From positions 880 through 64,879 of the forward strand of contig CAYMBZ010000003.1 in NCBI GenBank assembly GCA_964388835.1: a stretch of 64,000 nucleotides of DNA, read 5' to 3'. Made by a program: the position numbers and the translations under genes. Every line of letters begins with the position of its first letter. Positions within the stretch are counted from its first letter, which is position 1. The stretch is from an uncultured Lachnospiraceae bacterium. GTDB taxonomy: Bacteria; Bacillota; Clostridia; UBA1381. This document shows, piece by piece, positions 1-64,000 of the stretch. The notes under the pieces were generated by a model, which did not search any database, had not been told where the DNA came from, and saw only the letters and a list, made by a program, of their open reading frames with translations.

Positions 1-68
1 GTTGTCCTTATTCCGTCGCCGTCGTGCACGGCAAACCGCTTTATATCGCAAATCACTGCTTTGTTCAT
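1..68 (-). CDS. glycyl-radical enzyme activating enzyme (radical SAM), first 23 codons only; continues beyond the window edge
   Basis: Reverse-strand ATG at 68-66 reads MNKAVICDIKRFAVHDGDGIRTT. This resembles the N-terminal I-F-x-I-Q-R-[FY]-S-x-H-D-G-P-G-I-R-T signature of PFL2-type GRE activases. A GGGAG RBS lies just upstream, and the start is 13 nt after the stop of the preceding GRE gene. Confidence 0.6.
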   Translation of the reverse strand, partial: MNKAVICDIKRFAVHDGDGIRT

Positions 69-81
69 ACCGATTTCTCCC

Positions 82-2349
82 TTACTGTATATTTTCCGCT
101 CTTTTGATGTATGCATCCTGTTCTTTTTTATCCATATTGTTCCACAAAACATTCCAACCGCAGACTCGCACCTGCAGATTTTCATATCTTTCGGGGTGCT
201 TCTGCGCGTCATGCAGCACATCACTGTTAAAAATATTAAAATGCACCGATGCGCCGCCCTTAGACATATAAGTATTCAGCACGCTGTACAGAATATCTGT
301 TCCACCATCTTCGCAAACCACCGTAGGAAGTAACATAATGTCCAGACAGGCTCCGGAATCAGCAAGTGATAAATCCATTTCAGTCACGGAATTAATGAGC
401 GCCGTAACTCCGTTTTTGTCCGCTCCTGGAGTCGGAGAAGCATTTTTTGAGGTTTCATCGCCGTCTTTTCTTCCGTCCGGCGTTGCTTCGGTGCATTTCC
501 CCATTTCTATAAAAGCACGCGCGGAGTGCAGCTCATATTCATAATTTCCTCCGTGACAATTCTTTTTACCTGAAAAATACGACGAAAAAAACTGATGTAC
601 GGCGTTTGCATAATAATTTGTCAATTTATCGCCCGTTCCGTACTTATGTTTGCAGGAAAGCGCTTTCAATCGTAATTTTTCATAGCCATCCCAATTGCTG
701 TCAAGAGCTTTTTTTAGTTCGGCAAGCGTTGTCTGTTTCGTCTCGAACACGAGCTCATATACCGCCATCAGTGCATCCGCCGCGCTTGCCAATCCATTCA
801 GCAACACATCGCTTACATTCTTTATTCCCGAATCATTCGCATCGGTAAGCTTTTCAACACATTTTGGCACTGTAGCGGAATACAATATCATCGGATTAAC
901 TTCACTGATATACTGTTCTAATTCGTCGATATGTTTTGTACCGATTTCGAGAATGTGTTCGAATTGCGCAAGATACGCAGAATAAAATTCCTTAAAGGAC
1001 GTAAATTTTGTAACATCACCGGTTTGTATTCCAATTTTCGTTTCGGTTTGTTTGTCCACACCGTTATTAAATACCAGACTTACTGGCTTTAACGCATTGA
1101 ATGTGTTAAAGGATATGCCTATACAATCCGCTTTGGTGGTGTATTCATAGCATCCCTTTATAACCGAATCAACCGCAGCTTCATAATCCGCACCGTTTCT
1201 CATAAGCGATTTGATTATGATATCCTCATTGCAGAACACAATGCTCGTCGATCCGGATTTTATTATATCAAGTGCTTTCTTCACAAAGCTTTTCGGTGTA
1301 TCTTTGCTTATTTTTATTTGTATTTTCGGGTTGTAAATTCCCAGTGAATCGTACACGTCAAGTATCAGGTACGACAATTCGTTCACCTTCGTACTACCGT
1401 CAGTATTCGTTCCGGCAAGATAAAACGGCTGTCCCCAATAATTTCCCATTGCTGAAAACTGCATAAGGAAATATGCTATAAACCTTGTAAGTTCTTCTCT
1501 CGTAAAGGTGTTGTTTTCGATATCTCTTTTGAAAAACGGATATAACGTCGCATCGAGACCGTATCCCAAAGATCGAACCTGATAATGTTCCACGCTTTCG
1601 CTTATCATGAAATAAATGCAAATCATATGAAGCACATCATATGTGTTTTTCGGTGCACCCTCATACAGATTTTTTAGCGACGCCGAAATCGTTTCCGCTT
1701 TTGCGGATTTTTTCGTAAGAGAATATTCGTACAGCCTTTCAATAAACCTCAGAATCGCCTCGTATTCCGTTTTTACGGCATGATAAAAGATTTCCTGTTT
1801 TTCCGTAAGCTTATTTGCTTTTTTTAGCCTTTGGTATGCATCCTCGGCACGCTTTAATATTCCGCAAAATCCCAGTTCCGTCATCGATTCCCAATCCGGT
1901 ACGGTATGGTCAAAATCAAGACCAATCCACGCAGTGCCGGTTTTCTCCAGTGCAGAACGTTTTTCGTCACCCGATTTTTCGTCAGCCTTTTTTACAACTT
2001 CCCTGTACCATGGATTTATGGTGTATTTGTCGATAAGGCGACCCCACGAATACATCCCGATAAAATAATCGTTTTTATTGACGTCAATCCTTGTGTTATC
2101 CAGAACATACGCCACCATCTCAGCCTTAACTGCAGTATGCGGCTTATTTTTCGAAGCCTTTGAAATTTCGCAAAGTGCCGCATCGATTTCTTCATCCGTA
2201 AGTCCGGTCATTTCATCATAGTCATAGCCGTGATATGCCATTCTTTGAAAATCGTCAAATTCTTCATCGGTTTTGTGGTATTTATTTTCTATTTTTTTTC
2301 TGTCGTCTTCCGGCAGAAATGGAAATTTCCCGCTTATTCTTTCCCTCAT
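82..2349 (-). CDS. glycyl-radical enzyme, PFL2-like family (755 aa), substrate unknown
   Basis: Long ORF. The C-terminal glycyl-radical motif LQVRVCGWN sits about 25 aa from the end. A single catalytic Cys lies in VIKGCYEY (C-x-E arrangement, not the CC of pyruvate formate-lyase). The RBS GAGGTG is embedded in the 3' end of the upstream GRE. Confidence 0.85.
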   Translation of the reverse strand: MRERISGKFPFLPEDDRKKIENKYHKTDEEFDDFQRMAYHGYDYDEMTGLTDEEIDAALCEISKASKNKPHTAVKAEMVAYVLDNTRIDVNKNDYFIGMYSWGRLIDKYTINPWYREVVKKADEKSGDEKRSALEKTGTAWIGLDFDHTVPDWESMTELGFCGILKRAEDAYQRLKKANKLTEKQEIFYHAVKTEYEAILRFIERLYEYSLTKKSAKAETISASLKNLYEGAPKNTYDVLHMICIYFMISESVEHYQVRSLGYGLDATLYPFFKRDIENNTFTREELTRFIAYFLMQFSAMGNYWGQPFYLAGTNTDGSTKVNELSYLILDVYDSLGIYNPKIQIKISKDTPKSFVKKALDIIKSGSTSIVFCNEDIIIKSLMRNGADYEAAVDSVIKGCYEYTTKADCIGISFNTFNALKPVSLVFNNGVDKQTETKIGIQTGDVTKFTSFKEFYSAYLAQFEHILEIGTKHIDELEQYISEVNPMILYSATVPKCVEKLTDANDSGIKNVSDVLLNGLASAADALMAVYELVFETKQTTLAELKKALDSNWDGYEKLRLKALSCKHKYGTGDKLTNYYANAVHQFFSSYFSGKKNCHGGNYEYELHSARAFIEMGKCTEATPDGRKDGDETSKNASPTPGADKNGVTALINSVTEMDLSLADSGACLDIMLLPTVVCEDGGTDILYSVLNTYMSKGGASVHFNIFNSDVLHDAQKHPERYENLQVRVCGWNVLWNNMDKKEQDAYIKRAENIQ

Positions 2350-2352
2350 TTT

Positions 2353-4479
2353 TTACACCTCTAAGCTTTTTATTAAATTATTCTGCATTTCGATATCCAA
2401 ATCTGTAAAATACACATTCCAGCCGCACAAACGAACCTGTAGATTTTTATATTTTTCGGGATTTTTTTGTGCCGCTTTCAAGGTGTCAGGATTAACGACA
2501 TTAAAATGTACCGCAAATCCGCCTTTATTCAAATAGGTTTTCAAAACGCTTATCATGATTTCAATTCCTTCATCACACGAAACAGCTGTGGGGTGAAAAT
2601 GCAAATCAAGAACCGCGCCGTTGGGAGCATTGGTAAAATCAAATCTTGTTGCTGAATTTATCGCTCCGGTAACACCTTTTTTATCCATACCCACACTCGC
2701 GGAAAGATTTTTCGAAACCGGTTCTCCCGCAAATCTTCCGTCTGCGGAAGCACTGAGATTTTTTCCGGCTTCAATAATCCAATCTATTGAAAACATTCCC
2801 ATTCGGTATACACCATATCTTCCGTTTTGCTTTTGGTTGATACATTTTGACATATATTCTGTCAAATCACATGCCAAGCTATCGGCTTCATTGTCATTGT
2901 TACCGTATTTGGGATATTTGTCAGCCATTATTTTCCGTATGTTCTCTGCGCTGCTCCAATTATTTTTCAGAACCGCCTTTAATTTCGAAAGGGTTATTAT
3001 TTCATCTTCAAAAACGCCTTTTTTTATTGCCACAAGCTCATCGGTTACAGTTCCCAACCCATAAATGCATATTGATGAATTATTATATTTTGCTCCGCCG
3101 GAATATGCATCTTTTCCGCTTTCCATACAGCTTTCATATGTTGCTGACAGTATCGGTGCTTGAATAATATTTGAATATTGTTTTTCTACATTATTTATTT
3201 CCGATATGGCAATTTCTGCCCATGCTTTCAACTGCATTTTTACTGCATTATAAAATTCATCGAAAGTGCTGAATTCATTTCCGAAATCAATGCCGATACT
3301 TTTATCGGAAGCAACTCTCTTTCCGTTATTCAATACAGTTTCAACCGCCATAGGCATATTAATCCTACCGTTTAACGTACAGGGAATTTCTTTTCCGGAA
3401 GCGCATGGCTCATAACAACCGATTAAAGTATAATCTTCTGCGTCACATTCTTCGATTCCCGACTTTACAAGAGCTTTTTTTACGATATCGTCATTTACAA
3501 AAACAAAGCTGTTATTTCCGTTTCGAATCGACGTCATAATCATTTTATACGCTTTGTCTGTCATATTTTTCGAACACTTTACATGAATTTTCGGGTCCGG
3601 AATACCAAGCTTTTCGTATTCCTCCAAAATCAAATATGTCAATTCGTTTACATGCGTACATAAATTAAACGGAATATTGGCAAGTATTTGTCTCGAATTC
3701 CATTTAAACAAAAAGTATCTCAAAAGCTCTCGAACATCATCTTCACTGTAAATTCCTTCCTCTGTATCATACCTGTAGTAAGGGTACAAAATATCATCGA
3801 CAGCTCCGAGCGAGCGCAACGTATTTCCTTGCGTTAACTGCTGTGCAGAATAGTAAATAAAATACAATTGCATTGCTTCAGCCAGATTCTTTGGCTTACC
3901 CTTCAGCAAAGAAGAAAGGCTTTGAGCTGAAAACAAACTATTGACCGAATTTGTTTTTTTACATTCTTCACAAAGACGCTTTATATATATCAAAACACCC
4001 TCATAAGCATATTTAACGGATAAATAAAAATCTTCCTCTTTTTTTGATAAATTTATCTTTTTTAAACATTCTTCGGCATTTTCGAGTATACCGGTAAATC
4101 CAAGATTAAACACTCTGTTCCAATCAGGCATTGTGTGCCCGAAATCGGCAACGGCGACAAAAGCCCCCTCAGACGGAAATATTTTATCACTGTTGTCTTT
4201 TATGTATTTTTTATATTCTTCATCTATCAAAAAACACGGGCTGTACACTTCACTTGCCATATCGGAAAATATATCAGCCGGATTAATACACAATTCCGCT
4301 TTTTCAAAATAATGTTTTACGGCTTTTCCGAAACCTACCGATTTGGAATTTTCATTATGGTATATTTCTTTTATTTCTTCATATAACTCTTCCGCTTTTT
4401 CCTTGTTTGCGTTTTCATAAAACTTTGAGTATTGATTTTCTATTTTTTCTCTATTTTCGGTAAATTTTAAAATATTCAT
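2353..4479 (-). CDS. glycyl-radical enzyme paralog, PFL2-like family (708 aa), substrate unknown
   Basis: Long ORF with C-terminal LQVRLCGWN glycyl motif and a catalytic Cys in LIGCYEP. It is collinear with the neighbouring GRE (for example HTMPDWNRVFNLGFTGIL versus HTVPDWESMTELGFCGIL). Its stop is 3 nt from the next start. Confidence 0.85.
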   Translation of the reverse strand: MNILKFTENREKIENQYSKFYENANKEKAEELYEEIKEIYHNENSKSVGFGKAVKHYFEKAELCINPADIFSDMASEVYSPCFLIDEEYKKYIKDNSDKIFPSEGAFVAVADFGHTMPDWNRVFNLGFTGILENAEECLKKINLSKKEEDFYLSVKYAYEGVLIYIKRLCEECKKTNSVNSLFSAQSLSSLLKGKPKNLAEAMQLYFIYYSAQQLTQGNTLRSLGAVDDILYPYYRYDTEEGIYSEDDVRELLRYFLFKWNSRQILANIPFNLCTHVNELTYLILEEYEKLGIPDPKIHVKCSKNMTDKAYKMIMTSIRNGNNSFVFVNDDIVKKALVKSGIEECDAEDYTLIGCYEPCASGKEIPCTLNGRINMPMAVETVLNNGKRVASDKSIGIDFGNEFSTFDEFYNAVKMQLKAWAEIAISEINNVEKQYSNIIQAPILSATYESCMESGKDAYSGGAKYNNSSICIYGLGTVTDELVAIKKGVFEDEIITLSKLKAVLKNNWSSAENIRKIMADKYPKYGNNDNEADSLACDLTEYMSKCINQKQNGRYGVYRMGMFSIDWIIEAGKNLSASADGRFAGEPVSKNLSASVGMDKKGVTGAINSATRFDFTNAPNGAVLDLHFHPTAVSCDEGIEIMISVLKTYLNKGGFAVHFNVVNPDTLKAAQKNPEKYKNLQVRLCGWNVYFTDLDIEMQNNLIKSLEV

Positions 4480-4581
4480 TTTTTACTTCCTTTCAATACG
4501 GATTTGACTGTATTTTATATCAACAAATATTTTAATTCAATGGACAAAAAATAAAAAATGGATTTTTCGAACATAAACATC

Positions 4582-4610
4582 TTGACTTTCTTAAAAAAAT
4601 CAAGTATAGT
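4582..4610 (+). promoter_or_regulatory. candidate sigma-70-type promoter for the AraC regulator gene
   Basis: TTGACT (4582-4587), 17-nt spacer, TATAGT (4605-4610), ending 15 nt before the ATG at 4626. This would give a very short leader. Confidence 0.45.
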
Positions 4611-4625
4611 TGTTGTGGTGATATT

Positions 4626-5417
4626 ATGGAAGCTGATTTGACAATAGAAAGAATAATAAATGTATTCGACGGTGAATTTAAGCCCGGTATCATTCCGAAA
4701 AAAACAATCGGCAGGTACAGGGATTGCTTTGTGTGTTATTTATACGGAAAAACAAAGTATATATTTGATAATTATTCATTTACCGCAGCTCCGCAAAAGT
4801 TTATTTATTTGTCAAAAGACAGCAAATATGAAATGCATATACTTGAAAACAGTAAATTTGTTTGCGTTGATTTTGACTTTTGCACAATGCCTCGCTCTCA
4901 AAAAAGTACAGCGTTTAAATGCAATTCATTCGATATAAAAAGACAATTCCAAAAAATGCTGCATATTTGGAATAACAGAAGACCAGGCTATATTGCTCAG
5001 ATATTTTCATGTATATATAATGTTTATGCCGAAGCCATAAAAACAGAAAACAAATTATATTCGAAAAGTAGCCTTTTGGTTTCGGAAATAACAGAATATA
5101 TTTTGAATAATTATACCGATTCGGATTTTAGTATAAATGATATATCAACACATTTCGGAATTTCAGAGGTGCATTTAAGAAGGCTTATCGATCAATCGTT
5201 CTGCACTTCTCCTATAAAATATATAAATAATCTAAAGCTTGATAGAGCTAAAAATATGCTCAAAATCTCCAATTATTCGATAGCCGAAATAGCGCAAAGC
5301 TCGGGATTTGCAGATCCATATTATTTCAGCAGATTTTTCAAACAGCAGATGGGTGTCTCTCCGTCAGAATATAGATCGTCTGTTGACTTCGTTGTTAGCA
5401 CCACAAACACCGAATAA
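4626..5417 (+). CDS. AraC-family transcriptional regulator (263 aa), divergent from the GRE operon
   Basis: C-terminal double helix-turn-helix typical of AraC/XylS (ISTHFGISEVHLRRLIDQSF ... IAEIAQSSGFADPYYFSRFFKQQMGVSPSEYR). The N-terminal half looks like a cupin/ligand-binding domain. Confidence 0.85.
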   Translation: MEADLTIERIINVFDGEFKPGIIPKKTIGRYRDCFVCYLYGKTKYIFDNYSFTAAPQKFIYLSKDSKYEMHILENSKFVCVDFDFCTMPRSQKSTAFKCNSFDIKRQFQKMLHIWNNRRPGYIAQIFSCIYNVYAEAIKTENKLYSKSSLLVSEITEYILNNYTDSDFSINDISTHFGISEVHLRRLIDQSFCTSPIKYINNLKLDRAKNMLKISNYSIAEIAQSSGFADPYYFSRFFKQQMGVSPSEYRSSVDFVVSTTNTE

Positions 5418-5424
5418 AAAGTAA

Positions 5425-5682
5425 ATGGGAATTTTCCACAAAAAAACTTGTAATGATAATATCGGCACAACAATTTCCCTTGCCGATATTATTCCCGAAA
5501 AATACGGATATATCTTTGATGGTGGGTATTCAGATCCTCGAACAAAGGGAAATCGTGTAACGGAATTTACTTTCAATGGAAATGATGCCGTTTATGCGAA
5601 ATGGATTCCAAACGGATTAGAGCAAATTGAAGAGCAAGAAATAAAGACAACTCCGCTGACAACGGCTGAAATACTTGCCTAA
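5425..5682 (+). pseudogene. orphan fragment carrying a single Listeria-Bacteroides (Flg_new) repeat; probably a remnant of a surface protein gene
   Basis: PEKYGYIFDGGYSDPRTKGNRVTEFTFNGNDAVYAKW matches the GYTFxGWYTD...LYAKW repeat consensus. There is no signal peptide and no convincing RBS. It starts 8 nt after the AraC stop. Confidence 0.4.
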
Positions 5683-5948
5683 CGGAAAATGTTGTTAAAG
5701 ATTTGCACGCAACATTGACGGAAAACATAATTGTCGGAGGCATATACAGAAATCAGGAAGTTCGTATAAGCGGTGCAGGTTTTACACCGCCTGCGGGAAA
5801 TGAAATGTATATACAAATCAAAGGCTTTTATGAAGATATAAAAAGCAAGTCTGATTTAAACTCAATCGAATTTACAGCATGGATACATGCAGACTTTGTT
5901 GCAGATTTGGAAGAAAAACAGCTGAATGAATACTTAAATTTGATTTGA
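5670..5948 (+). pseudogene. truncated Fic/DOC-family fragment lacking the catalytic HxFx[DE]GNGR motif
   Basis: The open frame reads LTENVVKDLHATLTENIIVGGIYRNQEVRISGAGFTPPAGNEM...AWIHADFV. This resembles the Fic core up to the helix preceding the active-site loop and then diverges and stops. The N-terminus is missing as well. Confidence 0.45.
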
Positions 5949-5975
5949 ATATATATTCTTTACGAAAAATAAACA

Positions 5976-6016
5976 AAGCCGATAAACCGCTTGAAATAAG
6001 GGTTTATCGGCTTTTC
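5976..6016 (+). terminator. rho-independent terminator
   Basis: A perfect 13-bp stem, AAGCCGATAAACC (5976-5988) with GGTTTATCGGCTT (6001-6013), runs into a T tract. Confidence 0.7.
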
Positions 6017-6033
6017 CTTAAATTACTAATATT

Positions 6034-6108
6034 GGTGAAGCATTAGACCGATTGCAATCGGAATTAAAGCACAAGCCGGTAAAAGGAATAGGTATCAAAG
6101 AAAAATAA
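6034..6108 (+). repeat. 75-nt gene-tail relic, copy A (24 codons plus TAA: GEALDRLQSELKHKPVKGIGIKEK*)
   Basis: Matches 31999-32073 with 7 differences, all at third codon positions in this frame (6 synonymous, 1 Asp/Glu). A TAA at 6019-6021 closes the frame upstream and there is no start codon. Confidence 0.8.
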
Positions 6109-6129
6109 ATATCCGTACAACAAGAGCTG

Positions 6130-6176
6130 TTAATCGCATGATAAAAATTTCATCATGCGATTAATGGCTTTTTGTC
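6130..6176 (+). terminator. hairpin terminator following relic A
   Basis: 13-bp stem TTAATCGCATGAT (6130-6142) with ATCATGCGATTAA (6152-6164), followed by TGGCTTTTTG. Confidence 0.5.
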
Positions 6177-6705
6177 TTAAACTTGTTACACAGAAATGTT
6201 ATAATAAAATGTACCCCATATGTCACTTCGTTATATGCTATAATATACAAGAGTATATAGGAGGTTTTCTAACCGGACAAATTATTAAAACAAGTGATTT
6301 TATCAATGAAAATCATGTGATATAACGATTTCAACCCGGTAGAAAAACAAGCAAAAGCGGAAATGCTAGATTACCGACTTTGGCTCTCGAACCCGTTTTA
6401 TTGTGTGAAGCAAAATGGCAAAATAGTCACAAAAGATGCCGAAAGTGATTTTTCGTTTTTCAAATCGTCTTACCCGCAAAATTCAAGAGTGAATTTCCAT
6501 GGTCGAATAAAGGAGCAGGAGTAAGTACAACGATAAAATCTAAATTACCGAAGTGTCGGTATGTGTTTATAATGATAGTATCAACTATCATTATAAATTT
6601 CAAACATTCCAAATAAATTCCGCTGTTCCTGTTTTCATCTGTGGCGATACATTTAATCAAAGTATTGCGCACCGCACGTTTTCATTATGTGAAGATAGGG
6701 GGTGT

Positions 6706-8934
6706 TTAATCAATCCGTTTTTTTCTGTAATCGGCAGGTGTCATGCCGGTGACCGACTTAAATACTCTGTGAAACGTCTGCTTATTTGTAAAACCGACCA
6801 TTTCAAGGATTTGCTCAATTGTAAGTTCGGTGGTTTCCAAAAGGTCTTTTGCTCGGTCGATACGCAGATTATTCAAAAGCTGTTTAAAGGAATAGTCCGT
6901 ATTGCTCTGAATAAGCCTTGTAACGGTGCTCTGGCTTGTGCCGAACATATCCGCGAGCTGTTTTAAAGACATATCCTGTGAAGAACAGTTAGCCTTTATG
7001 TATGCGTATAGCTTGTCAAAATCCGTTACCGTTCGCTCGGAGGAGGTCAGGTAATCTACCAGCTCTTCGATATATGAGCGAACGCCGGATAAGGGCTGTG
7101 CGAGAAATTTATTGGCTATTTCAAAGTCAAGCATATCCTCCATGTATGGTATCTTATTAATCCGCATGTATTTCAATATTGTATTTAATATATAATTGTA
7201 CATTCTCTTTGTATCGCGCGGCGAAAGTGTCGGCTTATCGCTTAAAATATCATTTATTGCCGCCAAAATCGTATCTTTATCCAGTGTGGAAAGTGCGGAA
7301 TAAACGGTAGTTTCATCGGTTATTGTAAAGATAAAGGAGTCCTTGGAGCTGATATCTATAACCGGTGTTTCGTTAGGAGTATGATACGGAATAAATGAGT
7401 CCAGAGCCTCGGCGTGGGCTTGCTTCAGCCCCGGAATTCCGCGATATGCCTTACTCATTCCGATTGAAACCGTAATGTATTCAAAATCATTTGTAAGAAA
7501 GTACATAATGGAATTCAATACATCTTTTATCTCCTCATGCTGTTTTTCGTCCTTAAAATTCAGTATTATATTAAGCACATTGTTTTCCGCAGGGAGAACA
7601 TATGTTCTGAATTTTTCGGTAAACATATCGCACACAACGTTATAAAATCCCGATTTAATGGTTATGTATGATTGATTATCGAATTTATCATAAAAATTCG
7701 GTGCGGGAGACAATTGCAAAATGACGATGGAGAAAAGGTCGTATTCGAAAGAAAACGAGCCTTCAATTGCGTCAAAATCGGAATCTTTATTGTAAATTTC
7801 AAGGTCATTCAGTACATTTATAAGATATTTCTGCTGTGCATACGGCAGTGATTTTTGCAGTAAATCAATTTGAGATTTTGCTTTTTGCGCCAGTGATACA
7901 TTGTCATAAAGCATGTTTGAAGCAATGCTGTCCTCGCCCTTTAGCGAAGAATATATTTCGCTTATGGGCTTGAAAATGTTTTTTGTATTTCTGAAAGCTA
8001 TAAAAACGGCGCTGGATATCGCGATTATGCAAACTGCGATAATCAAAACGATAAAAAGCAAGATATCCTTGTAAATTTCCGAGGTGGGCGTTAATGCAAC
8101 ATATGTATATCCCAAAAGAGAGCGATTTGCGGTGCCGGTGGATACCAAGTAGCGGTCACGTGCCAAAACGGTTTTAAAGTTGGAATTAGGGCGTGACAGT
8201 ACGGTGTTGGCAAAATTATCCGATTGAGTTATTTTTGTGTCGTTATCATTGTTTAAGGAAAAGAATTCCTCAGTAAAATTGTTAAGTATAAAGTATTGCG
8301 TAGAATTGTTGTAATTGTAGTTGTTGAGCGAAATGATTGTAGTTAAATCCACGTTCAAAACGAAGTAACGCTTTTGATTTACCTTGTACACAATCGGAAT
8401 TGTGTTGTAAGTTTTATCGCCCGCATGCATTGCACATGGGGAGAGCATACGGAAGTTGTTGTTGGTGTAAATATACAACGATTGCCAGTAGTTTGCGTCG
8501 TAGGCGGAATATGTTAAATCATCGGAAAAATACTCCGGAATCGGAACACTGCCGCCGGAATGGTACACCACCCCGTTTGTTTGGTCAAGAAGAAATGTGG
8601 TTATAACATGGGGTGTTTCCGCAGAAAACTGTGCAAGTGAAGCAAAAAAATCCGGAGATTGGATTACGTCGTTGCCCTCTATAAACCTATCCGTTATAGG
8701 TTGGTGAACGTAAAATTTAACGGTACTTTTTAACATATCAATATTGTTTTCACAGTATGCGGATGCCGATTGCATATTTGAAACTGTGTTTTTGTTTGTT
8801 ATTGCAGTAAGTTTTGAAAATGAGGAAAAGCAAACATATACCGAAACAATACTGACGATTATTGCGGGTATCAATATTGACATAAGCAAAAAACTGAAAG
8901 TTTCATTCTTTTGTTTTTGTTTGAAAAATCTCAT
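6706..8934 (-). CDS. transmembrane one-component regulator with C-terminal AraC-type HTH (742 aa), locus 1
   Basis: Hydrophobic segment near residues 13-36 (FSFLLMSILIPAIIVSIVSVYVCF), then roughly 250 aa of predicted extracytoplasmic region. A second hydrophobic segment follows (LLFIVLIIAVCIIAISSAVFIAF), then a cytoplasmic region ending in an AraC double HTH (LKQLADMFGTSQSTVTRLIQ ... MVGFTNKQTFHRVFKSVTGMTPADYRK). No receiver or kinase motifs were seen. Confidence 0.8.
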   Translation of the reverse strand: MRFFKQKQKNETFSFLLMSILIPAIIVSIVSVYVCFSSFSKLTAITNKNTVSNMQSASAYCENNIDMLKSTVKFYVHQPITDRFIEGNDVIQSPDFFASLAQFSAETPHVITTFLLDQTNGVVYHSGGSVPIPEYFSDDLTYSAYDANYWQSLYIYTNNNFRMLSPCAMHAGDKTYNTIPIVYKVNQKRYFVLNVDLTTIISLNNYNYNNSTQYFILNNFTEEFFSLNNDNDTKITQSDNFANTVLSRPNSNFKTVLARDRYLVSTGTANRSLLGYTYVALTPTSEIYKDILLFIVLIIAVCIIAISSAVFIAFRNTKNIFKPISEIYSSLKGEDSIASNMLYDNVSLAQKAKSQIDLLQKSLPYAQQKYLINVLNDLEIYNKDSDFDAIEGSFSFEYDLFSIVILQLSPAPNFYDKFDNQSYITIKSGFYNVVCDMFTEKFRTYVLPAENNVLNIILNFKDEKQHEEIKDVLNSIMYFLTNDFEYITVSIGMSKAYRGIPGLKQAHAEALDSFIPYHTPNETPVIDISSKDSFIFTITDETTVYSALSTLDKDTILAAINDILSDKPTLSPRDTKRMYNYILNTILKYMRINKIPYMEDMLDFEIANKFLAQPLSGVRSYIEELVDYLTSSERTVTDFDKLYAYIKANCSSQDMSLKQLADMFGTSQSTVTRLIQSNTDYSFKQLLNNLRIDRAKDLLETTELTIEQILEMVGFTNKQTFHRVFKSVTGMTPADYRKKRID

Positions 8935-8959
8935 GATTTTTCTCTCCTTTTGGTATTTT

Positions 8960-9238
8960 TTGTTACTTTTTCGCCTATTTTTTTTTTTTTTTTGAAAAAA
9001 TTGTTACTCGTTGGTGAAAATTGCGAAGCTGGAAATTTTTATATCCACAAGAAATATTTTATAATAAAAAATGAAATTTGTCAACTTTTAAATCATTTTA
9101 AAAAGAAAAATATTGTTATTTTATGCAGATTCTACGGGCGTGATCACGCATTTATGCGATTTTCGTGCGGGTGTGTGAATAAAATGATACTCATGAAAAT
9201 TTTGTTACTTTACACATTAGATATGAGTGTGATATAGT
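8960..9238 (+). promoter_or_regulatory. locus 1 control region: four TTGTTA[CT]T direct repeats plus a candidate promoter
   Basis: TTGTTACT occurs at 8960, 9001 and 9202, and TTGTTATT at 9113. The last repeat abuts TTTACA (9209-9214), followed by an 18-nt spacer and TATAGT (9233-9238), about 60 nt upstream of the SBP start. Confidence 0.4.
8978..8993. repeat. T16 homopolymer in the divergent promoter region of locus 1
   Basis: Sixteen uninterrupted T residues counted directly, 44-59 nt upstream of the regulator start codon on the opposite strand. Confidence 0.95.
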
Positions 9239-9300
9239 TGAAAATGTAAAAAAACACTGTGCGGCGCTACGCACAAAGTCATAATAAGGAGAGCGAGTAT

Positions 9301-10704
9301 ATGAAAAAAAATTTAATGAAAACAATCGCTATGCTTCTGGGAGCTTCAATGGTTCTCGGAGGACTTGTAGGATGCGGAGAAAAGAAACAGCAAACGGACG
9401 GAAAGGTTACGATTTCACTTGCGGATTACTTTTCAGATCCGAAAATCAATCCTGAGGGATATGAAGCGCAAATGGAGGGTGTTAAAAGATTTAATGAAAT
9501 TTATCCGGATATCGTAATCGAGGACGGAAAATATTCTTTTGCCACAGATACATATATGGCAAAAGCTGAAGCGGGAACACTTCCGACCGTATATTACGTA
9601 CCGCTTACCGAGTGCGAGAAAATTAAGGATTTGGGATATGCGGCGGACCTTACAAAGTATTTTGAGGAAAACGGTTTTAAGGAAAACTTGAATGATTTGG
9701 CGCTTGACATAATTTCAAGAGACGGAAAAATGTATTTTGTTCCGGAGCAATTCTATTATGTGGGACTTTTCGTAAACATCGACCTTTATAAAAAGGCGGG
9801 CTTTGTGGCAGAGGACGGAACACTTTATCAGCCGACCGATTGGGAGGACCTTGCAAGAGTTGCAAAGGAAGTTAAGGCAAAAACCGGAGCTGACGGATAT
9901 GCAATGCCTACAAAAGGCAATCAAGGAGGCTGGAGATTTACACCGGTTGCATGGAGCTACGGAACCGTTTTTGAGGAAAAGAACAAGGACGGAAAATGGG
10001 AAGCTAAATTTGATACCGAAGAATGTGTAAACGCGGTTCAGTTTATAAGCGATCTTAAATGGAAGCACGATGCAATTCCGGCAAACACTTTGCTTGAAAA
10101 TGCGGACATATATCAGCAGTTTGCAGCCGGCAACATTGTAATGACGATGGGTGAATCAAGTATGATAGATAGAATGGTTTCGACATATGGTATGAGCAAA
10201 GATAACCTGGGCGTTTTGAGAATTCCGGCAGGTCCGGAGCGTGATGTATCGCTTCTCGGCGGTGCTGTACGCGTAATCGACAGAAACGCAACACCTGAGC
10301 AGATTGATGCGGCACTTAAATGGCTTGAATTCAACGGATATACATATAAAGTTGATGATGAAACCAAACAAAGTATTGAATCGGACTATCAAGTCAAAGA
10401 AAGTCAGAATCTTCCGATAGGTATCAGAGCTATGAGCCCGTGGAAGGACGGCAGTGAGTATGAGTTGTTCCATGACGAAATGATGGCAAAATATCAAAAT
10501 GTAAGCGATAAGAATGTTGAGAACTACAACAATACCGATAAGCTTGAGTTCCAGGTTGAGGAAGCGGTTGAAGCTCAATCGCTTTACAAAACATTTGACA
10601 ATGTTATTCAGGAATGCTTGACAAATAAGGATGCGGATATAAAGGCACTTGTTTCAAAGGCTGCTTCAGATTTCCAGAGTAATTATCTTGATTTTGCAGA
10701 ATAA
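9301..10704 (+). CDS. extracellular solute-binding lipoprotein of a carbohydrate ABC transporter (family 1 SBP)
   Basis: ATG at 9301 follows AAGGAGAG. The signal peptide carries the lipobox LVGC (MKKNLMKTIAMLLGASMVLGGLVGC). It has typical SBP length and is a paralog of 37941-39329. The track's earlier start at 9259 lacks an RBS. Confidence 0.85.
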   Translation: MKKNLMKTIAMLLGASMVLGGLVGCGEKKQQTDGKVTISLADYFSDPKINPEGYEAQMEGVKRFNEIYPDIVIEDGKYSFATDTYMAKAEAGTLPTVYYVPLTECEKIKDLGYAADLTKYFEENGFKENLNDLALDIISRDGKMYFVPEQFYYVGLFVNIDLYKKAGFVAEDGTLYQPTDWEDLARVAKEVKAKTGADGYAMPTKGNQGGWRFTPVAWSYGTVFEEKNKDGKWEAKFDTEECVNAVQFISDLKWKHDAIPANTLLENADIYQQFAAGNIVMTMGESSMIDRMVSTYGMSKDNLGVLRIPAGPERDVSLLGGAVRVIDRNATPEQIDAALKWLEFNGYTYKVDDETKQSIESDYQVKESQNLPIGIRAMSPWKDGSEYELFHDEMMAKYQNVSDKNVENYNNTDKLEFQVEEAVEAQSLYKTFDNVIQECLTNKDADIKALVSKAASDFQSNYLDFAE

Positions 10705-10718
10705 GGGGCATATATTTA

Positions 10719-11633
10719 ATGAAAACAACAATAAAAAAGAAGAAAAAAAGGGGAGTATCCTTCTTTTTAAAAGACCTGAGCGGATGGATGCTGATGCTTC
10801 CGTCGATAGTATTGGTAGTAATGTTTGTGGTACGTCCGCAAATTTTGGGAGTTATCTGGTCAACATTTAATATGAGAGGGTTTACCGTACAGGATTTCAT
10901 TGGACTTAGGAATTTTCAAATAATACTGAGCAACGCGGATTTCTTGAAAACCTTTACAAACACATGGTTGTACTTGATTTATTCCTTGATTGTAGGTCTT
11001 TTGCCGCCGTTTGTAATGGCTATCATTATGAACGAAATGGCATGTTTCAGAAAAACAATCAGAACGCTTGTATATCTTCCCGGAATAATGCCGGCGATAT
11101 CGGTATCGATTCTTTGGTCGTTTGTTTATTACCCGGATGCCACAGGACTCTTAAATATGGTATTGGGAATGTTCGGAATGGAGCCGTATGTATGGCTCCA
11201 GGACGGACGCTTCACAATTCTGTGGATTATCGTAAGTATGACATGGACGGGAATGGGCGGAACGGCGATATACTATTTTGCGGGACTTCAGGGCGTAAAT
11301 TCAGAGCTGTATGAAGCGGCAATGATGGATGGCGCGGGATTTATAAGACGACTCAGAACCGTTACAATTCCGCACATGTTGCCGATGTTTATGCTTTTTG
11401 CCGTAAGACAGTGCGTGGGCGTTTTCCAGGTAGTAAATCAACCGCTTCAAATGACGGGCGGCGGACCGAACAATGCTTCAATGTCATTGGGACTTTTGGC
11501 ATACAACTATGCTTTTGTGAACGGCAAGCCGCAGTTTGCCATGGCGCTTAACGTAATCACTTTCTTTGTTATTATAATATTTACTCTGATATATTATAAG
11601 GTTGATAAAAAGGTTACGCAGGATTTAATATAG
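10719..11633 (+). CDS. carbohydrate ABC transporter permease (MalF/LplB-like)
   Basis: Six hydrophobic segments and the EAA loop ELYEAAMMDGAGFIRRLRTVTIP. Confidence 0.9.
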   Translation: MKTTIKKKKKRGVSFFLKDLSGWMLMLPSIVLVVMFVVRPQILGVIWSTFNMRGFTVQDFIGLRNFQIILSNADFLKTFTNTWLYLIYSLIVGLLPPFVMAIIMNEMACFRKTIRTLVYLPGIMPAISVSILWSFVYYPDATGLLNMVLGMFGMEPYVWLQDGRFTILWIIVSMTWTGMGGTAIYYFAGLQGVNSELYEAAMMDGAGFIRRLRTVTIPHMLPMFMLFAVRQCVGVFQVVNQPLQMTGGGPNNASMSLGLLAYNYAFVNGKPQFAMALNVITFFVIIIFTLIYYKVDKKVTQDLI

Positions 11634-11655
11634 CAGAGAGGAGCGAGGACAAGGA

Positions 11656-12540
11656 ATGAAAAAAATTGATTTTGCGTCAAAAGTTCATTACGGCGCTATA
11701 CGGCCTATTGATATGAAAAGCACAAAATACAAGGTTACATACGGAATACTTTCGCTGATAATGTTGCTGTATCTTGTAATAGTATTTCTGCCTGTTGTAT
11801 GGATGATGCTTTTCGGATTTAAAGATACGACCGAAATTTATGCGAGAGTTCAGACGTTTTTGCCGAAAGAGATAAAGCTTTCGAAAATGGGCGAAGTTTG
11901 GAATCAGCTGGAGCTTTACAGATATTATTTAAACACCTTTATAATGGCAATCGGAAATGTTTTGATGGATGTTGTTGTTTGCGGGCTTGCGGGCTACAGT
12001 CTATCACGCTTAAAACCGAGAGGACACGCGATTTATATGACGGCGGTAACAACGCTTATGCTTGTTCCGGCAACATGTGCCATGGTGCCAAACTACATTT
12101 TCTTTAAAGATATGGGCTTGCTTGACACCTATATACCGATGTGGCTTTTGATGGGAACAAATATGTTTGATATTCTCCTGTTTAAGTCAACCTTTGACGG
12201 TATATCCAAATCACTGATTGAGGCGGCAAAGATTGACGGTGCATCCGACCTTAGGATTTTCGTTAAAATTGTAGTACCGCTTTCAGTGCCGGTAATATGC
12301 ACCTGTGCGATATTTACATTTAATAACAGTATAGGTGATTTCTTCTGGCCCTACCTTATTATACAGGATGCGGCAAAAGTGCCGCTGGGCGTAAGAATGT
12401 TTGAAATCAGCAAATCAACTTTATCTATCGATAAGCAGATGATTGCTCTGATTTTCTCAATAATACCGCAGATGGTAGTGTTCATTCTGTTCCAGAAGCA
12501 GATTATGGGCGGAATAAACCTCGGCGGAGTTAAAGGATGA
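11656..12540 (+). CDS. carbohydrate ABC transporter permease (MalG/LplC-like)
   Basis: Multi-pass membrane protein with the EAA loop IEAAKIDGASDLRIFVKIVVP. Confidence 0.9.
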   Translation: MKKIDFASKVHYGAIRPIDMKSTKYKVTYGILSLIMLLYLVIVFLPVVWMMLFGFKDTTEIYARVQTFLPKEIKLSKMGEVWNQLELYRYYLNTFIMAIGNVLMDVVVCGLAGYSLSRLKPRGHAIYMTAVTTLMLVPATCAMVPNYIFFKDMGLLDTYIPMWLLMGTNMFDILLFKSTFDGISKSLIEAAKIDGASDLRIFVKIVVPLSVPVICTCAIFTFNNSIGDFFWPYLIIQDAAKVPLGVRMFEISKSTLSIDKQMIALIFSIIPQMVVFILFQKQIMGGINLGGVKG

Positions 12541-12553
12541 TAGGAGGAAGAAT

Positions 12554-15500
12554 ATGAAACGTGCACTAACTTTTATACTTGCGCTTTCCATGCTCCTGCA
12601 GTTCGGAAGCACGGCGATGGCGGCAAGAAAAACCGTTAAGGACGGTGAGCTTGAATATACCGTTTTGTGGGAGGAAGATTTTGATTCGGGCAAAAAGGGT
12701 CAGGATCCGTTCTCTTCATCAAACGGGGTTACGATAGAAGAGCATGATGTTGAGCATGGTAACAGTGTAAAGGTTGTCATTGAAGACAATATGTGGCCGA
12801 GATTCAGAAAACATTTTGATGAACCTGTAAAGGACGGTATTCTGTATGTTGGCTACAATATATTCAGAACAAATAAGGGCAGAACCAGTGACGATTACCT
12901 TGAATATCACGATTCAAGATGGGGTAACGGAATGTTTATCGGAACTCTTTTTAATAATGATGAGGGAAAAATCACATGGTATGCGGACATGCATATAGAT
13001 GCAATCAAAATTCCCGCTCCGGGAAACACTGTGCCGCAGACAAACGTGTGGCACAGAGTGGAGAGCTGGATTGACCTGAGTAACAGAAAAGCTACATATT
13101 ATATTGACGGTGAGTTTTTGGGTGAGACCACAATAACCGATGAGTGTACTCAGATATCCTCATATGAGAGAGGATATGAGGGAGGCTACGGAACCGGAAT
13201 AGAGTATGTAGACGATTACAAAATTCTTCACTTTGATGAAATAGGAAGAGAAGTGGACTTGGACTTTGTAATGGCAACTCCGGAATATCTTGAAGCTCCT
13301 GCGCTTTTGGAGGCTGATGCTGATGTTTTGGGTTACAGTTTTTACGATAAAAAGAACACAATCAATGTTGATGTAACCAACTTGACCACAAAGCAGGCTG
13401 ACGGAACGGTTTATCTTGACATAACGGATGAACGCGGAAATAAAGTGTTCTCGCAAGGCAAGAAAACGTCAATCCCGGCAAAGGAGAAAAAGAGTGAAGC
13501 GTTCACATTTTCTTTTAGAGAATACGGAAGCTATAATGTAAAGATGAGATTTGAAATGGAGGGGCGAAAGACAAGCCGTGCGGAAACAACCTTTATGTTT
13601 ATAAAAAAGGCTCCGCCGAATGAAACGCTGGGATATTCCGCTCATACCTATTGGGGCTACGGAACAGCAGAGCTTGAAAGAAAACAGCAGGTTCTGAAAA
13701 ATGCCGGATTCACATTTGAGCGAAGCGAAATTTTCTGGGTTTACTACGTAATGGCAGGATATAAGATGGATGCCGTTCAGCAGAACATCTTGGATATCCA
13801 GGAGAAAAACGGAATGAAGCCGCTTGTTCTTCTTGCCGGTTGGGGCGGAATGAGCGACCTTACCGAGGGTGAGGTTCCGCTTTCGGATAAATCACGAGAA
13901 AACTTCAGAAAATATGTATCGGGTGTAGCCAATGACCTTAAGGGCAAAGTTAAATACTATGAAGTGTTTAACGAAACTCATTTTACCTCAAACCCCGAAG
14001 CATACGTTTTGGCACAAAAGACAGCATACGAAGCAATTAAGGAAGCAGACCCGGAGGCACAGGTTCTCTGCGGAGCGACGGCGCATGTACCGGAAGATTG
14101 GATAGAAATGCTTCTTGAAAACGGCGCGGGCGAATATTTTGACGCATTCTCTGTACACCCGTACACAATTGAAAACTTCCCGGAAACGGGCGGAAGATAC
14201 GGCAGTGCGGAATACATGGTATTGCAGTGTAGAAAACTGCTTGACAAATACGGACTTCAGGATAAGGGAATTGTTATCACCGAGCTTTCATATACTGCGG
14301 CACCGTCTTATGCAACCGAAACTCAGCAGGGTGCTTTCGGCTTAAGACAGTATATGATGGTTCAGCCCCATGTTGAAAGCTTCACATGGTACAACGACCA
14401 GAACAAAACCGCGGCAGGCTCTGACGTTGTTGAGGCAAACTTCGGACTTATGCGTTCGTGGGCAGGTGACGGAATCGCGTATCAGGCAAAGCCGGCACTC
14501 CTTGCATGGGCAGGATTTAACAGCGTATTGGCAGGAGCGGAGCCTTTGGGTAAGGTTGAAGCAAGGGATGAAAATGTTTGGATTTACAAATTTAAAACCG
14601 AAGCCGGTAAGGACGTTATAGCGGTTTGGAATTCGGACAATCTCCAAAAGAGCGTTGCATTAAAGCTCGGCGCGGAAAGCGTAAATATGTACGACATGTA
14701 CGGAAATGCAACTACGATTTACTCAAATAACGGTGTTATTAATCTGGATATTTCCGAAAACATTACATATTTGGAGGGCAATTTCTCCGAGATTACCCAG
14801 GTTGACAACGAATTTTCCGTAAGGGAGAATTCAGTCGGTTTAATACGCGGTGAAGAATTTACGCTTCGTATCGACAAGCTCCCGGCGGGCGATGTGGAAA
14901 TTAAGGTAGATTTGCCGGATAACATCTTATTAAAGGCTATAGAAAACAATGAAATTGTTTTGGAATCGGGCGCTGAGGGATGTGAGAGCGAGAAGATAAG
15001 AGTAAATGCAATTGTGGGCGGTAAAAAGGTATATGCTCATGAGGTGGCGGTTGAATATATCGACCCGGTAACCTATAATTGCGATGTTCTCCCGTATAAC
15101 ACTCGCAGGTATCAAGCGGTTTTGGAAATTACCAACGAAAGAAATACGAATGTTTCGGCAGAGTTGGTACTGACAGAGCCGGAGAGTGTTGCCGGAAAGA
15201 GTTATAAAATCAAAACCATCACTTCGGGCGATACAAGAACGCTGAGAATTAATATTACACCGGAAGAAGCTTCGGAAAATGTTTTAAGACTCAGAGGAGA
15301 GATAAATGTAAAAGGTATTGCCGGAGAAGAAGTGGTTAATGTAAAAGTTGACAAAAATGTCGGTTGTTTGAAGTATGACCCGAAGAAGAAACCCGAGATT
15401 GACGGAGTGATTTCATCGGGTGAATGGGATACTTTCTTGCCGATGAGAATTAACAACAGCAGTATGGCTCAGCAAAAGGCGTGGAGAGGCATGGATGACC

Positions 15501-16003
15501 TCAGCGCACTTGTTCACACCATGTGTGATGATGACAATTTATACCTTGCGGTTGAGGTGACGGATGATATCTATTGTGACGATGCGGAGCCCGTCAGCGT
15601 ATGGAGCGTAGACAGTATTCAGATGGCGATTGCACTAAAACGCCAATCGGGAGCGCCAAGTACCGAAATCGGTCTGGGTATCGCAAGAGGGGAAGCAACG
15701 ATTCAGAGTTATCTTTCACAATCTATTGACGGTGGTGTATCACAAGTTCCGTTCTCGGAAAATGTAAAATACGCCGTTAAGCGATATGAAGAAGAGAAAA
15801 AGACGATTTATGAGCTTCAACTGCCATGGACGGATATCTATGCGGAGAAACCGAATATCGCGACTATGGATAAGGTTTACTTCTCAATCCTTGTAAACGA
15901 TGAGGACGGAAACGGAAGAGGATGGCTGGAATACTGCGGAGGTATCGGAACGTCAAAGAACCCTGAGCTGTTTATGGAACTTCCTATATATAGGATTAAA
16001 TAA
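12554..16003 (+). CDS. secreted multidomain glycoside hydrolase: LamG-like module, clan GH-A-like TIM barrel, Ig-like spacers, C-terminal CBM9-like domain (1149 aa)
   Basis: Signal peptide MKRALTFILALSMLLQFGSTAMA. Clan GH-A hallmarks are present: YYEVFNETHF (acid/base NE), FSVHPY, and IVITELSYT (nucleophile E). The C-terminus (about 15356-16003) reads EIDGVISSGEWD...DDDNLYLAVEVTDD...VDSIQMAI...LVNDEDGNGRGWLEY, typical of CBM9-like sugar-binding domains. Confidence 0.7.
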   Translation: MKRALTFILALSMLLQFGSTAMAARKTVKDGELEYTVLWEEDFDSGKKGQDPFSSSNGVTIEEHDVEHGNSVKVVIEDNMWPRFRKHFDEPVKDGILYVGYNIFRTNKGRTSDDYLEYHDSRWGNGMFIGTLFNNDEGKITWYADMHIDAIKIPAPGNTVPQTNVWHRVESWIDLSNRKATYYIDGEFLGETTITDECTQISSYERGYEGGYGTGIEYVDDYKILHFDEIGREVDLDFVMATPEYLEAPALLEADADVLGYSFYDKKNTINVDVTNLTTKQADGTVYLDITDERGNKVFSQGKKTSIPAKEKKSEAFTFSFREYGSYNVKMRFEMEGRKTSRAETTFMFIKKAPPNETLGYSAHTYWGYGTAELERKQQVLKNAGFTFERSEIFWVYYVMAGYKMDAVQQNILDIQEKNGMKPLVLLAGWGGMSDLTEGEVPLSDKSRENFRKYVSGVANDLKGKVKYYEVFNETHFTSNPEAYVLAQKTAYEAIKEADPEAQVLCGATAHVPEDWIEMLLENGAGEYFDAFSVHPYTIENFPETGGRYGSAEYMVLQCRKLLDKYGLQDKGIVITELSYTAAPSYATETQQGAFGLRQYMMVQPHVESFTWYNDQNKTAAGSDVVEANFGLMRSWAGDGIAYQAKPALLAWAGFNSVLAGAEPLGKVEARDENVWIYKFKTEAGKDVIAVWNSDNLQKSVALKLGAESVNMYDMYGNATTIYSNNGVINLDISENITYLEGNFSEITQVDNEFSVRENSVGLIRGEEFTLRIDKLPAGDVEIKVDLPDNILLKAIENNEIVLESGAEGCESEKIRVNAIVGGKKVYAHEVAVEYIDPVTYNCDVLPYNTRRYQAVLEITNERNTNVSAELVLTEPESVAGKSYKIKTITSGDTRTLRINITPEEASENVLRLRGEINVKGIAGEEVVNVKVDKNVGCLKYDPKKKPEIDGVISSGEWDTFLPMRINNSSMAQQKAWRGMDDLSALVHTMCDDDNLYLAVEVTDDIYCDDAEPVSVWSVDSIQMAIALKRQSGAPSTEIGLGIARGEATIQSYLSQSIDGGVSQVPFSENVKYAVKRYEEEKKTIYELQLPWTDIYAEKPNIATMDKVYFSILVNDEDGNGRGWLEYCGGIGTSKNPELFMELPIYRIK

Positions 16004-16019
16004 AATTGAATGTACGCTT

Positions 16020-16046
16020 CGAGCACGGCAATGGCGCCGTGCCTCG
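16020..16046 (+). other. intercistronic GC-rich stem-loop without T tract
   Basis: CGAGCACGGC pairs with GCCGTGC(C)TCG, about 10 bp with one bulge. Confidence 0.35.
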
Positions 16047-16079
16047 GAGGTATAAAAAATAAAAAAGGAGTAATTAAAA

Positions 16080-18128
16080 ATGAAAGTTAAAAAATTATTG
16101 GCTTCTGTTTTGGCAGTATCGATGTTGTCAAGTATTGCGGCAACGCTCAATATCTCTGCCGCAGATACGGCGAATAACTACAAAACCACACCGGTATTAA
16201 ACGAGACTTTTGACAGCGGTGCGTTAAAGACGGAACATTCCGGTTGGGGTAACCAATGGATTGAGGAAACCTTTGCGGATGAAACCGGACGCGGTAAGGT
16301 TTGGACAATTCCTTTCGGAACTGGAATGGCGAATGCCGCGGTAAACGGTGCTTTCTCAAGCATAGGTCAGTATATGACGGGAAGCCTGAATTATGTAAAA
16401 TTTGATTTTAAGGCAGAAAATGCGTACAACTTTTCATTCCAGCTTATGGGAACGGAAGCGGATACAAGAGCACCGATACAGCTGTCGACTTCAAGACACG
16501 GTTGGATGTACGCAAACAATTTTGACAGTATAAGTCAAGCAGGTTTGGACGGAAATGAAACGGTACTGGACTCTAACTCTAAAGAGATGATAAACGCGGC
16601 TGAGTGGAGAAACGGAAGTGAGGCTATTAACTTTACGGCAGGCAACTGGTACAGCGTTATGTTTGTTATTGACAAGGTAAATACAAAGATAAAGATTTAT
16701 GTGGACGATAAGTTTATGCTGGAAAGAACGGTGCCTGCCGATACGATAAATGCTTTGGATATGCTACATGTATGGAATCATTATTCGGAATCGGATACGA
16801 GTGTCAGCAGATTTATGACATTCGACAACTTCCAAGTTGGTACCTGCACGGAGCAGATTGCGGCAGAGAAGCTAACACTTTCGGAAGACGGAAAACTTAC
16901 CGTAACTTATTCCGGCAAAGTTGTGGGAGCAACGTTCACTGCAAGCAACGTGGTTATCAAAAAGGATGGAGAGGGCGTTTCCTACAACGGTTCATATGAC
17001 AGTGAGACATATACATACACGGCTACCATTGCGAATTTTGACCCATATGCTGACTACACAGTTTCAATTAAAGGTATAACGGGATTCGGCGGCAAGCCGG
17101 TTCAGGAAGTTGAAAAAACTTTCAAGGGCGTTAAATATCTTTTCAGCCCGGTTTTGACGGATACATATGACGACGGTACTGCGACCTTTGATTGGCAACC
17201 GGATTGGTCACCGAGTACAACCTATGTGGATGAGACAGGACGTGGCAAGGTAGCGGCTGTTACGTTTAAAGAAGAGAACAAGGATAGCACGACAGAAACA
17301 AATATAGTATTAACAGAATTGTCACAGTACATGACATCGGATGTAAACTATATAAGTTTTGATATTAAGCCGGCACAGCTTATGAATATGTCATTCTCTC
17401 CGACAGATGTAACGAATGTAGTGTATCCTCTCACTTTGTTCTCCTCAGAAAATGGATGGTTCTGGGGTAGCGGCTCAAGAATTCCGACGCAATACGGAGA
17501 CGATTTACCGACAATATACGGAAACACCCGCGCAACTTTAGTTGGCTGGGGATTTAGCGCAAGCAGCTTTGCCGATACAGAGGTCGGAAAATGGTATAAC
17601 GTTAAGTTTATCATGGATAAGAAAAATGGAAAAATTGCGGTATATGTTGATGATGTTAAGCTTGATGAAGTAAGTGCAAGTGCGACGGAATTAAGCAGTA
17701 TAGACAGACTTTTGGTAAGGGATTGCTCCGCGGGTAAGACAGGACCTAATATGTACATCGACAACTTCCAAATAGGTGCGGCATTTCCGGCACCGTCTAA
17801 GGATACAAGCATAACGCTGGTTGATGCAAGCGGAAATGCAATTACAAACGGAACAACTGCCGCTGAGGTTTATCCGAAGGCTGTAATTAACAATACAGGC
17901 AAGGAAGCAGGTTCGGTACAGCTTTCTGTTGCAAGCTATGATGCCGACGGTGTGCTTTTGGATGTAAAAGTTGAGACCGTTACGGTTGCTGCAGGTGAGA
18001 TTAAGACCGTTACTTCATCCTATGGCGTTAAAACACAAGGCACAAAAACCGTTAAAGCATTCCTTTGGAGCGGTTGGTCAAATATTACACCGCTTGTTGG
18101 AGCAGATGTTAAAACGGTAAACAACTGA
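16080..18128 (+). CDS. secreted non-catalytic protein with two ConA/LamG-like modules, an Ig-like spacer and a C-terminal KAFLW beta-sandwich module (682 aa)
   Basis: Signal peptide. Two modules each start with DETGRGKV and contain the core strands NWYSVMFVIDKVNTKIKIYVDD and KWYNVKFIMDKKNGKIAVYVDD, ending FDNFQVG and IDNFQIG. No hydrolase motifs were recognised. Confidence 0.6.
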   Translation: MKVKKLLASVLAVSMLSSIAATLNISAADTANNYKTTPVLNETFDSGALKTEHSGWGNQWIEETFADETGRGKVWTIPFGTGMANAAVNGAFSSIGQYMTGSLNYVKFDFKAENAYNFSFQLMGTEADTRAPIQLSTSRHGWMYANNFDSISQAGLDGNETVLDSNSKEMINAAEWRNGSEAINFTAGNWYSVMFVIDKVNTKIKIYVDDKFMLERTVPADTINALDMLHVWNHYSESDTSVSRFMTFDNFQVGTCTEQIAAEKLTLSEDGKLTVTYSGKVVGATFTASNVVIKKDGEGVSYNGSYDSETYTYTATIANFDPYADYTVSIKGITGFGGKPVQEVEKTFKGVKYLFSPVLTDTYDDGTATFDWQPDWSPSTTYVDETGRGKVAAVTFKEENKDSTTETNIVLTELSQYMTSDVNYISFDIKPAQLMNMSFSPTDVTNVVYPLTLFSSENGWFWGSGSRIPTQYGDDLPTIYGNTRATLVGWGFSASSFADTEVGKWYNVKFIMDKKNGKIAVYVDDVKLDEVSASATELSSIDRLLVRDCSAGKTGPNMYIDNFQIGAAFPAPSKDTSITLVDASGNAITNGTTAAEVYPKAVINNTGKEAGSVQLSVASYDADGVLLDVKVETVTVAAGEIKTVTSSYGVKTQGTKTVKAFLWSGWSNITPLVGADVKTVNN

Positions 18129-18142
18129 ATATAAACAACTGG

Positions 18143-18180
18143 CATTATCCGTGCCGAAAGAGTGTTCGGTGCGGATAATG
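18143..18180 (+). terminator. strong intercistronic hairpin (partial terminator or RNA-stability element)
   Basis: 16-bp stem CATTATCCGTGCCGAA with TTCGGTGCGGATAATG (two G-U pairs), followed by TTCT only. Confidence 0.4.
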
Positions 18181-18226
18181 TTCTGAAATACTACAATGTG
18201 ACTCTTAAAATGAGGTGGACAAATTA

Positions 18227-20542
18227 ATGAAAAAATTCTTGTTTTTAATGCTTTCCCTCATATGCATAACGGCGGGTGCAGTTCATGCGGCAGATGAGGA
18301 AAGCAAAATTTTATACTACAATGACGGGTACAGTGATTTAAATTCTACGCAGACAACGCTTGACGGTGAATTGTGCCTAAAGCACAAAGTGGATTCAAGC
18401 AGTACAAATTATGTTGCAACTGCAGGTGTACTGAATCCCGAAGGCATAAAGGCTGATAAGACGATTTTCAGCTTTGATATAAACGCGGGTCAGACCAACC
18501 AGTATGTGTTTGCGGAACTTCATGGAAGTGACGGAACAAATTCCGCACAGATAGCAAGCTTTTTTGTTTCCATGGACGGAAAGATAGGATACAAAACGGT
18601 AAACGGATGGGAGGGAACAGCAGAATTCCCGAACGGAAATGATGCTTACTCTGGATATATTTTAAAAGATATTGAGCCGAATAAGTGGTATCATATAGAT
18701 ATGATTTTCAATCATGAGGACGGCTCTATCACCTATTATTTTGACGGCAGTGTTTGGGGAACAGGTCATACCTTTACCAAAAAGTATTATGTAAGCCTGT
18801 TAAATATGGCATCAAGGGGCGGAGAAGGTTATGTTACAAATCCGACCGGTAACGAGGTATTCTACCTTGATAACATAATGCTTGCCTCGGTTTACGGAGA
18901 TGAAATGATTGCAAATGTCGGAGCGGTTGACCTGAAAAAGAAAACCGTAAATATTACTTTCTCGGAAATTCCGAGCGAGACGGCATTATCGGATATTAAA
19001 ATTATCAATACCGTTACGGAAAACCAGGTTGCAATTACGGATATTAGCAGAAAGAACAACATTGTTACCTTAAGTTTTAGCGAAGATTTGGATACTTTGA
19101 CCGAGTATGCAATCGAAATTCCGGCGGGAATTACGGGAGTTCAGGGGAAAACAAAACACCAATTGTCGTATTTTGTAACCGAGAGCGGACAAGCTGACGA
19201 AAATATTGTATATACGACCGCACTTGAGGACGACTATGACGATGCAACGGCTATATATCAGTGGAATCCGTCTTACTCACCCGAGCCTGAGTTTGTTGAT
19301 GAAGCGGGACGCGGCAAAGTTTTGGGTATAAAATTTGCCGTAAAACAAGCAAATATCGAAACCAATATACTGCTGAGTGGGTTGGATAGCTATTTTCAAG
19401 ATAAAGATATAAGCACATTGAGCTTTGATTTAAAGGAAAGTCAGCTGAGAAATCATTCATTTTCACTGGTAACTTCCGGCTGGGCATATCCGATAACACT
19501 TTTCACTTCCGAGAAGGGGTGGTTCTGGGGTACGGACAGCGAGGCGCCGACACAAAACGGTGGAAATTTGCCGTTATTGTTCCCATCAACAAAGGCGGAG
19601 CTTGTAAATGATTGGGGATACCCGGCAAGCCAGTTTGCGGATATGCAGACGGATAAATGGTACAATGTTAAATTTGAGCTTGACCGCAAAAACGGAAAGG
19701 TAAGAGTTTACATTGATAACACAAAATTATATGAGGCAAACTGTTCCAAATCCACTCAAAACGCAATTAGTATGCTTTTGGTGAGAAACTGCTCGGCAGA
19801 AATATCAGCTGCTCAAAATGTTCTTTTTATAGACAACTTTACAATTAAAAACGGTGAGCCGGAACGCGAAAATAAGATTAAAAACACAAGATTTATCACA
19901 TCGGACGGACGTGTGACGGGCCCGTTCGGTAAAATCACAAGAGATTTGCAGAGAATTGACGTTGAATTTTACAATGCGCCGAAAGTTTCCTCAATAACAG
20001 CGGACAGTGTGAAACTGTTCTACGGAAGCGAGCAGGTTGCATATACTGTCGGCGGACTTTCGGGAAATGTGCTTTCCGTCATCCCGAGTAAACTGCCGAA
20101 TAGTGGCGACAAGGTTAAACTTGTTGTTTCGGGAGTACTTGCACAGGCGGGTGGAACGGTTTCCGACCACAGCGCGAGCGTAACCGCGGAGGGCGCAAAC
20201 GGCGGATTAAGCATTGCTCCGTTTATGACAGTTAAAACTGACGGAACTGAGGCTACCGCTGTTTCAGGCGATGTCTATGCAAAAACATCCGTATTTAATA
20301 CCGGAAGCAACACAGAAAATGTAATTGTTTCCATTATGGGCTATAACGGTGATAAAATGGTGGCGATAGACTTTGAAGAGATTGAGCTTAATAGCGGAGA
20401 CGTTGCCGTATTTGATGAAACGGGAAGCAACAATACTTTGAAAGTTTTAGATGACGGCACAATTACCGATGTTATGCTTGTTGTTTTAAAGGGCGGAGAT
20501 ACGAGATATTCGATACTTGCACCTGTTAGTATAGAAAGGTAG
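18227..20542 (+). CDS. secreted non-catalytic protein with two ConA/LamG-like modules, Ig-like domains and a C-terminal beta-sandwich module (about 771 aa)
   Basis: ATG at 18227 follows GAGGTGG, and the signal peptide is MKKFLFLMLSLICITAGAVHA. Core strands are KWYHIDMIFNHEDGSITYYFDG and KWYNVKFELDRKNGKVRVYIDN. Its second module is a close paralog of module 2 of the preceding gene. Confidence 0.6.
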   Translation: MKKFLFLMLSLICITAGAVHAADEESKILYYNDGYSDLNSTQTTLDGELCLKHKVDSSSTNYVATAGVLNPEGIKADKTIFSFDINAGQTNQYVFAELHGSDGTNSAQIASFFVSMDGKIGYKTVNGWEGTAEFPNGNDAYSGYILKDIEPNKWYHIDMIFNHEDGSITYYFDGSVWGTGHTFTKKYYVSLLNMASRGGEGYVTNPTGNEVFYLDNIMLASVYGDEMIANVGAVDLKKKTVNITFSEIPSETALSDIKIINTVTENQVAITDISRKNNIVTLSFSEDLDTLTEYAIEIPAGITGVQGKTKHQLSYFVTESGQADENIVYTTALEDDYDDATAIYQWNPSYSPEPEFVDEAGRGKVLGIKFAVKQANIETNILLSGLDSYFQDKDISTLSFDLKESQLRNHSFSLVTSGWAYPITLFTSEKGWFWGTDSEAPTQNGGNLPLLFPSTKAELVNDWGYPASQFADMQTDKWYNVKFELDRKNGKVRVYIDNTKLYEANCSKSTQNAISMLLVRNCSAEISAAQNVLFIDNFTIKNGEPERENKIKNTRFITSDGRVTGPFGKITRDLQRIDVEFYNAPKVSSITADSVKLFYGSEQVAYTVGGLSGNVLSVIPSKLPNSGDKVKLVVSGVLAQAGGTVSDHSASVTAEGANGGLSIAPFMTVKTDGTEATAVSGDVYAKTSVFNTGSNTENVIVSIMGYNGDKMVAIDFEEIELNSGDVAVFDETGSNNTLKVLDDGTITDVMLVVLKGGDTRYSILAPVSIER

Positions 20543-20547
20543 GAATT

Positions 20548-23477
20548 ATGATTAAAAAAATATGCTCGGTAGTTCTGTGTGGACTGTTTGCATTAAATGT
20601 TACCGTTTTTGCGACACCAACCGCCGTTGTAACAAAGGATGAGATTTACTTAACATCTCAATATTCCGGCGGAGAATCGGGAAAAATGTACAGTGTTGAC
20701 CTGTATGATTCCACATACAATGCTGAGAATCCGCTACCGTCATTGGTTTTCAGAAACCAGGAAATAAGCGGTCCCTCCGGGTGGTGGGGCATGACTATTC
20801 CAATGAAAAATAAAGAGGCGGGCGTTTACCGCTTGGCATCGGGAGAAGAGAGCGGTACGGTTTATACCGAAAACATTCTTTACGATAAATTTGACGGAAA
20901 GAAGACCTACAACGGTATAAGTGCAAATACCGACGGTTCTTTAAACTTTGACGCGGGTGCGTATTTGCAGGCGGATTTTGCGGACTTGGTTTCGGATAAT
21001 CTGGTGAAGGTAAGTTTTGATATTCAGCTGACAGAAAACAGTAACTTTTATATGAGACTTAACAATGTACAAGATGCTGTTTGGAACGACAAAACGCAAA
21101 TATTCGATACGCTTTACTTCAATTCAAACGGAAAGGCATACCTTTTTACAAATGAAAACAACTGGTCGGGGGCGGACGAGTACAAAAGCTGGTATGCGGG
21201 CAGAGAATACCATGTTGAGCTATGGGTTGATATGCTGAGAAAGAGCATAGCCGGATATGTGGATAATACCGCTATAGGTAAAATGCCGCTGGCGGACGGA
21301 CTTAACAAGTTGGGCGGACTAAAAATGACGTGCTCTTCGGGAAGCGCAAAAGTGAGCAATTTTGAAATGTGCGAATTTCCTGAGTACGGCACAGATGTCA
21401 GCCTCGGAAATCATGCTCCCGATTATGCCGAACAGCCGATTTATGCGGCGGTTAAGGTAGGAGATGATATCGGAAACATAATCTTCGGTGCGGAGAATGT
21501 GGATTTGGATATTTCTTTGCTTAATCGTGAGAACAAGGCGAGAAATTATACCGTTAAATATAATTTCTATGATGCCGACAGCGGTGTGCTTATCGGAAGT
21601 GACAGCGAAGATGTAAGTTTTTTGGGAAACGAAAAGCTGGTATTGAATAAAAAATTCGATTTTACAGATTTTAAGAAACAGTACGGATTTTTCAAACTGG
21701 TAATGAGCTTTTCGGAAAATTCCTATGAGATTTCGGATTTTAATTCCTCGGAATTCAGATTTTCCGTTGCAAGAAAATCCTCCGAGCTTAATAAGAAAAT
21801 GGGAATTCATACTCAGTTTGGACACGGATATTCCGGACAATACGAGAATATTACCCTTGCGAAAAACGCGGGATTTTATTCAATAAGAGACTATGTTGCG
21901 GATAGCCAGTACAGCGCGGCTAACGGATGGGTACTTCCCGAACGCTATACGATTTGGCACAATTATGCAAAAGCCGCAGACATGAATGAGATTCTGCATG
22001 TGTATTATTCCGCAAACGGATTGGTTCCGACATCGGATGCGGAAATCCAAAAATTTGCGGAGTATGCTGGCAAGCTTGCCGCAAATACCGATGCGGAATA
22101 CATTGAGTTGTTTAACGAGCTTAATCTTGCGGGTGATAGCATGACAACCGCAGATTACGCAAAGGTTCTTATGGCAACCGCCGAGAAAATTCATCCGGTA
22201 AAAAAGACAATGGCGATGGTAACCGCAAGAGCGGGAGCTCAGGCACAGGAATGGATTAAAGGTGTGCTTGATGCGATTGTTGAGGCGGGAGGACAGCCTG
22301 TTGATTATATCGATTCAGTATCGGTTCATCCGTATAAGCTCTATAACCTGTCACCGGAGACCGGCAAGATACCGGATAAGGGAGAAAACGACGGTACATT
22401 GCATGAGCAGGTTGCGGATGTACGTGCGCTTATGAATCGATACGGTCTGGAAGAGTGTCCGATTTTCGCTTCGGAAATAGGCTGGACATCAACGCCTGTT
22501 TGGTCAGGCTGGGCACAGGTGGACGACAGAGTTACCGAATACGAGCAGGCGGAGTATACTATTCGAGCCTCGGTTCTTCTGCATGAGGATTTGGAATGTA
22601 TGTATTGGCATACGATGAATGATAAGCTGGGTGCGGATGTTTATGAAGAGCATTTCGGAATCGTGGATAAAAGAGCGGCAGTGGAAATTCCTTTTGAAGC
22701 AAAACCGGCATTTATCGCATTGGCGCAGTTCAATTCCCTTTTGGCAAATGCAAAGAGAACTTCCGAAACGGAAAACAACGGCTGTTATGATGCGGTGTTT
22801 AATAAGAACGGAAAAACCGTTCATGTGCTTTGGACAGACAGTGGAAATAAACCATATGAGTTTAATGCCGTATCAAAGGTTTTGAAACTTTATGACATGT
22901 ACGGAAACGAAAGCATTGTAACCTCGGAGGACGGAAAATATAACATGCAGCTTTCAACATCGCCGATATATGCGGAGATACTTGACGGTTATGTTGAGTT
23001 TACCGTTGAAAATGCAAACATGTGCTTTGGACAGACAGTGGAAATAAACCATATGAGTTTAATGCCGTATCAAAGGTTTTGAAACTTTATGACATGTACG
23101 GAAACGAAAGCATTGTAACCTCGGAGGACGGAAAATATAACATGCAGCTTTCAACATCGCCGATATATGCGGAGATACTTGACGGTTATGTTGAGTTTAC
23201 CGTTGAAAATGCAAACGGAGATGCGGAGGTTAAGGTCGGTACGGACAGCGTTCGTGCAAGGCTTATTTCCAACAAAACATTTGATACCAAGCGCTACATA
23301 ATTGTGGCGGCATACAAGGATAAGCAATTGCTCGGTGTTGATATTAAACCGGTTGACGGAACGGCTTTGACAAATATGACAGAGCTGATATCGACACAGG
23401 GTGCGGATACGGTAAAGGCATTCTTGATGACGGAAAGCTTTGAGCCGGAACTTACAAGCACCGCGAACAGCAAATAG
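20548..23477 (+). pseudogene. secreted LamG plus clan GH-A-like hydrolase gene interrupted by a 197-bp tandem duplication (ORFs 20548-23082 and 23022-23477); 910 aa if one copy is removed
   Basis: Signal peptide MIKKICSVVLCGLFALNVTVFA. GH-A motifs are YIELFNELN, VSVHPY and PIFASEIGWT. Both ORFs encode LWTDSGNKPYEFNAVSKVLKLYDMYGNESIVTSEDGKYNMQLSTSPIYAEILDGYVEFTVENAN. Deleting one 197-bp copy restores a single 2733-nt frame. Confidence 0.85.
22822..23215 (+). repeat. perfect tandem direct duplication, 2 x 197 bp
   Basis: 22822-23018 and 23019-23215 are identical base for base on direct comparison. 197 is not a multiple of 3. There is 1 nt of junction microhomology (C). Confidence 0.97.
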
Positions 23478-23483
23478 AATGGA

Positions 23484-25127
23484 GTGACAATATTGAGAAA
23501 AATAATTTCTTTGGCAATCGCCGCAAGTACATTTTTAACTACTGCGGCAATGGCGGATGTTACGGATTTGGGAGGTCTTAAGGGAAATATAAATGAAGAG
23601 ACTACCTTTCCGAATACCGCAATGAATGTTGAGGTATATGCGCCGGGTAAGGGATACGCCGATTTAAAAACGGCATCTGCGGCGGAGTATAAGGATATTC
23701 TGATTTTCCGAAAGGTTGTAAATACCGATGCGGACGGAGTATTGGACGTTAATTTTGAGGTAGGCTCAAGCAATCCTGCGTCCGGAATATATTCGGTGTA
23801 CATTGCCGGCGCCGACTATAAAAAGGAGGACCGCGTTCTTCTTACAGATGAAACCACGGCGGCTCCTATTATAGCTCAGATAAACAGCGCTATGGCGGGA
23901 GAAGCTCAAAACGCAATAAATACAATCGCTGGTCTGATAGAGACCGCGCCTTTTGATTTGTACATCAGCGCGGATTCATATTTGACGCAGGACGTATATC
24001 CGATTGCGGCGGGGCTTGCGTATAACTACATGAAAACAAACAACATTACACTTACAAGTGCAAACTGCGGAACGATTATGAACAAGGCGGTATGCGTTGC
24101 GGCGCTGCAGAAAAATCTTGTAAGCAATGTGATTGCAGATGAAAAGGGCTTTAACCTTTCACAAAGCGAAATTGCGCCATACTACAAAAAGTATTACGTA
24201 ACTGAGGAGACCGGCAAAAAAATGGCGGCAAGACTCGGCGGTAAGGCTTATGCGACACTCGGCGATTTTGATAATGCATTGACCGAGGCATTTGTATTGT
24301 CCGTTTTGGAAAACCCGGACGGTTCGGATAACACAAAGGAACTGCTCAATGCGTTCTATGCGAAGATAGGAATTACTCAAAACGGAACAGCGGCGCAGTA
24401 TGCAGGAGTATCAAACAAGAGCTATACGGATTTTGCGGCGTTAAAAGCGGCTTATGTTGCACTTGCGGGACAAACACAGTACACACCGCAAGGCGGCGGT
24501 GGCGGCGGTGGAGTAGGCGGCTCCGGTTCTTCGCTTAATGCGGGATTTACTGTTCCGTCTCAGCCGACACAATATCCTATCACAATTTTTGATGATTTGG
24601 ATTCTGTTTCATGGGCAGAGGAGGCAATCGTTTACTTGGCGGAAAATCTTATCGTAAGCGGTAAGGGTGATATGAAGTTCTGCCCGAACGACGAGATTAC
24701 ACGTGAGGAATTTGTTAAGATTTTGGTAGGTGCGCTTAAAGTTGCACCGGAAGAAGAAAAGGAAATCACTTTCTCCGATGTAAGTGCAGATGCATGGTAT
24801 TACGATGCTGTTAAAAAGGCATATTCTGCCGGAATTGTAAGCGGAAAGAGCATTGAACTTTTCGGAACCGGCGAACGCATAACACGCCAGGAGATGGCGG
24901 CTATGGTAATGAACGGAGCGAAATATTCGGGACGAAGCTTAGAGGACGCAGTAAGCGATTTCAAATTTGATGATGACGGCGAGATGGCGGATTGGGCAAA
25001 GGAAAGTGTCTACATCTTAAGAGAAGCCGGAATAATCAGCGGAGTGGACGAATATCATTTTGCGCCGATTCAAACAGCAACAAGAGCTCAGGCGGCTAAA
25101 ATGATTTACGGCTTGCTTGAAGGTTAA
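23484..25127 (+). CDS. cell-wall-anchored protein: N-terminal beta-sandwich, alpha-helical region, poly-Gly linker, C-terminal triple SLH (547 aa)
   Basis: Signal peptide. The linker is GGGGGGGVGGSGSS. SLH repeats begin near 24585 (FDDLDSVSWAEEAIVYLAENLIVSGKGDMKFCPNDEITREEFVKIL; FSDVSADAWYYDAVKKAYSAGIVSG; a third follows). The start may instead be the TTG at 23493. Confidence 0.8.
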   Translation: MTILRKIISLAIAASTFLTTAAMADVTDLGGLKGNINEETTFPNTAMNVEVYAPGKGYADLKTASAAEYKDILIFRKVVNTDADGVLDVNFEVGSSNPASGIYSVYIAGADYKKEDRVLLTDETTAAPIIAQINSAMAGEAQNAINTIAGLIETAPFDLYISADSYLTQDVYPIAAGLAYNYMKTNNITLTSANCGTIMNKAVCVAALQKNLVSNVIADEKGFNLSQSEIAPYYKKYYVTEETGKKMAARLGGKAYATLGDFDNALTEAFVLSVLENPDGSDNTKELLNAFYAKIGITQNGTAAQYAGVSNKSYTDFAALKAAYVALAGQTQYTPQGGGGGGGVGGSGSSLNAGFTVPSQPTQYPITIFDDLDSVSWAEEAIVYLAENLIVSGKGDMKFCPNDEITREEFVKILVGALKVAPEEEKEITFSDVSADAWYYDAVKKAYSAGIVSGKSIELFGTGERITRQEMAAMVMNGAKYSGRSLEDAVSDFKFDDDGEMADWAKESVYILREAGIISGVDEYHFAPIQTATRAQAAKMIYGLLEG

Positions 25128-25139
25128 GAGAGGGATAAT

Positions 25140-27710
25140 ATGGTGAAACGTTCATTTTTATTCATGTTGCTTATTGCAATGTGTATGTTTTCAGTATCGG
25201 CGGGGGCTAAGGAAAACGTTTCTGCCGAAAGTGAAATTGAATTGCTTCAGGTATTGGATATTGTCGGCAGTGATTTTGCCGACAATGCCGATGAGCCTAT
25301 TACAAGAGAAGAATTTGCCGTATATGCGGCAAAGCTTAACCGGTACACGCCTGAGGCAAATGCTGTAAGATATTTTAATGATGTTTCCGCAAGCAGTGAG
25401 CTTGCGGGGTATGCGGGACAGCTCTTGGAGGGCGGAATAATTACTCAGCCCGCAGACGGTATGTTCCGCGCGGCAAGCGTTATTAAATATAACGAGGCAT
25501 GCTGTATGCTGGTTTCAAGCATGGGTTATGCAAAACATGCCGCTCTTATAGGAGGATATCCGTCAGGCTATGCAAATATCGCACATGACCTTGATATTAG
25601 AATGGGTGGCGGAAATGCGGAAATGACAAGAGCAGACGCGGCACGCATGATATACGATGCGCTTAAGGCGTATGTTTACAATGCGGCTTACGGCGGCAAG
25701 GAGGGCACAATGTCATTCAAACAGGGAAATAAAACCCTGATTGAAAAGAATTTCGGTATTGCATATGCCGAGGGAAAACTGATGGGAACACCCTACGGTA
25801 ACAGCGAAAGTTCCGAATTTGTGGGAAATGACCGCGTGGTTATATCGGGAAAGAACTATGTTATAAAAGGTGATGTCAGCGGATTGGATTTGTTGGGACA
25901 TAACGTTACATATTTCTATGATACCGACAGTGAGGAAATTCTTCATATAGCAATTGAAAAGCAAAAGAAGGATGACCTTGTTATCAATATAGCCGATATC
26001 CAAAGAATAAGCGGTACATCGGTGAGCTATAACAAAAACGGCAGTTTGAAAAATGTGAATCTGAAAACAGAGAATGTTATTTATAACGGTTTTCTGCAAG
26101 GAACACGAGTTGCCGAAAAACTTGCGGATTTAAACAAGGGTATTGTTATTTTGAGGGACACTGACAGGGATTCTCAATATGACATGATGATGGTTTACGA
26201 TTACACAAATCTGACGGTCGGAGGAACAAAACAGGATAAAACTCTTGTTTACAACAAAATTCAAGGCGGTGCAAACCTTGACCTTACCGATGTTGAGGTA
26301 ATTGAGGTAACGAAGTACGGCGAGAAAATCGATTTTGCGGAAATAAACGATGGAGATTCTCTTTCGGTAATGACTGCGGACAACGGGAAAGTTATAAAAA
26401 TTATCGTAAATACCGACGAGGTTATAGGCGCATTAAATAGCTTTGACGGAGAATATGCCGTAATTGACGGTGGTGAGTACCTTGTCGAAAAAAGCTATCG
26501 AAGCAGTTTCCTCAAAAAGGTAAAAACGGGAAGCAATGCCGCATTCGTACTTGACCCATTCGGAAATGTTGTGTATGTAAATGTAGATTCCGAAGAATGG
26601 CAGTTCGGATATATCTTAAAAAGATATTTTGAGGATGATGACAACTTGGGTTTAAAAATTTTGACCGAAGACGGGGAAAGAAAGATAATCAACCTTGCAG
26701 AAAGAGTCAGAATTGACGAGACAACTTACAAGTACACAGCTGATTTTGAAGAACAGCTGACCGGACTTAGCGAGAATATCATCAGATTTCAAAAAAACCG
26801 TGACGGCAGAATAAACAAAATCGACACATTAAAAATCGGAAGAAATGAGGATAAGGAAAAGTCAATTGTTTCGGTTTATGAAGATACAAAAGCATGGTCC
26901 GGAATGGGTAATATAGGTAAGTATGGCTCTAAGGCGGTGTTTACCGGCAGAACAATAGGCTTCATAGTTCCTAACAGCTACAACGAGGGGGACTATGCGA
27001 TAACCCTGGGTGCTCCCGATGATTTGTCAAATGACGGATTGGTGATAAAGTGCTATTATGCGGATACCGCGGATTCGGACGGATATGTGGATGCATACGT
27101 TAAAAAGTATGACAGGGAAACCGAGAAAAAGACAATCACTATGATGTACAGTGGCAAGAGCATGGGGCTTGACGATGACGGCGATCCGGTGTATATTGTA
27201 AAGGGTTACTCTGCGGGAAAGGAAGTTGAACAGGAGATTTCCACAGAGATTGGTGCCGAAAGTTTATCTGCACTTTCAAGTCTTAAAAAGGGAGATATGG
27301 TTGTACTTACCGTATATGCGCAGAGTCTTAAATTCTGCACTGTTGAGAAGATTTTTGATGCTGAAACCGGTACGCCATGCAATTTTAAGGCGATTACCGC
27401 AGAACATATTTGGTACAGCGGAACAACCGAGGAGGCATACTATGCATCAACAAACCAAATTGTGTACGGAGAGATATTCGACAGACACGGAAATGTATTT
27501 TCTATAAGAAATGACGAAAATTCCGAAGTCAATGAAAGATTTACAATTCCGTCATCCTTGACATGCGTATTCTATGACAAGGCGACAGATGAAATATACA
27601 CCGGCAGTTGTGATAATATTCAGGATTATGAAACAGCAAGAAGCAATTGTATGAAAGTGATAAAAACTTCATATTGGGGCAGTGTATCCGGTGTATATCT
27701 GTATAAATAA
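25140..27710 (+). CDS. N-terminally SLH-anchored large surface protein, about 650-aa C-terminal region of unknown function (856 aa)
   Basis: Signal peptide. SLH-like repeats occupy the first 190 aa or so (ITREEFAVYAAKL, FNDVSASSELAGYAGQLLEGGIITQPADGMFRAASVIKYNEACCMLV). Paralog of 27740-30307 and 42816-45515. Confidence 0.65.
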   Translation: MVKRSFLFMLLIAMCMFSVSAGAKENVSAESEIELLQVLDIVGSDFADNADEPITREEFAVYAAKLNRYTPEANAVRYFNDVSASSELAGYAGQLLEGGIITQPADGMFRAASVIKYNEACCMLVSSMGYAKHAALIGGYPSGYANIAHDLDIRMGGGNAEMTRADAARMIYDALKAYVYNAAYGGKEGTMSFKQGNKTLIEKNFGIAYAEGKLMGTPYGNSESSEFVGNDRVVISGKNYVIKGDVSGLDLLGHNVTYFYDTDSEEILHIAIEKQKKDDLVINIADIQRISGTSVSYNKNGSLKNVNLKTENVIYNGFLQGTRVAEKLADLNKGIVILRDTDRDSQYDMMMVYDYTNLTVGGTKQDKTLVYNKIQGGANLDLTDVEVIEVTKYGEKIDFAEINDGDSLSVMTADNGKVIKIIVNTDEVIGALNSFDGEYAVIDGGEYLVEKSYRSSFLKKVKTGSNAAFVLDPFGNVVYVNVDSEEWQFGYILKRYFEDDDNLGLKILTEDGERKIINLAERVRIDETTYKYTADFEEQLTGLSENIIRFQKNRDGRINKIDTLKIGRNEDKEKSIVSVYEDTKAWSGMGNIGKYGSKAVFTGRTIGFIVPNSYNEGDYAITLGAPDDLSNDGLVIKCYYADTADSDGYVDAYVKKYDRETEKKTITMMYSGKSMGLDDDGDPVYIVKGYSAGKEVEQEISTEIGAESLSALSSLKKGDMVVLTVYAQSLKFCTVEKIFDAETGTPCNFKAITAEHIWYSGTTEEAYYASTNQIVYGEIFDRHGNVFSIRNDENSEVNERFTIPSSLTCVFYDKATDEIYTGSCDNIQDYETARSNCMKVIKTSYWGSVSGVYLYK

Positions 27711-27739
27711 TCGAATACTGCAAAAAGGGGGTAGAGACA

Positions 27740-30307
27740 TTGATAAAAAGAATATTGACGGTAGCGTTAATACTGTTTTCCTGTGCAGGAAGAGCATTTG
27801 CCGCAGATTATTCCGAAGAAAAAACAGCTGTCGAATTCCTAAGAGTTTTGGGAATATTCGACGAGATTGAAGAGGAAGAGTATAATAATCAAATTACGCG
27901 CGAGGATTTTGCGTACTATCTTGCAAAGGCAAACCGCATGGACGGAAGCAGTGAGTACAGATATTACAAGGATATCCAATCGGACAGCTACGCATTTGGC
28001 TATATCAGCGATTTGGCGGAAAACGGGATAATATCTGTTCCCGAGAATGAAACGTTCAGACCGCTGGAATACATAACGGTGAATGAAGCGGCAAAAATGC
28101 TGATTTCCACGTTGGGGTATGACCAATTTGCAATGGCAAACGGCGGATGGCCAAACGGATATTGCACAACAGCCGAGGACTTGGATATTGACCTCGGAAA
28201 GGGAACTGATGTAACCTACGGCGAGGCGGCAAAAATGATATATGATTGCTTGCAGTGTCCGGTTGCGAAAATCAACGGAGGAAAGCACAACCTGCTTACT
28301 TATGTAAGGGGAGATGAAACTTTTCTTGAACGTATGTACGATATCAAAGTGGGCGAGGGGGTTGTAACCGATACCTCATACGGAAGTATCATAAATGATG
28401 TACCTTGTGAAAAAGGCAGAATTATTATCTCGGGTGCTGTGTATTCGTTGGACGAAAATGTGGATGTAAAGCAGTTTTTGGGAGTTAATTCAAAATATTT
28501 TTACAACGCGGACGGTGAGGACGAAAGCATAATTTTCATATGTAACAAAAAACAAAAGGTTACGGATAAGGTTATAAATATTCGCGATTTTGTGAAATAC
28601 GCAAATAATATGATTACTTATGAAGAAAACGGCAGAGTAAGAAGCGTAAAGCTTTCGGAACACAAGATAATTTATAATGGTGTCCCGTTGACGGCACGGG
28701 TAAATGAGACTATGAGCAAGCTTAACAAGGGTGAAATTGTTTTGCGCAGCACAAGTGCAAACTCGGATTACGACCTTGTTATGGTGACCGACTATATGAA
28801 CTTGTATGTAGGCTCAATTGACCCGGACAGCCTTTCACTTTACAGCGGACTTAATGACGGAAAGAGTGTCAATTTAAAAAATTGCGACAATCTGACTGTA
28901 ATAAGAAACAACGTTGAAGCGGAATTTAAAAATATCACTTACGGAATGTCGCTTTCGGTTGCAATATCGCAGAATAATAAGGTATGCGAAATTAATATAA
29001 ACACATCGAGCGCGACGGGTATTTTGTCAAAAACAGATGACGAAGGCGTTACCGTAGACGGAAAATACTACAGAGCAGACAAGAGTTATCTCAGTGAAAT
29101 TCGAAGAATGAACTGCTTGGGTCTTAAGGTTGAGTGCATTTTGGATAAATTCGGAAATGTTTGCTACATAACCGACAATTCCGAAAAATGGACACTTGCT
29201 TATTTGATTAAAACAGTGAATGATGAGGATGAAGATACCGTTAAAATTAAGGTAATCACAGAGGATAATCTGCTTACGGTTCTCGGTTTTGCAAAGAATG
29301 TCAAGATAGACGGGGCGAGAATTAAAAAGGATAATCCGGACAAAATCAATGCGGCACTTGAGCTTATGCCGCAGAAAAAGCTTTTGCAGTACAAGCTCAA
29401 CAATAACGGCGAAATTGCCGAGATGGATACACTTTATGTGGGCGAGAATGAGGATGAAGAACATTCTCTGGTGCCGGGATTCAGTGAGGTCAAATCGAGA
29501 TTTTACATGGCGGACGGTGTCGAAAGATATGGTCATACCGCATACTTTACATCAAACACAGTAACATTTTACATTCCGACTGACGGGGATGCAAATAAAT
29601 ATGTGGCAAAAAGGGGAGCACTGTCTCTCGGCGGAAACGTTATGGCAACAATCGAGTGTTACTATTCCGGAAAGGATAGGTCACATATTAATGCGGCGGT
29701 AAGAACCAGAGAGGCGGCGGCTTCGGATTCATATTCAGTAATGATGGTAAACAGCGTAACCCAAGGGCTTGACGAGGATGATGAATGTGTTTATAAGCTT
29801 GAGGGATATTCCGGAGCAACAAAAGTTACCTATGATGTAGACACATCATTTACTCAGCTTAACGGTTTAAATCGCGGTGATATGGTTGTTATCAAGAAGG
29901 ATAATGTCGGAGTGGATATCTTTGATGTTATAAAGCTGTACGATGCAAAAACAGATACGGCAACAAATTTTGAGGTAACAGACCCTATCTATATTTATGA
30001 ATCAACCGGAAGTGCTAATATCGAAGTGGGAAATTATTGCAGAGGCTATAATATCCTGTTCGGATATGCGCTGAGAAAATTTGATACCGGCTTGATTGCT
30101 GTGGGAAAGGATTCGGTATCGAGCGAAGCGGACAGATTAATAATGGATAAAAGGCAGTGCGTGATTTATGATTTCGATAATGATGAAATTACAATCGGTG
30201 ATTATAATGAAATTCAGGATGCAAGGACAGTGGGCGGAGATTGCTCACGAGTAATGTATTACCTGCATTGGGATGACGTACAGACGTGCTATGTATTTAA
30301 CCGATGA
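27740..30307 (+). CDS. N-terminally SLH-anchored large surface protein, tandem paralog (855 aa)
   Basis: TTG start and signal peptide MIKRILTVALILFSCAGRAFA. SLH-like repeats are present (ITREDFAYYLAKA, YKDIQSDSYAFGYISDLAENGIISVPENETFRP). It is collinear with the preceding gene (GGWPNGYCTTAEDLDI versus GGYPSGYANIAHDLDI). Confidence 0.65.
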   Translation: MIKRILTVALILFSCAGRAFAADYSEEKTAVEFLRVLGIFDEIEEEEYNNQITREDFAYYLAKANRMDGSSEYRYYKDIQSDSYAFGYISDLAENGIISVPENETFRPLEYITVNEAAKMLISTLGYDQFAMANGGWPNGYCTTAEDLDIDLGKGTDVTYGEAAKMIYDCLQCPVAKINGGKHNLLTYVRGDETFLERMYDIKVGEGVVTDTSYGSIINDVPCEKGRIIISGAVYSLDENVDVKQFLGVNSKYFYNADGEDESIIFICNKKQKVTDKVINIRDFVKYANNMITYEENGRVRSVKLSEHKIIYNGVPLTARVNETMSKLNKGEIVLRSTSANSDYDLVMVTDYMNLYVGSIDPDSLSLYSGLNDGKSVNLKNCDNLTVIRNNVEAEFKNITYGMSLSVAISQNNKVCEININTSSATGILSKTDDEGVTVDGKYYRADKSYLSEIRRMNCLGLKVECILDKFGNVCYITDNSEKWTLAYLIKTVNDEDEDTVKIKVITEDNLLTVLGFAKNVKIDGARIKKDNPDKINAALELMPQKKLLQYKLNNNGEIAEMDTLYVGENEDEEHSLVPGFSEVKSRFYMADGVERYGHTAYFTSNTVTFYIPTDGDANKYVAKRGALSLGGNVMATIECYYSGKDRSHINAAVRTREAAASDSYSVMMVNSVTQGLDEDDECVYKLEGYSGATKVTYDVDTSFTQLNGLNRGDMVVIKKDNVGVDIFDVIKLYDAKTDTATNFEVTDPIYIYESTGSANIEVGNYCRGYNILFGYALRKFDTGLIAVGKDSVSSEADRLIMDKRQCVIYDFDNDEITIGDYNEIQDARTVGGDCSRVMYYLHWDDVQTCYVFNR

Positions 30308-30313
30308 AGTCTA

Positions 30314-30344
30314 TGTGCAAAACGGAGTGATTCCGTTTTGCACA
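30314..30344 (+). terminator. perfect 12-bp hairpin between the surface-protein genes and the cytoplasmic hydrolase gene
   Basis: TGTGCAAAACGG (30314-30325) pairs with CCGTTTTGCACA (30333-30344). There is no immediate T tract (CTGCTTATTT). Confidence 0.4.
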
Positions 30345-30386
30345 CTGCTTATTTAGAAAGAAAATAATAAAACGGAGAGATAAACT

Positions 30387-31994
30387 ATGAAAAAACACAA
30401 AATGCCGGAAAAGCTTGTGAGTTTTGAAAATATTGAAAAAGCAGAAGAATTGTTTAATGAAAAACCGCTTCAGGCAGATTTTTGTCATGACAACTGCGTT
30501 AAAATAAAGCAGGGCGGGTATATTTTATTGGATTTCGGATGTGAACTTCGGGGAGGAATAGCAATTTGCACTCAGCTTACATCAAACGCACCGTTTTGTG
30601 CAACTGTGAGAGTGGTGTTCGGAGAAAGTATCTCAGAGGCAATGAGCAAAATAGGTGAAAAACAGGCGGGAAATTACCATGCCGCAAGAGATATGACGGT
30701 GGAAATTCCGTCCATGTCAACAACAAGAGTAGGCTCAACCGGCTTCAGATTTGTTAAGATTGAGGCAATCAAAGAAGACATAAATATAAAAACCGTTCAA
30801 GCGGAAACGGAAATTAAGGAACTTGAATACAAGGGCTCGTTTGAATGTAACGATGAGCTTTTAAATAGAATTTGGAAAACCGGCGCATATACCGTACAGC
30901 TTAATATGGGCGAATACGTGTGGGACGGTGTAAAGCGTGACAGGTTGGTATGGATAGGTGACATGCACCCCGAGACATCGACAATAACATCGGTTTTCGG
31001 TTATGATGACAGCGTTCCGAAAAGTCTTGACCTGATAAAAAGAATAACGCCACAAGATAAATGGATGAACGGAATTGCCACTTATAGCATGTGGTGGATA
31101 ATAAATCATTATGATTGGTATATGCAGCAGGGCGATAAAGAGTATTTAAAGGAACAGGTTGCGTATATTTCCAACATGATTGACCATGCGGCAGAATGGG
31201 TTGACGGTGGCTATACCGTTCATGAGGATATGGAAAACTTTGTGGATTGGAGCAGTAAGGGTACCGAAAGTGAAATAGAGGGCTTAAAATCCGTAGTTTG
31301 TCTCGGATTTAGCGCTGCCGAGAAAATCTTTGACATTTTCGGTATGAGCGACCGCGCCGCGTTTGCAAAGCGGTATGTTGATATGCTGAAAAATGATATT
31401 TCGGATATTCGAGTAAACAAGCGCGTGGCGGGACTTAACATTTTGGCGGACAGAAATATTGATATATCGAGAGAAGTACTTTCGGGAAATTCTGCGGAAG
31501 AAATGTCTTGCTTTATGGGATATTATGTTCTTTTGGCAAAGGCTAAGCTGAATGATACACAAGCCGCAATGGACATAATTCGAAAATATTGGGGTGGCAT
31601 GCTGAAAATGGGTGCCACAACATTTTGGGAGGATTTCGATATTGCATGGATGGAAAATTCCTATCGGATAGACGAGCTTCCGAAAGAGGAAATGAGAGAT
31701 ATTCACGGTGATTTCGGAAAGTTCTGTTATACGCAGTTCAGACACAGCCTTTGCCATGGCTGGGCAAGCGGACCTACCGCATTTATGTCAAAGCATATTT
31801 TGGGTGTGGAAATTATGGAAGCAGGCTGTAAAAAGATAAGGATTGTGCCTGATTTGGGAGACTTGCAGTGGGTACGCGGAAGCTATCCGACACCTTTCGG
31901 CACGATTTTCATTGAACACAAGAGGGAAAATGGAAAAATTGTTACTTCGTATAAGGCACCAAAGGAGATAGAAGTGGTGATTGAGCAGCACTGA
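30387..31994 (+). CDS. cytoplasmic six-hairpin glycosidase, GH78 (alpha-L-rhamnosidase)-like (535 aa)
   Basis: No signal peptide. KRDRLVWIGDMHPE resembles the GH78 RDERLGWTGD motif. FWEDFD and SLCHGWASGPTAFMSKHILGV resemble the C-terminal (alpha/alpha)6 region of bacterial rhamnosidases. Confidence 0.55.
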   Translation: MKKHKMPEKLVSFENIEKAEELFNEKPLQADFCHDNCVKIKQGGYILLDFGCELRGGIAICTQLTSNAPFCATVRVVFGESISEAMSKIGEKQAGNYHAARDMTVEIPSMSTTRVGSTGFRFVKIEAIKEDINIKTVQAETEIKELEYKGSFECNDELLNRIWKTGAYTVQLNMGEYVWDGVKRDRLVWIGDMHPETSTITSVFGYDDSVPKSLDLIKRITPQDKWMNGIATYSMWWIINHYDWYMQQGDKEYLKEQVAYISNMIDHAAEWVDGGYTVHEDMENFVDWSSKGTESEIEGLKSVVCLGFSAAEKIFDIFGMSDRAAFAKRYVDMLKNDISDIRVNKRVAGLNILADRNIDISREVLSGNSAEEMSCFMGYYVLLAKAKLNDTQAAMDIIRKYWGGMLKMGATTFWEDFDIAWMENSYRIDELPKEEMRDIHGDFGKFCYTQFRHSLCHGWASGPTAFMSKHILGVEIMEAGCKKIRIVPDLGDLQWVRGSYPTPFGTIFIEHKRENGKIVTSYKAPKEIEVVIEQH

Positions 31995-31998
31995 TTTT

Positions 31999-32073
31999 GG
32001 TGAGGCGTTAGAACGATTGCAATCGGAATTGAAGCACAAGCCGGTTAAGGGAATAGGTATAAAAGAAAAATAA
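31999..32073 (+). repeat. 75-nt gene-tail relic, copy B (GEALERLQSELKHKPVKGIGIKEK*)
   Basis: Matches 6034-6108. It begins 5 nt after the GH78-like stop, in a different frame, and TGA at 31978-31980 closes that frame upstream. Confidence 0.8.
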
Positions 32074-32085
32074 GCATCATAAATG

Positions 32086-32138
32086 AGCCTGAGAACGTAT
32101 TAAAAAGCAATTGCTTTTGAGCGCTCTCGGCTTTTTTT
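32086..32138 (+). terminator. compound hairpin terminator ending the locus 1 operon
   Basis: An outer imperfect stem, AGCC(T)GAGA with TCTCGGCT, encloses the palindrome AAAAGCAATTGCTTTT and is followed by T7 (32132-32138). Confidence 0.6.
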
Positions 32139-32340
32139 GTTGCAATAAGCACAGCCGGATGTTATAATGATTTCAAACAAAGCTGGAAATCAATGAACTG
32201 CCTATGGCAAGAATTGAAATCGGAGATTTCATGAATTGAGCCTGCGGCTCGTGAATTGCACTTCGTGCTGTTTGCGGCAACTAATGCGTTCACTGATTTT
32301 ATAATATAAATATTCTGCAATATACAAAAAAGGTGAAAAT

Positions 32341-32628
32341 ATGAATTTATATGAAATTAATTTTGAAAACGGAAGTACCTATTGGAATTTTTATGAAGCA
32401 TTTGTAAACGGATTGTGTTTTCCGAATTGGTGCGGTAAAAATCCGGATGCAATATAGGATATGCTGACGACAAATATTAAAACACCCGCAACTATTTCAA
32501 TTAAAAACATTAACGGTATATCGGGGGTGCCGGAGGAAGAAAAGAACATTATCTTCGACATCTTTAAAACAACCGAAAATTGGTACAATAAAATAAATAA
32601 ATCCGTTAAAATTATTTTTAAAGATTGA
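32341..32628 (+). pseudogene. barstar-family (RNase inhibitor/immunity) gene with an in-frame TAG at the conserved Trp codon
   Basis: The translation reads MNLYEINFENGSTYWNFYEAFVNGLCFPNWCGKNPDAI*DMLTTNIKTPATISIKNINGI... It aligns by eye with the barstar core LPEYYGENLDALWDCLTG. TAG at 32455-32457 replaces the expected TGG. An RBS AAAGGTG precedes the ATG. Confidence 0.6.
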
Positions 32629-32653
32629 CAATTAATGGCTAAAATGTTACACT
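32625..32653 (+). promoter_or_regulatory. candidate promoter for the 32753 hydrolase gene
   Basis: TTGACA (32625-32630), 17-nt spacer ending in TGT (extended -10), then TACACT (32648-32653). Confidence 0.4.
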
Positions 32654-32752
32654 TAGTATGTGCTTGACCGCAGCAAAAATCAATACAATTCGTATTAATA
32701 TGCTGTTTTTGGGCACGTATTATTTGATGAGGCGAAAGGACAGGTTAAAATT

Positions 32753-35284
32753 ATGGACAACAGATTGATTGAAAATTTAAGCGGTGCGTGTCACAATTAC
32801 ATAGCGCCGTTTTTGTGGCTTCACAATGAGGCTGACAAATATATAGTGCAGGAAATTGACAGAATATACAACTGCGGTATCCGCTCGGTGTGCCTTGAAT
32901 CAAGAACACATGAGGAGTTTTGCCGCGAAGATTGGTGGTCTGACGTACAGCTGATTTTTGGCGAATGTAAAAAACGCAGAATGAATGTATGGATTTTGGA
33001 TGATAAGCATTTTCCATCAGGCTACGCGAACGGCATATTTGCCGAAAAACGCAAGGATTTGCAGGCTTTCGGCATAACCGAACATCATATTGACGTTGCG
33101 GGACCTATTAAGGACGGATCTGCAATGGCGGAAATTCATTTGACGTCGGATGAAGATGAATTTGTTGCGGTAGTTGCGATGAAGCATATACCGGGTTCGG
33201 AACGCTATAGCGAAGTGATTGACATAACCGACGGTTTGTCCGACGGAATGGTGTATTTTGATTTGCCGGAGGGCGTGTGGAGAATTGCATTTTTGATAAA
33301 GACAAAGTCGGGGAAAAACGAATGGAGTCTTGATTTCTGCGATATGCTGAGCAGTGAGGCAACAGATTTGTTTATCGAAGAGGTTTACGAGGCGCATTAC
33401 AAGCATTTTGCTGAGTATTTCGGCAATACTTTCCTCGGATTTTTCTCGGATGAACCGAGCTTTTTGAACAATACCGCAGCAAGTGACGGTTTTCAAACAA
33501 ACATGGGCGAGATGTTCTCGCATTATCCGTGGCACGATAATTTAAAGAATATTTTTGCGCAAAAGCCGGAAAGACTTGCGGGTCTTTGGTTTGACATAGA
33601 CGGAGTGTCTGAGGCGACAAGATATGAATACATGGACACTATCACCAAAGAATATCAAAAGAACTTTGCGGACAAAATCGGAGATTGGTGCCGCAAACAT
33701 GGAATTATGTATATCGGGCACGTGATTGAGGACAATAATACTCACATGTCAACAGGTAACGGAGCGGGACACTATTTCAGAGCATTAAACGGTCAAGATA
33801 TGTCGGGAGTGGATGTTGTGCTTCACCAGATTGTTCCGGGGCTTACCGAGTGTGCAAGCGCGGGATACGTGTGCTACAAGCATATGAACAACAAATTCTT
33901 CAACTATTATCTTGCAAAACTGGGTTCATCGGCAGCACATATCGACCCGAAGAAAAAGGGACGTGCAATGTGCGAAATTTTCGGCGCATACGGCTGGGCA
34001 GAGGGAACAAAGATGATGAAATATCTTATGGACCACATGCTTGTGCGCGGTATTAATTATTTCGTGCCGCATGCCTTTTCACCGAAACCAAACGATACCG
34101 ATTGTCCGCCAAACTTCTATGATACCGGCAGAAATCCGCAGTACAAATTTTTCGGAAATAACATGAATTATTTGAATAACACCGCTCATATGCTCTCGGG
34201 CGGCATACATGTGCCAACTTGTGCAATTTTATATGATGCGGAGAATAATTGGACAGGTGAGAGAATAATGCCTCTTGAGGCGGTCGCAAAGGAGCTTTAC
34301 GACGGACTTTACGATTATGATATAATTCCTGCGGACTATCTTGATAAAATCAAGGACAGCACGCTGAACGGCGAAAAATACAATGTACTTTTCGTACCCT
34401 ATTCCGATACAATGCCAAATGGGGTAAAAAACGCTTTAAAAAATGCGGATGTCAAGGTGGTTGCCGTTTCTCCGGACGGGGATTGCGAAGAGTTTGCCGG
34501 TGTGCGATTGGATGAAATTTGCGGATATATGGCGAAAAACGGCTTTGCGGATGTGAAGAGCGATTACAGCGGAAGCAGTCTCAGATATTATCACTATAAA
34601 AGAGATAATGCGGATATTTATATGTTCGTTAATGAGGATATACACAACACAATCGATACAAAACTCAGCATTTCAGCCTTTAGCGGCGGTGAATATGTTG
34701 AATATGACAGCTTTGAGAATAAAGCAGTGGTTAAGAGTGCCGAGGCTGATAATGTGAGAATTTCTCTTCCGCCCTATCATTCGCTGCTTCTGGTGTTCGG
34801 TGATGTGAACACAGATAGCATAGAAAGATATTCAGAAAGCGGTTACGGCGCTCTGACAGAAATTAAGCCGGAATTTAAAATCAGCCTTGCAGAGCGCAAT
34901 GCGGAGAATTTTGAGGAATATCGAACAACGGATAAACTGTTTAATGTGACAGGCAGGGGCGAAAAGCCGCATTTTTCGGGTCATATCAAATATGAAGCGG
35001 AAATCGAACTTGAAACTGAGGATATTGTCCTTGATTTGGGATATGTGGGCGAAGTTGCTGAGCTGTATGTAAACGGAAGAAAAATCGGCGAAAAACAAAT
35101 TCCGCCATATCGCTTCGACATACCGGCGGAAGCACTTTGCGGAAAAAACGAGCTGACAGTTGTTGTGTCCAATCATAACGGTTATGCAGTTCGCGATATG
35201 TTCTCGCAGTATTTGATGTTTGAGCCGTCGGGACTTTTGGGACCGATTACTCTTCAAAAAAAAGAAAATAAACAAAAAAGATAA
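32753..35284 (+). CDS. cytoplasmic glycoside hydrolase with C-terminal GH2-type jelly-roll; GH106 (alpha-L-rhamnosidase)-like by motif (843 aa)
   Basis: No signal peptide. The N-terminus reads IAPFLWLHNE...GIRSVCLESR...MNVWILDDKHFPSGYANG, resembling the GH106 family opening. The C-terminus reads LDLGYVGEVAELYVNGRKIGEKQIPPYRFDIPAEALCGKNELTVVV, typical of the sugar-binding jelly-roll. Confidence 0.5.
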   Translation: MDNRLIENLSGACHNYIAPFLWLHNEADKYIVQEIDRIYNCGIRSVCLESRTHEEFCREDWWSDVQLIFGECKKRRMNVWILDDKHFPSGYANGIFAEKRKDLQAFGITEHHIDVAGPIKDGSAMAEIHLTSDEDEFVAVVAMKHIPGSERYSEVIDITDGLSDGMVYFDLPEGVWRIAFLIKTKSGKNEWSLDFCDMLSSEATDLFIEEVYEAHYKHFAEYFGNTFLGFFSDEPSFLNNTAASDGFQTNMGEMFSHYPWHDNLKNIFAQKPERLAGLWFDIDGVSEATRYEYMDTITKEYQKNFADKIGDWCRKHGIMYIGHVIEDNNTHMSTGNGAGHYFRALNGQDMSGVDVVLHQIVPGLTECASAGYVCYKHMNNKFFNYYLAKLGSSAAHIDPKKKGRAMCEIFGAYGWAEGTKMMKYLMDHMLVRGINYFVPHAFSPKPNDTDCPPNFYDTGRNPQYKFFGNNMNYLNNTAHMLSGGIHVPTCAILYDAENNWTGERIMPLEAVAKELYDGLYDYDIIPADYLDKIKDSTLNGEKYNVLFVPYSDTMPNGVKNALKNADVKVVAVSPDGDCEEFAGVRLDEICGYMAKNGFADVKSDYSGSSLRYYHYKRDNADIYMFVNEDIHNTIDTKLSISAFSGGEYVEYDSFENKAVVKSAEADNVRISLPPYHSLLLVFGDVNTDSIERYSESGYGALTEIKPEFKISLAERNAENFEEYRTTDKLFNVTGRGEKPHFSGHIKYEAEIELETEDIVLDLGYVGEVAELYVNGRKIGEKQIPPYRFDIPAEALCGKNELTVVVSNHNGYAVRDMFSQYLMFEPSGLLGPITLQKKENKQKR

Positions 35285-35374
35285 ATTAAAAATGAACCGC
35301 TTCCAAATTGTCGGATTGTTAGTCTGACATGAGGGCGGCTCATTTTTTTGTATGTAGGATTTTAAATCCATTTT

Positions 35375-37633
35375 TTAATTGTTTCGTGTCAGCTTACGGT
35401 ATGAGTTGGGTGTCATACCGGTATGCTTTTTAAAGATTCTGTAGAAAGTCTGCTGGCTTGAAAAACCACATTCGGTGTAGATATCCGATACAGTATCATC
35501 GGTGTGCGCAAGCAGATGCTTTGCTTTTGTAACCCTGAGATTTGTAACGTACTCGTGAAAGCCGATATTGCTATTTTGGCTTACAATTGACGAAACATAG
35601 GATGCATTGGTATTGAAAGTGTTTGCGATGAAGTCAAGGGACATTTCGGGCTTACAGTAGTTATCCTCGATGTATCGGACGATAGTGGTTGAAAAATCCT
35701 TGGATTCGGAGTCGGCAGCGTTATTTTTTATCCTTTCCAAAATCAAAAGGATTTCATTTTTTACGTCCTCAACGGGCTTTGAGAGAATATCGTTGAAAAT
35801 CTCAAAGTCGGTTTTGTTTTCATCTGTTTGAATTTTTTTTATTCGCATAGCACGCAGAATAACGCTGAGAATCTGCGTGTAAAGCTGTTTACGCGAGCGA
35901 ACGCTTATATCTGCGTTTGACACATCGATTTTCTTGAAAATTTCCAGTGCTCGGTCAATATTGGTACTGATAAGGGCACTGTAAAATTCATTTTCATCCG
36001 AATCCTTTAATATAAAGGTTATATCGTTCTTTTCAATAGTGTTAAAGGTAATCTTATCGGTTGGCTTTTCGGCAAGTTTTAAGTTGGAAAGTGCCTCTTT
36101 ATGCGCCTTTTTTAATCCCAAGAGGTCGTGATAAAAACGGCTTGTACCGGTGGAGAAATTAATAACCTCCATGTCATTTTCCAAATACTTGCAAAGTGTT
36201 TGGATTATTTCCTTAATTTTTTCTTCGTTATCCTGATGCTCTGCGTTCAGGATGATATACAACGTTTCGCGTTCACTGGACAGGACAAATGCGTCAAATT
36301 CGGTAAGGAACATATCCTTTACAATGGTATAAAATCCGCTCTCAATATTCGCGTACTGCGCTGATGTAAATTCGTTGTACAGGGACGATGTGGGCGAAAG
36401 CTGAACCACCACCACCGCAAAGAAATCATGCTTGAAAGGCAGTGATTGCTTGATTATATTCTGCGTATGTTCATCAATGGAATATTCCGTTGAGTTTAGG
36501 AAGGTGATAAGATATTTTTCCTGGGCGTATGGCAGAATATTCATAAGATTGACGTTGGAAGTTTTGAGTTGAAGCGCGATTTGTTCTATATTATTAATGT
36601 CAAGTTCACTGTCCGGCGTAATAATATCCGAAATTTTTCTAAACGGTGATATAAGCTTGTCGGTGCTCCTTAGTGCCACAAATACCGCAAGGAACAGAAA
36701 TAAAAGCGTTATGCCTGCCGAATACAGGAGAAGTGGGCGCAAAGCCGAAAATATATCGGAAATTGGTATAAGCGCGTAATAGGTGTAGCCGATAAAGCTG
36801 TTTGACGTAGAATATTTTACTACGGTTGCACTGCCGTTTTGTGGGGTTTTGATGTCAAACATCTGCTTATCCTGCATGAGCTTCATGTACATGCTGTCTG
36901 CGGCATCAAAAACCGAGGTCTCCTCCGAACCAAGGCTGAAAACGTTGCGAGTGTAGTTATTTAATATATACATGTGTGAATTTTTCGTCAGCGGCGTTTT
37001 TGCGCTTGTTTCGGTAAATGAAGAAATGTTCACATTCATAACAATGTAGCTTTTTCTGCGGCTTTCGTAAGGTGCGCGCAAAACAATCGGAATCACATTT
37101 GACGTGTTTCCGGCAAAAGAAAGCTTAGTGGGAAGCAGTATTCGGCTGTTTGTTGAGGTGTAAAACTCAAAGGTTTTCCAATAGCTGTGAGAATATGTTT
37201 CATATTTCATTGTATTTTCAAAGAAATATTCAAAATTGTACTTATTATTATCCATAATTACGGCAGAACGGTCGGTGTCTATTATGTAAATACTGTTTAC
37301 ATAGGATGATGACGCGCAAAGAGAGTTAAGTCTTGCGGAAATCGCGGAAATATCCTCCGATGTGCCGATGTAATTCTTTTCAACATATTCAGCTATTTCA
37401 CGTTCGTTATACAAAAATTCCGCCTGCTTTATTAAAGAAGAAAGTTTTTCTTCATTTAAAGCTGAAATTTGATTAAGGGAAGAAAGAGCATTGTTTTGCA
37501 GCTGTGACTTGTTATGGAAAAAGTTGACCGCAATAACCAAAATCAAGGACAGAGCGACAACCAGCGAAGGTATAATTATGGTAAAGAAAAAAGAACGATA
37601 TGCGCGATTTGAACGCGTATGCTGATTGAACAT
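35375..37633 (-). CDS. transmembrane one-component regulator with C-terminal AraC-type HTH (752 aa), locus 2
   Basis: Same architecture as 6706-8934: TM1 FFFTIIIPSLVVALSLILVIAVNFF, TM2 LLLYSAGITLLFLFLAVFVAL, and the C-terminal HTH ...ECGFSSQQTFYRIFKKHTGMTPNSYRK. Confidence 0.8.
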   Translation of the reverse strand: MFNQHTRSNRAYRSFFFTIIIPSLVVALSLILVIAVNFFHNKSQLQNNALSSLNQISALNEEKLSSLIKQAEFLYNEREIAEYVEKNYIGTSEDISAISARLNSLCASSSYVNSIYIIDTDRSAVIMDNNKYNFEYFFENTMKYETYSHSYWKTFEFYTSTNSRILLPTKLSFAGNTSNVIPIVLRAPYESRRKSYIVMNVNISSFTETSAKTPLTKNSHMYILNNYTRNVFSLGSEETSVFDAADSMYMKLMQDKQMFDIKTPQNGSATVVKYSTSNSFIGYTYYALIPISDIFSALRPLLLYSAGITLLFLFLAVFVALRSTDKLISPFRKISDIITPDSELDINNIEQIALQLKTSNVNLMNILPYAQEKYLITFLNSTEYSIDEHTQNIIKQSLPFKHDFFAVVVVQLSPTSSLYNEFTSAQYANIESGFYTIVKDMFLTEFDAFVLSSERETLYIILNAEHQDNEEKIKEIIQTLCKYLENDMEVINFSTGTSRFYHDLLGLKKAHKEALSNLKLAEKPTDKITFNTIEKNDITFILKDSDENEFYSALISTNIDRALEIFKKIDVSNADISVRSRKQLYTQILSVILRAMRIKKIQTDENKTDFEIFNDILSKPVEDVKNEILLILERIKNNAADSESKDFSTTIVRYIEDNYCKPEMSLDFIANTFNTNASYVSSIVSQNSNIGFHEYVTNLRVTKAKHLLAHTDDTVSDIYTECGFSSQQTFYRIFKKHTGMTPNSYRKLTRNN

Positions 37634-37790
37634 GCAGTATTACCTCCCGACTTTTGTAAATTTTAATGCGGAAATATCAAAAAAGGTTTAATTTTGACAA
37701 TTTTCCGCCTTTTGGAAAAATGATATATATGCATCAAAATCCATCTCAATAATAATATCATAAAAACGGTGATAAGTCAAGAAAAATAGC

Positions 37791-37798
37791 GGGGGGGG
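37791..37798. repeat. G8 homopolymer in the locus 2 control region
   Basis: Eight consecutive G residues counted directly, immediately upstream of the first AAATGAGA repeat. Confidence 0.95.
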
Positions 37799-37801
37799 TA
37801 G

Positions 37802-37899
37802 AAATGAGATAACTTCAAAAATTGGTAGTTAAAATTTCAAAAGAAATGAGAGAAAGTAAAAAAATGAGAATTTACAAAAGAAAAAGCGTGTGTCATAAT
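37802..37899 (+). promoter_or_regulatory. locus 2 control region: three AAATGAGA direct repeats plus a candidate promoter
   Basis: AAATGAGA occurs at 37802, 37844 and 37862. The last repeat abuts TTTACA (37871-37876), followed by a 17-nt spacer ending in TGT and then CATAAT (37894-37899). Confidence 0.4.
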
Positions 37900-37940
37900 G
37901 TTATTGTAAATAAATTGCGAAAAGCAAGGAGGATTTAATT

Positions 37941-39329
37941 ATGAAAAAATTACTCAAGGTTACAGCACTTGTTATGAGTGCGGTTCTTGCCACTTCGGCA
38001 CTTGCCGGCTGCGGCGGAAGCAAAACATCGAACGGAAAGGTTCAGCTTTCGGTAGGAAGTTGGCCGGATAAAACAACCGATGAAAATGGATATGCGGCAA
38101 GACAGGAAATTGTTGCCAAGTTTAATGAACAGTATCCCGATATTGAAATTATTCCGGATACATATGCTTTTTCGGCAGATACTTTCTATGCAAAGGCTGA
38201 GGGCGAAACACTTCCTGTTTTGTATGAGGTGCCTTATACCGAAGCTGAAAAAGTTATCAAATTCGGATATGCTTCCGATATTACCGACGGATTTAAAAAT
38301 GCGGGATTTTTTGATAATGTAAATGATTTCGTTATGGATAAAATTTCTTCCGACGGAAAGGTTTACCTGATTCCGAACTCGGTTTATACATTGGGTCTTG
38401 CAATGAACATGGAAATAATGAAGGAAGCGGGCTATGTTGAAGCGGACGGAACACCGAAAGCTCCGAAAACATTTGATGAGCTGACCGAAATGTCTGTCAA
38501 GATTAAAGAAAAAACAGGCAAGCCGGGATTCATTTTTCCGACAACAAACAATGCGGGCGGTTGGTACTTCACGGTTCTCGGTTGGAACTTTGGCGCGGAG
38601 TTCATGAAAGAAATCGACGGAAAGTGGACAGCAACTTTCGATTCCGAGGAATGTGTAAACGCTTTGCAGTGGCTGAAGGATATGAAGTGGAAATACAACA
38701 CTCTTCCGGAAACTACCCTTATCAACAATTCCGACCTTATGAACAACTTCGGAAGCGGAAATGCGGCAATGTGCTTTGCATCCCCGTCTTTCATAAATAT
38801 GTTCAACAGCCTCGGATTGGATAAGAACAGCATCGGATATTCAATCCTTCCGGCAGGTTCTAAGAGACATGTTACCATGATGGGCGGAAGCTATTTTGCA
38901 CTTGCAAACAATGCAACACCGGAGCAGATTGATGCCGCATTTAAGTGGCTTGAGTTCAATGGAACAACAATGAACTTGACAGATGAAATCAAGGAAAACA
39001 TCAGAAAAACATATCAATCAACGGCTGATGCGGACAGAATTGTCGGAATTAAGGACATCAATATCTGGAGCGATAATACAGAGTTCGTAAAATATAAGAA
39101 CGAAGTTATTGACGAGCTGAGCAATATCGAGCCGAACCATGTTAAACTTTACAACGACAAGGGAAGCATCGAGTTCCAGGGTGAAGAGCCGGTTTGCGCA
39201 CAGGATTTGTATGCGGCACTTGATTCCTGCATCCAGGAAGTTTTGACAAACAAAGATGCAGATTGTAAGACTGTTTTGGAAAAAGCAAATGCGGATTTCC
39301 AGAGAAACAGCCTTGATTACGAAAATTAA
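37941..39329 (+). CDS. extracellular solute-binding lipoprotein of a carbohydrate ABC transporter
   Basis: RBS AAGGAGG and lipobox LAGC (MKKLLKVTALVMSAVLATSALAGC). Collinear paralog of 9301-10704. Confidence 0.85.
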   Translation: MKKLLKVTALVMSAVLATSALAGCGGSKTSNGKVQLSVGSWPDKTTDENGYAARQEIVAKFNEQYPDIEIIPDTYAFSADTFYAKAEGETLPVLYEVPYTEAEKVIKFGYASDITDGFKNAGFFDNVNDFVMDKISSDGKVYLIPNSVYTLGLAMNMEIMKEAGYVEADGTPKAPKTFDELTEMSVKIKEKTGKPGFIFPTTNNAGGWYFTVLGWNFGAEFMKEIDGKWTATFDSEECVNALQWLKDMKWKYNTLPETTLINNSDLMNNFGSGNAAMCFASPSFINMFNSLGLDKNSIGYSILPAGSKRHVTMMGGSYFALANNATPEQIDAAFKWLEFNGTTMNLTDEIKENIRKTYQSTADADRIVGIKDINIWSDNTEFVKYKNEVIDELSNIEPNHVKLYNDKGSIEFQGEEPVCAQDLYAALDSCIQEVLTNKDADCKTVLEKANADFQRNSLDYEN

Positions 39330-39358
39330 TTAAAATTCATCGAAAGTAAGGAAATAAA

Positions 39359-40279
39359 ATGAAAATACGAGCAATAAAGACTAAAAAGAAGAAAAAACTG
39401 TTAGGCTTTACAGGTTCGGACGCGGGGGCGTGGCTGTTGCTGCTCCCCTTCGTTATCGGACTGATTGTATTCGGCATTATCCCAAAAGTTCAGGGAATAT
39501 ACTGGTCGTTTTTTAACATGAACGGTTATCAGGTAAAGGATTTTGTAGGTCTTGAAAACTATAAACGTGTTGTTACCGACACCGCGTTTGTGCAGACTCT
39601 CGGTAATACTTTTAAATATGTTTTCTGGTCGCTTATCTTGGGATACGGCTTGCCGATAGTTTTGGCGATTTTATTGAACGAAATGGTGAAATTCCGAAAT
39701 ACATTGAGAGTTTTTGTGTATTTCCCATGTATCTTGCCCGGAGTGGCAATCAGCATGCTCTGGTATTTTATGTATTATCCGGATGCAAGCGGACTTTTAA
39801 ACACACTGCTGTCTTATATAGGCGTTGAGCCTTATGTTTGGCTTCAGGATTCAAGGTGGACAATATTCTTTATTATATTAAGCTCAACATGGAGCGGTGC
39901 CGGCGGAACGGCAATTTATTACTTCTCGGCTTTGCAAGGCGTAAACCGTGAGCTGTATGAAGCGGCGCTGATTGACGGCGCAGGATTTTTCGCAAGATTG
40001 AGAACCGTAACATTCCCGCATATTTCGGGAATTGCACTGCTTTTTGTCGTAAGACAGATTATGTCGGTGTTCTCAATTATGGAACAGCCGATGCAGATGA
40101 CTGGCGGCGGCCCCAACAATGCATCGATGTCTTTGGGACTATTGTCGTACAGATACGGATTTGTTAACATTAAGCCGCAGCTTGCCATGGCTGTAGGTGT
40201 GATTATGTTCCTTATAATAGGTGTGGTTACTTGCTTCTATTATATATTGAATAAAAAAGTGGAAGAAAATCAGATGTAA
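39359..40279 (+). CDS. carbohydrate ABC transporter permease (MalF/LplB-like)
   Basis: EAA loop ELYEAALIDGAGFFARLRTVTFP. Paralog of 10719-11633. Confidence 0.9.
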   Translation: MKIRAIKTKKKKKLLGFTGSDAGAWLLLLPFVIGLIVFGIIPKVQGIYWSFFNMNGYQVKDFVGLENYKRVVTDTAFVQTLGNTFKYVFWSLILGYGLPIVLAILLNEMVKFRNTLRVFVYFPCILPGVAISMLWYFMYYPDASGLLNTLLSYIGVEPYVWLQDSRWTIFFIILSSTWSGAGGTAIYYFSALQGVNRELYEAALIDGAGFFARLRTVTFPHISGIALLFVVRQIMSVFSIMEQPMQMTGGGPNNASMSLGLLSYRYGFVNIKPQLAMAVGVIMFLIIGVVTCFYYILNKKVEENQM

Positions 40280-40294
40280 GGAGGTACGCGAAAA

Positions 40295-41170
40295 ATGAAA
40301 ATGTTTGAAAATATGGATAAAGGTGTACTGACTACATCGGATATGAAAAAGACGAAATACAAAATTTTATATTTCGCTATGTGCGCATGTATGTTTTTAT
40401 GGTGCTTGATAATTTTAATCCCGGTTGTGTGGCTTTGTCTTTCGGGATTTAAGGATGCTTCGGAAGTGTATTCCACATCCTCAAGCTTTTTTCCGAAAAC
40501 AATCAAGCTGTCAAAAATCATTGATGTGTGGAATGAGATGAAATACTATCAGTATTACATAAATACCTTTATATTTGCCGGCGGATGCGTTATTGCGGAT
40601 GTGGTGATTTCTGGTATTACGGGATACGTTTTCTCAAGACTTAAGCCAAAGGGAAGCAAGACGCTGTACAACATCTGTTTTGCACTTATGCTTCTTCCGG
40701 GAAATATGAGTACGGTGCCGGTTTATATGCTCATTAAAAATATGGGACTTTTAAACAGCTATGTTCCGATTTGGATGATGTCGGCAATAAATATATTTGA
40801 CGTGTTCCTCTTTAAGAGCTTCTTTGACGGAATATCCGAATCATTGATAGAGGCGGCAAAGATTGACGGTGCATCCAACATCAGAATTTTCTGGAAAATA
40901 ATTATACCGCTGTCTGTTCCTATATTTATAGTAGTTGCGGTATTTGCATTTAATGCACAGATGAGCTCATTCTTCTGGCCGTATTTGTTAATACAGGATG
41001 ACACAAAGACAGTTTTGGGTGTACAAATATACAAATTAAAAACATCGGCTTATACAATTGACTACCAGATGCTTGCACTTCTGTTCTCAATGATACCGCA
41101 GGTTATAATATTTGCGATTTTCCAGAAACAGATTGTCGGCGGAGTGAATGTCGGTGGAGTGAAAGGATAA
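40295..41170 (+). CDS. carbohydrate ABC transporter permease (MalG/LplC-like)
   Basis: EAA loop IEAAKIDGASNIRIFWKIIIP. Paralog of 11656-12540. Confidence 0.9.
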   Translation: MKMFENMDKGVLTTSDMKKTKYKILYFAMCACMFLWCLIILIPVVWLCLSGFKDASEVYSTSSSFFPKTIKLSKIIDVWNEMKYYQYYINTFIFAGGCVIADVVISGITGYVFSRLKPKGSKTLYNICFALMLLPGNMSTVPVYMLIKNMGLLNSYVPIWMMSAINIFDVFLFKSFFDGISESLIEAAKIDGASNIRIFWKIIIPLSVPIFIVVAVFAFNAQMSSFFWPYLLIQDDTKTVLGVQIYKLKTSAYTIDYQMLALLFSMIPQVIIFAIFQKQIVGGVNVGGVKG

Positions 41171-41174
41171 GATT

Positions 41175-42800
41175 ATGATTAAAAATGTGTTTACGAAATC
41201 AGCTTCCGCACTGCTTGCACTGAGCATGGCGGGAACGGCAACGGCTTTCGCGGATGCGGACAGCGTTTTTATCGGTAGCGGTAATATTGAAATTACCGAG
41301 GATTACGGAAGCAGACTTGCGGACAAAAAGATTACAATTTCCGTAACAGACGGAGATTATGACTACACCGATGCCGCAACGTGGAGTAATCCAAACAGCG
41401 CAAAAATTAAATATTTCGGTAACGGCGTAACGGATACCGACGGAAAAATCACATTTAATTTGAACCTGACGGATAACGGTATATATAATGTATATCTTGC
41501 CTGTGAGGGTGAGACCGAAATAAAGGAATACAGAATTGAGTATACCAACCAAGCAAACCACGAAGGTGCGCTTGCATTGTTTAATCAGTATTGTAAAGAC
41601 CGCGACGAGGCAAGTCTTAAGAGTCTTCTTGAATCACAAATTGAGGATTTGAGAGTTTATACGGACTTTAATGTAACGGCTGATTTCGGAAATGTGGCAA
41701 AGCTTGTAATAGCTCACAGAAACGGCTCGGCGGTTGCAATGAGCGGTGATGAAGCAAAGGGACTTTTGGAGGAAGCAATCTGCGCAGACGTCTTAAACAG
41801 CGGAGCAATGACCGATGTTGCGGCGGCGGAAGAATGGCTCGGTATGAAGAATGTGGGAGCTGAAAAATATTATAAAGCTTCAAATTCCGCGGCAATAACT
41901 TCCATGATGCGCACAAGTACAATCACAAGTATTTCGGATTATGAAAAGCGCTTGACCGAATCAATTTTGACAACCGCAATCAATACAAGTGACGGAACGG
42001 CGGTTATTCAAAATATTCTGACGGATTTCAAGACAAAGTACGGTATAACAAAAGCTATCACAAACAATTTGTGCTCGGCTATTGCAAATCATGGAAACTT
42101 CTCCGATTTTAACGCAGTTTTAAGCTTCGTTTCATCATATGTTGAGACAGGCTATACACCCGCAGGCGGAGGCGGAGGTGGCGGAAACGGAGGCGGCGGA
42201 AACGTTATAGCACCTCCTTCATCGTTACAGACAAATCAAAATGTTGAAACAACAATATTCGATGATGTACCGAAGGAACACTGGGCGGCAAATGCCATAA
42301 GAGAACTTTATTACAAGAGTATCGTTTCGGGAAAAACCGAGACTGAGTTCTGCCCGAACGACAATGTTAAGAGGGAAGAGTTTGTAAAAATGCTTGTTGA
42401 AGCGTTCGGCTTCAATCTGGTAAATGACGGATTTGAACTTGACGACGTTAAGTCGACCGATTGGTATTACGATTCGGTTAAAACGGCATATGCCGCAAGT
42501 ATCGTAACAGGTACATCGGAAACAACTTTCGGTGCGGGACAGCTCATAACAAGACAGGATATGTCGGTTATGATTAAGAATGCACTCGCTATGGCAGATA
42601 TAACGCTTGAAGCTAAGCAGGAAGCGATAGAATTTGCGGACGGCGGCAATATTGCCGGATACGCAAAAGAGGCTATTGAATACTTGCAGACGGCGCAGGT
42701 TATTTCCGGATATCCGGACAATACCTTTAACCCGACCGGTAATGCCACAAGAGCCGAGGCGGCAGGCATTATCTATCGACTTTTAGAGTACATAAAATAG
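41175..42800 (+). CDS. cell-wall-anchored protein: N-terminal beta-sandwich, helical region, poly-Gly linker, C-terminal triple SLH (541 aa)
   Basis: Signal peptide. The linker is AGGGGGGGNGGGGN. SLH repeats begin near 42255 (FDDVPKEHWAANAIRELYYKSIVSGKTETEFCPNDNVKREEFVKML; LDDVKSTDWYYDSVKTAYAASIVTG; a third follows). Paralog of 23484-25127. Confidence 0.8.
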   Translation: MIKNVFTKSASALLALSMAGTATAFADADSVFIGSGNIEITEDYGSRLADKKITISVTDGDYDYTDAATWSNPNSAKIKYFGNGVTDTDGKITFNLNLTDNGIYNVYLACEGETEIKEYRIEYTNQANHEGALALFNQYCKDRDEASLKSLLESQIEDLRVYTDFNVTADFGNVAKLVIAHRNGSAVAMSGDEAKGLLEEAICADVLNSGAMTDVAAAEEWLGMKNVGAEKYYKASNSAAITSMMRTSTITSISDYEKRLTESILTTAINTSDGTAVIQNILTDFKTKYGITKAITNNLCSAIANHGNFSDFNAVLSFVSSYVETGYTPAGGGGGGGNGGGGNVIAPPSSLQTNQNVETTIFDDVPKEHWAANAIRELYYKSIVSGKTETEFCPNDNVKREEFVKMLVEAFGFNLVNDGFELDDVKSTDWYYDSVKTAYAASIVTGTSETTFGAGQLITRQDMSVMIKNALAMADITLEAKQEAIEFADGGNIAGYAKEAIEYLQTAQVISGYPDNTFNPTGNATRAEAAGIIYRLLEYIK

Positions 42801-42815
42801 AAAGGATAACAGAGT

Positions 42816-45515
42816 ATGAAAAAAATATTAAGCTTGTTATTGTGCGTAAGCTTTATGTTTAGTTCAATCGCGGTGAGAGCAGAGGAAGAAGCCGTTGAGG
42901 CGGACTACAACACCAAGGAAATAACAATTCTGCGTGACATCGGAGTTCTTCCGGATGGAAACGAATATGAATTGGATAAAAAGGTAACCCGTGCGGAATT
43001 TGCCGATTATGTTGCGAAATTTTTCTGTGGTATCGCAGGTGAAAAGAGAAAGTATTATAAGGATGTTTCACTTGATTACTGGGCTTTGGACGGCATCAAT
43101 TACTTGGTTGAAGCCGGATATGTAACGGTCGGTGCAGACGCACAGTTTAATCCGGAAAGAACGATATCTCTTGCGGAAGCTTGTAAAATTCTTTTAAGCG
43201 CAACCGGATATGAGGTTGCCGCGGAAGCAAACGGCGGTTATCCCACAGGCTATGTTAATGTAGCAACGAGTGAAAAAATCGTTCCGCCGATTGAAAATAT
43301 GCAGGAGCTGAAGCTCAGCGAAGTAATCAAACTGATTTACAACGCGGCGGATATGGATATATATTCACGCGGATTTACCGTAACAGGCGGACATTACAAG
43401 AAACAAAAGGACGAAACCCTTTTCGCAAAATATCATGATATATATACAGAGGACGGTACTGCAACATCGGTGTATGGTGCAAACTTACCGGATTCGCCTA
43501 TTGCAAAAAGCGGAACCGCTTATATTGACAACACCGAATACAGCGTTGGCGAGGGTGTAATTTCAGACGATAATTTTGCTCAGTATTCGGAATATGTTTA
43601 CCGCGATAACGGTGATGACAATCTTGAGCTTTTGTACATAGCACCCAAAAAACAGCATGAGGAGATAAATATTCCATCAGACAACATAAAGGAATTTGAC
43701 GCCTCAACATATGCTTTAAAGTATTATTCAAACAGCGAAAAGACAAGACTTAAGAGTGAGGATTTGCCGAGAGGTATAACGGTTATATATAACGGAAGTC
43801 AGCATACAGAGGGTATTTCCACAATACTTGACAGCTTTGCGAACGGAACACGCCGCGGAAACCTCAGACTTATCGATATGGACCGTAACGGCGCATATGA
43901 TATAGCGGTAATCAAGAGCTATAAGGCAATGAATATCGGATATATCAATTCCGAACTGACGGAAATATACAATAAGGCAAACAAAAACGAAACCATCAAA
44001 ACAGATGATTATGATGTTGTACGTATGTTTGACGCCGAGGGCAATGAGACCGTTATGACAGCTTCTTTGCCGCAGGTAATAAGCGTTGCGGCTTCTGTTG
44101 ATAAAAAATATTTGGAAATCATTACCGTTTCCGAAACAAATACAGGTGTTTTGGGCATGCTTGATAAGGCTGAGAAGGTAATAGTATTTGATGGCGAAGA
44201 ATACAATTTAGACCCGCAGCTACTTAACGAAAATTATAAGAGCGGCGAAAAGTATTCCTTTAAGGTGGATAAATTCGGATATGTTGTATACTTCAGCGTG
44301 GACAGTGATTCATTTGTTGCGGGATATCTTACCAGAATCAAGCACACCGGAGATGACGGCGACATCCTCTTCAGAGTATTTGACGAAGCCGGCAAAATGC
44401 ATGAATATGCGTTGGCTGAAAAGGTAAGAATTGACGGTACTCCGAGAAAAACCGAGGAGCCGGCAACAATCTTTGATTCAATCCCGACAAGTTCCGGATT
44501 GTTGGGTCTTAACTATACGGAGCAGGACGGAGTTTATAAGGTAACCGTGGCAAGACAGATTATCCGCTATAAGCTGAATAATGAAGAAAAAATCAAGGAA
44601 ATCGATACATTCTATTGTGATACAAAAAGAGAGGACAAGGAAACCACATTAAGACGTATGCTGGACGGAAACACCTCATATGCGCTTAACTGGGGACTGC
44701 AATCCTTTGAGCTGACCGGAGTTATTTGGGACAGAGCAAAGACAGTATGCTTCCGTGTTCCGATGCCGGATTCGAACGGAAAGATTATAGTAAACGACAG
44801 AGAAATCGCGGATACCGATGATTTGTACTCAATCAATGAGAACTTTGACCATGATAAAAAATACTATCTTGAAGCATATTCTTATGACGGCGAGAACATG
44901 TGTGCCGATGTGTTGGTAAACAGAGCCGAGCCGCAGAAAGATGACTACAACGCGATTATTGTTGACAAAGTATCAACCGAGCTTAATTCGGATGATGAGC
45001 CGATTACAACAATTTCAGGTTACCAATCGGGCGGAGCGGTTAAGATGAAGGTAGACAGCGCTGTCTCGGTAAGCGGAATTAAGTGCGGAGATATCATCAG
45101 AATCTATAAAAACCAGGCTCTGGGCACAATAACCAAGCTAACAAAGGTTTTTGATGCGGAAACAAAGACATTTACAAATGCTCCGTCAACAAACAAAAAC
45201 TGGTATATATGTGCAAACCCGGCAAAACCGTCATATTCGGATTTGAGAAACCAGTATTTCAACCTCATTAACGGATATGCAAATAAGATTTCGGGAAGCG
45301 TAATGAGTCTGTCATATGAATACGGAAATACAAGTGATTTGACAATAATGGTTAAGGCGCCGGTAGTGGTTTACAATTCCGCAGAGCCTAAGAACAAAAT
45401 CACTGTGGGAAGTCTTGCGGATATCATGGATTACGAGCACACCGGCTTGAACTGTTCATTTGTTGTCGTACCTTCAAGTTCCGGCTCACCGTCTTGCATA
45501 TTTGTTTATAATTAA
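42816..45515 (+). CDS. N-terminally SLH-anchored large surface protein of unknown function (899 aa)
   Basis: Signal peptide and SLH-like repeats (VTRAEFADYVAKF, YKDVSLDYWALDGINYLVEAGYVTVGADAQFNPERTISLAEACKIL). Shares GGYPTGYVNVATSEKI and overall collinearity with the 856-aa and 855-aa proteins. Confidence 0.65.
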   Translation: MKKILSLLLCVSFMFSSIAVRAEEEAVEADYNTKEITILRDIGVLPDGNEYELDKKVTRAEFADYVAKFFCGIAGEKRKYYKDVSLDYWALDGINYLVEAGYVTVGADAQFNPERTISLAEACKILLSATGYEVAAEANGGYPTGYVNVATSEKIVPPIENMQELKLSEVIKLIYNAADMDIYSRGFTVTGGHYKKQKDETLFAKYHDIYTEDGTATSVYGANLPDSPIAKSGTAYIDNTEYSVGEGVISDDNFAQYSEYVYRDNGDDNLELLYIAPKKQHEEINIPSDNIKEFDASTYALKYYSNSEKTRLKSEDLPRGITVIYNGSQHTEGISTILDSFANGTRRGNLRLIDMDRNGAYDIAVIKSYKAMNIGYINSELTEIYNKANKNETIKTDDYDVVRMFDAEGNETVMTASLPQVISVAASVDKKYLEIITVSETNTGVLGMLDKAEKVIVFDGEEYNLDPQLLNENYKSGEKYSFKVDKFGYVVYFSVDSDSFVAGYLTRIKHTGDDGDILFRVFDEAGKMHEYALAEKVRIDGTPRKTEEPATIFDSIPTSSGLLGLNYTEQDGVYKVTVARQIIRYKLNNEEKIKEIDTFYCDTKREDKETTLRRMLDGNTSYALNWGLQSFELTGVIWDRAKTVCFRVPMPDSNGKIIVNDREIADTDDLYSINENFDHDKKYYLEAYSYDGENMCADVLVNRAEPQKDDYNAIIVDKVSTELNSDDEPITTISGYQSGGAVKMKVDSAVSVSGIKCGDIIRIYKNQALGTITKLTKVFDAETKTFTNAPSTNKNWYICANPAKPSYSDLRNQYFNLINGYANKISGSVMSLSYEYGNTSDLTIMVKAPVVVYNSAEPKNKITVGSLADIMDYEHTGLNCSFVVVPSSSGSPSCIFVYN

Positions 45516-45526
45516 GGAGACTAATA

Positions 45527-47767
45527 ATGACAAAAATCAAAAAAAGCATATGTATGCTGATAAGTGCCGTAATGCTGTTTGCCGGTGTTGTACCGATTAT
45601 GGCGGCGGAGAACGGCGTTGGTATCACAATCGGGTCGGAGAAGGTGGGCAACATCTTCTTCGGCGATGAAGAAGCAAAGTTTGATGTGGTATTTAAAAAC
45701 ACCTCCGGTACCGATAAGGATATTACGGCGACATATTCGGTTTACAAATATGACAATACGATGAAAGCCGTTTTAAGTAGTACCAATAACAGAAAAATTC
45801 ATATAAATGCCGGCGAGAAATTTACCGATACAATAGCGCCGGAGGCAAAGGAATACGCATTGTATAAGCTTGAGGTTAAGGTAGGCACCGAGATAACGTG
45901 TGCGGACTTCTCAAGAGCCGTAAGAAGCAACAACACAAACCCCACACTGGGTGTTTCGGCGCATTTAACCACTGTCGGAGATATTCATAACAGCCTTATG
46001 CTGGTAAATGCCGCAGGTATATCGAATTTGCGTGACGATTTCAGATGGAACGAAATTGAAAAAACAAAGGGCGATGTAAAGCTTACAAGCAGAATGAAAA
46101 CACTGATTTTGAATGCCGAAAGCTACGGAATAGACATTCTCCCTGTGATTTACGGTTGGAACTCACTTTATCAAAATGATACTAATAGTTTTGTAACCGA
46201 TGCAGATGCGATAAAGAGCTACGGAGTTTATCTGAAAAAGCTGATGCAGACGGATGAGTTTAAAAACTATATTAATAATGTAGAAATTCTGAACGAACCC
46301 GATTGTGCGAAGATTCCGGGATATGAAGCAACCGACGGAACAGCCGCATCAAACAAAGCGCGCGGTGCAGCATACGCCACGATTCTTAAGGAAGCTTACA
46401 CGGCAATCAAGGACGTAAAGCCGTCGGTTACGGTAGGTGCATTTTCAACCTGTTCGGTAAATACCGAGGGCACAAAGCAGTTTGTGCAGGCGGTGTTGGA
46501 CAATTTGGATGCGAAGTATTTTGATGCGGTAACAGAGCACCCATATTTCGGAAGCGGTTATACCGACGAGCAGCATAAAACATACCGTTACGGTACTTTG
46601 ATTAAAAGTCTGGGAGATTATCACGGACTTTTTACCGGTAAATTTGCGAACAGTACGAGATGGCATACCGAATACGGCTCAACGACAGCCGATGACGGAG
46701 GAAAAGGCTTCTCGGTTGCAAATCAGTACGAGCAGGCGGTGAAAGCAATCAGAGCATACAACACAATTAAGCGGTACAGCTTCTCAGATAAACTTTATCT
46801 GTACTGCCTTGCAAACAACGGCTCAAACGAAACAGCTACGGCAGATAACTACGGAATGTTGAGAGCGCACAATTACGAAACACCGTATGCGGCAAAAGCG
46901 ACATATCTTGCTGTAGCCAATATGAACAACATTTTGGGAAATGCAACGGAATGTATCACCGTTTCCGACGGAACGGACAGCTCTTTCATAACAAAGTACA
47001 CTGCCGACGACCGCGAAGTGTACATGATGTACTGCGAAAAGGGCAAAACCATGAAAAAAGCATACACACTGCCCTCCGGAGTAACTTTCTATGACCTTTA
47101 CGGAAACAAGCTGGACAATGTTTATACAGGCGGCAAATGCTCTTTGACAGAAGCGCCGATTTATGCGGTGATTGGTGAGGCACTGACTTCCGCAAAGGAG
47201 ATTGAGAACTTCAAAATTACAGGAAGTGTGCCGTCAGGCGCAGAGGGCAAAATGGTAACTCTTTCAGTTACCGAGGGAGATATTGAATTTGATGAAGTGA
47301 GCGCTGAAAATATGATTTACATTGATCAGCAGTTCACCGAGCAATACGGCAGATTTGAATTCGACATAGTGCTTGATACAAGCAAGAATTATACAGCTTA
47401 TGTTGTATCTTCGGACGATACCACACCGGTTTGCTTGAAACTTTCGGCTGAATCCGCGAAGAATATCGAGCTTGAGCTGTATACGGGAATTTCAAAAATC
47501 AAAAACGTGTCGGTAAGTACCGATGAGCTATCAAAAGCGTATGCAAAGGTTACCTACAACGATACCGGAGTAAAAGGCGGTAAGCTTTATCTTGCAATCT
47601 ACAACGGCAAAAAGCTTGTAGGCACAAAAATTGCCGATTCCGCGGCGGGTGAAGAAAAAGTTGACCTATCGGGAATAGCAGTAACAAGCTATGATAATAT
47701 CAAGCTTATGCTTTGGGATAAAACAAATGGTATGATACCGCTGTGCGACGTTTTGGACATAAAATAA
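45527..47767 (+). CDS. secreted clan GH-A-like hydrolase with Ig-like domains and a C-terminal beta-sandwich module (746 aa)
   Basis: Signal peptide. Motifs are NVEILNEPDC, VTEHPY and RWHTEYGST. The C-terminus reads ...KLYLAIYNGKKLVG...IKLMLWDKTNGMIPL. Confidence 0.65.
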   Translation: MTKIKKSICMLISAVMLFAGVVPIMAAENGVGITIGSEKVGNIFFGDEEAKFDVVFKNTSGTDKDITATYSVYKYDNTMKAVLSSTNNRKIHINAGEKFTDTIAPEAKEYALYKLEVKVGTEITCADFSRAVRSNNTNPTLGVSAHLTTVGDIHNSLMLVNAAGISNLRDDFRWNEIEKTKGDVKLTSRMKTLILNAESYGIDILPVIYGWNSLYQNDTNSFVTDADAIKSYGVYLKKLMQTDEFKNYINNVEILNEPDCAKIPGYEATDGTAASNKARGAAYATILKEAYTAIKDVKPSVTVGAFSTCSVNTEGTKQFVQAVLDNLDAKYFDAVTEHPYFGSGYTDEQHKTYRYGTLIKSLGDYHGLFTGKFANSTRWHTEYGSTTADDGGKGFSVANQYEQAVKAIRAYNTIKRYSFSDKLYLYCLANNGSNETATADNYGMLRAHNYETPYAAKATYLAVANMNNILGNATECITVSDGTDSSFITKYTADDREVYMMYCEKGKTMKKAYTLPSGVTFYDLYGNKLDNVYTGGKCSLTEAPIYAVIGEALTSAKEIENFKITGSVPSGAEGKMVTLSVTEGDIEFDEVSAENMIYIDQQFTEQYGRFEFDIVLDTSKNYTAYVVSSDDTTPVCLKLSAESAKNIELELYTGISKIKNVSVSTDELSKAYAKVTYNDTGVKGGKLYLAIYNGKKLVGTKIADSAAGEEKVDLSGIAVTSYDNIKLMLWDKTNGMIPLCDVLDIK

Positions 47768-47779
47768 GGAGGCAGTGTT

Positions 47780-50700
47780 ATGATAAAAAACAGAATAATT
47801 AAATATCTGCTTGTACTTGTCCTTGCGATACAGAGCATGTATATCCCGACGCTTGCCGAAGCGGCGGTGCCGACAAATATAGCCGAGGCGGAATTTTCCG
47901 TCTCGCCAAAGCTGACCAATATCCAATCAGCGGTTATGGGGGACAGCGAAACGGCGGTAACGGCGACCTATGACGGCAGAGCGTGCTGGGTTATGGACGT
48001 TTTAAAAGGAAACGCAAGCAGATACATAAATCTGAGTTTCAAAGAGGATTTTGTAAGCGATGTAACGGCCGAATATAATTTCGAAATCGATTATTTCGAT
48101 TACGGAACCGGGTATTTCGCTTACTACTACGATTCTTTGGAAAGCGATAACCGTTTTGGTCAGATGTTCTATCTGGAGAACCAAAGAAAATGGAGAACGG
48201 TGGAATTTACGATAAACAATGCTGATTTCCATAAGGGAATTGACGGAAAATACGATTTCCGTCTGACGATAAAGGCACCGTTCAGTCATACGCAGACAAC
48301 TTCTTCAAGTTCGGTTGCGATTTCAAGAATAAAAGTCACACGTGTTACGGGTAAAAACCCGGTTTATGTGACCGCAGATATCGATGAGAGCGGAAACTCT
48401 TTCCCATGGTTCAGTGAGGAAAAGGTTATACACAACCATTTTACCAACCGAACCGATGAGGCGTTAGAGCTTAACGTGAAATATCTCGCACTTTCCGATG
48501 AAGATCAGCGTATTTTGTTTGACAAAACCGAGCAGCTGACAATCGGAGTGGGCGAAACGGTGGATAAGGACCTTGACATAAGCGAATATGACCAGTGCAA
48601 TCTTTACGATTATAAGGTATACATCACAAACGACAAGGTTTCCTCAGAATTCGAGCCCCTTGAATTCTGTATCATCAAAACCGACCCGAACGGAATAAAG
48701 AATCGCAATGTTTACATCGGCACTCATACATGGCAGCGCGAAAATTATAAAGAAGCTGTCAGCGTTATGTCGAAAACGAACATCGGCGGAATGAGAGTGG
48801 ACGTTCCGTGGTGGCACGTTGAGTCAACCGCAAACGGCGCCGGAAATTATAAAATTTGGGGAACAACGGTAGGTAACCTGATTGAAGAGCTTTTGGCAAA
48901 CAATATTCATGTTCTTCCGCTTCTTTCGAGCCAATCCTTCGTTTATGCGAGAAACCACAGTATCTTCCCGTCAACCGAAGCACAGCTCAATGCGTACAGA
49001 AAGTACATGAAGTTTATCGGCGAAGAATTTGCGAAAAAGGGCGTTGAATATTTCGAAATATGGAACGAGCCGGACGTACACAACGGCGTAATTCTTGATG
49101 ACGGCGTAACCGAAATGGGCGGCGCATCTTATATGCCGGTATACAACATAGCTCAGGAGGAAATTAAAAGAGCCAACCCGAACGCAAAGGTTATGGGTGC
49201 GGCAACCTGTTGGGCGAGTACCTCGGACGTATTCCTGCAGCAGGCGATTGATGCGGGTTGGGCAAAGACGATAGACGTATTCTCAGGTCACCCGTATTAC
49301 AGAACGGCGGACGAGAAGAGCGTTGCGGCGCAATCGGTAATCAAATGGAAAGAAAAAATTGCCGAAGCCGGCGGTCCTCAGGACATTGAGGTATGGGATT
49401 CCGAGTGTGGTCTTACCACAGCCGATTCTTCTGTCGCAACCGACAAGAACCAGGCAAACTGGATGACAAGAAAGTGTATTTACATGCGTTCTATGGACGC
49501 AGGTGACGTAATCGGTTTGTTCACCTTTGAACAGCGCGGTATCGTTGCATATGACCGTGAGGACATGTACGGAAACGCGCGTCCGTATAACGCGGATCAG
49601 CTGTTCAACTGTAAGCCGTACACACCAAAGATTTCGCTGCTTGAGATTGCGGCACAGTGCTACGTAATGGCAGACAGCGAACCGACGGGAATTTTCGATA
49701 AAGACGAAAATGTACGTATTTATAAATACAAGAGCAACAAATTCGGAAAAGATATTATTTCGCTTTATTCGGTAGATACCGAAGATGTCGTAACCTTAAA
49801 GTTGGATGCAAAACAGCTTGACTATTACGATGAATTCGGCAATATGGAAACCGTGTACAGTGATGACGGTGTTTACACCTTTACGGTAGATGAGCGCCCA
49901 ATGTATCTTGTGGGCGATTTCTGTGACCCGGAGGTTGTAGAGGACAGATTCAACTATTCACAGTATGTGATTAACAGCTCAAAGAACGATTTTGCTGAAA
50001 TCGGCGTTACCGTTCCGTCGGACGAATACACTGTTGAAGCCGATGGCGGAAACGGACTTGAAATAGTGTCCACAAGCGATGTTGTGTCCAAACGCGCTGT
50101 AATCAGGGTAGGCGTAACTCTTGATAAGGACAAGCAATCTTACGTAACCGTAAGAGTTAAAAAGGACGGAAAAGTTGTTCAGAAATCGCAGATAAAAATC
50201 GTTTCAAACGAGGTTGTTGTAAGTAAACTTTCGGCAACACTTGCGGACAAGAGCAATTTGAATCGCTGGCATGGAGAAATGACCGTTGAAAATGCTTCAC
50301 AGACGAGAGCGGCAAAGGGTTATGTAAAATTTACTTACCCCGAAAGCTTTGCGGAGCTGAAGAAAATCGATATCGGAATAATCCCGAAAGGCACAACCGG
50401 CAAGATAAAATTCAGTTTGCCGGAGATTGTGGAAAAGGGTGAATATAACGTCAACTACGACATTGTTCTGGAAAATGGCGAAACGGTATCGTCCTCAACC
50501 AAACTGGACTTTACCATGGCGACATATGCCGAAAATAAACCGACGATTGACGGCATAATCGAAAAAGGCGAATGGGCGGAAAAATCCGCAATGTACATCA
50601 ACAAAGAGTCGCAGTACAAATCGCTCATCAAAACCGAGCCGTGGCGCGGTGTGAACGACTTGAACGGACGATTCGTGGTTGAATGGGACGAAGATAACTT

Positions 50701-51172
50701 CTACATGATGGCGGATATTGTCGATGATGTTCACATGAACGATTGGGACGGACGTTCAACCTACCTGGGTGACAGCTTACAGGTCGGCGTATATTACGGA
50801 AACCAAGGCTACATCGTTGCGGGACAGGGAGCAACCACTTTCCACCAGCTGACAATCGCACAGACGAACAGCGGCGCGGCGGAAGCCTACAGACACTTAT
50901 CTCAGGATGATTTCTGGAATGGCGAGGGCTATTGGGAAAACTACGAATGTGCCATCACCCGCAAGGGAAATCATACCTATTATGAATTCAAAATCCCGTG
51001 GTCAAGCTTGCTGAAAACGGGTCAGAACCCGGTTGAGGGAAACTCACTCGGATTTTCCGCAATGGTAAACGATAATGACGGAACAGGCCGCCGCGGCTGG
51101 CTGGAATACGCAAGCGGAATAGGCGAAACAAAGGATACATCGCTGTTTACTGCGATAAAACTAATTAAATAG
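47780..51172 (+). CDS. secreted clan GH-A-like hydrolase with C-terminal CBM9-like domain (1130 aa)
   Basis: Signal peptide. Motifs are YFEIWNEPDV, FSGHPY and IEVWDSECGLT. The C-terminus (about 50520-51172) reads TIDGIIEKGEWAEKS...WDEDNFYMMADIVDD...GDSLQVGV...MVNDNDGTGRRGWLEY. Confidence 0.7.
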   Translation: MIKNRIIKYLLVLVLAIQSMYIPTLAEAAVPTNIAEAEFSVSPKLTNIQSAVMGDSETAVTATYDGRACWVMDVLKGNASRYINLSFKEDFVSDVTAEYNFEIDYFDYGTGYFAYYYDSLESDNRFGQMFYLENQRKWRTVEFTINNADFHKGIDGKYDFRLTIKAPFSHTQTTSSSSVAISRIKVTRVTGKNPVYVTADIDESGNSFPWFSEEKVIHNHFTNRTDEALELNVKYLALSDEDQRILFDKTEQLTIGVGETVDKDLDISEYDQCNLYDYKVYITNDKVSSEFEPLEFCIIKTDPNGIKNRNVYIGTHTWQRENYKEAVSVMSKTNIGGMRVDVPWWHVESTANGAGNYKIWGTTVGNLIEELLANNIHVLPLLSSQSFVYARNHSIFPSTEAQLNAYRKYMKFIGEEFAKKGVEYFEIWNEPDVHNGVILDDGVTEMGGASYMPVYNIAQEEIKRANPNAKVMGAATCWASTSDVFLQQAIDAGWAKTIDVFSGHPYYRTADEKSVAAQSVIKWKEKIAEAGGPQDIEVWDSECGLTTADSSVATDKNQANWMTRKCIYMRSMDAGDVIGLFTFEQRGIVAYDREDMYGNARPYNADQLFNCKPYTPKISLLEIAAQCYVMADSEPTGIFDKDENVRIYKYKSNKFGKDIISLYSVDTEDVVTLKLDAKQLDYYDEFGNMETVYSDDGVYTFTVDERPMYLVGDFCDPEVVEDRFNYSQYVINSSKNDFAEIGVTVPSDEYTVEADGGNGLEIVSTSDVVSKRAVIRVGVTLDKDKQSYVTVRVKKDGKVVQKSQIKIVSNEVVVSKLSATLADKSNLNRWHGEMTVENASQTRAAKGYVKFTYPESFAELKKIDIGIIPKGTTGKIKFSLPEIVEKGEYNVNYDIVLENGETVSSSTKLDFTMATYAENKPTIDGIIEKGEWAEKSAMYINKESQYKSLIKTEPWRGVNDLNGRFVVEWDEDNFYMMADIVDDVHMNDWDGRSTYLGDSLQVGVYYGNQGYIVAGQGATTFHQLTIAQTNSGAAEAYRHLSQDDFWNGEGYWENYECAITRKGNHTYYEFKIPWSSLLKTGQNPVEGNSLGFSAMVNDNDGTGRRGWLEYASGIGETKDTSLFTAIKLIK

Positions 51173-51174
51173 GA

Positions 51175-53580
51175 ATGGGGAACAACGATATGAAAATGAA
51201 AAAAGCTGGATTGCTTGTAGCTTTTGCTATGATAATGCAATCGGTTGTCGGAATATGCGGAGTATCCGCGGCAAAACCCGGCAGCGAAAAAGTTATGTTC
51301 TATGATTTTAACAACTACAGTGCTACACCGGGTAGTCATGAGTTCCCGGACGAATATTGGGGTGCTGTAGACAACGGCCACGGAAACTACGGCTCAGCAT
51401 ATGACAGTGATCTTGATTCAACAGTGCTTCGCTCAAAGCAGGGCGCATGGACACTTTTGTATTTCGGCGAACTCTTTAACGAGGGCAAGCTCCACGTAAG
51501 CTTTGATATGCGCGTTGAGTCGGGAGAGAACCCGGCATCAGGTCTTGTGAGACTTTATGACGGACGTGGCACTACCGGGCCGATGGAAATTGTACCGGAC
51601 CCAAAAACCGGATATAACGACATTGCCTCAAACGTATTCACATGGAGCGCAAACGATTACAAAATTTATTACTTAGAAGGCTGGATGAACGGCGGCGTGG
51701 ACATGATTTCATGGAGAAACAACGTGTTGCCGCCTGTTGAGGCAGACGCAACCGAGTGGCACCACTTTGACCTTACTTTCGGGGAAATGACCGAGGTTGG
51801 CGCACAGGCGTGGTACTACATGGACGGCGTTAAGATGAACAGCAACCCGATTTACTTTACTACGGGAAGTAAGGGTTTTAAGGCGTTGCAGTTTAACGTA
51901 ACCGGCGGAGATATGTATCTCGATAACGTGTATGTACACCGCTATTATGACAGCACCGAAAACCTGATAGCCACGATTAACGGCGGCGAGGGTGTTGAAA
52001 CCGTTGAACCTACACTGGACATTAAGTTTTGTGAAAAGGTATCGGCGGACGATATCACCGAGGATAAAATTGTAATTGAAAGAAGCGTTGACGGTTATAA
52101 GATAAGCGATTTCGAAATCCTCTCAAAGGACGACCAATCGGTAAAAATTAAGGTAAACGAAACACTTCAATCTGGACTTTACACCTTTAAGGCGGCGGGT
52201 CTTACCGGTGTATACACAGGCTGTGTAATGAACAAGGCAATCGATTTCAGAACCGCTTTCCAAACAAAGGTTGTGGAAAAGAACTATAGCGAAGATGACT
52301 TTAATGATTACACGGCAGAGGACAATGCATATCCGTCCGGCTGGTTGACCGACACAAATGACAACACTTCAAATCCGGCGGTACGTGCAATTGAGCGTGC
52401 AGAGGGCAATGTTGCGTTCGGTATGCAGGTAACAAAACAAAATGTGCGTAGACCGTATTACCAGTTTGAAGAGGAAATTGAAGCAAATAAAGAAATAAAT
52501 GTTGAATTTGACGTTTATACCGACGGCGCAGAGTGGGGATTCTATCTGCTGAACAGTGAGCCGAGAGATAGCAAGAATATGGCAAAGCGTGATGAAATCA
52601 TCATCGGCGGAACAGCAAACGATTCCGCTCTTAAATACGCAAGTGCGGCTATGACAACATGTGATTCCAAATTTAACGATGCATGTGTTGTAACACCGGA
52701 TGAGTGGCATACGGTAAGCCTTAGAATTATTCCGGATAAAGCCACAAGCACAACCTTAAAGGTTAAGGTAGACGGCGGAACGGAATATACGGCAACCGTA
52801 AACCGCGACTTTACACAGAAAAGTGTTAAGTATATGGCATTGGGTGTTAAGGGTGCAAGTTCGGAAGAGGGCAGTACCAACGTGCTTTATATCGATAACC
52901 TTTCCGTTAAGTCACAGGGTGTGGCATATAAGCCGGAGGTTGACCAAATTGTTCTTAAGGAATACACAGGCGATACCTACAAAACAAGCGAAACAATCCC
53001 GGTAGGAATTACCGATATCGATATCCGCTTTAACACAGAGGTTAAGAGTGCCGGAATCGAAAGCTTTGTAAAGCTTAAACAGGGTGGCGCCGATGTAAGC
53101 GCGGATTATGAAATGTCAGGGGACAAGAAAACATTGACATTAAAGCTCCCGACCCCGCTTGAGTCGGACGGAAGTTACACAATCAGTGTGTTAAAGGGAA
53201 TTGAAACCGATATTTCAAGTGATATCAAATCCGAGGTTGACTTTGTGCAGAACTTTAAGACCCCGAAAACGGCGGATTTCTACACAATTTACAACAACTC
53301 AATCGAAAGCGGAAATTCCTTTAAGGTTAATATGGTAAAAACCGATGCCTCAAGCAACAAGTATACCGCGGCAATCTGCGGCTATGAACTTGTAAATGAC
53401 GGCACAAAGGATTTTGAGCTTATGAAGAGCGTTAAGCTTGTTCCGATTGAGCTTAAAACAAGCGACACGGGATATTTTGAATTTGAAACAGATGAGCTGG
53501 ATGCCGATACATATGACGTAATCCGCGCATACATTTTTGAATATCCATCAATGCAATTGGTAACGGTAGTTACAAAATAA
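51175..53580 (+). CDS. secreted non-catalytic protein with two ConA/LamG-like modules, Ig-like domains and a C-terminal beta-sandwich module (801 aa; start may be ATG 51190)
   Basis: Signal peptide. Core strands are EWHHFDLTFGE...AWYYMDGVK and EWHTVSLRIIPDKATSTTLKVKVDGG, with MYLDNVYV and LYIDNLSV closing strands. Confidence 0.6.
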   Translation: MGNNDMKMKKAGLLVAFAMIMQSVVGICGVSAAKPGSEKVMFYDFNNYSATPGSHEFPDEYWGAVDNGHGNYGSAYDSDLDSTVLRSKQGAWTLLYFGELFNEGKLHVSFDMRVESGENPASGLVRLYDGRGTTGPMEIVPDPKTGYNDIASNVFTWSANDYKIYYLEGWMNGGVDMISWRNNVLPPVEADATEWHHFDLTFGEMTEVGAQAWYYMDGVKMNSNPIYFTTGSKGFKALQFNVTGGDMYLDNVYVHRYYDSTENLIATINGGEGVETVEPTLDIKFCEKVSADDITEDKIVIERSVDGYKISDFEILSKDDQSVKIKVNETLQSGLYTFKAAGLTGVYTGCVMNKAIDFRTAFQTKVVEKNYSEDDFNDYTAEDNAYPSGWLTDTNDNTSNPAVRAIERAEGNVAFGMQVTKQNVRRPYYQFEEEIEANKEINVEFDVYTDGAEWGFYLLNSEPRDSKNMAKRDEIIIGGTANDSALKYASAAMTTCDSKFNDACVVTPDEWHTVSLRIIPDKATSTTLKVKVDGGTEYTATVNRDFTQKSVKYMALGVKGASSEEGSTNVLYIDNLSVKSQGVAYKPEVDQIVLKEYTGDTYKTSETIPVGITDIDIRFNTEVKSAGIESFVKLKQGGADVSADYEMSGDKKTLTLKLPTPLESDGSYTISVLKGIETDISSDIKSEVDFVQNFKTPKTADFYTIYNNSIESGNSFKVNMVKTDASSNKYTAAICGYELVNDGTKDFELMKSVKLVPIELKTSDTGYFEFETDELDADTYDVIRAYIFEYPSMQLVTVVTK

Positions 53581-53835
53581 TTCGGTAATTTAAGCGCTTC
53601 TGCGCCGAGGAATACGGCATGCTCTTACAGCCGCCCTCCCAACGGAAATTGTTGACGGGATTTTCGGTAAGAGAGGCGGCGCGCAAAGCCTTTGCTCGGT
53701 GCGTGTGCGTGACAGTAGCATATGCACCGCAAAAAGAGAGTTGCGCCTGACTTTGGCGGCGTAAGGATTTGCCTATATACAAGTCACAGAAACGTTAAAT
53801 TAAATATAAATGTAAAAAATAAAGGAGCGAGAAAA

Positions 53836-56800
53836 TTGAAAAAGCAAAATTTTAAAAAATTATTGTGCGCACTCTTGAGTGCATCGCTTATGGCTTCCGG
53901 TATGACAGCATTTGCAAGTAACGGCAGCTCACGATACACCTTGTCTGCATTTCAAACCTTTGGCGACTATGTAAAAGAGGATGACAGTGCTGTTTATCCG
54001 GACGGCTGGGCAAAATGGGTACAGGGCAGCGGTGCCGTAAACCTGCGCGGAAAAACAGAAATCACCACAGGCTCAAACGCAATGTATGTTCTTACTAATG
54101 CTATTCCGAGATTTAATTTCGATACACTGGTTCAAGAGGGTATTGCCCACATCGGTTTTGATATGAAGCTTGAAGAGGGTGCCGGTGTAAGAATCATGGG
54201 TTCGACCGACTTTACAGGCTCTAAGAATCCGAACTCTGTTTATCATGACAGCCACGAACTAGTTGTACAGAACTATTACCTTGATTTGAATTACGCAATA
54301 GGTGGTAAGGTGACACTTTTTACCGGTGATGCCGGAATACAAGTATGGTCTACCGAAACTGTAGATGAATCCGATACTGCCTGGCACAGATATGATTTGA
54401 TAATCGATATGGAGCATGGAACATATACACCATATATCGATGGCGCGAAAATAGTGAAGAGTCAAACGGTTGCAGGAGAAGATGATGAGGGTAACTCAAT
54501 ATATGAGTATACATATTATGAAAATCTGAAATCCAACTATAACCTGAAAAATATCTACTTCCAGACAACAGGCGGCAACATTTGGTTGGATAACTTCACC
54601 GCGGAGAACTATGCAACACCGGCAGAGGGCGTTTTGGCGGCACCGCAGGTAAAGGCAGATTTCAACAACGGTAAGGTTGACATTGCGTATTCCGAAGCTG
54701 TTAATTTGTCAAGCGTTGCGGCAAGCAGTGTCAGCGCAACCAATGTGGAGACAGGTAATACGGTATCTGCAACAGCATTTACAAAAACAGCTACCGGCGC
54801 GGTAATCGACTTTGGTGATTTGCCAAACGGCACATACTATGTAAATCTTCCGAGAGTTTCGGGCAAAATCAGCGGTAAGACGGCAGTTGGCAATCCTGCT
54901 TTCTCTGTTGTAAAAACAATCAATGCAAATGAAAAAGAGCTTGTTTTGATTGATGAGGATTTTGCGGACTATACCGGCGAGGGCGCTCCGACAGGTTGGG
55001 CAACATTGACAACCGGTACATATGACAAAGCAACCCTCACGCAGGGCACAAAGGGCAACGGCGAAAAGACATTCGTAATGTCCGGCAATGGTGCAGGTTC
55101 ATATTACTATAACTTTGACGGCGGCTATGCGCTCCATGGTGAAAACTTCACTGTTGAATTTGACGTAAACAGCGCAAACGCAGGCTGGGGAATCGGTATT
55201 ATGCGTGATTCCGATATGAATACCTATAAGTATTCAACAATGGACAGATACAACGGAACATTCGGCAATACGGACTATAGTGTTATCGCAGGCAGATATC
55301 AGAAAGTAAACAATATGTTTGCCGGTGTATATGAGTATTTGAATTCAGAAGATACTAGTGAAGAAAATAGTGTAAAGGGAACATTTGTAACTCAAAATAA
55401 TGTATATAACCTTTGGACTTTGGCGAAAACGTCCAATTCAGCTAACAAAGCAACAGAATATGACTACGGCACATGGGCACACTTTAAGCTCAACATCAAC
55501 CCACAGGCGGGTAAGGTAGACGTATATAAAGACGGAGAATTTGTTGTACAAAACACCTATCCGGTAAATATGTTTGCCGGAGTAAAGCAGACAGATGATG
55601 AAAACAAGAACCCAACTTATTCAGACGGTATCGCCGGTATCAGACTTCATAAGGAAGCGGGCTGCAGTTCGGTAGCTTTTGCAAATATAAAGGTTTCAAA
55701 GGATAATTCTTATCTTACATATCAGGATTTTGAGGGTAGAGTAACTGCAAATGAGAACTCTGTAGGCTGGATTGCCGGAGCATACATTGGTTGGTATCAG
55801 GACGGTGTTAAAAAAGGTGGTGTATACGAGGGTCAGGATCAAACAAAAACACAATTTAAAACCACAGCCGGTAAAAACAGTAATACAGCACTTGAAATAT
55901 ACAGTATGAAGGGGGCTGAACGTTGGGAAGCGGTAAAGACTATACTGAATAAGCCGGTTACAAAAGGAAAAGGATTTGTTATAGAATTTGACGCAAAGAA
56001 GAGTACAGGCAACGGCTGGTTTATGGGTGCTGCAACTACGGCAGGTGCTACAGTAGGAACTGTAACCGGCACTTTGCTGCAGATTAAAAATGACGGTAAA
56101 GTTCAATTCGGAACAGGATATGATAGTAACTACACACAACCGGGCTACGGTGACGATTATGGAACGGAAAAAAACCCGGTAACAATAGGTGACGGAGTTT
56201 GGTATCACTACAAGTATATAATAAATCCGAATACAGCTGATGACGGAAACAAGACAACAAGATATTTGCAGATAACAGATGAAAGTGGTAATACACAGGA
56301 ATTATACGCGAATGTACGGAATGACAATGTTGCAAACAGATTGAGAAATGAAAATACAGTTGCAATCGAATTTATGGCTAACTGGACACCTGCGGGAGTT
56401 CCGTTTGCAATCGACAACCTCAAGGTATGGGAAATCGAGCCGGACGATGCGACAGGTAAAGAACCTACAAACAAGAGCGTATACATGCAGTACGCAAAGG
56501 CAGTAAGCTATGACGGCAGTGAAGAGTTCTTTGAAACAGATCTTGATAAGTTGAAAGATACAAAGGAATTGGTATTCAAGTTCTCAGACAAGCTGACAGA
56601 GGATGCAAAATCAAAAATCAGCGTTAAGGTTAACGAAGCAGAAATAGGAACAAAGACAATAGACGGCGACAAGCTCATCGTCTCACTTGCGGGAGTTGTT
56701 ATTCCGGAAAATAAATCTGTAAAAATCAAGGTTGAAAGCGGAATTGCGTGCGAAGGTGGCGTTACTGAAGATAGCCATTCATACGATATAAGTTCACACA

Positions 56801-57189
56801 GCAGTTCGGGTCTTGTGATAAATTCAATCGACCTTTATGAAAATGTTGCGCCTACAGCACTGGATATGACAAAGGGAATTACCGCTAATGCGGATGTTCT
56901 TGTAAAGAATATTGCAAGGATTACGGGAAAACCGGTATTCATCATCAAGGGTTACAACACAGGTGAGGCAACAACAGCATTGGTAGCCGATGCAAATTAC
57001 AACGTTGTAAACAGCGGCAGTGAAGTTAAGGCTATAAAAAAAGAGGACAAGACGGTAGCCGCAGGCTCTGCATTTGAATGGAGACTGGATGCATCAGACG
57101 TTATTAACGCCGACGGAAACCAGATTAAGGCTTTCGTTTGGGATGCGGCTCAAAAAGCTTTGATTGAAAATTACATGAGCACTAAATAA
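53836..57189 (+). CDS. secreted non-catalytic protein with three ConA/LamG-like modules, Ig-like domains and a C-terminal KAFVW module (about 1117 aa)
   Basis: TTG at 53836 follows AAAGGAGCGAG and gives the signal peptide (M)KKQNFKKLLCALLSASLMASGMTAFA. The track's 53722 start adds 38 aa without an RBS. Core strands are AWHRYDLIIDMEHGTYTPYIDG, TWAHFKLNINPQAGKVDVYKDG and VWYHYKYIINP. Confidence 0.6.
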   Translation: MKKQNFKKLLCALLSASLMASGMTAFASNGSSRYTLSAFQTFGDYVKEDDSAVYPDGWAKWVQGSGAVNLRGKTEITTGSNAMYVLTNAIPRFNFDTLVQEGIAHIGFDMKLEEGAGVRIMGSTDFTGSKNPNSVYHDSHELVVQNYYLDLNYAIGGKVTLFTGDAGIQVWSTETVDESDTAWHRYDLIIDMEHGTYTPYIDGAKIVKSQTVAGEDDEGNSIYEYTYYENLKSNYNLKNIYFQTTGGNIWLDNFTAENYATPAEGVLAAPQVKADFNNGKVDIAYSEAVNLSSVAASSVSATNVETGNTVSATAFTKTATGAVIDFGDLPNGTYYVNLPRVSGKISGKTAVGNPAFSVVKTINANEKELVLIDEDFADYTGEGAPTGWATLTTGTYDKATLTQGTKGNGEKTFVMSGNGAGSYYYNFDGGYALHGENFTVEFDVNSANAGWGIGIMRDSDMNTYKYSTMDRYNGTFGNTDYSVIAGRYQKVNNMFAGVYEYLNSEDTSEENSVKGTFVTQNNVYNLWTLAKTSNSANKATEYDYGTWAHFKLNINPQAGKVDVYKDGEFVVQNTYPVNMFAGVKQTDDENKNPTYSDGIAGIRLHKEAGCSSVAFANIKVSKDNSYLTYQDFEGRVTANENSVGWIAGAYIGWYQDGVKKGGVYEGQDQTKTQFKTTAGKNSNTALEIYSMKGAERWEAVKTILNKPVTKGKGFVIEFDAKKSTGNGWFMGAATTAGATVGTVTGTLLQIKNDGKVQFGTGYDSNYTQPGYGDDYGTEKNPVTIGDGVWYHYKYIINPNTADDGNKTTRYLQITDESGNTQELYANVRNDNVANRLRNENTVAIEFMANWTPAGVPFAIDNLKVWEIEPDDATGKEPTNKSVYMQYAKAVSYDGSEEFFETDLDKLKDTKELVFKFSDKLTEDAKSKISVKVNEAEIGTKTIDGDKLIVSLAGVVIPENKSVKIKVESGIACEGGVTEDSHSYDISSHSSSGLVINSIDLYENVAPTALDMTKGITANADVLVKNIARITGKPVFIIKGYNTGEATTALVADANYNVVNSGSEVKAIKKEDKTVAAGSAFEWRLDASDVINADGNQIKAFVWDAAQKALIENYMSTK

Positions 57190-57203
57190 AGAAGCTTTTC
57201 ACG

Positions 57204-57242
57204 TATCGGGCGGCGAAATAAACGCCGCCCGATAAGTGTTTT
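57204..57242 (+). terminator. GC-rich hairpin (terminator or attenuator) before the cytoplasmic enzyme genes of locus 2
   Basis: Perfect 12-bp stem TATCGGGCGGCG (57204-57215) with CGCCGCCCGATA (57223-57234), followed by AGTGTTTT. Confidence 0.5.
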
Positions 57243-57252
57243 GGAGGAAGTT

Positions 57253-59262
57253 ATGAAAAATATAAATTCAACAGCAAAAATTTATGTTGATTGTGTAAAC
57301 GGAAACGAATGGTATTCCGGAATTTCAACGGATATTCACAGCGATTCCGGTCCGGTTAAGACCATTGAAACCGCCCTCGCGCGTGTGCGTGAGCTGAGAG
57401 TGGGAAGATGTGACCATCCTGTTACTATTTCAATTATGGGCGGCGAATATTTTTTGGATAAGGAAATAAATATCGGACGCATGATGAGCGATATTACAAT
57501 CGAGGGTCATGGCGACAAAAAAGCCGTTATCCGCGGTGCAAAAAAAATCGAGGGCTTTTATGAAGCTGAGATGTGCGGCGTAAAATGCCTTGCGGCAAAA
57601 ATTCCGGAGGGAGTTATTCCGTCCGACCTTTTTGTAAACGGCAAGCGTGCGGTTCTGCCGCGTTTCCCGGAAGAGGGATTTTTGTACCCGATAGAGTCCG
57701 AGTCAAAAACCAAGGCATTGCATGACCGCGCAGAGTGGTTTATTGCGGAAAAGGGCGTTTTTGATAACCTTTCGCATCCCGAGGAGGTTTCGGTAAATTT
57801 CAACCACTACTGGGTGGACGAGCATGCCGGCATTGAATCCTACGACAGTGAAACCGGCAAGGTTACCATGACAAAAACCACGGCGTTTACAATTTATTCA
57901 AGTATTAAGGGTTCGGAAAATATCGGCAACAGCAATGCTGAGTACAGCACAATGGAATATTACCTTGAAAATGTGCGAGAAATGTTCAAAAAAACCAATC
58001 AGTATTTTATCGATATCGAGACAAACACGCTGTATTATATTCCGGAAAATGACGGCGAGTTTGAAGCATACATGCCGACGGTTAAAGCAATGTTCAATGT
58101 TGAGGCGGATAATGTTTGCTTCAGAAATCTTACATTTGAATACTCTTCAAGTGAGTATGAAAGCAGTATGGTTGACGAGCGCACCGGCAAGGGACTTGCA
58201 TGCGATAGTCAAGCGGTCTGCGGCGCAAATGCGCTTATTAACTTCAAAAACAGCGCAAATTGCCGCGTTGAGGATTGTGAGCTTTTGCACTATGGTCTCT
58301 ATGGCGTGCAAATCGGCTTGGGAAGCCACCGCGTACGTGTTTGCGGCAATGTTTTTGACGATTGCGGCGCCGGCGGTGTAAAAATAGAGGGCGGCAACAA
58401 CCCGGATTTCGACGGAGATGAAACCTACGGAAATACGGTAAACGATAACAAAATCACAAACTGCGGCATAAAATTCGAAGCCGGTTGCGGTGTGTTGATT
58501 ATGCACAGCTATGAAAACGTTATATCTCATAATGAGATTGCTTATACGTATTATACGGGAATTTCCTGCGGCTGGGTTTGGGGCTATGTATTCAGCAAGT
58601 CGCATGACAATATTATTGAGAAAAATCATATCCACCATATCGGTCAGGGACATTTGTCGGATATGGGCGGTATTTATATACTGGGTGCACAGAAAGGCAC
58701 TGTTTTGCGCGGTAATCTTATTCATGATACACGTTGCAGATACTACGGCGGTCAGGCGATTTATTTGGACGAGGGCGCATCCTATGTTACTGTGGAAAAC
58801 AACATCTGCTATAACGTTGATGCGGGTTCACTTCAACAGCATTTCGGATTCATGAATATTGTAAAAAACAATATTTTTGATGCCGGAGAGCATGGCTGTA
58901 CGCTTCACTGGTTGCAGGAAATGCATACCGGATTCGTGTCGGAGCGCAATATTCTCTTTACAAGAAACAGTTTGCCGGTTTACGGCTCATCGGGCGAGGA
59001 TGTTCTGGCGGATTGCTTCTGCTCGGATTATAATTTGATTTACGCATTCGATGACGAGGAACCGATTTTCTACAGACAGTACGGATTAGAAAAGCACAAG
59101 GCGGATGCCGAGGCGGAACATGAGCTGGATAAGCACAGCATTATCGCTGACCCGCTGTTTGTGGATGCGGAAAATCATGATTACAGACTTAAGGAAAATT
59201 CACCGGCATATGAAATCGGTTTTGTGGATATCGACATGAGCGATGTCGGCGTAAGAAAATAA
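57253..59262 (+). CDS. cytoplasmic right-handed parallel beta-helix protein (polysaccharide lyase or hydrolase fold), 669 aa
   Basis: ATG at 57253 follows GGAGGA. No signal peptide. Periodic beta-helix turns are visible (CGAGGVKIEGGN, NKITNCGIKFEAGCGVLIMHSYENVISHNEI, NLIHDTRCRYYGGQAIYLDEGASYVTVENNICYN). Confidence 0.6.
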   Translation: MKNINSTAKIYVDCVNGNEWYSGISTDIHSDSGPVKTIETALARVRELRVGRCDHPVTISIMGGEYFLDKEINIGRMMSDITIEGHGDKKAVIRGAKKIEGFYEAEMCGVKCLAAKIPEGVIPSDLFVNGKRAVLPRFPEEGFLYPIESESKTKALHDRAEWFIAEKGVFDNLSHPEEVSVNFNHYWVDEHAGIESYDSETGKVTMTKTTAFTIYSSIKGSENIGNSNAEYSTMEYYLENVREMFKKTNQYFIDIETNTLYYIPENDGEFEAYMPTVKAMFNVEADNVCFRNLTFEYSSSEYESSMVDERTGKGLACDSQAVCGANALINFKNSANCRVEDCELLHYGLYGVQIGLGSHRVRVCGNVFDDCGAGGVKIEGGNNPDFDGDETYGNTVNDNKITNCGIKFEAGCGVLIMHSYENVISHNEIAYTYYTGISCGWVWGYVFSKSHDNIIEKNHIHHIGQGHLSDMGGIYILGAQKGTVLRGNLIHDTRCRYYGGQAIYLDEGASYVTVENNICYNVDAGSLQQHFGFMNIVKNNIFDAGEHGCTLHWLQEMHTGFVSERNILFTRNSLPVYGSSGEDVLADCFCSDYNLIYAFDDEEPIFYRQYGLEKHKADAEAEHELDKHSIIADPLFVDAENHDYRLKENSPAYEIGFVDIDMSDVGVRK

Positions 59263-59278
59263 AACGGAGGAAAAGAAA

Positions 59279-59872
59279 ATGGCAGTTTTGGAAAAGTACG
59301 AATGGACGGATATCTGGTGGGATGAACCGACTGAGGATGGCAAGCGTGTACTTATGCTCGGCGATTCCATTACAAGAGGCATGAAAGAGTTCGTTAAGGA
59401 AAATGTCGGCGATGTTTTCATCGATATGCTGGCAACTTCAAGAAGCGTGGACAATCCGAATTTTATGCGTGAGCTGAAATACATGGTTGAGCAGAGCAAG
59501 TATGATTTGATTTGTGTAAGCCATGGATTGCACGGCTTCCACCTGGAAATCGACGGTTATGAAAAGGGTATGACGGAGTGTTTTGAGTATTTGAAAAATC
59601 AAAATACAAAGATTGCCGTTGAAACCTTGACACCGGTTACAATGCCGGGCGGCGGATATAACGACCACACCGAAAGGGGACCGATTGTTCACGAAAGAAA
59701 CGAAGTGCTTAAAAAATTGGCGGAAAAGTTTGAATTCCCGATTATAGATTCTTACGGACTTGTAGAGGGCAAGGCAGAAATTCGTCATATCGACGGTGTT
59801 CACTACAATCAGGACGGATATAAGTTTTTGGGCGACTTCCTGGCTAAAAATATTCTGGAAAAGCTGGGCTGA
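59279..59872 (+). CDS. SGNH/GDSL-family hydrolase (probable carbohydrate esterase), cytoplasmic
   Basis: Block I reads VLMLGDSITRG and block V reads DGVHYN (DxxH). 197 aa, no signal peptide. Confidence 0.7.
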   Translation: MAVLEKYEWTDIWWDEPTEDGKRVLMLGDSITRGMKEFVKENVGDVFIDMLATSRSVDNPNFMRELKYMVEQSKYDLICVSHGLHGFHLEIDGYEKGMTECFEYLKNQNTKIAVETLTPVTMPGGGYNDHTERGPIVHERNEVLKKLAEKFEFPIIDSYGLVEGKAEIRHIDGVHYNQDGYKFLGDFLAKNILEKLG

Positions 59873-59884
59873 GATTAATTACTT

Positions 59885-59921
59885 GTGGAGTTTGTGAATT
59901 TTCGCAAACTTCACTTTTTTT
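59885..59921 (+). terminator. rho-independent terminator ending the locus 2 operon
   Basis: 12-bp stem GTGGAGTTTGTG with CGCAAACTTCAC (two G-U pairs), followed by T7. Confidence 0.7.
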
Positions 59922-59929
59922 GTTTCGCG

Positions 59930-60140
59930 GCGTTTTCTGCGTTCTTTGGGGAAGCCTTGCGGGGGCGAATTGTCGGAAAGTCCGAAAATGTGCTGTCCAA
60001 GCCCTCCTTACCTAAATGGGGTGGCAAACCGTAAGGCTTGACAGGAGGGTACAAGGGAGCTTTTTTCACACCTCTTTCGCCCGAAGCACACAAAGGCGTC
60101 ACCCTCGGGTAGAGGCTCTGCCGCAGACGTCATTATTAAA
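59930..60140. other. orphan GC-rich segment between two terminators; candidate structured RNA or decayed remnant
   Basis: Visibly GC-rich compared with the surrounding AT-rich intergenic DNA. Several mutually exclusive stems are possible (CAAGCC/GGCTTG versus CCCTCC/GGAGGG; TCGGA-AAG-TCCGA; CCCGA/TCGGG). Only short ORFs without RBSs overlap it. Confidence 0.2.
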
Positions 60141-60145
60141 TCCAC

Positions 60146-60180
60146 AAAAAAACGGCGGTCAAGATGACTGCCGTTTTTTT
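60146..60180. terminator. bidirectional rho-independent terminator
   Basis: An A7 run, the stem ACGGCGGTC with GACTGCCGT, then T7. The stop codon of the acetyltransferase gene lies inside the hairpin. Confidence 0.7.
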
Positions 60181-60833
60181 CGTGCCGAAACCGGTGTTTC
60201 ATTTTTCATATAGGTTTCCCATACATTAAGCCGGTCATCCTCATCTATGGTGCGGATAACCTTTGCCGGGACACCTGCGACGATACTGTTGGGCGGAACA
60301 TCGTGCAGTACAACCGCACCGGCGGCAACAATGCTGTTTTCGCCGATAGTAACGCCCCCGGTAATCGTTGCGCTTGAACATATCCAGCAACCGTCCTTTA
60401 CGGTAATCGGCGCGCCGTATTCGAAATCGTGTCTGCCGTCGGGGTAGTCTGCGTTTAGTCGCTCTTCGGCGATAAATGGATGAAGCGGTGTGGCAAGCGT
60501 GACATTTGCGCCAATCCACACGCTGTCCCCAAGCGTAATAGGTGCTATGTCAAGGAAAGTGGTATTGTAGTTTATAAAACATTCTTTTCCGACATGGATA
60601 TTCACGCCGTATTCGCAGTAAAATGGTGCATACACCATAAAATTCTTACCTACGGCAGAGGGAATTAATTTTTCCAGGGCTTTCTGCTTTTTCTTTATCC
60701 GTCGAACGGGAATTCGGTTGAATTTATCACATCGCGAAAGACCTTTTTCGTGATGTTTTGCGATATCACAGCTCGCCGGGTTGTACAGCTTGCCGCTTAT
60801 CATACGTTCCCAATCATTAAATTTGTTATTCAT
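60159..60833 (-). CDS. maltose/galactoside O-acetyltransferase-family hexapeptide-repeat acetyltransferase (224 aa)
   Basis: N-terminal Mac-type region (ERMISGKLYNP...CDKFN) and left-handed beta-helix hexapeptide repeats (VWIGANVTL, GCWICSSATITGGVTIGENSIVAAGAVV). Confidence 0.8.
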   Translation of the reverse strand: MNNKFNDWERMISGKLYNPASCDIAKHHEKGLSRCDKFNRIPVRRIKKKQKALEKLIPSAVGKNFMVYAPFYCEYGVNIHVGKECFINYNTTFLDIAPITLGDSVWIGANVTLATPLHPFIAEERLNADYPDGRHDFEYGAPITVKDGCWICSSATITGGVTIGENSIVAAGAVVLHDVPPNSIVAGVPAKVIRTIDEDDRLNVWETYMKNETPVSARKKRQSS

Positions 60834-60849
60834 ATTAAACCTCTCTGTT

Positions 60850-62286
60850 TTATTTTCTCCAAGCTGTCGGCGTGAACAGAAGCAACAGCGGGAAAATTTC
60901 CAATCTGCCGATGAGCATATCGGCGGTAAGTACCAGTTTGGAAAGATTCGAGTACGCGCAGAAGCTCCGGGTAGGTCCGACCCCGCCGAGGCCGGGTCCG
61001 ATATTGTTCAGAGTTGCCGCAACAGCCGTAAAGTTTGTTAAAAAGTCAAAATTATCTATGCTTATTATCAAAATCGACAAGGTAAAGATAAGGATATACG
61101 CCGCCATGAACACGTTTATGGCGCGCAGAACCTCATGCTCTACGGGTCTGCCGTTCATTGTGATTTTTCGCACGCTGTTCGGATGAACCGCGGCGATAAG
61201 TTCTTTAAATATGCTTTTGATATATATAATAACTCGCGAAACCTTTATGCCGCCGCCGGTGCTTCCCGCACATGCTCCGATAAACATGAGCATGATGAGA
61301 ATGGTTTTGGACAGCTCGGGCCATTTGTCGAAATCCGTCGTGGAATAGCCGGTAGTGGTTATTATCGAGCCGACCTGAAATGCCGCATGGCGCACTGTGT
61401 CCGCAAGGGTTTCAAACATGCCGCGGCAGTTTACGGTTATTATGATTATCGAGCCGAGAATGATACCCAAATATCCCTTAAGTTCATCGGAATGAAGCAC
61501 ATCCCGAACCTTGCGCATTAACAGCAGATAATAGAGGGAGAAGTCGATTCCGAACGATATCATAAATATTGTTATAATGTTCTGCACATAGGGAGAATAA
61601 TCGGCGGCACTGCTGTTTGCAATGCCGAATCCGCCCGTTCCGGCTGTGCCGAAAGAAAGGGTGAGTGCATCAAAGAGCGGTAGCCCGCCGAAATAAAGCA
61701 ATGCGATCTCAAACAGTGTCATTACAAGATACATTTCGTAAAGTATCTTTGCTGTTGTGCGCACTTTGGGAACAAGCTTGCTGACCGACGGGCCGGGGCT
61801 TTCCGCCTTTATGAGATAAAGGTTGTTTCCGCCGGAAAGGGGCAGAATTGCCACCAAAAATACCAAAACGCCCATTCCACCTATCCAGTGGGTAAAGCTT
61901 CGCCAGAAAATGAGGCTTTTCGGTAATGCTTCAACATCGGTCAGGATTGAAGCGCCGGTTGTGGTGAAGCCGGATACGGTTTCAAACAGCGCGTCAATGA
62001 AGTTAGGAATAAACCCCGAGATGTAGAAGGGGAGCGCACCGAAAATACTCAAAATAATCCAGGAAAGCGCAACCGCTATAAATCCCTCTCGCGCGTACAT
62101 ATTTTTCTTTTTCGGTGAGCGGACAGTAAGGGTAAGTCCGAACGCGAGGCACATCAATATGCACAGCGCAAACAGCAGAACATACGGCTCACCGTAGATG
62201 ACGGCGCATATGAGCGGCAGAATCATTGCTGCGGCTTCTATATTCAGTACCCAGCCTAAGGTATGCATAATAATTCTATAATTCAT
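60850..62286 (-). CDS. trkH: TrkH-family potassium uptake membrane subunit
   Basis: Four pore-loop signatures are present (SGFTTTGASI, GTAGTGGFG, SIITTTGYST, CAGSTGGGIK) in a multi-pass membrane protein of 478 aa. Confidence 0.85.
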   Translation of the reverse strand: MNYRIIMHTLGWVLNIEAAAMILPLICAVIYGEPYVLLFALCILMCLAFGLTLTVRSPKKKNMYAREGFIAVALSWIILSIFGALPFYISGFIPNFIDALFETVSGFTTTGASILTDVEALPKSLIFWRSFTHWIGGMGVLVFLVAILPLSGGNNLYLIKAESPGPSVSKLVPKVRTTAKILYEMYLVMTLFEIALLYFGGLPLFDALTLSFGTAGTGGFGIANSSAADYSPYVQNIITIFMISFGIDFSLYYLLLMRKVRDVLHSDELKGYLGIILGSIIIITVNCRGMFETLADTVRHAAFQVGSIITTTGYSTTDFDKWPELSKTILIMLMFIGACAGSTGGGIKVSRVIIYIKSIFKELIAAVHPNSVRKITMNGRPVEHEVLRAINVFMAAYILIFTLSILIISIDNFDFLTNFTAVAATLNNIGPGLGGVGPTRSFCAYSNLSKLVLTADMLIGRLEIFPLLLLFTPTAWRK

Positions 62287-62298
62287 TTTTTTGCCCTC

Positions 62299-63657
62299 TT
62301 ATTTCAGAATATCCTTTATATCGGTAAATCCGCGGTGGGTTGTGACAACTATAACGGTATCGCCCGCAGAAATTGTGTCCTTGCCCTTGGGGATAATAAC
62401 CTTGCCGTTATGATTGATACACACTATAAGCAGGTTGTCCTTAAGGTTGAGCTTTTCAATCGGTATTCCGGCAATGGGAGAATTATCGCGAATCCTAAAT
62501 TCAAGAGCTTCGGCTTTTCCGTCTAGGATAATATGCATTGTTTCTATATTACTGCCGATAGAATTGTTTTTTGCGCGGACAAATTTAACGATATAGTCGG
62601 CAGTGATGTTTTTCGGGTAAACGGTTGTGCCGAGATTCAAGCTCGGAATAACCCCGTCGTAGGAAATGCGGTTGACCTTTGTGATAAGCTTGCCGTTGGT
62701 TTTGCTTTTTGCATAAAGAGAAAGCAAAACGTTTTCTTCATCGATATTGGTGAGTGCCACAAAGGATTCGGCATATTCAATACCCTCTTCCATGAGAATA
62801 CGGTTTTCGGTGCCGTCGGCGTTTATTATTGTAGCTTTTGGCAAAAGACGGCAGAGCTCTTCACAGCGTTCGGGATTTTCTTCGATAATTTTTACGTTAA
62901 TTCCGGTAGCCAAAAGCTGTTTCGCCAGATAATACGCTATCTCACCGCCGCCGACTATCATGGTATCCTTTACGCGGTTTGTTTTGATGCCGATTTTTTT
63001 CGAAAAATCCGCGCCGTTTTTGGCGGAGGCGACAATGCTGACGTAATCGCCGCTTTTTAAAATGAAGTCACCGCCTGGGATAAATGCCACATTCTCGCGG
63101 ACAACACCGCACACCAAAATATCGGAATCAATTTTTTGGCTCATGCGTGACACGCTGAGATTGTCGAGAACCGAGTTTTCAGGGAGACGGAATTTGATGA
63201 TTTCTACTCTGCCTTTGGCAAAGGTGTCAATCTGTATCGCGGACGGAAAACGCAGAATACGCGCTATTTCGGTAGCCGCGGTGAGTTCGGGATTTATAAT
63301 CATCGCAAGACCCAAATCTTCCTTGAAAAGGTGAAGCGCTTTGCTGTATTCGGGCTTGCGCACGCGTGCGATTGTCTGGCAGCCCCCCGCTTTTTTCGCC
63401 ATAAGGCAGGTGAGCAGATTGAGCTCATCGGAGCCGGTTACCGCGATTAAAATATCGGCATCCTCAATTCCGGCATCGGTAAGAGTATCAAGCTCACAGC
63501 AACTGCCGGCAATTCCCATTACGTCATATTGGTTGATAAGACCTTCAACCACCTTGCGGCGAAGGTCGACAACGGTTATGTCATGTTCATTTTCCTGGCT
63601 GAGCTTTTCGGTAAGCTTTTGACCTACTTTGCCGCAACCGACAATGATAATTTTCAT
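62299..63657 (-). CDS. trkA: Trk system NAD-binding regulatory subunit TrkA (double RCK)
   Basis: Two Rossmann GxGxxG motifs (MKIIIVGCGKVGQKL and MIVGGGEIAYYLAKQL) in 452 aa. The gene is adjacent to trkH. Confidence 0.85.
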   Translation of the reverse strand: MKIIIVGCGKVGQKLTEKLSQENEHDITVVDLRRKVVEGLINQYDVMGIAGSCCELDTLTDAGIEDADILIAVTGSDELNLLTCLMAKKAGGCQTIARVRKPEYSKALHLFKEDLGLAMIINPELTAATEIARILRFPSAIQIDTFAKGRVEIIKFRLPENSVLDNLSVSRMSQKIDSDILVCGVVRENVAFIPGGDFILKSGDYVSIVASAKNGADFSKKIGIKTNRVKDTMIVGGGEIAYYLAKQLLATGINVKIIEENPERCEELCRLLPKATIINADGTENRILMEEGIEYAESFVALTNIDEENVLLSLYAKSKTNGKLITKVNRISYDGVIPSLNLGTTVYPKNITADYIVKFVRAKNNSIGSNIETMHIILDGKAEALEFRIRDNSPIAGIPIEKLNLKDNLLIVCINHNGKVIIPKGKDTISAGDTVIVVTTHRGFTDIKDILK

Positions 63658-63799
63658 CTATGGTCATACTCCCTCTTAATATAATATTCACCATATTATA
63701 GCAAACTGCAAAATAAAAATCAATAGCTTTTTGAATAATATTTTGCATTTAAGAATAATTAATTTTGTACAAAATTAACGGAAATGAAAAAACGTTTAT

Positions 63800-64000
63800 T
63801 TAAAGTATAAACCTCACAATTTGCGTAAAGATAAAGCATGTGATAAATCCCGCACAGGTGGGGAGCGCCGCGGCAGCGAGAGTCCATTTTAAGCTTCCCG
63901 TTTCTTTTTTTACGGTAAGAAGTGTTGTTGAACAGGGCCAATGCATAAGGGAAAACAGCATAACGTTGATTGCGGTAATTTGTGTCCAGCCGTTTGCGAT
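63800..64000 (-). CDS. feoB: C-terminal 66 codons of ferrous iron transporter FeoB (gene continues beyond the window)
   Basis: The reverse frame reads [66 protein letters not shown] with the stop at 63802-63800. The L[FY]xPC...KKETGS.KWT pattern is the FeoB C-terminal gate region. The track ORF 63759-63941 is in the wrong frame. Confidence 0.65.

Follow-up and report, generated by a model that had tools for sequence, protein, structure and literature searches.

At the left end of the window, by which we mean the whole 64-kb stretch of DNA analysed, the reverse strand carries two consecutive genes for glycyl radical enzymes (GREs) followed by the beginning of an activase gene. The first gene, GRE1 (4479..2353, minus strand), is an intact ORF of 708 amino acids that belongs to clade A of the family described below, and the second, GRE2 (2349..82, minus strand), is an intact ORF of 755 amino acids from clade B. 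The ORFs agree with the initial annotation, which had reported two enzymes of these sizes separated by 3 nucleotides. A Shine-Dalgarno-like AGAGGTG for GRE2 was located within the final codons of GRE1 (2362-2356, minus strand), as had been proposed, and is followed on the same strand by the GRE1 stop codon TAA (2355-2353), the 3-nt spacer (aaa, 2352-2350) and the GRE2 start codon ATG (2349-2347). Judged from this junction, translation of GRE2 is probably coupled to that of GRE1. The GRE2 stop codon (TAA, 84-82, minus strand) is separated by 13 nt (gggagaaatcggt, with GGGAG at 81-77) from the ATG (68-66) of a radical SAM glycyl-radical activating enzyme, at the distance initially given; only the 22 codons of its 5' end (1..68, minus strand) fall in the window and the rest lies beyond the edge. 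No small-subunit gene was found at the locus between the GREs and the activase.

The divergent AraC-family regulator expected next to GRE1 was identified with Pfam at 4626..5417 (plus strand). Its 263-aa product has a C-terminal HTH_18/HTH_AraC domain and an N-terminal region of ~170 aa that gave no Pfam match. The 146 bp between the AraC gene and GRE1 (4480..4625) constitute a putative promoter/operator region for both directions. In a comparison with L081, a related locus with a cassette 85-93% identical to that of the window, the regulator gene showed a dN/dS of 0.16 and the intergenic region was 88% identical, the synonymous sites of the flanking genes having pS values of 0.29-0.39. Within the intergenic region ~34 consecutive nt are perfectly conserved, and sigma-70-like hexamers can be recognised on either strand; the region is likely to have a regulatory role. 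An Rfam scan of positions 1-9300 revealed no riboswitch or other RNA, and the two small ORFs past the AraC gene (5425-5682 and 5703-5948) showed no significant family. No transporter or downstream pathway gene is present in the minimal cassette of the window. The best explanation of this locus is an AraC-controlled operon of three genes, GRE1-GRE2-activase, predicted to encode oxygen-sensitive radical enzymes.

Catalytic residues and family of the two enzymes

In agreement with their annotation as GREs, a Pfam scan of both proteins detected the PFL-like domain PF02901 (GRE1, E 1e-101, 342 bits; GRE2, E 4e-89, 300 bits) and the Gly_radical domain PF01228 (GRE1, E 9e-23, 81 bits; GRE2, E 4e-21, 76 bits), all four scores being well over the gathering cut-offs. 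AlphaFold2 models had pLDDT values of 93.9 (GRE1) and 92.5 (GRE2), and their Foldseek matches given below indicate the ten-stranded alpha/beta-barrel of the GRE fold. Each protein has, as first described, a single catalytic Cys in a C-x-E arrangement, without the CC pair of PFL: Cys355-Tyr356-Glu357 in GRE1 (IGCYEPC; Cys codon 3417-3415) and Cys400-Tyr401-Glu402 in GRE2 (KGCYEYT; Cys codon 1152-1150). The Tyr in place of Val had also been pointed out, and indeed canonical members have Val at this position in 100% of the cases. In the alignments C355 and C400 coincide with the catalytic Cys of CutC, HypD (Cys434), GD (Cys433) and PD (Cys438), while His115 of GRE1 and His148 of GRE2 align with GD His164 and PD His166. 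The radical Gly686 of GRE1 (RLCGWN, codon 2424-2422) and Gly731 of GRE2 (RVCGWN, codon 159-157) align with the Gly of RVAGYS in CutC, HypD, GD and PD; neither protein lacks the aligned Gly or Cys. The Cys, the Glu and the His are 100% conserved in both clades, and for all four residues, the Gly included, conservation is at least 98% in clade A (132 sequences), in clade B (152 sequences) and in the canonical eliminase-like outgroups. The dN/dS values of 0.139 for GRE1 and 0.093-0.096 for GRE2 indicate purifying selection. The roles assigned below to the CXE motif and to the position of His164, the proposed general acid of glycerol dehydratase, come from the 2026 review.

The accepted GRE fingerprint at the radical Gly is RVXG[FWY] (PMC11528403). 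GRE2 matches it as RVCGW, and GRE1 shows RLCGW, with a conservative V-to-L change in which L is found in 91% of clade A. The motif had been called uncommon; this holds for the Trp after the Gly, which is rare in characterised GREs, but the motif still falls within the fingerprint.

GRE1 and GRE2 are 35% identical, and are diverged, intact paralogs of the same family, as was originally suggested. They represent two clades, A (~710 aa) and B (~748 aa), of one uncharacterised family, called here CGWN/CYE. Among 237 full-length homologs R[VLI]CGWN was present in 228 and GCYE in at least 228, whereas the canonical GREs in the same scan have RVAGYS and GCVE instead. Five residues are exclusive to the family and 100% conserved in both clades (GRE1/GRE2 numbering): Tyr356/401, Arg222/259, Lys297/342, Lys590/635 and Asp625/670; canonical GREs have V, I, S, D and N, respectively, at these positions. 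The family comprises at least 240 clusters at 90% identity, with members from human, ruminant, horse, other gut-associated and anaerobic metagenomes that are annotated merely as 'hypothetical' or 'pyruvate formate lyase family' and score below every curated threshold.

Other residues separate the two clades, each conserved in at least 85% of its clade (85-100%): F563/I565 in GRE1 vs H608/A610 in GRE2, A267/N268 vs W305/G306, H299 vs Q344 and P358 vs Y403. The first set of positions presumably matches CutC L698/I700 and GD Y640/S642, and A267/N268 and W305/G306 lie, as we assume, near CutC F389. This mapping draws on pairwise HMMER alignments, in which identity is 20-26%, and partly on presumed substrate-contact residues of CutC, GD and IslA; by it, active-site segments seem to harbour the clade-specific residues. 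Since the paralogs differ at putative pocket-lining positions, their substrates are most likely two different, related hydroxylated small molecules.

The tandem arrangement and its probably shared activase

Genomic context was taken from the loci of homologs (L-numbered). Tandems with the order A-B-activase were found in four other lineages (L081, L007, L002 and L089/L090), spanning 57-85% identity. The tight A-B junction with a ribosome binding site inside A recurs across these lineages: in L081, L002 and L007, GGAGG lies in the coding end of A and the two genes are 2 nt or 1 nt apart or overlap as TAATG, and the gap in L089/L090 is likewise 2 nt by gene coordinates. The tandem is thus not unique to this genome, where both copies are intact. 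Two or three GREs are combined with one activase in other layouts as well, at L091, with the gene order A-activase-B, and at L088, L082, L086, L004 and L021.

At L089/L090, seen in two samples, an in-frame TAA interrupts the invariant NELSY motif of the clade-B gene (87% identical to GRE2), which also has a 6-aa deletion, while the A gene is intact. In addition, the cassette of L081 adjoins spoIIIA/spoIIR, and the cassette appears mobile because its flanks differ between the window and L081. Both observations could be read as signs of a recent redundant duplication, or of a cassette fusion, with one copy heading for loss. We consider this extremely unlikely, since the paralogs share just 35% identity and come from two old clades, each with more than 130 sequences, both GREs of the window are full length with all catalytic residues, their dN/dS is 0.09-0.14 and conservation of the clade-specific residues assigned to the active site is 85-100%.

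Three roles had been offered for the pair in the initial annotation, namely action on related substrates, consecutive steps or a hetero-oligomer. The very tight junctions of the window, L081, L002 and L007 (3, 2, 1 nt or overlap, with the binding site inside A) and of L089/L090, together with the conserved interface through which GREs dimerise (2026 review), would suit an obligate mixed dimer or tetramer of A and B, perhaps with one catalytic and one structural or regulatory chain, in which coupling sets an equal stoichiometry. However, an obligate hetero-oligomer is argued against because each clade commonly occurs solo with its own activase. Moreover, both chains are under purifying selection and have kept their Gly, Cys, Glu and His, the coupling is broken by the A-activase-B order of L091 and by the separately regulated cassettes of L088 and L082, the B gene has a premature stop beside an intact A in L089/L090, and hetero-dimeric catalytic subunits of GREs do not appear in the 2026 review (the word 'heterodimer' is absent from its text). 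This role is very unlikely.

The case for consecutive steps draws on the frequency with which the two clades meet. A clade-B GRE lies at 5 kb or less from the GRE1 ortholog in 8 of 11 lineages, in four different layouts, and L004 unites both clades, esterases, a lactonase, an EamA carrier and one activase in one operon. Orthologs of the AraC regulator (46-86% identity) are placed divergently beside GRE1 orthologs and also beside solo GRE2 orthologs, and this association of a single AraC orthogroup with both clades could equally mean a single shared substrate or pathway. GRE-A and then GRE-B would act in one pathway under one regulator, e.g. in successive dehydrations or deoxygenations of a polyhydroxylated compound. 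Yet solo clades with an AraC gene and their own activase are found in L083, L085, L001 and many clade-B loci, clades A and B are under separate AraC regulators of different types (28% identical) in L088 and L082, and the B gene is a pseudogene beside the intact A in L089/L090. Consecutive steps are therefore possible but unlikely.

As initially stated, a single activase accompanies the two GREs, and it is the sole activase gene in the 64-kb window. The peptide encoded in the window (MNKAVICDIKRFAVHDGDGIRTT) shares 95% identity with the N-terminal end of the L081 activase, an ortholog of 291 aa with one CX3CX2C and two CX2CX2C motifs that passes TIGR02494 (331.9 vs 174.35) and no substrate-specific activase model. 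The Gly loops of GRE1 (QVRLCGWNVYF) and GRE2 (QVRVCGWNVLW) are nearly alike, and this fits one shared activase because activase specificity tracks the Gly-loop sequence (2026 review). We infer from these sequences that one activase probably serves both enzymes.

Putative reaction and substrates

The reading that we prefer, and hold with roughly even confidence, is that GRE1 and GRE2 are two paralogous radical 1,2-eliminases with one activase that act on different but related hydroxylated substrates under AraC control. The single radical-SAM activase would generate the glycyl radical in both enzymes, at Gly686 (GRE1) and Gly731 (GRE2), from where it would move to the sole catalytic Cys (C355, C400). 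The thiyl radical would then take an H from an OH-bearing carbon, the Glu of C-Y-E (E357, E402) would deprotonate the OH of that carbon, and the conserved His (H115, H148) would protonate the vicinal leaving group. The outcome would be a 1,2-elimination of the dehydration type or a related ring-opening isomerisation; judged from the conserved residues, elimination or isomerisation at a hydroxylated carbon is the probable reaction type of both enzymes. One AraC type could sense both substrates, which might be, for instance, stereoisomers or homologues.

Nearby rhamnosidase-like loci had been taken as a hint of propanediol derived from rhamnose or fucose. Proteins with GH78/GH106 domains are indeed encoded in the window, but at a distance of some 26-30 kb. 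The hint itself found no support in the comparison, as the neighbours of the cassette are not conserved (spoIIIA/spoIIR in L081) and the GD/PD residues are absent from the aligned Asp447 and His281/Ser282 positions of GRE1 and GRE2. A link of the cassette to the rhamnosidase and SLH loci was also dropped, its flanks not being conserved in L081. Judged from the genes that recur within the operons of the relatives, which code for a lactonase of the SMP-30 type, esterases of the SGNH and SASA types and an EamA carrier, a polyol or a lactone, ester or hydroxy acid derived from a sugar is a more probable substrate class than propanediol.

A bolder extension would make CGWN/CYE a new GRE class, performing dehydration or ring opening on sugar-derived hydroxy acids, lactones or de-esterified polyols beyond the known GREs, with A and B stereo- or regio-complementary and provided with one activase and an AraC sensor. 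We regard it as tentative and rather unlikely; if true, gut and rumen Clostridia and Victivallales would possess an anaerobic catabolic route that is widespread and has gone unrecognised. To our knowledge, every newly assigned GRE clade so far has revealed a distinct anaerobic reaction. Among these reactions, several of which touch host health, are the conversion of choline to TMA, hydroxyproline dehydration, isethionate cleavage to sulfite and the ring opening of anhydro-sugars. With one sensor, two enzymes and one activase, the window operon is a compact, self-contained test system, suited to asking how one activase recognises two 35%-identical partners via the CGWN Gly loop and what effect a Tyr between Cys and Glu has on radical chemistry, and to searching for the substrate or substrates of the CGWN/CYE family.

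Comparison with known glycyl radical enzymes

No curated NCBIfam cut-off was reached by GRE1 or GRE2, which places them outside the characterised GRE clades. Even for the broad TIGR01774 (PFL2/glycerol dehydratase family) the scores were 341.8 and 283.8 bits, respectively, vs a cut-off of 678.2. HypD (NF043068, 335 and 299 bits vs 1100) and CutC (TIGR04394, 282 and 226 bits vs 1050, plus key residues) were ruled out, as were the sulfonate-cleaving GREs IslA/IseG, HpsG and HpfG (NF048009/NF048011, 305/275 for GRE1 and 250/229 for GRE2 vs 1000) and PFL/TdcE, HPAD, IAD and PflD (TIGR01255, NF033715, NF033718 and NF007437, all far under the cut-offs). A GD or PD identity was discarded because of the 22-26% identity and because the GD-type substrate-binding positions differ. 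In an approximate alignment, the positions of GD His281/Ser282 and Asp447, which we take to be substrate-binding residues, correspond to Asn219/Thr220 and Leu369 in GRE1 and to Tyr256/Gln257 and Phe414 in GRE2, and are variable or different within clades A and B. A literature search on tandem or paralogous GREs, the motifs CGWN, GCYE and RVCGW and the operon structure of HpyG/HpzG yielded nothing relevant beyond the 2026 review.

Foldseek matched the models to more than 40 GRE chains with probability 1.00 and TM values of 0.81-0.91. HypD, GD, PD, CutC, HplG, YbiW and PflD were all in this range with 19-26% identity, no closest relative could be singled out, and the identity to every solved GRE was the same 19-26%, roughly equidistant. 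This equidistance, the scores far under the curated cut-offs and the five family-only residues, absent from canonical GREs, would be compatible with a distinct active site built by Tyr356/401, Arg222/259, Lys297/342, Lys590/635 and Asp625/670 and a chemistry unlike that of known eliminases and isomerases. We find this quite unlikely: the Cys/Glu/His triad of the dehydratases is fully retained, the activase, which has two auxiliary-cluster motifs, belongs to the eliminase type, and there is no positive evidence for other chemistry.

Under the preferred eliminase reading, the closest functional analogues would be the C-O-cleaving 1,2-eliminases, namely the B12-independent glycerol dehydratase GD (1R8W), the propanediol dehydratase PD (5I2A/5I2G, 9RCO) and the hydroxyproline dehydratases HypD (6VXC), HpyG (8ID1) and HpzG (8IOF). 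They share with GRE1 and GRE2 the fold, the single Cys in C-x-E, the His at the GD His164/PD His166 position, the C-terminal Gly loop and an activase of ~290 aa with two extra ferredoxin-type Cys motifs. In contrast, GRE1 and GRE2 are ~50-130 residues shorter, mainly at the N-terminus, have Tyr for Val between Cys and Glu and CGWN for AGYS, carry the extra family-only Arg, Lys and Asp and remain below the TIGR01774 and NF043068 cut-offs, and their cassette is without microcompartment genes and without aldehyde dehydrogenase. The choline trimethylamine-lyase CutC (5FAU, 5A0U, 9F3W) was the top sequence match of GRE1 (E 9e-78), with the C-x-E in common and a Thr aligned with Thr502. However, the positions of CutC Tyr208 and, as presumably placed, Tyr506 are not kept in GRE1 and GRE2, and His occupies that of Asp216, presumably the Asp that binds the trimethylammonium group of choline.

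Precedents for paralogous GREs with stereoisomeric substrates are the isomerase pair YbiW/PflD (8ID7, 8ID0) and the pair HpyG/HpzG, 19-24% identical to GRE1 and GRE2 (PRK09983 scores of 247 and 182 vs a cut-off of 1109). Each member of the YbiW/PflD pair has an activase of its own in E. coli. The first pair takes the sugar-derived C2 epimers AG6P and AM6P and the second L- vs D-N-methyl-hydroxyproline, all with the CXE motif (2026 review). No phosphosugar context was seen at the window locus. A precedent for one activase with two paralogous GREs is E. coli PflA, which activates PflB and TdcE through the same Gly loop, RVSGYAV (2026 review), the loops here being R[LV]CGWNV. PflB and TdcE are close paralogs encoded at separate loci, whereas GRE1 and GRE2 are 35% identical and adjacent in one operon. 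The gene order of the window is also found in L052 (metagenome chromosome OW818648.1), where GREs of 845 and 872 aa are lined up with an activase. These GREs, likewise uncharacterised, carry the canonical R[IV]AGYS and GCVE, unlike GRE1 and GRE2, so the layout of two GREs with one activase is not limited to the CGWN/CYE family.

An intact tandem pair with one activase

GRE1 (4479..2353, 708 aa) and GRE2 (2349..82, 755 aa) lie in tandem on the minus strand, separated by 3 nt at a junction AGAGGTG-TAA-aaa-ATG, where a Shine-Dalgarno-like element for GRE2 falls within the final GRE1 codons. The activase ATG (68-66, minus strand) is found 13 nt past the GRE2 stop TAA (84-82) and opens MNKAVICDIKRFAVHDGDGIRTT, a peptide that shares 95% identity with the N-terminal end of the radical-SAM activase (291 aa) of the orthologous locus L081, before the gene runs off the window edge. 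A 263-aa AraC-family gene (4626..5417, plus strand) diverges from GRE1 across 146 bp. This layout, regulator included, agreed in every particular with the initial annotation. No further activase or GRE genes were identified in the remainder of the 64-kb window, and an Rfam scan of positions 1-9300 matched no family. A pair of small ORFs (5425-5948; 85 and 81 aa) immediately follows the AraC gene and may be what is left of a larger gene for a surface protein; the first gave only a weak, sub-threshold match to a Listeria-Bacteroides repeat.

Both proteins contain the Pfam domains PF02901 and PF01228, far over threshold. When the two were aligned with CutC, HypD, glycerol dehydratase (GD) and propanediol dehydratase (PD), the radical Gly fell at G686 of GRE1 and G731 of GRE2, the catalytic Cys at C355 and C400, and the Glu of the C-x-E arrangement at E357 and E402, so that the Gly and Cys previously read from the motifs are present in both. 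In addition, H115 of GRE1 and H148 of GRE2 align with GD His164 and PD His166. According to a 2026 GRE review, the proposed role of GD His164 is protonation of the leaving hydroxyl, and the C-x-E Glu acts as a base or hydrogen-bond partner. In a 337-sequence alignment these Gly, Cys, Glu and His positions are kept in at least 98% of clade A (GRE1-type), clade B (GRE2-type) and canonical outgroups. The AlphaFold2 models are confident (pLDDT 93.9 for GRE1 and 92.5 for GRE2); against all solved eliminase and isomerase GREs they gave TM scores of 0.81-0.91 at only 19-26% identity, and none of the solved enzymes stands out as nearest neighbour. In the window's genome neither copy is in decay.

The CGWN/CYE family and its signature

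GRE1 and GRE2 share 35% identity. With TIGR01774, the model of the broad PFL2/glycerol-dehydratase subfamily, they scored 342 and 284 bits (cut-off 678), and neither reached the cut-off of any curated NCBIfam model tested. Identities as HypD, CutC, HpfG/HpsG, PflD, HPAD, IAD or PFL were rejected, as both proteins fell under all the NCBIfam equivalog cut-offs; neither one, then, lies inside a characterised GRE clade. The homologs retrieved fall into 240 clusters, whose sole labels are 'hypothetical protein' and 'pyruvate formate lyase family protein'. R[VLI]CGWN was present in 228 of 237 full-length homologs and GCYE in at least 228. When 185,579 species genomes were scanned for GRE relatives, all those at or above about 31% identity carried the CGWN and GCYE motifs, and the next-best matches, at 30% identity or less, had the canonical RVAGYS and GCVE. 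Clustering assigned GRE1 to clade A (n=132, RLCGWN, median 710 aa) and GRE2 to clade B (n=152, RVCGWN, median 748 aa).

The residues invariant across both clades that differ in canonical GREs are, in GRE1/GRE2 numbering, Arg 222/259 (canonical Ile, Phe or Val), Lys 297/342 (Ser), Tyr 356/401 (Val), Lys-Asn 590-591/635-636 (Asp-Gly), Asp 625/670 (Asn), Gln 681/726 (Val), Cys 685/730 (Ala; the Cys at 95% in clade B), Trp 687/732 (Tyr) and Asn 688/733 (Ser). Literature searches found no description of the CGWN/GCYE signature, and the 2026 GRE review has no enzyme with it among those listed and mentions whole GRE clades without validation. The accepted fingerprint RVXG[FWY] allows Trp after the radical Gly (PMC11528403), so this residue is unusual, not anomalous. 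By record name the hosts are uncultured Clostridia (Oscillospiraceae, Acutalibacteraceae, 'Eubacteriales') and Victivallales, and by isolate name the samples come from human, ruminant and horse gut, among others. GRE1 and GRE2 thus represent an uncharacterised two-clade family of the GRE superfamily, marked by an active-site signature peculiar to it. That a further GRE clade without characterised members turns up is by itself no surprise; the operon is a well-defined, tractable target for enzyme discovery.

Among more remote homologs, the 787-aa GREs of two Bacteroidales MAGs (L038 and L043, 7536-9899) contain GCVETG, and instead of RVAGYS a regex gave, within their final 90 residues, RMDGHH, which may be a diverged Gly loop or an artefact of the regex.

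The tandem in related loci

What stays constant across the family is a module of a GRE and a divergent AraC gene, usually accompanied by an activase (AraC in 27 and activase in 26 of 38 loci). We compared layouts in 11 lineages having a clade-A gene at least 51% identical to GRE1. The exact A-B-activase tandem of the window recurs in L081 (85/93% identity), L007 (78/87%), L002 (57/64%) and L089/L090 (72/87%), and is therefore not unique to this genome. GGAGG in the final A codons is kept in all four junctions read; the A-B gaps are 3, 2 and 1 nt in the window, L081 and L002, respectively, and in L007 the two genes overlap (TAATG). Gene coordinates give a 2-nt gap for L089/L090. Other orders are AraC, A, activase, B in L091 (B 71% identical to GRE2), AraC, B and lactonase followed by AraC, A and activase in L088, and AraC and A adjoining a divergent AraC, B, EamA and activase in L082. 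L001 and L083 have A and activase alone, and the L092 contig ends just past the activase start. A solo GRE2 ortholog (68% identity) with AraC and activase occurs in L085, and in L086/L087 the GRE2 ortholog adjoins a third GRE type, with which the sole activase goes. An obligate form of the A:B hetero-oligomer suggested earlier fits the recurrent tandem and sits poorly with the solo loci; it is unlikely in the window's genome.

The third type (11094-13085, minus strand, 663 aa), convergent to the GRE2 ortholog, carries RVWGWS as its Gly loop, lacks a GC.E motif and may be another uncharacterised GRE lineage without the C-x-E Glu.

In L089 (8130-10379) and L090 (3695-5944) the GRE2 ortholog (87% identity) has an in-frame TAA for the Glu of the invariant NELSY and a 6-aa deletion (DSLGIY), found identically in the sequencing runs SRR25404686 and SRR25404691; the GRE1 ortholog upstream is intact, as are the AraC and activase genes. 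Comparable decay of one copy is unlikely in the window's genome, where dN/dS relative to the L081 orthologs was 0.139 for GRE1, 0.093 for GRE2 and 0.164 for AraC.

More distant family members form arrays of 2-3 GREs with one activase (L004, L021), and canonical GREs also occur in tandem with a single activase in L052. Several GREs with one activase is an arrangement usual for the family rather than one peculiar to the window's genome. The L052 genes (OW818648.1, 7105-13412) encode GREs of 845 aa (RIAGYS/GCVEPC) and 872 aa (RVAGYS/GCVEPD), then a 330-aa activase; the layout thus exists outside the CGWN family too.

The AraC genes beside GRE1 orthologs and beside solo GRE2 orthologs constitute one orthogroup (46-55% identity to that of the window), and those of other clade-B subgroups show only about 26-31%. 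The AraC-GRE1 intergenic regions of the window and L081 are 88% identical, including a run of about 34 nt without any difference, and are more conserved than the synonymous sites of flanking genes, 29-39% of which differ (pS 0.29-0.39).

Surroundings and putative functions

No transporter or pathway gene was found in the window's cassette and its flanks are not conserved (spoIIIA/spoIIR in L081 vs regulators and glycan loci in the window), so the rhamnosidase/propanediol link once proposed is without support. The glycan loci form a paralogous pair, each spanning about 25 kb and resembling a polysaccharide-utilisation locus (6706-35284 and 35375-59262), and each with a divergent AraC-type regulator of about 745 aa (6706-8934 and 35375-37633, minus strand), an ABC solute-binding protein, two permeases, SLH-anchored proteins, a CBM9 protein of about 1140 aa and Big_5 proteins; several 680-1155-aa proteins per locus had no Pfam match. 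Rhamnosidase domains are encoded in the first locus only (GH78-like, 30387-31994; GH106-like, 32753-35284) and a beta-helix protein in the second (57241-59262). Just downstream of the solo AraC, GRE2-type and activase cassette of L085 lie a serine recombinase, a relaxase and a NikA-like gene (12497-16977), which, together with the differing flanks of the window and L081, hint that the cassette travels on mobile elements.

In more distant members four kinds of genes recur between GRE and activase: SMP-30/regucalcin-type lactonases (6 loci; regucalcin is the top PDB hit, E 4e-26), SGNH/GDSL-like hydrolases (7), SASA-type carbohydrate esterases (3) and EamA carriers (6). Another member, in L084, lies inside a glycoside-hydrolase/UxuA/SDR/ROK operon. 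Together these genes suggest that the substrate may be a sugar-derived lactone, ester, hydroxy acid or polyol.

Positions at least 85% conserved within each clade and differing between clades appear to lie on pocket-lining segments of solved GREs. A F563/I565 vs B H608/A610 correspond to CutC L698/I700, GD Y640/S642 and probably the IslA R678/V680 strand; A A267/N268 vs B W305/G306 fall beside CutC F389 and F395; A P358 vs B Y403 come immediately after C-x-E; A V623 vs B C668 adjoin the family-specific Asp; and A H299 vs B Q344 complete the set. These CutC and GD residues we in part presume to be contact residues. Those corroborated by PDB mutant entries are CutC Y208, E491 and T502 only; IslA R678 and V680 are positions cited in the 2026 GRE review.

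The common Cys/Glu/His machinery and the divergent pocket residues point to two radical 1,2-eliminases (or ring-opening isomerases) that would act on related but different substrates, both chemistry and substrate being what we infer from sequence. Consecutive steps by GRE-A and GRE-B, in keeping with their adjacency and less so with solo loci, are a less likely reading. Comparative evidence as regards layout backs the core reading of two paralogs with one activase, and the two enzymes would presumably share the activase: its specificity follows the Gly-loop sequence (2026 GRE review), and the near-identical Gly loops of GRE1 and GRE2 fit one activase for both. The same review offers precedents for paralogous GREs of differing substrate, namely the YbiW/PflD pair, acting on C2 epimers, and the HpyG/HpzG pair, acting on L vs D isomers.

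Follow-up and report, generated by a model that had tools for sequence, protein, structure and literature searches.

Two adjacent, probably catabolic Gram-positive PULs with a dedicated pair of SLH proteins in uncultured Clostridia

Two large gene clusters lie side by side in the window, the 64,000-nucleotide stretch of uncultured Lachnospiraceae DNA analysed here, which raises the question of what they do and how they came to be neighbours. They are sister versions of one rare, uncharacterised locus type in uncultured Clostridia, and we consider it likely that they are two adjacent catabolic Gram-positive PULs (gpPULs) of one ancient locus family. Their surface enzymes appear from sequence to be new-looking and suited to the digestion of complex polysaccharides. 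What is unusual here is the combination of rare families, a recurring SLH pair, anchorless enzymes and lectins, and fusions of enzyme, lectin and SLH parts elsewhere.

Layout and parts of the two loci

Locus 1 spans positions 6706-35284 and locus 2 positions 35375-59872; each consists of one AraC gene on the minus strand (6706-8934 and 35375-37633) and, divergent from it, a co-directional plus-strand run (9259-35284 and 37941-59872). The first-pass annotation had described paralogous loci with a common parts list in permuted order, and the ORF map, Pfam and in-window BLASTP bore this out. Both encode a two-TM AraC regulator, a lipoprotein SBP, two permeases, two GH39-like clan GH-A enzymes of which one has a CBM9 tail, LamG-like multi-module proteins, one C-terminal-SLH protein and one or two N-terminal-SLH giants. 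The surface block comprises 6-7 secreted proteins of 540-1155 aa, nearly all from unclassified families, several of them very rare (12-65 homolog clusters among 5.8 billion proteins).

The locus-1 regulator g01 (Pfam HTH_18 9.5e-22) has a ~250-aa extracytoplasmic region between two TM-like segments at residues 11 and 284, then a C-terminal AraC HTH; h01 of locus 2 (HTH_18 1e-21, GGDEF_2-like; TM-like segments at residues 13 and 297) is 30% identical to it by in-window BLASTP. On the plus strand follow the lipoprotein SBP g02 (9259-10704; SBP_bac_1, LVGCG lipobox by eye) and the ABC permeases g03 and g04 (10719-11633 and 11656-12540; BPD_transp_1), matched in locus 2 by the Pfam-assigned SBP and two permeases h02-h04 (37941-41170, plus strand), with BLASTP identities of 43% for the SBPs and 55% and 52% for the permeases. 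The peptides quoted earlier as an example of paralogy are real, being residues 245-276 of g03 and 247-278 of h03. No importer ATPase gene was found in the window.

The cytoplasmic enzymes, all on the plus strand, differ between the loci. Locus 1 encodes a short-form GH78-type alpha-L-rhamnosidase, g13 (30387-31994; Bac_rhamnosid6H 1.6e-15, Bac_rhamnosid_C; PDB 3cih, E 1.6e-45), and a GH106-like enzyme, g14 (32753-35284; a partial-coverage Glyco_hydro_106 match of 38 bits, above the cut-off of 29; a weak match to 5mqm; an 81% identical ortholog fragment in L087), whereas locus 2 encodes a GH141-like parallel beta-helix enzyme, h11 (57241-59262; Beta_helix 9e-16; 5mqp BT_1002, E 1.2e-16; 9rx2, E 4e-36), and a GDSL/SGNH esterase, h12 (59279-59872; Lipase_GDSL_2 5e-8). 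By a hydrophobicity heuristic all surface proteins have signal-peptide-like N-termini and these four do not, as had been claimed for the trimming enzymes.

Gene spacing, put earlier at 2-100 nt, is mostly 2-86 nt, with exceptions of 141 nt before h10 and 758 nt between g13 and g14; the 79-nt gap 3' of g12 is also listed among the exceptions. Since the ORF start of h10 looks over-extended, with the true start probably near 53833, the gap before it is probably longer than 141 nt. Long hairpins lie in both loci exactly at the boundary between surface block and cytoplasmic enzymes, one with a 14-bp stem directly 3' of g12 (30314-30344, plus strand, from a consensus scan only) and one with a GC-rich 12-bp stem directly 3' of h10 (57204-57234, plus strand); a terminator-like hairpin lies 3' of h12 (59885-59914). 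Both loci are presumably operons, and the hairpin beside g12 may set the surface and transport genes apart from those for the cytoplasmic enzymes.

Secreted enzymes, lectins and SLH proteins

The clan GH-A enzymes, all secreted and on the plus strand, are g05 (12554-16003), GH39/GH5-like with a C-terminal CBM9-like module (CBM9_1 3e-9); g08 (20548-23477), which also carries an N-terminal LamG-like region and the C-terminal Ig-like module common to other surface proteins; h07 (45527-47767), with a sub-threshold Glyco_hydro_cc match and a C-terminal Ig-like module; and h08 (47780-51172), GH39-like by AF2 and Foldseek with a CBM9 tail (CBM9_1 1.9e-13). Whole-protein Pfam scans of the four scored under cut-off and NCBIfam gave no match for any, so far placing none cleanly in a curated family by sequence. 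Scanned alone, the catalytic segment of g05 passes for Pfam GH5 (28.0 against 23.5) and that of h08 reaches the GH39 cut-off. The AF2 model of h08 (pLDDT 86.8) best matched GH39 structures in Foldseek (5jvk, TM 0.78, E 1.5e-23; PslG, TM ~0.7), its family invariants are R339, N429, E430, H504, Y506 and E542, and the clan GH-A Arg, Asn-Glu, His-Pro-Tyr and nucleophile Glu are kept in all four paralogs. The earlier view of the TIM-barrel regions as glycoside-hydrolase-like is borne out by this model and these residues, which support their designation as putative glycoside hydrolases.

Like GH39 enzymes (B. cellulosilyticus 5jvk; PslG 5bx9 and 4zn2; TM 0.69-0.78), they have a beta-sandwich after a (beta/alpha)8 barrel, an NEP acid/base motif and the nucleophile Glu. 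Unlike them, they share only 15-16% identity with these structures, fall under the Pfam GH39 cut-off as whole proteins and carry extra N-terminal beta-sandwiches, Ig domains and CBM9; g05 fares better with GH5, h07 has a faint GH128-type match, and a relative, P0030, matches the GH140 'Apiosidase' model. The GH-A/CBM9 pair g05 and h08 is 25% identical by BLASTP, and for g05 only 12 homolog clusters were found among 5.8e9 proteins.

Beside them are the secreted multi-module proteins g06 and g07 (16080-18128 and 18215-20542, plus strand), 43% identical over 260 aa by BLASTP, with a C-terminal Ig-like module in both and a Pfam Big_5 Ig domain in g07, and h09 and h10 (51175-53580 and 53722-57189, plus strand), with Big_5 in h09. 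By hhalign (probability 99.9, E 4.6e-37) the two pairs belong to the same superfamily. For h10, a search of 1.84e9 representatives yielded only 21 homolog clusters, and neither PDB nor Pfam gave a match. Their label 'ConA/LamG-like' had faint or sub-threshold matches and a repeated motif as its only basis, which hint weakly at a LamG-like identity. The enzyme and lectin proteins lack anchors, but every non-SLH secreted protein carries at its end either CBM9 (g05, h08) or a FxLYD/CARDB-like Ig-like module of ~90 aa (g06, g07, g08, h07, h10 and, by eye, h09).

The SLH triplets sit on separate plus-strand genes. The C-terminal-SLH protein of locus 1, g10 (23484-25127; SLH 4e-32, three stretches; alignment A3), runs from a signal peptide through a small beta domain, a helical region and a Gly-rich linker to three SLH; it is 31% identical to h05 of locus 2 (41175-42800; SLH 5e-36, three stretches). 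PDB matches of h05 are confined to the SLH part, and the N-terminal part of g10 has none. In the N-terminal-SLH giants g11 and g12 (25140-27710 and 27740-30307; 33% identical) the triplet precedes ~680 aa of all-beta sequence, and in h06 (42816-45515; 65 homolog clusters; 24-26% identical to them) AF2 (pLDDT 87) places it at residues 20-166, again followed by an all-beta part. Foldseek matches of h06 were limited to the SLH triplets of SpaA and Sap, and those of the giant-family profile A2 to the triplets of Sap, SpaA and SbsB, so no fold relative was recognised for the non-SLH parts of either SLH family. TRAE-type motifs occur in alignments A2 and A3; genes for wall-polymer pyruvylation, required for SLH binding, are absent from the window.

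Enzyme, lectin and anchor are linked in other genomes. The C-SLH gene and the N-SLH giant that follows it are always adjacent and in constant order; the pair stands next to a GH-A/CBM9 gene in 9 independent loci and is found again in PULs whose enzymes differ considerably. Giants whose non-SLH part is homologous to the window family accompany PL8 and a heparinase-like enzyme in L172, and a WbsX-like enzyme and GH78 in L173. Fusion proteins join GH-A, CBM9 and SLH (P0030, P0034-37), h08-like and h10-like parts (P0011), or LamG, g10-like and SLH parts (L171).

One possible, if tentative, reading is that the SLH proteins capture glycan in the manner of SGBPs while the GH-A and LamG-like proteins are freely secreted and nothing assembles. 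Capture proteins of the SGBP type are standard PUL logic, ~700 aa of the SLH giants is confidently predicted as all-beta with no enzymatic signature, and the pair's varied enzyme partners are what a generic capture module might have. However, no CBM or lectin family was detected in the SLH proteins, their 24-31% identity between loci suits a binding or a scaffold role alike, and the LamG/GH-A-SLH fusions show that binding and enzyme parts can themselves be anchored. About as tentative is a split 'utilisome', in which the two kinds of SLH protein together make up a platform on the wall, where anchorless enzymes and lectins dock through CBM9 or the Ig-like module. If true, it would represent a new Gram-positive equivalent of the cellulosome anchoring scaffoldin or the Bacteroidetes SusCDEFG complex. 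As in a cellulosome, SLH-anchored non-catalytic proteins stand beside secreted enzymes with a common terminal module, and the restriction to two such modules, the fixed order of the SLH pair, the homologous giants in PULs with other enzymes and the fusions all favour it. Against it, docking is hypothetical, with protein-protein contacts putative only; the terminal module has an Ig-like fold of a generic kind, which might serve as a spacer or to bind carbohydrate; and Pfam found no cohesin or dockerin repeats in either locus. Unlike in a cellulosome, importer and regulator share the presumed operon.

Catabolic route and substrate

In the preferred reading as catabolic gpPULs, the two-TM AraC-type one-component sensor would turn on a long operon. 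On the wall side, GH39-like clan GH-A enzymes with signal peptides would depolymerise the glycan together with LamG-like binding proteins, working beside the dedicated SLH pair (C-terminal-SLH, ~540 aa; N-terminal-SLH, ~860-900 aa), which would bind the secondary cell-wall polymer. Oligosaccharides would enter through the lipoprotein SBP and two permeases, with the ATPase encoded elsewhere, and cytoplasmic exo-enzymes would finish the work, GH78 and GH106-like in locus 1 and GH141-like and SGNH esterase in locus 2. The anchorless proteins would thus cooperate with the SLH pair at the surface, though they may end up free in the medium instead.

By the published definition, which asks for an enzyme, a transporter and a regulator (PMC5320581), both loci formally count as gpPULs. 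The earlier statement that they are neither a textbook PUL nor a cellulosome therefore stands as to the cellulosome, and otherwise describes an unusual variant inside the category. As in the gpPULs of Roseburia and Eubacterium rectale (Sheridan et al. 2016, PMC5320581), which are substrate-specific and several per genome, there are glycoside hydrolases, an ABC sugar importer and a regulator that is often AraC-type; here, however, the surface block is very large and drawn almost wholly from unclassified families, and it contains the dedicated non-catalytic SLH pair, which has not been described for those gpPULs. In Paenibacillus sp. JDR-2, SLH-anchored surface depolymerisation is followed by ABC import and intracellular trimming (PMC4765114). 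The window shares this sequence of wall depolymerisation, import and intracellular finish with the JDR-2 Xyn10A1 system and those of Caldicellulosiruptor and Thermoanaerobacterium. CBM9 goes with SLH in SLH-anchored multimodular glycanases. There, catalytic module, CBMs and SLH triplet lie on one polypeptide, whereas the window enzymes are anchorless and the triplets lie on non-catalytic proteins; single-chain enzyme-SLH fusions occur only in distant relatives (P0030, P0034-37).

Most likely the loci have distinct targets, either different regions or different variants of a possibly acetylated heteropolysaccharide containing rhamnose/fucose; a rhamnose/fucose-rich glycan is only a lead. The best structure matches of g13, h11 and, weakly, g14 (3cih, which we take to be BT1001, 5mqp and 5mqm) are enzymes of the B. 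thetaiotaomicron RG-II PUL (BT1001 GH78, BT1002 GH141, BT0986 GH106), and an esterase is also among the window genes; unlike that PUL, neither locus has SusC/D, and the surface enzymes are unrelated. These matches are weak evidence for the substrate because one study dominates the PDB coverage of GH106 and GH141. GH78, GH106 and GH141 are found in PULs for several glycans.

It is improbable that the loci serve instead to reshape a surface glycan made by the cell itself, whether EPS, wall polymer or S-layer glycan. The EPS-processing GH39 PslG does rank with the best structural matches, and true S-layer proteins likewise have an N-terminal SLH triplet followed by a large beta region; but glycosyltransferase, flippase, polymerase and sugar-nucleotide genes were not found in 6706-59872, each locus has the catabolic layout of SBP importer, sensor-regulator and cytoplasmic exo-glycosidases, and orthologous loci hold further catabolic CAZymes (GH31, CE2, CE7, GH3, GH38).

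Age and origin of the two loci

Paralogs in the two loci share 22-55% identity by in-window BLASTP, in agreement with their description as homologous yet well diverged. Every gene of L083/L084 best-hits a locus-2 gene and every gene of L085/L086 a locus-1 gene, regulator and transporter included (h02-h04, 55-67% identical in the former; g01, 39-45% in the latter), and the positional orthogroups have 96-100% bootstrap support. Gene order is conserved in other metagenome assemblies, that of locus 2 in L082/L083, L084 and L090 and that of locus 1 in L085, L086 and L170. The split is thus old, as the first-pass annotation had proposed, but given the low identity and the separate, gene-for-gene, same-order orthologs elsewhere, local duplication is better replaced by two locus types of ancient origin, both found widely, whose adjacency here is incidental. 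Not every gene has a clear partner in the other locus: g08 and h07 form no clean reciprocal pair in BLASTP, and the LamG-like genes pair inside loci (g06 with g07, h09 with h10), not across them.

In the window, g08 is split by a 197-nt tandem duplication (22811-23007/23008-23204), a clear assembly-type artefact; the ORF at 23022-23477 ('g09') was rejected as a gene of its own, being a g08 fragment, and g08 is intact as one 910-aa gene in an independent assembly (P0042, L170). Despite this instance, the chance that an assembly artefact or recent local duplication inside the MAG explains the whole pattern is negligible, refuted by the paralog identities, the gene-for-gene best hits and the orthogroup support: other samples contain orthologs of each locus type separately, and the independent Logan contigs L001 and L170 reproduce both loci exactly.

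Gene content of the two loci

We drew up a gene map of the window from its ORF listing and from Pfam scans. Locus 1 opens with a divergent AraC-type regulator (g01, 6706–8934, minus strand), followed by a solute-binding protein (SBP; SBP_bac_1) and two permeases (BPD_transp_1; g02–g04, 9259–12540), a clan GH-A protein with a CBM9 tail (g05, 12554–16003), two LamG-like proteins (g06, 16080–18128; g07, with Big_5, 18215–20542), a second GH-A protein (g08, 20548–23477), a protein with three C-terminal SLH domains (C-SLH; g10, 23484–25127), two N-terminal SLH giants (N-SLH; g11, 25140–27710, its SLH recognised by family profile, and g12, 27740–30307), a GH78 enzyme (g13, 30387–31994) and a GH106-like enzyme (g14, 32753–35284). 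Locus 2 comprises a divergent AraC-type regulator (h01, 35375–37633, minus strand), the SBP_bac_1 protein and two BPD_transp_1 permeases (h02–h04, 37941–41170), the C-SLH protein (h05, 41175–42800), one N-SLH giant (h06, 42816–45515), two GH-A proteins (h07, 45527–47767; h08, with a CBM9 tail, 47780–51172), two LamG-like proteins (h09, with Big_5, 51175–53580; h10, 53722–57189), a beta-helix enzyme (h11, 57241–59262) and a GDSL protein (h12, 59279–59872). Together with BLASTP, the map confirmed the first-pass annotation's observation of two side-by-side paralogous loci with the same parts list.

Intergenic gaps, which had been put at 2–100 nt, are 2–86 nt, with exceptions of 141 nt upstream of h10 and 758 nt upstream of g14. 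The ORF calls of h10 and g02 begin with basic N-terminal extensions (53722–53833 and 9259–9301, respectively) preceding the signal peptide. Since alignments to h10 homologs begin at about residue 40, the real starts of h10 and g02 are probably downstream of the ORF calls, which would widen the gap before h10 to about 250 nt. No intact gene was found in the 758-nt g13–g14 gap (31995–32752); an ORF within it (32341–32457) has a sub-threshold Barstar match (E 0.0017, profile positions 1–37 of 96), suggesting a decayed barstar-like gene. In g08, a 197-nt tandem duplication (22811–23204, 97% identical, length not a multiple of 3) causes a frameshift that splits the gene into ORFs of 844 and 151 aa. 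As a single, unbroken 910-aa g08 gene is present in an independent Logan assembly of SRR17221345, the duplication is probably an assembly artefact of this metagenome-assembled genome (MAG) or a strain variant.

By a hydrophobicity heuristic, all proposed surface proteins have signal-peptide-like N-termini and each regulator has two transmembrane segments; no signal peptide was predicted in g13, g14, h11 or h12, in agreement with the earlier description of the trimming enzymes. No LPXTG motif was found in the GH-A proteins or the other locus proteins scanned, no ABC ATPase was matched by Pfam in the two loci, and neither Rfam nor tRNA scanning of the window gave a match.

Relationship between the loci

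In-window BLASTP pairs share 30% identity for the regulators, 43% for the SBPs, 55% and 52% for the permeases (g03 and h03 contain the peptides quoted in the first-pass annotation), 25% for g05–h08, 31% for g10–h05 and 24–26% for g11/g12–h06. For three pairs similarity is higher inside a locus than across the two, namely g11–g12 (33%), g06–g07 (43% over 260 aa) and h09–h10, while g08 and h07 are roughly equidistant from all other GH-A paralogs. By these comparisons, the parts list is common to both loci, though some genes lack a one-to-one partner, which refines an otherwise supported earlier interpretation.

The gene order of locus 2 (SBP, permease, permease, C-SLH, N-SLH, GH-A, GH-A/CBM9, Big_5 protein, a LamG-like protein of about 1100 aa and an optional beta-helix enzyme) also occurs in a 264-kb Hadza gut contig (L083) and in L084, and partially in L090 and L018. 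The order of locus 1 recurs in L085, L086 and an independent assembly, L170. Gene by gene, the best matches of L083 and L084 are the h genes and those of L085 and L086 the g genes, with regulator, SBP and permeases included. In neighbour-joining trees, window genes group with their positional orthologs at 96–100% bootstrap, and the LamG gene duplications happened within each locus type. Orthologs of h08 and h06 elsewhere are 30–83% identical, compared to about 25% for their in-window paralogs. Taken gene for gene, these best matches and bootstrapped orthogroups point to two locus types, both ancient and each having co-evolved as a unit, not to local duplication. The proposal of an old duplication followed by specialisation holds for the age of the divergence (paralogs are 22–55% identical), and a recent duplication or an artefact is rejected on paralog divergence, gene-for-gene orthology elsewhere and tree support. 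Among the matches listed in a genome contig search, the only relatives that carry a name are MAGs labelled 'Monoglobaceae', 'Oscillospiraceae' and 'Clostridia', at 23–32% identity. No relatives turned up when JGI metagenomes were scanned with g05; a second scan, using the family profile, yielded a single close locus (L090).

Predicted enzymes and surface proteins

Hallmarks of clan GH-A are a (beta/alpha)8 barrel, an Arg, an HxY motif and two Glu residues, the acid/base, which follows strand 4 as part of an N-E motif, and the nucleophile, which follows strand 7. In a 21-member alignment of the h08 family, R339, N429–E430, H504-x-Y506 and E542 are invariant, and g05, g08, h07 and h08 all keep these positions. 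The AF2 model of h08, the only GH-A protein modelled (pLDDT 86.8, pTM 0.79), consists of two N-terminal beta-sandwiches, a TIM barrel (residues ~320–630), a further beta-sandwich, two Ig-like domains and CBM9. The top Foldseek matches of its barrel are GH39 and GH2 barrels, led by the B. cellulosilyticus GH39 structure 5jvk (E 1.5e-23, TM 0.78) and followed by PslG, also GH39 (TM 0.69–0.72, 15–16% identity). These results agree with the earlier reading of the TIM-barrel regions as glycoside hydrolase-like. Against Pfam GH39 (cut-off 26), h08 scores 24.4 bits as a whole protein and 26.6 as a catalytic segment; the g05 segment exceeds the GH5 cut-off, that of h07 is sub-threshold for a GH128-type model, and that of g08 has no Pfam match. 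A relative, P0030, matches the GH140 'Apiosidase' model. With segment scans pointing to different families or none, the four proteins are predicted to be genuine glycoside hydrolase-like enzymes, yet not clean members of a curated family. The CBM9_1 tails score 37.4 bits in g05 and 51.1 bits in h08 (cut-off 23.4). For ten of the large proteins NCBIfam yielded no family, and homologs are rare: 37 clusters for h08 and 12 for g05 among 5.8 billion proteins.

For the LamG-like protein h10, a search of 1.84 billion representatives yielded 21 homolog clusters. No Pfam or PDB match was obtained for it, and its relatives gave only faint, inconsistent Pfam matches; PDB sequence and profile searches with the superfamily were likewise without significant match. 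Profile-profile comparison joined the h10 family and the h09/g07/g06 family into one superfamily (probability 99.9, E 4.6e-37), in which each protein carries two to three copies of an 'FDxK ... WHxY/K ... DNxxV' pattern. Faint Laminin_G and pentraxin matches fit ConA/LamG-type sandwiches but do not prove them. An HMM built from the last 95 residues of g06, g08, h07 and h10 detected this module also in g07 and in orthologs from other loci, again at the very C-terminal end. The g06 copy reaches the cut-off of the NCBIfam FxLYD domain (CARDB-like Ig), and g05 and h08 end in CBM9 instead. All anchorless secreted proteins thus appear to terminate in one of two modules, Ig-like or CBM9. In the L086 cluster, which is of locus-1 type, the positional ortholog of g07 (12604–15966) has gained CE2_N and GDSL esterase domains, an addition that hints at an acetylated target glycan.

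SLH domains are restricted to five proteins that lack a catalytic domain: g10, g12, h05, h06 and, by family profile, g11. Pfam finds three SLH stretches in each of g10 and h05. In Sap, SpaA and SbsB, an h06-family profile of 38 sequences matches the SLH triplet over its entire length, the h06 triplet reaches structural TM values of 0.7–0.8 in Foldseek, and a TRAE-like motif contains an invariant Arg in alignments of both SLH families. With three tandem SLH domains and TRAE-type motifs, the triplets are predicted to be wall-anchoring modules. In the AF2 model of h06 (pLDDT 87), residues 20–166 form the triplet and are followed by about 720 residues of confident all-beta structure. Foldseek on the whole model matched the triplet only, and the non-SLH part (~700–720 aa) had no credible PDB relative; DDB1 and propeller matches were discarded (probability ≤0.3). 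In the C-SLH proteins, a small beta domain is followed by a helical region, and a Gly-rich linker then leads to the three SLH domains; PDB sequence and profile searches gave nothing significant for the N-terminal part. SLH anchoring calls for a pyruvylated secondary cell-wall polymer in the host; csaB, for its pyruvylation, is absent from the 64-kb window. True S-layer proteins of the Sap/SbsB type are abundant lattice proteins with a self-assembling crystallisation domain. The position of the N-SLH giants within PULs, with several copies, speaks against a main S-layer role.

Among the cytoplasmic enzymes, g13 has a six-hairpin rhamnosidase domain (57.7 bits, cut-off 24.5) and matches 3cih (E 1.6e-45), assigning it to GH78. 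For g14, the GH106 match (38 bits, cut-off 29) covers only profile positions 433–606 of 743, and PDB matches are weak. By homology to BT_1002 (5mqp, E 1.2e-16), h11 is a predicted GH141-like parallel beta-helix enzyme (Beta_helix 9e-16; 9rx2, E 4e-36), and h12 is an SGNH esterase by Pfam. The combination of GH78, GH106, GH141 and esterase suggests an acetylated glycan that contains rhamnose/fucose. For these enzymes, the best PDB matches trace to B. thetaiotaomicron work on RG-II, partly through PDB bias; because PDB coverage of GH106 and GH141 is biased to that work, RG-II is a lead only.

Probable catabolic model, known systems and gene neighbourhood

We consider it probable that the loci are catabolic, in that a polysaccharide would be depolymerised at the wall, imported by the ABC transporter and trimmed in the cytoplasm. 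A Gram-positive polysaccharide-utilisation locus (gpPUL) is defined by one or more enzymes that degrade polysaccharides, a system for carbohydrate transport and a regulator of transcription (PMC5320581). Both loci encode all three: SBP_bac_1 with two BPD_transp_1 permeases, the divergent regulators g01 and h01, and enzymes whose activity is predicted from the GH39-like fold and catalytic residues and from GH78, GH106 and GH141 matches. Both also follow the SLH-based scheme of Paenibacillus JDR-2, with surface depolymerisation, ABC import and intracellular trimming (PMC4765114). However, the JDR-2 type carries its catalytic module, its CBM and its SLH triplet within a single polypeptide, whereas here the triplets sit on separate, non-catalytic PUL-encoded proteins and the GH-A proteins lack both SLH and LPXTG. 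The statement that this is not a textbook Gram-positive PUL therefore fails on the definition and stands for the architecture. The loci also differ from Bacteroidetes-type PULs, since the SusC (TonB-dependent transporter)/SusD pair had no Pfam match in either. In the literature collection searched, nothing was found on Monoglobus with SLH, gpPULs with SLH or PDB 9RX2. There is reportedly an SLH-based pectin model in Monoglobus pectinilyticus.

How the SLH proteins take part in such a catabolic scheme allows two readings, which are not mutually exclusive. They may act as glycan-capture proteins, although we hold this to be rather unlikely; that the anchorless enzymes dock on the SLH pair, a C-SLH gene followed by an N-SLH giant gene, is at best equally tentative. 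A cellulosome, already doubted in the first-pass annotation, is rejected because no Cohesin or Dockerin_1 match occurs in any of 32 window proteins at E ≤ 0.01 (Pfam), and a biosynthetic 'surface glycan' locus because there is no GT, flippase or polymerase in 6706–59872 by Pfam.

The SLH pair appears more general than the window's enzyme set. L172 and L173 also harbour members of the N-SLH giant family, with the non-SLH part included. In L172 (GCA_045589495.1, JAZNPF010000004.1, 3718–22697), the N-SLH giant belongs to a different PUL, alongside an SBP with two permeases, a PL8 lyase, a heparinase-like protein and an SLH/F5_F8-type-C protein; integrase and recombinase genes directly precede this PUL, so it may be mobile. 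The contig L173 has two separate SLH pairs (8363–12703 and 20494–22703), adjoining a WbsX-like protein, GH78, GH94 and an AraC regulator. Natural fusions in other genomes also unite parts that the window encodes separately: h08-like GH-A with h10-like LamG (P0011, 1950 aa; L087 10001–15853), GH-A with CBM9 and SLH (P0030, 1726 aa; L088 196–5376; also P0034–37), and a 1075-aa protein (L171 6749–9976) in which g07-like LamG is joined to a g10-like region plus SLH. Given its recurrence beside unrelated enzymes, the pair could serve as a genomic marker for PULs in this clade. More speculatively, and in our estimate improbably, it would be a lineage-specific, PUL-defining surface module of uncultured Clostridia, the counterpart of SusC/D-SGBP or of an anchoring scaffoldin, on which anchorless GH39-like enzymes and LamG-like lectins assemble via CBM9 or the C-terminal Ig-like module; such an undescribed wall-bound 'utilisome' would be reused with other enzyme sets (PL8/heparinase-like; WbsX-like/GH78). 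If the proteins do assemble, the pair represents a possible new surface architecture.

The Bacteroidetes Sus paradigm is understood far better than surface capture and processing of complex glycans by Gram-positive gut anaerobes. The loci offer a conserved cassette of 10–13 genes, notable for its rarity and conservation, its recurring SLH gene pair and at least five essentially unannotated protein families (two GH39-like clan GH-A lineages, the LamG-like superfamily and the C-SLH and N-SLH families) with clear, testable catalytic-residue predictions. Having two diverged locus types within the same genome gives a natural pairing in which to test substrate specialisation, and new CAZyme families for rhamnose/fucose-rich glycans would be useful enzymatic tools.

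Promoter and terminator counts did not exceed shuffled expectation, and we relied only on three long, terminator-like hairpins (12–14 bp stems), each lying exactly in an intergenic gap, after g12 (30314–30344), h10 (57204–57234) and h12 (59885–59914). Those after g12 and h10 would set the surface/transport block apart from the cytoplasmic enzymes in both loci, and may attenuate transcription into the latter. Short direct repeats that differ between the two divergent promoter regions (TGAAAAnnTTGTTACT, three copies, and AGAAATGAGAnAA, two copies; 8993–9209 and 37800–37866) lie just upstream of promoter-like hexamers. They fit distinct candidate AraC operators, with chance a possible source because the DNA is AT-rich.

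Upstream of locus 1, two tandem PFL-like glycyl-radical enzymes (82–4479, minus strand; 755 and 708 aa, 35% identical) adjoin a small AraC gene (4626–5417), and the window shows no activase for them. L005 and L031 contain similar pairs; speculatively, these enzymes may be linked to deoxy-sugar or diol metabolism. Downstream of locus 2 lie an acetyltransferase gene and TrkH/TrkA, on the opposite strand.

Follow-up and report, generated by a model that had tools for sequence, protein, structure and literature searches.

The window, that is the whole stretch of 64,000 nucleotides analysed here, encodes six ORFs that end in a similar module. These ORFs, their modules and the neighbouring SLH genes are listed below. 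The two values given for each module come from the converged HMM and from the HMM of external members, in that order (see below).

Positions 16080-18128: host ORF p682, signal-peptide-like N-terminus
Positions 17796..18128, + strand: module copy 1, C-terminus of p682 (HMM E 7e-19 and 6e-23)
Positions 18215-20542: host ORF p775, signal-peptide-like N-terminus
Positions 20201..20542, + strand: module copy 2, C-terminus of p775, a lectin-like protein with Big_5 (HMM E 1e-6 and 3.5e-8)
Positions 22811..23204, + strand: 197-nt tandem duplication, two copies 97% identical, which interrupts the gene that carries module copy 3
Positions 23022-23477: host ORF p151, listed among the six ORFs with signal-peptide-like N-termini; 3' piece of the split gene
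Positions 23184..23477, + strand: module copy 3, end of p151 (HMM E 8e-9 and 1e-14)
Positions 23484..25127, + strand: p547, with a signal peptide, an N-terminal β-domain, a helical region, a Gly-rich linker and three C-terminal SLH repeats
Positions 25140..30307, + strand: p856 and p855, N-terminal SLH triple followed by a β-rich body of ∼ 650 aa
Positions 41175-42800: p541, paralogue of p547 (31% identical)
Positions 42816-45515: p899, paralogue of p856 and p855
Positions 45527-47767: host ORF p746, signal-peptide-like N-terminus
Positions 47459..47767, + strand: module copy 4, C-terminus of p746 (HMM E 4.5e-12 and 5e-16)
Positions 51175-53580: host ORF p801, signal-peptide-like N-terminus
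Positions 53254..53580, + strand: module copy 5, C-terminus of p801, a lectin-like protein with Big_5 (HMM E 0.047; domain E 6e-3)
Positions 53722-57189: host ORF p1155, signal-peptide-like N-terminus
Positions 56836..57189, + strand: module copy 6, C-terminus of p1155 (HMM E 1.2e-3 and 1.7e-4)

The first-pass annotation had placed the six stretches at the extreme C-termini of secreted proteins, and at these coordinates this is correct. p682, which consists of two lectin-like regions and Big_5 followed by the module, carries the best-scoring family member within the window. In p746 a CARDB-like domain precedes a GH-like catalytic core and the module; the body of this protein matches Glyco_hydro_cc below threshold (20.2 bits versus a Pfam cut-off of 21). 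The last strand of the p775 module has diverged, such that the profile aligns over the first two thirds only. The equivalent of the VKAFLW strand in this protein is TLKVLDD and not, as first assigned, DVMLVVLKGG, and a tail of 11 residues lies behind the module. The p801 module has an insertion behind the A-x-Y strand; the p801 homologue P0045 ends in the same tail. p1155 has kept the strand as IKAFVWD.

BLAST comparisons between the modules are weak (E 0.01-0.1 in a 17-protein database), and the claim of a family therefore rests on profiles. An HMM of 56 external members, from which close homologues of p682 and p801 had been excluded, and a converged HMM, built on 169 domains of which almost all come from other organisms, were each run against the 480 six-frame ORFs of the window and gave the E-values listed above. 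Two internal CARDB-like domains, p844 residues 320-380 (0.005) and p746 residues 53-106 (0.017), score as well as the p801 module or better. The original claim of six alike modules thus holds unevenly: judged by profile score p682, p746, p151 and p775 are clear members, p1155 is a probable one and p801 a marginal one. That the six tails represent one real, uncurated family of Ig-like domains is nevertheless very probable.

The AlphaFold model of the p682 module (pLDDT 86.8) is all-β with seven strands, and we confidently predict that the module is a seven-strand Ig-like β-sandwich of ∼ 90 residues. Foldseek matched it only to generic Ig/Fn3-like accessory domains (E >= 1.6e-3, TM 0.5-0.6, identity 7-22%). 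The best of these were accessory domains of GH2/GH3 enzymes, transglutaminase barrels and similar; the nearest CBM-type match was the Wzt CBD (TM 0.58-0.59, E about 6e-3 to 9e-3). The GH2/GH3 domains are likewise β-sandwiches appended to glycoside hydrolases. They are, however, fixed parts of one enzyme family, whereas the module is shuffled among unrelated proteins.

No Pfam, NCBIfam or PDB-sequence family recurs across the 60 members that were checked. The PDB sequence profile search returned nothing at E <= 5, and hence no match to a solved CBM. The p682 module scores 25.8 bits against NCBIfam FxLYD_dom (NF038353; cut-off 23) over 45 of 71 profile positions, but it is the only one of the 60 to reach the curated threshold and none of the other 59 reaches E 0.05. 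CARDB (PF07705) gives at best 15 bits (E 0.03) in a single member, below its gathering threshold of 22.7 bits, and hhalign of the module family against the CARDB-like domains of the window gives P 0.004 at a probability of 8.6%. Weak in-register matches connect the module with CARDB, DUF7490 and the CARDB-like domains of the window. The CARDB, FxLYD and DUF7490-type E-set domains are, like the module, all-β Ig-like units of ∼ 70-100 aa on secreted or surface proteins, and share with it, in one order, an N-x-T loop, an h-h-h-A-x-Y-D turn and an A-G-E turn. The module differs in its own hallmark, VKAFVWD-x6-PL, and in its strong C-terminal placement; it is only distantly kin to CARDB/FxLYD-type sandwiches. 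We know of no established function for CARDB or FxLYD either. Our literature search found no paper that describes the module and none that mentions FxLYD. In the first-pass annotation, a match to a known carbohydrate-binding or generic Ig-like spacer family without partner specificity would have spoken against docking. No known CBM or named spacer family was matched. The predicted fold is that of a generic Ig-like sandwich.

The family consensus reads ..v.v.N.t....a.lIvAaY..dG.L..v....v.l.aGe........ga..vKaFvWDsl.nM.PL. Its conserved residues (A-x-Y, the D/N-G turn, AG, VKAFVWD and PL) lie in or beside predicted strands and so may simply define the fold.

With a profile of the six modules, 59 proteins were detected at E <= 1e-3 in a set of 1.84 billion representatives, and nearly all matches end 0-13 residues before the C-terminus. 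A word-indexed protein search returned nothing for the p682 module, p151 alone for the six-module profile and P0056 alone for the 60-member profile. Genomic spread was scanned in GTDB species genomes with a hand-made degenerate DNA pattern for [VI]K[AV]F[VIL]WDx6P[LI], which yielded at least 120 loci. Among the matches listed, a true module was confirmed in 108 of 120 loci, and every confirmed locus with a named lineage belongs to Clostridia or Paenibacillus. Eleven of the 12 unconfirmed ones belong to other phyla or other genera, or to Bacillota records in which no module turned up; in the twelfth, L040 (Eubacteriales), the DNA pattern matched and the HMM gave no confirmation. Several genomes gave more than one module locus. 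Carriers in culture include Paenibacillus radicis, Clostridium tetanomorphum DSM 4474 and C. rectalis.

The cargo is diverse. It comprises LRR_5/BspA adhesins, two Peptidase_S8 subtilases, CHAP with FG-GAP, RCC1 and cohesin-bearing proteins, DUF4886/GDSL esterases, GH53, PL8, heparinase-like and lectin-like proteins, and prenyltransferase-like and phosphoesterase proteins. In 88 of 113 ORFs (78%) among the matches listed, the module ends no more than 12 aa from the end of the ORF. It was originally described as always very C-terminal, which is true of the six window proteins (p775 with its 11-aa tail) but not of the family, where 19% of the proteins among the matches listed have it N-terminally or internally, for example in the order signal peptide, module, SGNH esterase. 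The module is usually present as a single copy; two copies occur in P0005, P0006 and P0044, and three in L202. In copy number, placement and breadth of cargo the module resembles a targeting module, as had been proposed, or an accessory one. Our best reading is that it is an accessory unit, non-catalytic and mobile, which Clostridia and Paenibacillus carry on multidomain proteins that they secrete.

An accessory module of this kind could be purely structural, a generic Ig-like cap, spacer or stabilizer that has no ligand and is akin to the GH2/GH3 accessory sandwiches. The best Foldseek matches are non-binding domains, the conserved positions look fold-defining, internal and tandem copies exist, Big_5 often precedes the module, and there is the weak in-register likeness to internal CARDB-like domains of the same enzymes. 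Spacer Ig domains are, however, typically internal and repeated, whereas 78% of the module copies are single and extreme C-terminal. Length and hydrophobic positions of the W-D-x6-P-L loop are also fixed across distant taxa, which argues against a mere spacer, with the proviso that the genome sample was ascertained by the motif pattern and the conservation of VKAFVWD..PL is therefore inflated. The module is moreover strongly depleted from SLH proteins (see below). SLH proteins are usually rich in Ig-like domains, and for this reason a neutral spacer would not predict such depletion. On balance we regard a purely structural role as possible but doubtful.

The occurrence of a β-sandwich of ∼ 100 aa on glycoside hydrolases, lyases and esterases of sugar-utilization loci might instead indicate a new carbohydrate-binding module that brings the enzymes and the lectin-like proteins to the polysaccharide they target. 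The conserved aromatics Y, F and W, together with K, on two strands would suit such a function; the Foldseek matches include the Wzt carbohydrate-binding domain, and in the sister enzymes p1149 and p1130 CBM9 takes the place of the module at the C-terminus. A single glycan specificity does not, however, fit a cargo of subtilases, LRR adhesins, a CHAP peptidoglycan hydrolase, RCC1, prenyltransferase-like and phosphoesterase proteins. Given also that the Foldseek matches are weak and generic and that no solved CBM was matched in sequence, we think this explanation improbable.

The description of the six proteins as anchorless stands. Pfam finds neither SLH (PF00395) nor dockerin (PF00404) at E <= 1 in any of them, and inspection by eye revealed no lipobox in their signal peptides. 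A regular-expression search found no LPxTG sorting signal in the six; its sole LPxTG-like match is an internal LPNSG at residue 627 of p775, ∼ 150 residues from the C-terminus. The proteins end 0-11 residues behind the module match, too close for a sorting signal to fit. Readings of the module as dockerin, cohesin, SLH, WxL, LPXTG, lipoprotein, T9SS CTD or PPC were dropped for want of matches.

The SLH neighbours are genuine, as had been stated. p547, p541, p855 and p899 match Pfam SLH (4e-32 and 5e-36 for p547 and p541), and the p856-type alignment matches solved SLH domains, namely those of SpaA and Sap, over residues 31-167. The p856-type family is widespread; relatives were gathered with a hand-made degenerate DNA pattern. 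An AlphaFold model of p856 with two paralogues had a pLDDT of 44.8, too low for use.

Modules and SLH repeats are seldom found in one polypeptide. At the genome loci, among the matches listed, SLH occurs in 1 of 100 module ORFs versus 25 of 267 other ORFs (OR 0.10, p 0.003), and at metagenome loci in 2 of 16 versus 163 of 376 (OR 0.19, p 0.018). Competition for the C-terminal position could account for part of this depletion. Three proteins do combine the two, among them L202, in which a lectin-like – Big_5 – module unit is repeated three times ahead of SLH. Module and SLH are thus more than mere substitutes for one another. In L068 the module is fused to an SLH N-terminus of the p856 type.

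The first-pass annotation suggested that the module is a dockerin-like unit which binds SLH proteins of the same operon (p547/p541 or p856/p855/p899), giving a wall-bound glycan-degrading complex that dispenses with cohesin and dockerin. At each of the two window loci, three module proteins are encoded together with two or three SLH proteins. The trio of a module protein, a p547-type and a p856-type protein recurs in L041 and L094, and in L034 three module genes lie upstream of a p547-type gene. Of the p856-type loci of at least 8 kb, 13 of 52 encode a module protein, mostly adjacent and on the same strand and often abutting or overlapping the SLH gene. Among the neighbours of p856-type genes that have a signal peptide, 19 of 78 (24%, a raw share with no formal baseline) carry the module. 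Depletion of the module from SLH polypeptides and the L068 fusion would also fit docking. An SLH ORF lies within 8 kb of the module in 25 of 108 loci among the matches listed, but a p856- or p547-type gene in only 3 of the 108, and neither can therefore be the general partner. Conversely, 75% of the long p856-type loci have no module gene. The proteases, LRR adhesins and phosphoesterases of the cargo are unrelated to these loci, L202 has three copies in cis with SLH, and the window modules show no locus-specific similarity to each other. The N-terminal or internal copies in 19% of proteins and the generic Ig-like fold also speak against docking. We consider docking onto same-operon SLH proteins unlikely, and specific docking onto the SLH proteins of a locus is likewise unlikely as a general rule.

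The module shares several features with cellulosome dockerins (types I-III). These too are small, acidic, non-catalytic and usually single and C-terminal; they are found on numerous secreted enzymes that are otherwise unrelated, with many copies in each genome, and are missing from proteins that bear a wall anchor. They differ in being helical (∼ 70 aa), with a duplicated Ca-binding F-hand and a defined cohesin partner, whereas the module is predicted to be an all-β sandwich; some proteins with cohesins have the module at their own C-terminus. By this analogy, the module might be an all-β functional counterpart of dockerin that ties SLH-less exoproteins, namely enzymes, lectins, adhesins and cohesin scaffolds, to SLH-anchored surface proteins such as the p856 and p547 types or to the S-layer, a proposal that we rate as unlikely. 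If it is true, gut Clostridia and Paenibacillus would have a second way to assemble enzyme complexes on the cell surface, one that does not depend on cohesin.

A C-terminal pro-domain that is cleaved off, or an aid to secretion, comparable to PPC or the C-terminal domain of T9SS substrates (T9SS CTD; Por_Secre_tail), would also sit at the extreme C-terminus of many unrelated secreted enzymes, two subtilases included. The T9SS CTD and PPC are small β-sandwiches of ∼ 70-90 aa with similarly diverse cargo (BspA-type LRR proteins, proteases). As far as is known, both are strictly terminal and are cut off after export. The module differs from them in that 19% of proteins carry it N-terminally or internally, with some copies in tandem, and in that its hosts are Bacillota; to our knowledge, T9SS is confined to Bacteroidota. 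Matches to Por_Secre_tail (TIGR04183/PF18962) are sub-threshold only, 13.9 bits in P0006 and 15.6 bits in an internal region of p1155, and none falls on the module of any window protein. Pfam and NCBIfam gave no significant match to PPC among the module proteins. No conserved cleavage motif precedes the module and the loci contain no dedicated sorting machinery. We regard this explanation as very improbable.

We favour, with a probability of roughly 0.4, a role of the module in binding or surface retention. By means of it, exoproteins that have neither SLH nor a sortase signal would be held at the envelope via a wall component, via a surface protein or through membership of a surface complex. 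The module would then be neither a substrate-specific CBM nor an obligatory sorting signal, and the SLH proteins of the window would be possible local partners and not the general partner. SLH, CWB2 and WxL are terminal modules that hold diverse exoproteins at the Gram-positive envelope, and the module is like them in its terminal placement. It differs from them in showing no sequence match, in being a single Ig-like domain and not a repeat array, and in being acidic. The Csc WxL clusters of Lactobacillus combine anchorless proteins and anchored partners in sugar-related loci. WxL proteins that bind plant fibre have been described (PMC9026416).

Many secreted enzymes and adhesins of Monoglobus-like fibre degraders and other gut Clostridia have no recognizable wall anchor. 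The module is a testable candidate for their surface retention, since it is uncatalogued, is placed where SLH or sortase signals sit elsewhere and avoids SLH polypeptides. Even if the module is purely structural, a definition of the family would make it easier to annotate thousands of 'hypothetical' C-termini and to mark off catalytic domains in CAZyme discovery.

The modules have a median pI of 4.5. Wall-polymer binders are usually basic, and this acidity counts against the favoured role in binding or retention.

The host of module copy 3 requires a correction to the first-pass annotation, which had treated p151 as a protein in its own right. The ORF covers only the 3' part of a gene for 910 aa, which the 197-nt tandem duplication interrupts. 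When one repeat copy is deleted in silico, a single ORF is restored (20548-23477, a GH-like gene of 910 aa). An NCBI-derived protein collection holds p151 as a separate protein.

The ∼90-residue C-terminal module is a genuine, widespread and unannotated domain family, and the first-pass annotation that described it on six secreted proteins (p682, p775, p151, p746, p801 and p1155, named by length in residues) was mostly right. The window copies resemble one another only faintly: pairwise BLAST among the six tails scarcely rises over background (E 0.01–0.1, 17-protein database) and a MAFFT alignment gives 12–27% identity to the first sequence. An exhaustive search of 1.84 billion representative proteins with the six-module profile nevertheless returned 59 proteins at E ≤ 1e-3, nearly all of which end 0–13 residues after the match. 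Their consensus, lIvAaY.g.kL..vk...v.l.aGe...ga..vKaFvWDsl.nM.PLc, is far sharper than the window copies. In the reverse direction, an HMM of 56 external modules (close homologues of p682 and p801 omitted) was run against the window's 480 six-frame ORFs; the six tails rank top, except that p844 (whole-ORF E 0.045, from an internal CARDB-like domain) lies slightly ahead of p801 (0.11). An HMM converged on 169 domains, almost all from other organisms, was also applied.

E-values of the six window copies (56-module external HMM; converged 169-domain HMM)
p682: 6e-23; 7e-19
p746: 5e-16; 4.5e-12
p151: 1e-14; 8e-9
p775: 3.5e-8; 1e-6
p1155: 1.7e-4; 1.2e-3
p801: 6e-3 (domain E); 0.047

With the converged HMM p801 scores no better than internal CARDB-like domains of p844 (residues 320–380, 0.005) and p746 (residues 53–106, 0.017). 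Four of the six copies are therefore secure, p1155 is probable and p801 is marginal. Two details of the original description do not stand. The terminal strand of p775 had been read as DVMLVVLKGG, where the alignment gives TLKVLDD, and p151, listed as a separate protein in an NCBI-derived collection, represents the 3′ portion of a GH-like gene of 910 aa (20548–23477). A head-to-tail 197-nt tandem duplication (22811–23007 and 23008–23204, 97% identical) frameshifts this gene into ORFs of 844 and 151 aa, and deleting either copy restores a single ORF. The duplication could be a real pseudogenising event or an assembly artefact.

Given the alignment of the six sequences, AlphaFold2 modelled the p682 module confidently as a seven-strand all-β domain (pLDDT 86.8, pTM 0.78). 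Foldseek matches in the PDB are generic sandwiches (GH2 Ig-like, GH3 Fn3-like, transglutaminase barrels, RhoGDI and the Wzt carbohydrate-binding domain; best E 1.6e-3, TM 0.5–0.6). Pfam has no match at E ≤ 1 to the module region of the six proteins and no recurring match over 60 members. In NCBIfam the p682 copy passes FxLYD_dom (25.8 bits, cut-off 23) and the other 59 of the 60 members do not. Sequence profiles against the PDB gave chance-level matches for the six modules (E ≥ 0.056) and nothing at E ≤ 5 for the 60 members. Since the fold matches are generic and no curated sequence family covers it, the module, an Ig-like accessory module, belongs to the broad CARDB/FxLYD-like Ig fold as a family that is not yet curated. 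Its closest functional analogues are dockerins, the non-covalent wall-binding SLH, CWB2 and WxL/Csc surface-complex systems and the T9SS C-terminal domain; structurally, CARDB/FxLYD-type domains and GH accessory Ig-like domains come closest. It falls outside the profiles of all these, except that one copy has a borderline score with FxLYD. All four GH-like enzymes of the window carry a CARDB/DUF7490-like sandwich ahead of the catalytic core (45650–45850, 21460–21690 and the N-terminal thirds of 12554–16003 and 47780–51172) with weak in-register similarity to the module (HMM E 0.005–0.017); profile–profile comparison with these domains of p746, p844, p1149 and p1130 is in register and not significant (hhalign P 0.004, probability 8.6%).

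One genome of each GTDB species was searched with a degenerate nucleotide pattern encoding [VI]K[AV]F[VIL]WD-x6-P[LI], and the HMM confirmed a true module in at least 108 stretches (108 of the 120 matches listed). Carriers among these include gut and rumen Clostridia MAGs (Monoglobus, Ornithomonoglobus, Ructibacterium, Hominilimicola, Roslinia, Lachnospiraceae, Oscillospiraceae, Eubacteriaceae and Epulonipiscium), Sedimentibacter, Syntrophomonadaceae, Clostridium tetanomorphum, C. rectalis and at least seven Paenibacillus genomes; several genomes contribute more than one module locus. The 12 unconfirmed stretches listed, mostly Arcobacter, Saprospiraceae, Hyphomicrobiales, Verrucomicrobiales and similar lineages, are taken to be chance matches, of which a hand estimate predicts roughly two dozen for this pattern. 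The cargo is very diverse: BspA-type LRR_5, Peptidase_S8, CHAP with FG-GAP, RCC1 with Big_2, cohesin-bearing proteins, DUF4886 and GDSL esterases, GH53, PL8, heparinase-like, DUF4855, Metallophos, prenyltransferase-like, Laminin_G/lectin-like and CBM_4_9. Such breadth speaks against a substrate-specific CBM, a role we regard as improbable. In two external cohesin proteins (P0028 and P0030, cohesin by Pfam) the module stands at the end in place of an SLH or sortase signal; a further protein ending in the module (L023) has an N-terminus that looks cohesin-like by eye.

The module had been said to lie always at the extreme C-terminus. Among 113 module ORFs whose stop lies inside the fetched DNA this is so for most, with 88 (78%) ending within 12 residues of the module, but in 22 (19%) the module is more than 40 residues from the ORF end. 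It follows the signal peptide directly in Paenibacillus L013 and in L110, and two or three copies occur in a small number of proteins. L024, L037 and L105 hold arrays of three genes with the order signal peptide, β domain, module, SGNH esterase. Counting L029, such DUF4886/GDSL esterase genes stand two or three in tandem, and their N-terminal β domain resembles, by eye, that of the p547-type SLH protein described below. These internal and N-terminal copies speak against the module being a required C-terminal signal for sorting or cleavage, and a cleavable pro-domain seems very improbable.

Two paralogous loci for sugar utilisation lie in the window; they have the same kinds of genes in different order.

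6706–8934, opposite strand to the first locus and upstream of it: transmembrane AraC-type regulator
∼9259–30307: first locus
35375–37633, opposite strand to the second locus and upstream of it: transmembrane AraC-type regulator
∼37941–57189: second locus

Beside its divergently transcribed regulator, each locus encodes a lipoprotein solute-binding protein, two ABC permeases, a GH39-like enzyme with CBM9 at its end (p1149 or p1130), three secreted proteins with the module as C-terminus, one SLH protein with three C-terminal SLH repeats (p547 or p541) and one or two of the p856/p855/p899 type. Counterparts are 23–33% identical (p1149/p1130, p547/p541, p856/p899, p844f/p746). The SLH genes lie in the same loci as the module genes, and the module hosts do appear anchorless: their N-termini are all signal-peptide-like, Pfam finds no SLH or dockerin at E ≤ 1 and an LPxTG sorting signal is absent. 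In p1155 (region 53722–53850) the longest ORF begins ∼40 residues ahead of the signal-peptide-like segment KKLLCALLSASLMASGMTAFA, and translation probably starts at an internal codon. Elsewhere in the window, two adjoining pyruvate formate-lyase-type glycyl-radical enzymes (755 and 708 aa; 82–4479, minus strand), unrelated to the module, adjoin a small AraC regulator (4626–5417).

The p856 type (25140–30307, 42816–45515; also L122–L241) has an N-terminal SLH triple ending GGYPxGY and a β-rich body of ∼650 aa that has no Pfam family. Over residues 31–167 its family profile aligns with the whole SLH triple of both SpaA and Sap, and the AlphaFold model is of low confidence (pLDDT 44.8). Scanning metagenomes for GY-x7-GG[YW]PxGY-x3-A gave 120 stretches, 117 with true p856-type genes, so the family itself is widespread. 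A module ORF occurs in 14 of these 117 (23 of 120 following HMM iteration) and in 13 of the 52 loci of at least 8 kb, usually directly adjacent and on the same strand. Among signal-peptide-like neighbours of at least 300 aa, 19/78 have the module and 8/78 SLH as raw proportions. Seen from the module, some SLH ORF lies within 8 kb in 25 of the 108 loci listed, but a p856- or p547-type gene in only three: L041 and L094, with a trio of module protein, p547 type and p856 type, and L034, with three module genes and then a p547-type gene. Thus a substantial minority of p856-type operons have module proteins, while the large majority of module proteins are encoded at a distance from p856- and p547-type genes; the association is real but asymmetric. 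This excludes the locus SLH proteins as a universal partner. Specific docking to them, the dockerin-like role first suggested, is a reasonable but putative hypothesis that we consider quite unlikely.

SLH repeats in module and other ORFs of at least 300 aa
Genome loci: module ORFs 1/100; other ORFs 25/267; OR 0.10; p 0.003
p856-centred metagenome loci: module ORFs 2/16; other ORFs 163/376; OR 0.19; p 0.018

SLH and module are seldom on the same polypeptide, and in all three exceptions (L068, L123 and L202) the module is non-C-terminal. This depletion, the strong terminal bias and the genomes with several loci are features shown by non-catalytic targeting or retention modules, and so is the module's occurrence as one copy on unrelated proteins of surface type, among them cohesin carriers and BspA-like adhesins; in other organisms such proteins carry SLH, sortase or T9SS signals at their ends. 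These features favour a putative role in binding to, or retention on, the cell envelope, a reading that takes in docking to the locus SLH proteins and to which we assign a probability of about 40%. Against retention stand the modules' acidity (median pI 4.5, 85% below pI 6), the joint presence of module and SLH in L202 and L123, and the generic fold, whose conserved positions lie in or beside predicted strands. That the module is purely a structural cap or spacer we consider rather unlikely.

L068 (minus strand, 333 aa, cut at the contig end) runs signal peptide, module, p856-type SLH N-terminus with NGGWPVGY, a Rosetta-stone-like link between module and p856 family. L123 (4911–10487, minus strand) has Big_5, module and, further on, SLH; next comes a PL8 lyase whose module is N-terminal. 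The 2309-aa protein of L202 (1721–8647, minus strand), which adjoins a p856-type gene, repeats a lectin-like–Big_5–module unit three times before three SLH repeats. In the L202 and L123 proteins the p682/p775/p801 architecture recurs in SLH-anchored form.

Follow-up and report, generated by a model that had tools for sequence, protein, structure and literature searches.

The window, by which we mean the whole stretch of 64,000 nucleotides that was analysed, contains a tightly packed row of surface-glycan genes on the same strand. One member of this row, located 7-16 nt upstream of a gene for an SLH protein, is divided into two ORFs at a tandem duplication. The two adjacent units of 197 bp are identical at 197 of 197 bases by direct comparison, and a repeat search of the window recovered the same pair in a shifted register. 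An exact adjacent repeat of 197 nt cannot have originated by chance. The run of identity at period 197 extends over 198 nt, which leaves 1 bp (C) of microhomology at the joint GCAAA/CATGTG, where the slash marks the junction. The duplicated unit is situated within a scaffold of 68 kb, away from a contig end or rotation point. The features of the locus are as follows.

20548..23082, + strand: 844-aa ORF at the 5' side of the split gene, with 824 native residues ahead of 20 that are frameshifted
22114..22119, + strand: codons of Asn523-Glu524 within the motif ELFNELN, which aligns with VWNEPN of PslG; predicted acid/base pair of clan GH-A
22474..22476, + strand: codon of Glu643 within the motif ASEIGW, which aligns with TEWGW of PslG; predicted nucleophile
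22822..23018, no strand: copy 1 of the 197-bp unit, codons 759-824, within the beta-sandwich that follows the barrel
23014..23024, no strand: novel joint, the sole sequence specific to the two-copy form; in the two-copy form of the window it reads AAAATGCAAA followed directly by CATGTGCTTTGG
23019..23215, no strand: copy 2 of the 197-bp unit, equal to copy 1 and missing in the Logan contigs L006 and L008 (see below)
23022..23477, + strand: 3' ORF, 151 aa, in the original frame, containing residues 760-824 repeated and the last 86 residues
23220..23477, + strand: C-terminal module of ~80 aa (motif ...AAYKDKQL...VKAFLM...), missing from the 844-aa product
23493..25127, + strand: next gene, for a 544-aa protein with three C-terminal SLH repeats, used as an anchor for finding independent contigs

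Since 197 equals 3 × 65 + 2, the frame of the ORF that opens at 20548 shifts past native residue 824. The original prediction had described two identical copies, a frameshift at their junction that closes the first ORF at 23082, and a return to the original frame in a second ORF (23022-23477) with neither a ribosome-binding site nor a signal peptide of its own. This anatomy is correct: there is no Shine-Dalgarno sequence upstream of the GTG start at 23022 and no signal peptide on the 151-aa product. One detail required adjustment, in that the native frame reaches residue 824 rather than 823, as the base with which copy 2 begins restores the identical AAC codon. Removal of one copy in silico yields the expected single ORF of 910 aa (2733 nt including the stop codon), a form that is also found intact in Logan.

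The restored protein and its C-terminal module

The N-terminus of the restored 910-aa protein resembles a signal peptide. Next come beta-rich modules over ~400 residues, a barrel (residues ~415-735), a beta-sandwich (residues ~736-824) and a C-terminal module of ~86 residues; most of the beta-sandwich is encoded by the duplicated unit. Among 5.8 billion clustered proteins, the only close homologues are P0002 (884 aa, 51% identity) and P0003 (940 aa, 39% identity). The restored protein aligns end to end with both, and the segment that is duplicated here is single-copy in each. As these two homologues are full-length with a single segment, the one-copy state is ancestral.

An exhaustive profile search identified 2,390 relatives of the protein. 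A profile constructed from 40 relatives and compared with solved structures matched PDB 5jvk (an 'uncharacterized protein') with an E value of 9.7e-70, PslG with 4.9e-31, and GH39 beta-xylosidases with about 1e-18. The residue set that defines clan GH-A, for which the protein was inspected, consists of an Arg on beta2, an Asn-Glu acid/base pair on beta4, a His and a Tyr on beta6, and a Glu nucleophile on beta7. The full set is present as Arg447, Asn523-Glu524, His594, Tyr596, and Glu643, all of which are invariant in the 40-sequence alignment (A3). The GH39 family of Pfam (PF01229) matches 8 of the 40 relatives but not the 910-aa protein itself, and a Pfam and NCBIfam scan of the protein gave no significant match. 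An AlphaFold2 model computed from a three-sequence alignment had a pLDDT of 47.5, which is too poor for fold comparison.

Judged from its sequence, the gene product is probably a PslG/GH39-like glycosidase of clan GH-A, predicted to be secreted and with its putative catalytic residues intact. The likeness to PslG from Pseudomonas aeruginosa, to GH39 beta-xylosidases, and to 5jvk resides in the profile matches, the aligned Asn-Glu and Glu motifs, and the beta-sandwich situated after the barrel. In contrast to PslG and the GH39 enzymes, the protein described here has ~400 extra N-terminal beta-rich residues and an undescribed C-terminal module of ~80 aa. The 844-aa ORF comprises the signal-peptide-like N-terminus, the beta-rich modules, the barrel, and the beta-sandwich; the original view that the truncated product would retain the catalytic barrel is correct.

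The earlier suggestion that the C-terminal module has a targeting function gained support from its distribution. Across the 1.69-Mb genome, an HMM of the module detects about 20 additional ORFs. Several of them begin with a signal-peptide-like sequence, and almost all carry the module at the extreme C-terminus, with no more than a few residues after it. Comparison of the module with Pfam and NCBIfam returned nothing significant. The module is possibly an undescribed sorting or anchoring signal.

The assembly and its three tandem duplications

The metagenome-assembled genome (MAG) comprises 124 contigs (1.69 Mb, 42.7% G+C) and includes stretches of 10 and of 100 N; an overlap of exactly 55 bp is shared by the contig ends in six pairs. 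These end overlaps and N runs identify the sequences as k=55 scaffolds of the SPAdes (metaSPAdes) type, and 55 is the default final k of metaSPAdes. An untrimmed k-mer overlap was considered as the source of the repeat and rejected, since 197 bp differs from k=55. When every contig was scanned for exact runs of period p, three perfect tandem duplications were found, of 197, 358, and 512 bp, which constitute the longest within-contig repeats of the genome; the latter two lengths likewise differ from k. In addition to the 197-bp duplication, the scan found the following two.

C32 5942-6662: 358-bp duplication with 5 bp of microhomology
C38 8636-9662: 512-bp duplication with 3 bp of microhomology

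Both of these span gene 3' ends together with intergenic DNA, and each affected gene keeps a complete copy. Under random blunt joins, microhomologies of 1, 5, and 3 bp have a joint probability of ~1e-4, and a polymerase template switch (in vivo or in vitro) is therefore likelier than ligation. Inverted chimeras of the MDA type were also considered and rejected, as the assembly contains no hairpin or inverted chimeras. A sample of 0.59 Mb from four congeners held no perfect tandem duplication of at least 60 bp, a difference from three in 1.69 Mb that is not significant. A DNA search of 40 related genomes gave no match to the locus, and a search for related loci in genome and metagenome contigs yielded nothing beyond a short fragment and the locus of P0003, which is distant.

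Independent contigs and a positive control

The restored 910-aa protein occurs letter for letter in the protein collection, where it derives from Logan (P0004 = L006:10306-13035), and eight flanking proteins are present in Logan with identical sequences. Logan contigs are assembled from 31-mers, with once-seen k-mers dropped and a SPAdes-like cleaning of the graph (PMC12424806). Exact matches to the flanking proteins occur in just two runs of the collection, each of which is one-copy for the 197-bp unit; a literature search found no paper naming either SRR17221345 or SRR17221342. The contigs that cross a duplicated unit in single copy are listed below.

SRR17221345_67930 (L006), 15,859 bp: window 10243-26298, 0 mismatches, 197-bp unit single-copy
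SRR17221342_699053 (L008), 3,994 bp: window 21803-25993, 1 mismatch (99.97%), 197-bp unit single-copy
SRR17221345_9685 (L009): C38, 512-bp unit single-copy
SRR17221342_599689 (L010): C32, 358-bp unit single-copy

Contigs of SRR17221345 equal the MAG at 100% over 29.5 kb, and one contig of this run has 1 SNP relative to the MAG. SRR17221342 represents a related strain, with a ~353-bp indel and SNPs with respect to the MAG. Three readings had been offered at the outset for the perfect identity of the two copies. The one-copy contigs from two public runs, otherwise 100% identical to the window or with a single mismatch, support the reading as an assembly artefact or a mixed population. A fixed and very recent event, which would leave a pseudogene, is unsupported for the read sets SRR17221345 and SRR17221342, both of which are one-copy, and a reversible switch is unsupported beyond the trivial loss, by homologous recombination, that any 197-bp tandem duplication may undergo.

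The 358-bp unit provides a positive control for the behavior of these contigs. In SRR17221345, the contig to the left of this unit (L011), which is 100% identical over 3.0 kb, ends at C32 5971, that is, 30 nt inside the repeat start at 5942, and 30 nt corresponds to k-1 for the Logan 31-mers. Because the flank-to-repeat and repeat-to-repeat paths converge on a common 30-mer, at which any unitig has to end, the contig on the right was predicted, before it was looked up, to end at C32 6633. The contig SRR17221345_76741 (L012; 10,669 bp) was found to end at this position and is 100% identical to C32 17301-6633. The 139-aa gene that lies across the 358-bp unit is called only in SRR17221342 and is missing from the gene calls of SRR17221345. 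As the breaks fall k-1 inside both boundaries of the 358-bp repeat, Logan contigs do break at a duplication joint that is supported by reads.

The 358-bp joint is real DNA in SRR17221345, and this run contains the strain of the MAG. Identity and graph topology together indicate that SRR17221345 very probably also supplied the reads of the MAG. Contigs of the run continue unbroken through the 197- and 512-bp units, and those two joints are consequently rare or absent in it. The 197-bp joint is thus either absent from, or cleaned out of, an independent graph of SRR17221345 in which the supported 358-bp joint is kept. Minia applies a relative-depth cut-off of about four-fold, so that a 'rare' joint is to be understood as one well below the depth of its flanks.

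Origin of the two-copy form

We conclude with good confidence that the two-copy form is not the main allele and that the intact one-copy gene for the 910-aa protein is predominant. In a de Bruijn graph with k=55, a tandem duplication longer than k would appear as a loop, the back-edge of which would exist only where some reads contain the joint. Should this back-edge survive graph cleaning, metaSPAdes would pass through the loop a single time and put two copies into the scaffold, even for a very rare joint. The assembler has probably in this manner promoted a low-frequency joint (GCAAA/CATGTG) to the scaffold consensus. The two-copy path requires 55-mers over the novel joint, from which we infer that some reads carry it; these reads would be present at low depth, and the second copy would have been written by the loop handling of the assembler.

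Given a low-frequency joint, a real minority subpopulation is the source that we favor with moderate confidence, and technical chimeric reads are a more tentative one. A real rare duplication is preferred for three reasons: an error-correcting de Bruijn assembler needs several reads with the joint, the joints carry microhomology, and the sister duplication in the same data is independently supported. The minority duplication would have arisen spontaneously in a microhomology-mediated event, through replication slippage or template switching. Its perfect homology over 197 bp, which permits precise loss, would make it unstable.

Of the competing explanations, the one that survives best, which is the technical part of the preferred reading taken by itself and which we nonetheless regard as unlikely, is that the joint is purely technical and reflects chimeric library molecules or post-assembly processing, in which case no two-copy cell would exist. 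In vitro polymerase template switching, amplified by PCR duplicates, is its proposed and similarly unlikely origin. The one-copy contigs in both runs agree with this explanation, as does the presence of three perfect duplications of library-fragment-like sizes in a single 1.69-Mb MAG when the congeners sampled had none, bearing in mind that the latter difference does not reach significance. However, 197 bp is not the k of the assembler (55), the requirement for several joint-bearing reads applies here as well, and the assembly is free of hairpin and inverted chimeras. Microhomology speaks against blunt ligation, and the 358-bp joint survives in the k=31 graph of SRR17221345, unlike a rare chimera. 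At least one of the three duplications is therefore real DNA.

It is improbable that the duplication is fixed or at high frequency, as a very recent pseudogene, in a MAG population that differs from the populations of both Logan runs. Zero divergence between the copies would suit a recent event, the assembler did write two copies, and the ~353-bp indel and SNPs of the SRR17221342 strain indicate that populations of the species differ structurally. The MAG could also stem from an unindexed or co-assembled data set in which the duplication is frequent. Nevertheless, both runs that carry the exact flanking proteins are one-copy, including SRR17221345, whose 100% identity over 29.5 kb and 358-bp joint topology make it very likely to be the source. 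With a fixed duplication, the k=31 contig would stop at the 197-bp unit in the same way as at C32, but it passes straight through. A fixed duplication would thus demand that the MAG derive from some data set other than these two runs, for which there is no indication.

A selected and reversible switch, by which gain and loss of one 197-bp copy would turn the enzyme on and off or render it anchored or released, is very improbable: the duplication is perfect and in-ORF, its precise loss restores the gene, the part lost is a discrete module that is C-terminal in about 20 ORFs (several with a signal-peptide-like start), both forms are tied to the same strain (their coexistence being deduced from the MAG versus the Logan contigs), and cap3A offers a precedent (Waite et al., 2001, as summarised in PMC11163986), but the boundaries share only 1 bp, which makes formation a rare illegitimate event that nothing promotes, the 358- and 512-bp duplications inactivate nothing at their unrelated loci, as fits random events, P0002 and P0003 lack such a repeat, no recurrence is seen (the two homologues and both Logan contigs are one-copy, and the searches of 40 related genomes and of the contig collections yielded no further relatives), and the 151-aa second ORF is devoid of translation signals. 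The three duplications share no functional theme, and nothing points to programmed formation; any such duplication would nevertheless be readily reversible, and in cap3A the duplication-based phase variation is likewise unprogrammed. We regard as highly doubtful the broader scenario in which the SRR17221345 population harbors several segregating, revertible duplications, with the 197-bp one acting as a cap3A-like toggle that would turn a surface glycosidase into a form devoid of its ~80-aa C-terminal module, and so switch it between a cell-bound and a released or inactive state.

With the low-frequency joint as the preferred reading, the public record divides into two CDS, of 844 and 151 aa, what in the main allele is a single uninterrupted gene for a PslG/GH39-like enzyme of 910 aa. 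Counts of pseudogenes or of carbohydrate-active enzymes derived from this MAG would mislead, and the genome contains two more such duplications. A cheap check that needs no reads is available: Logan contigs of the source run cross a claimed duplication in single copy, or they stop k-1 inside its boundaries if the joint is supported. Should the joints be real minority alleles, they would constitute a small natural case of transient tandem duplications that segregate in an uncultured gut-type Clostridia bacterium.

Three systems bear comparison with the duplication. The untrimmed-overlap duplications of de Bruijn assemblers (SPAdes, 55 or 127 bp) are also perfect and frameshifting, occur in a single deposited assembly, and are missing when the same organism is assembled independently, as is likewise seen here. 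In contrast, the present duplication measures 197 bp and not k=55, lies inside a 68-kb scaffold, needs its joint in reads, and has a sister duplication of 358 bp with independent read-graph support. Our literature search found no paper on tandem-duplication misassemblies by metaSPAdes.

Spontaneous tandem duplications at microhomologies form in bacteria by replication slippage or template switching and are lost via RecA-dependent recombination. They resemble the duplications described here in their head-to-tail arrangement, zero divergence, microhomology of 1-5 bp, random positions relative to genes, and apparent low frequency, although three events in one population genome of 1.69 Mb are more than we would expect.

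The third system is phase variation by tandem duplication in the Streptococcus pneumoniae gene cap3A, which belongs to the type 3 capsule (Waite et al., 2001, as cited in PMC11163986). There, a surface-polysaccharide-related gene is turned off by a perfect in-ORF duplication and on again by its precise loss, which is the likeness to the present locus. Unlike in cap3A, the intact allele predominates here and a single joint is known.

Perfect tandem duplications on contigs C32 and C38

Two perfect tandem duplications lie outside the window, on other contigs of the MAG GCA_964388835.1 (G000). The first, of 358 bp with 5 bp of microhomology (CACCT), occupies C32 5942-6662, and its unit runs from the 3′ part of a gene for a 139-aa protein into the region where the following gene starts. 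A single copy of this unit is present in run SRR17221342, which represents a related strain. In SRR17221345, the inferred source run of the MAG, Logan contigs end exactly 30 nt inside each boundary of the repeat, the position expected where a duplication joint has reads (k-1 = 30 nt), and the 358-bp joint is thus read-supported in this run. The second, of 512 bp with 3 bp of microhomology, is located at C38 8636-9662; it takes in the 3′ end of a gene for a HAD hydrolase and the intergenic DNA, together with the greater part of a gene for an 85-aa Se/S-carrier-like protein. Logan contig SRR17221345_9685 carries one copy of the 512-bp unit.

Strain differences and a possible split gene along contig C32

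A segment of ∼353 bp that is present in the MAG and in SRR17221345 is missing from the SRR17221342 strain (C32 ∼4059-4424 versus 3633-3645 of Logan contig SRR17221342_599689), and direct repeats of 13 bp that match imperfectly (GATAACAGCCCAA / GATACCAGCCCAA) lie at its borders. The indel is real, of the microhomology type, and separates closely related populations.

A Glug-domain-like gene encodes 330 aa in the SRR17221342 strain (SRR17221342_599689 650-1642) and just 229 aa in the MAG (C32 6773-7462) and SRR17221345 (Logan contig SRR17221345_76741, 9840-10529); the difference in length may stem from a gap of 1 bp in the alignment of these sequences. At 879-2407 of SRR17221345_76741, neighbouring ORFs of 333 and 153 aa each match the GH116 N-terminal domain (PF12215) and may constitute a single gene broken by a frameshift.

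A C-terminal module and the glycosidase family

A module of ∼80 aa (consensus ...vAaY..g.L..v.......vKaFlW....m.Pl) is situated at the extreme C-terminus of ∼20 ORFs in the small G000 genome:

window 23220-23477, module
window 18026-18070 (C3 18906-18950)
C3 46391-48643
C2, C5, C10, C11, C18, C22, C32, C45 and other G000 contigs, ORFs with the module

Among its bearers are glycosidases, an amylase of 1300 aa, and a giant ORF of 3408 aa (stop-to-stop), and several of those checked have signal-peptide-like N-termini. No match to the module was found in Pfam, and it may be a domain, not yet described, by which these Clostridia sort or anchor proteins.

The PslG/GH39-like family to which the enzyme at window 20548-23477 belongs comprises ∼2,400 relatives in a 50%-identity protein library; the best relative with a solved structure, PDB 5jvk, carries no name in its deposition beyond 'uncharacterized protein'.
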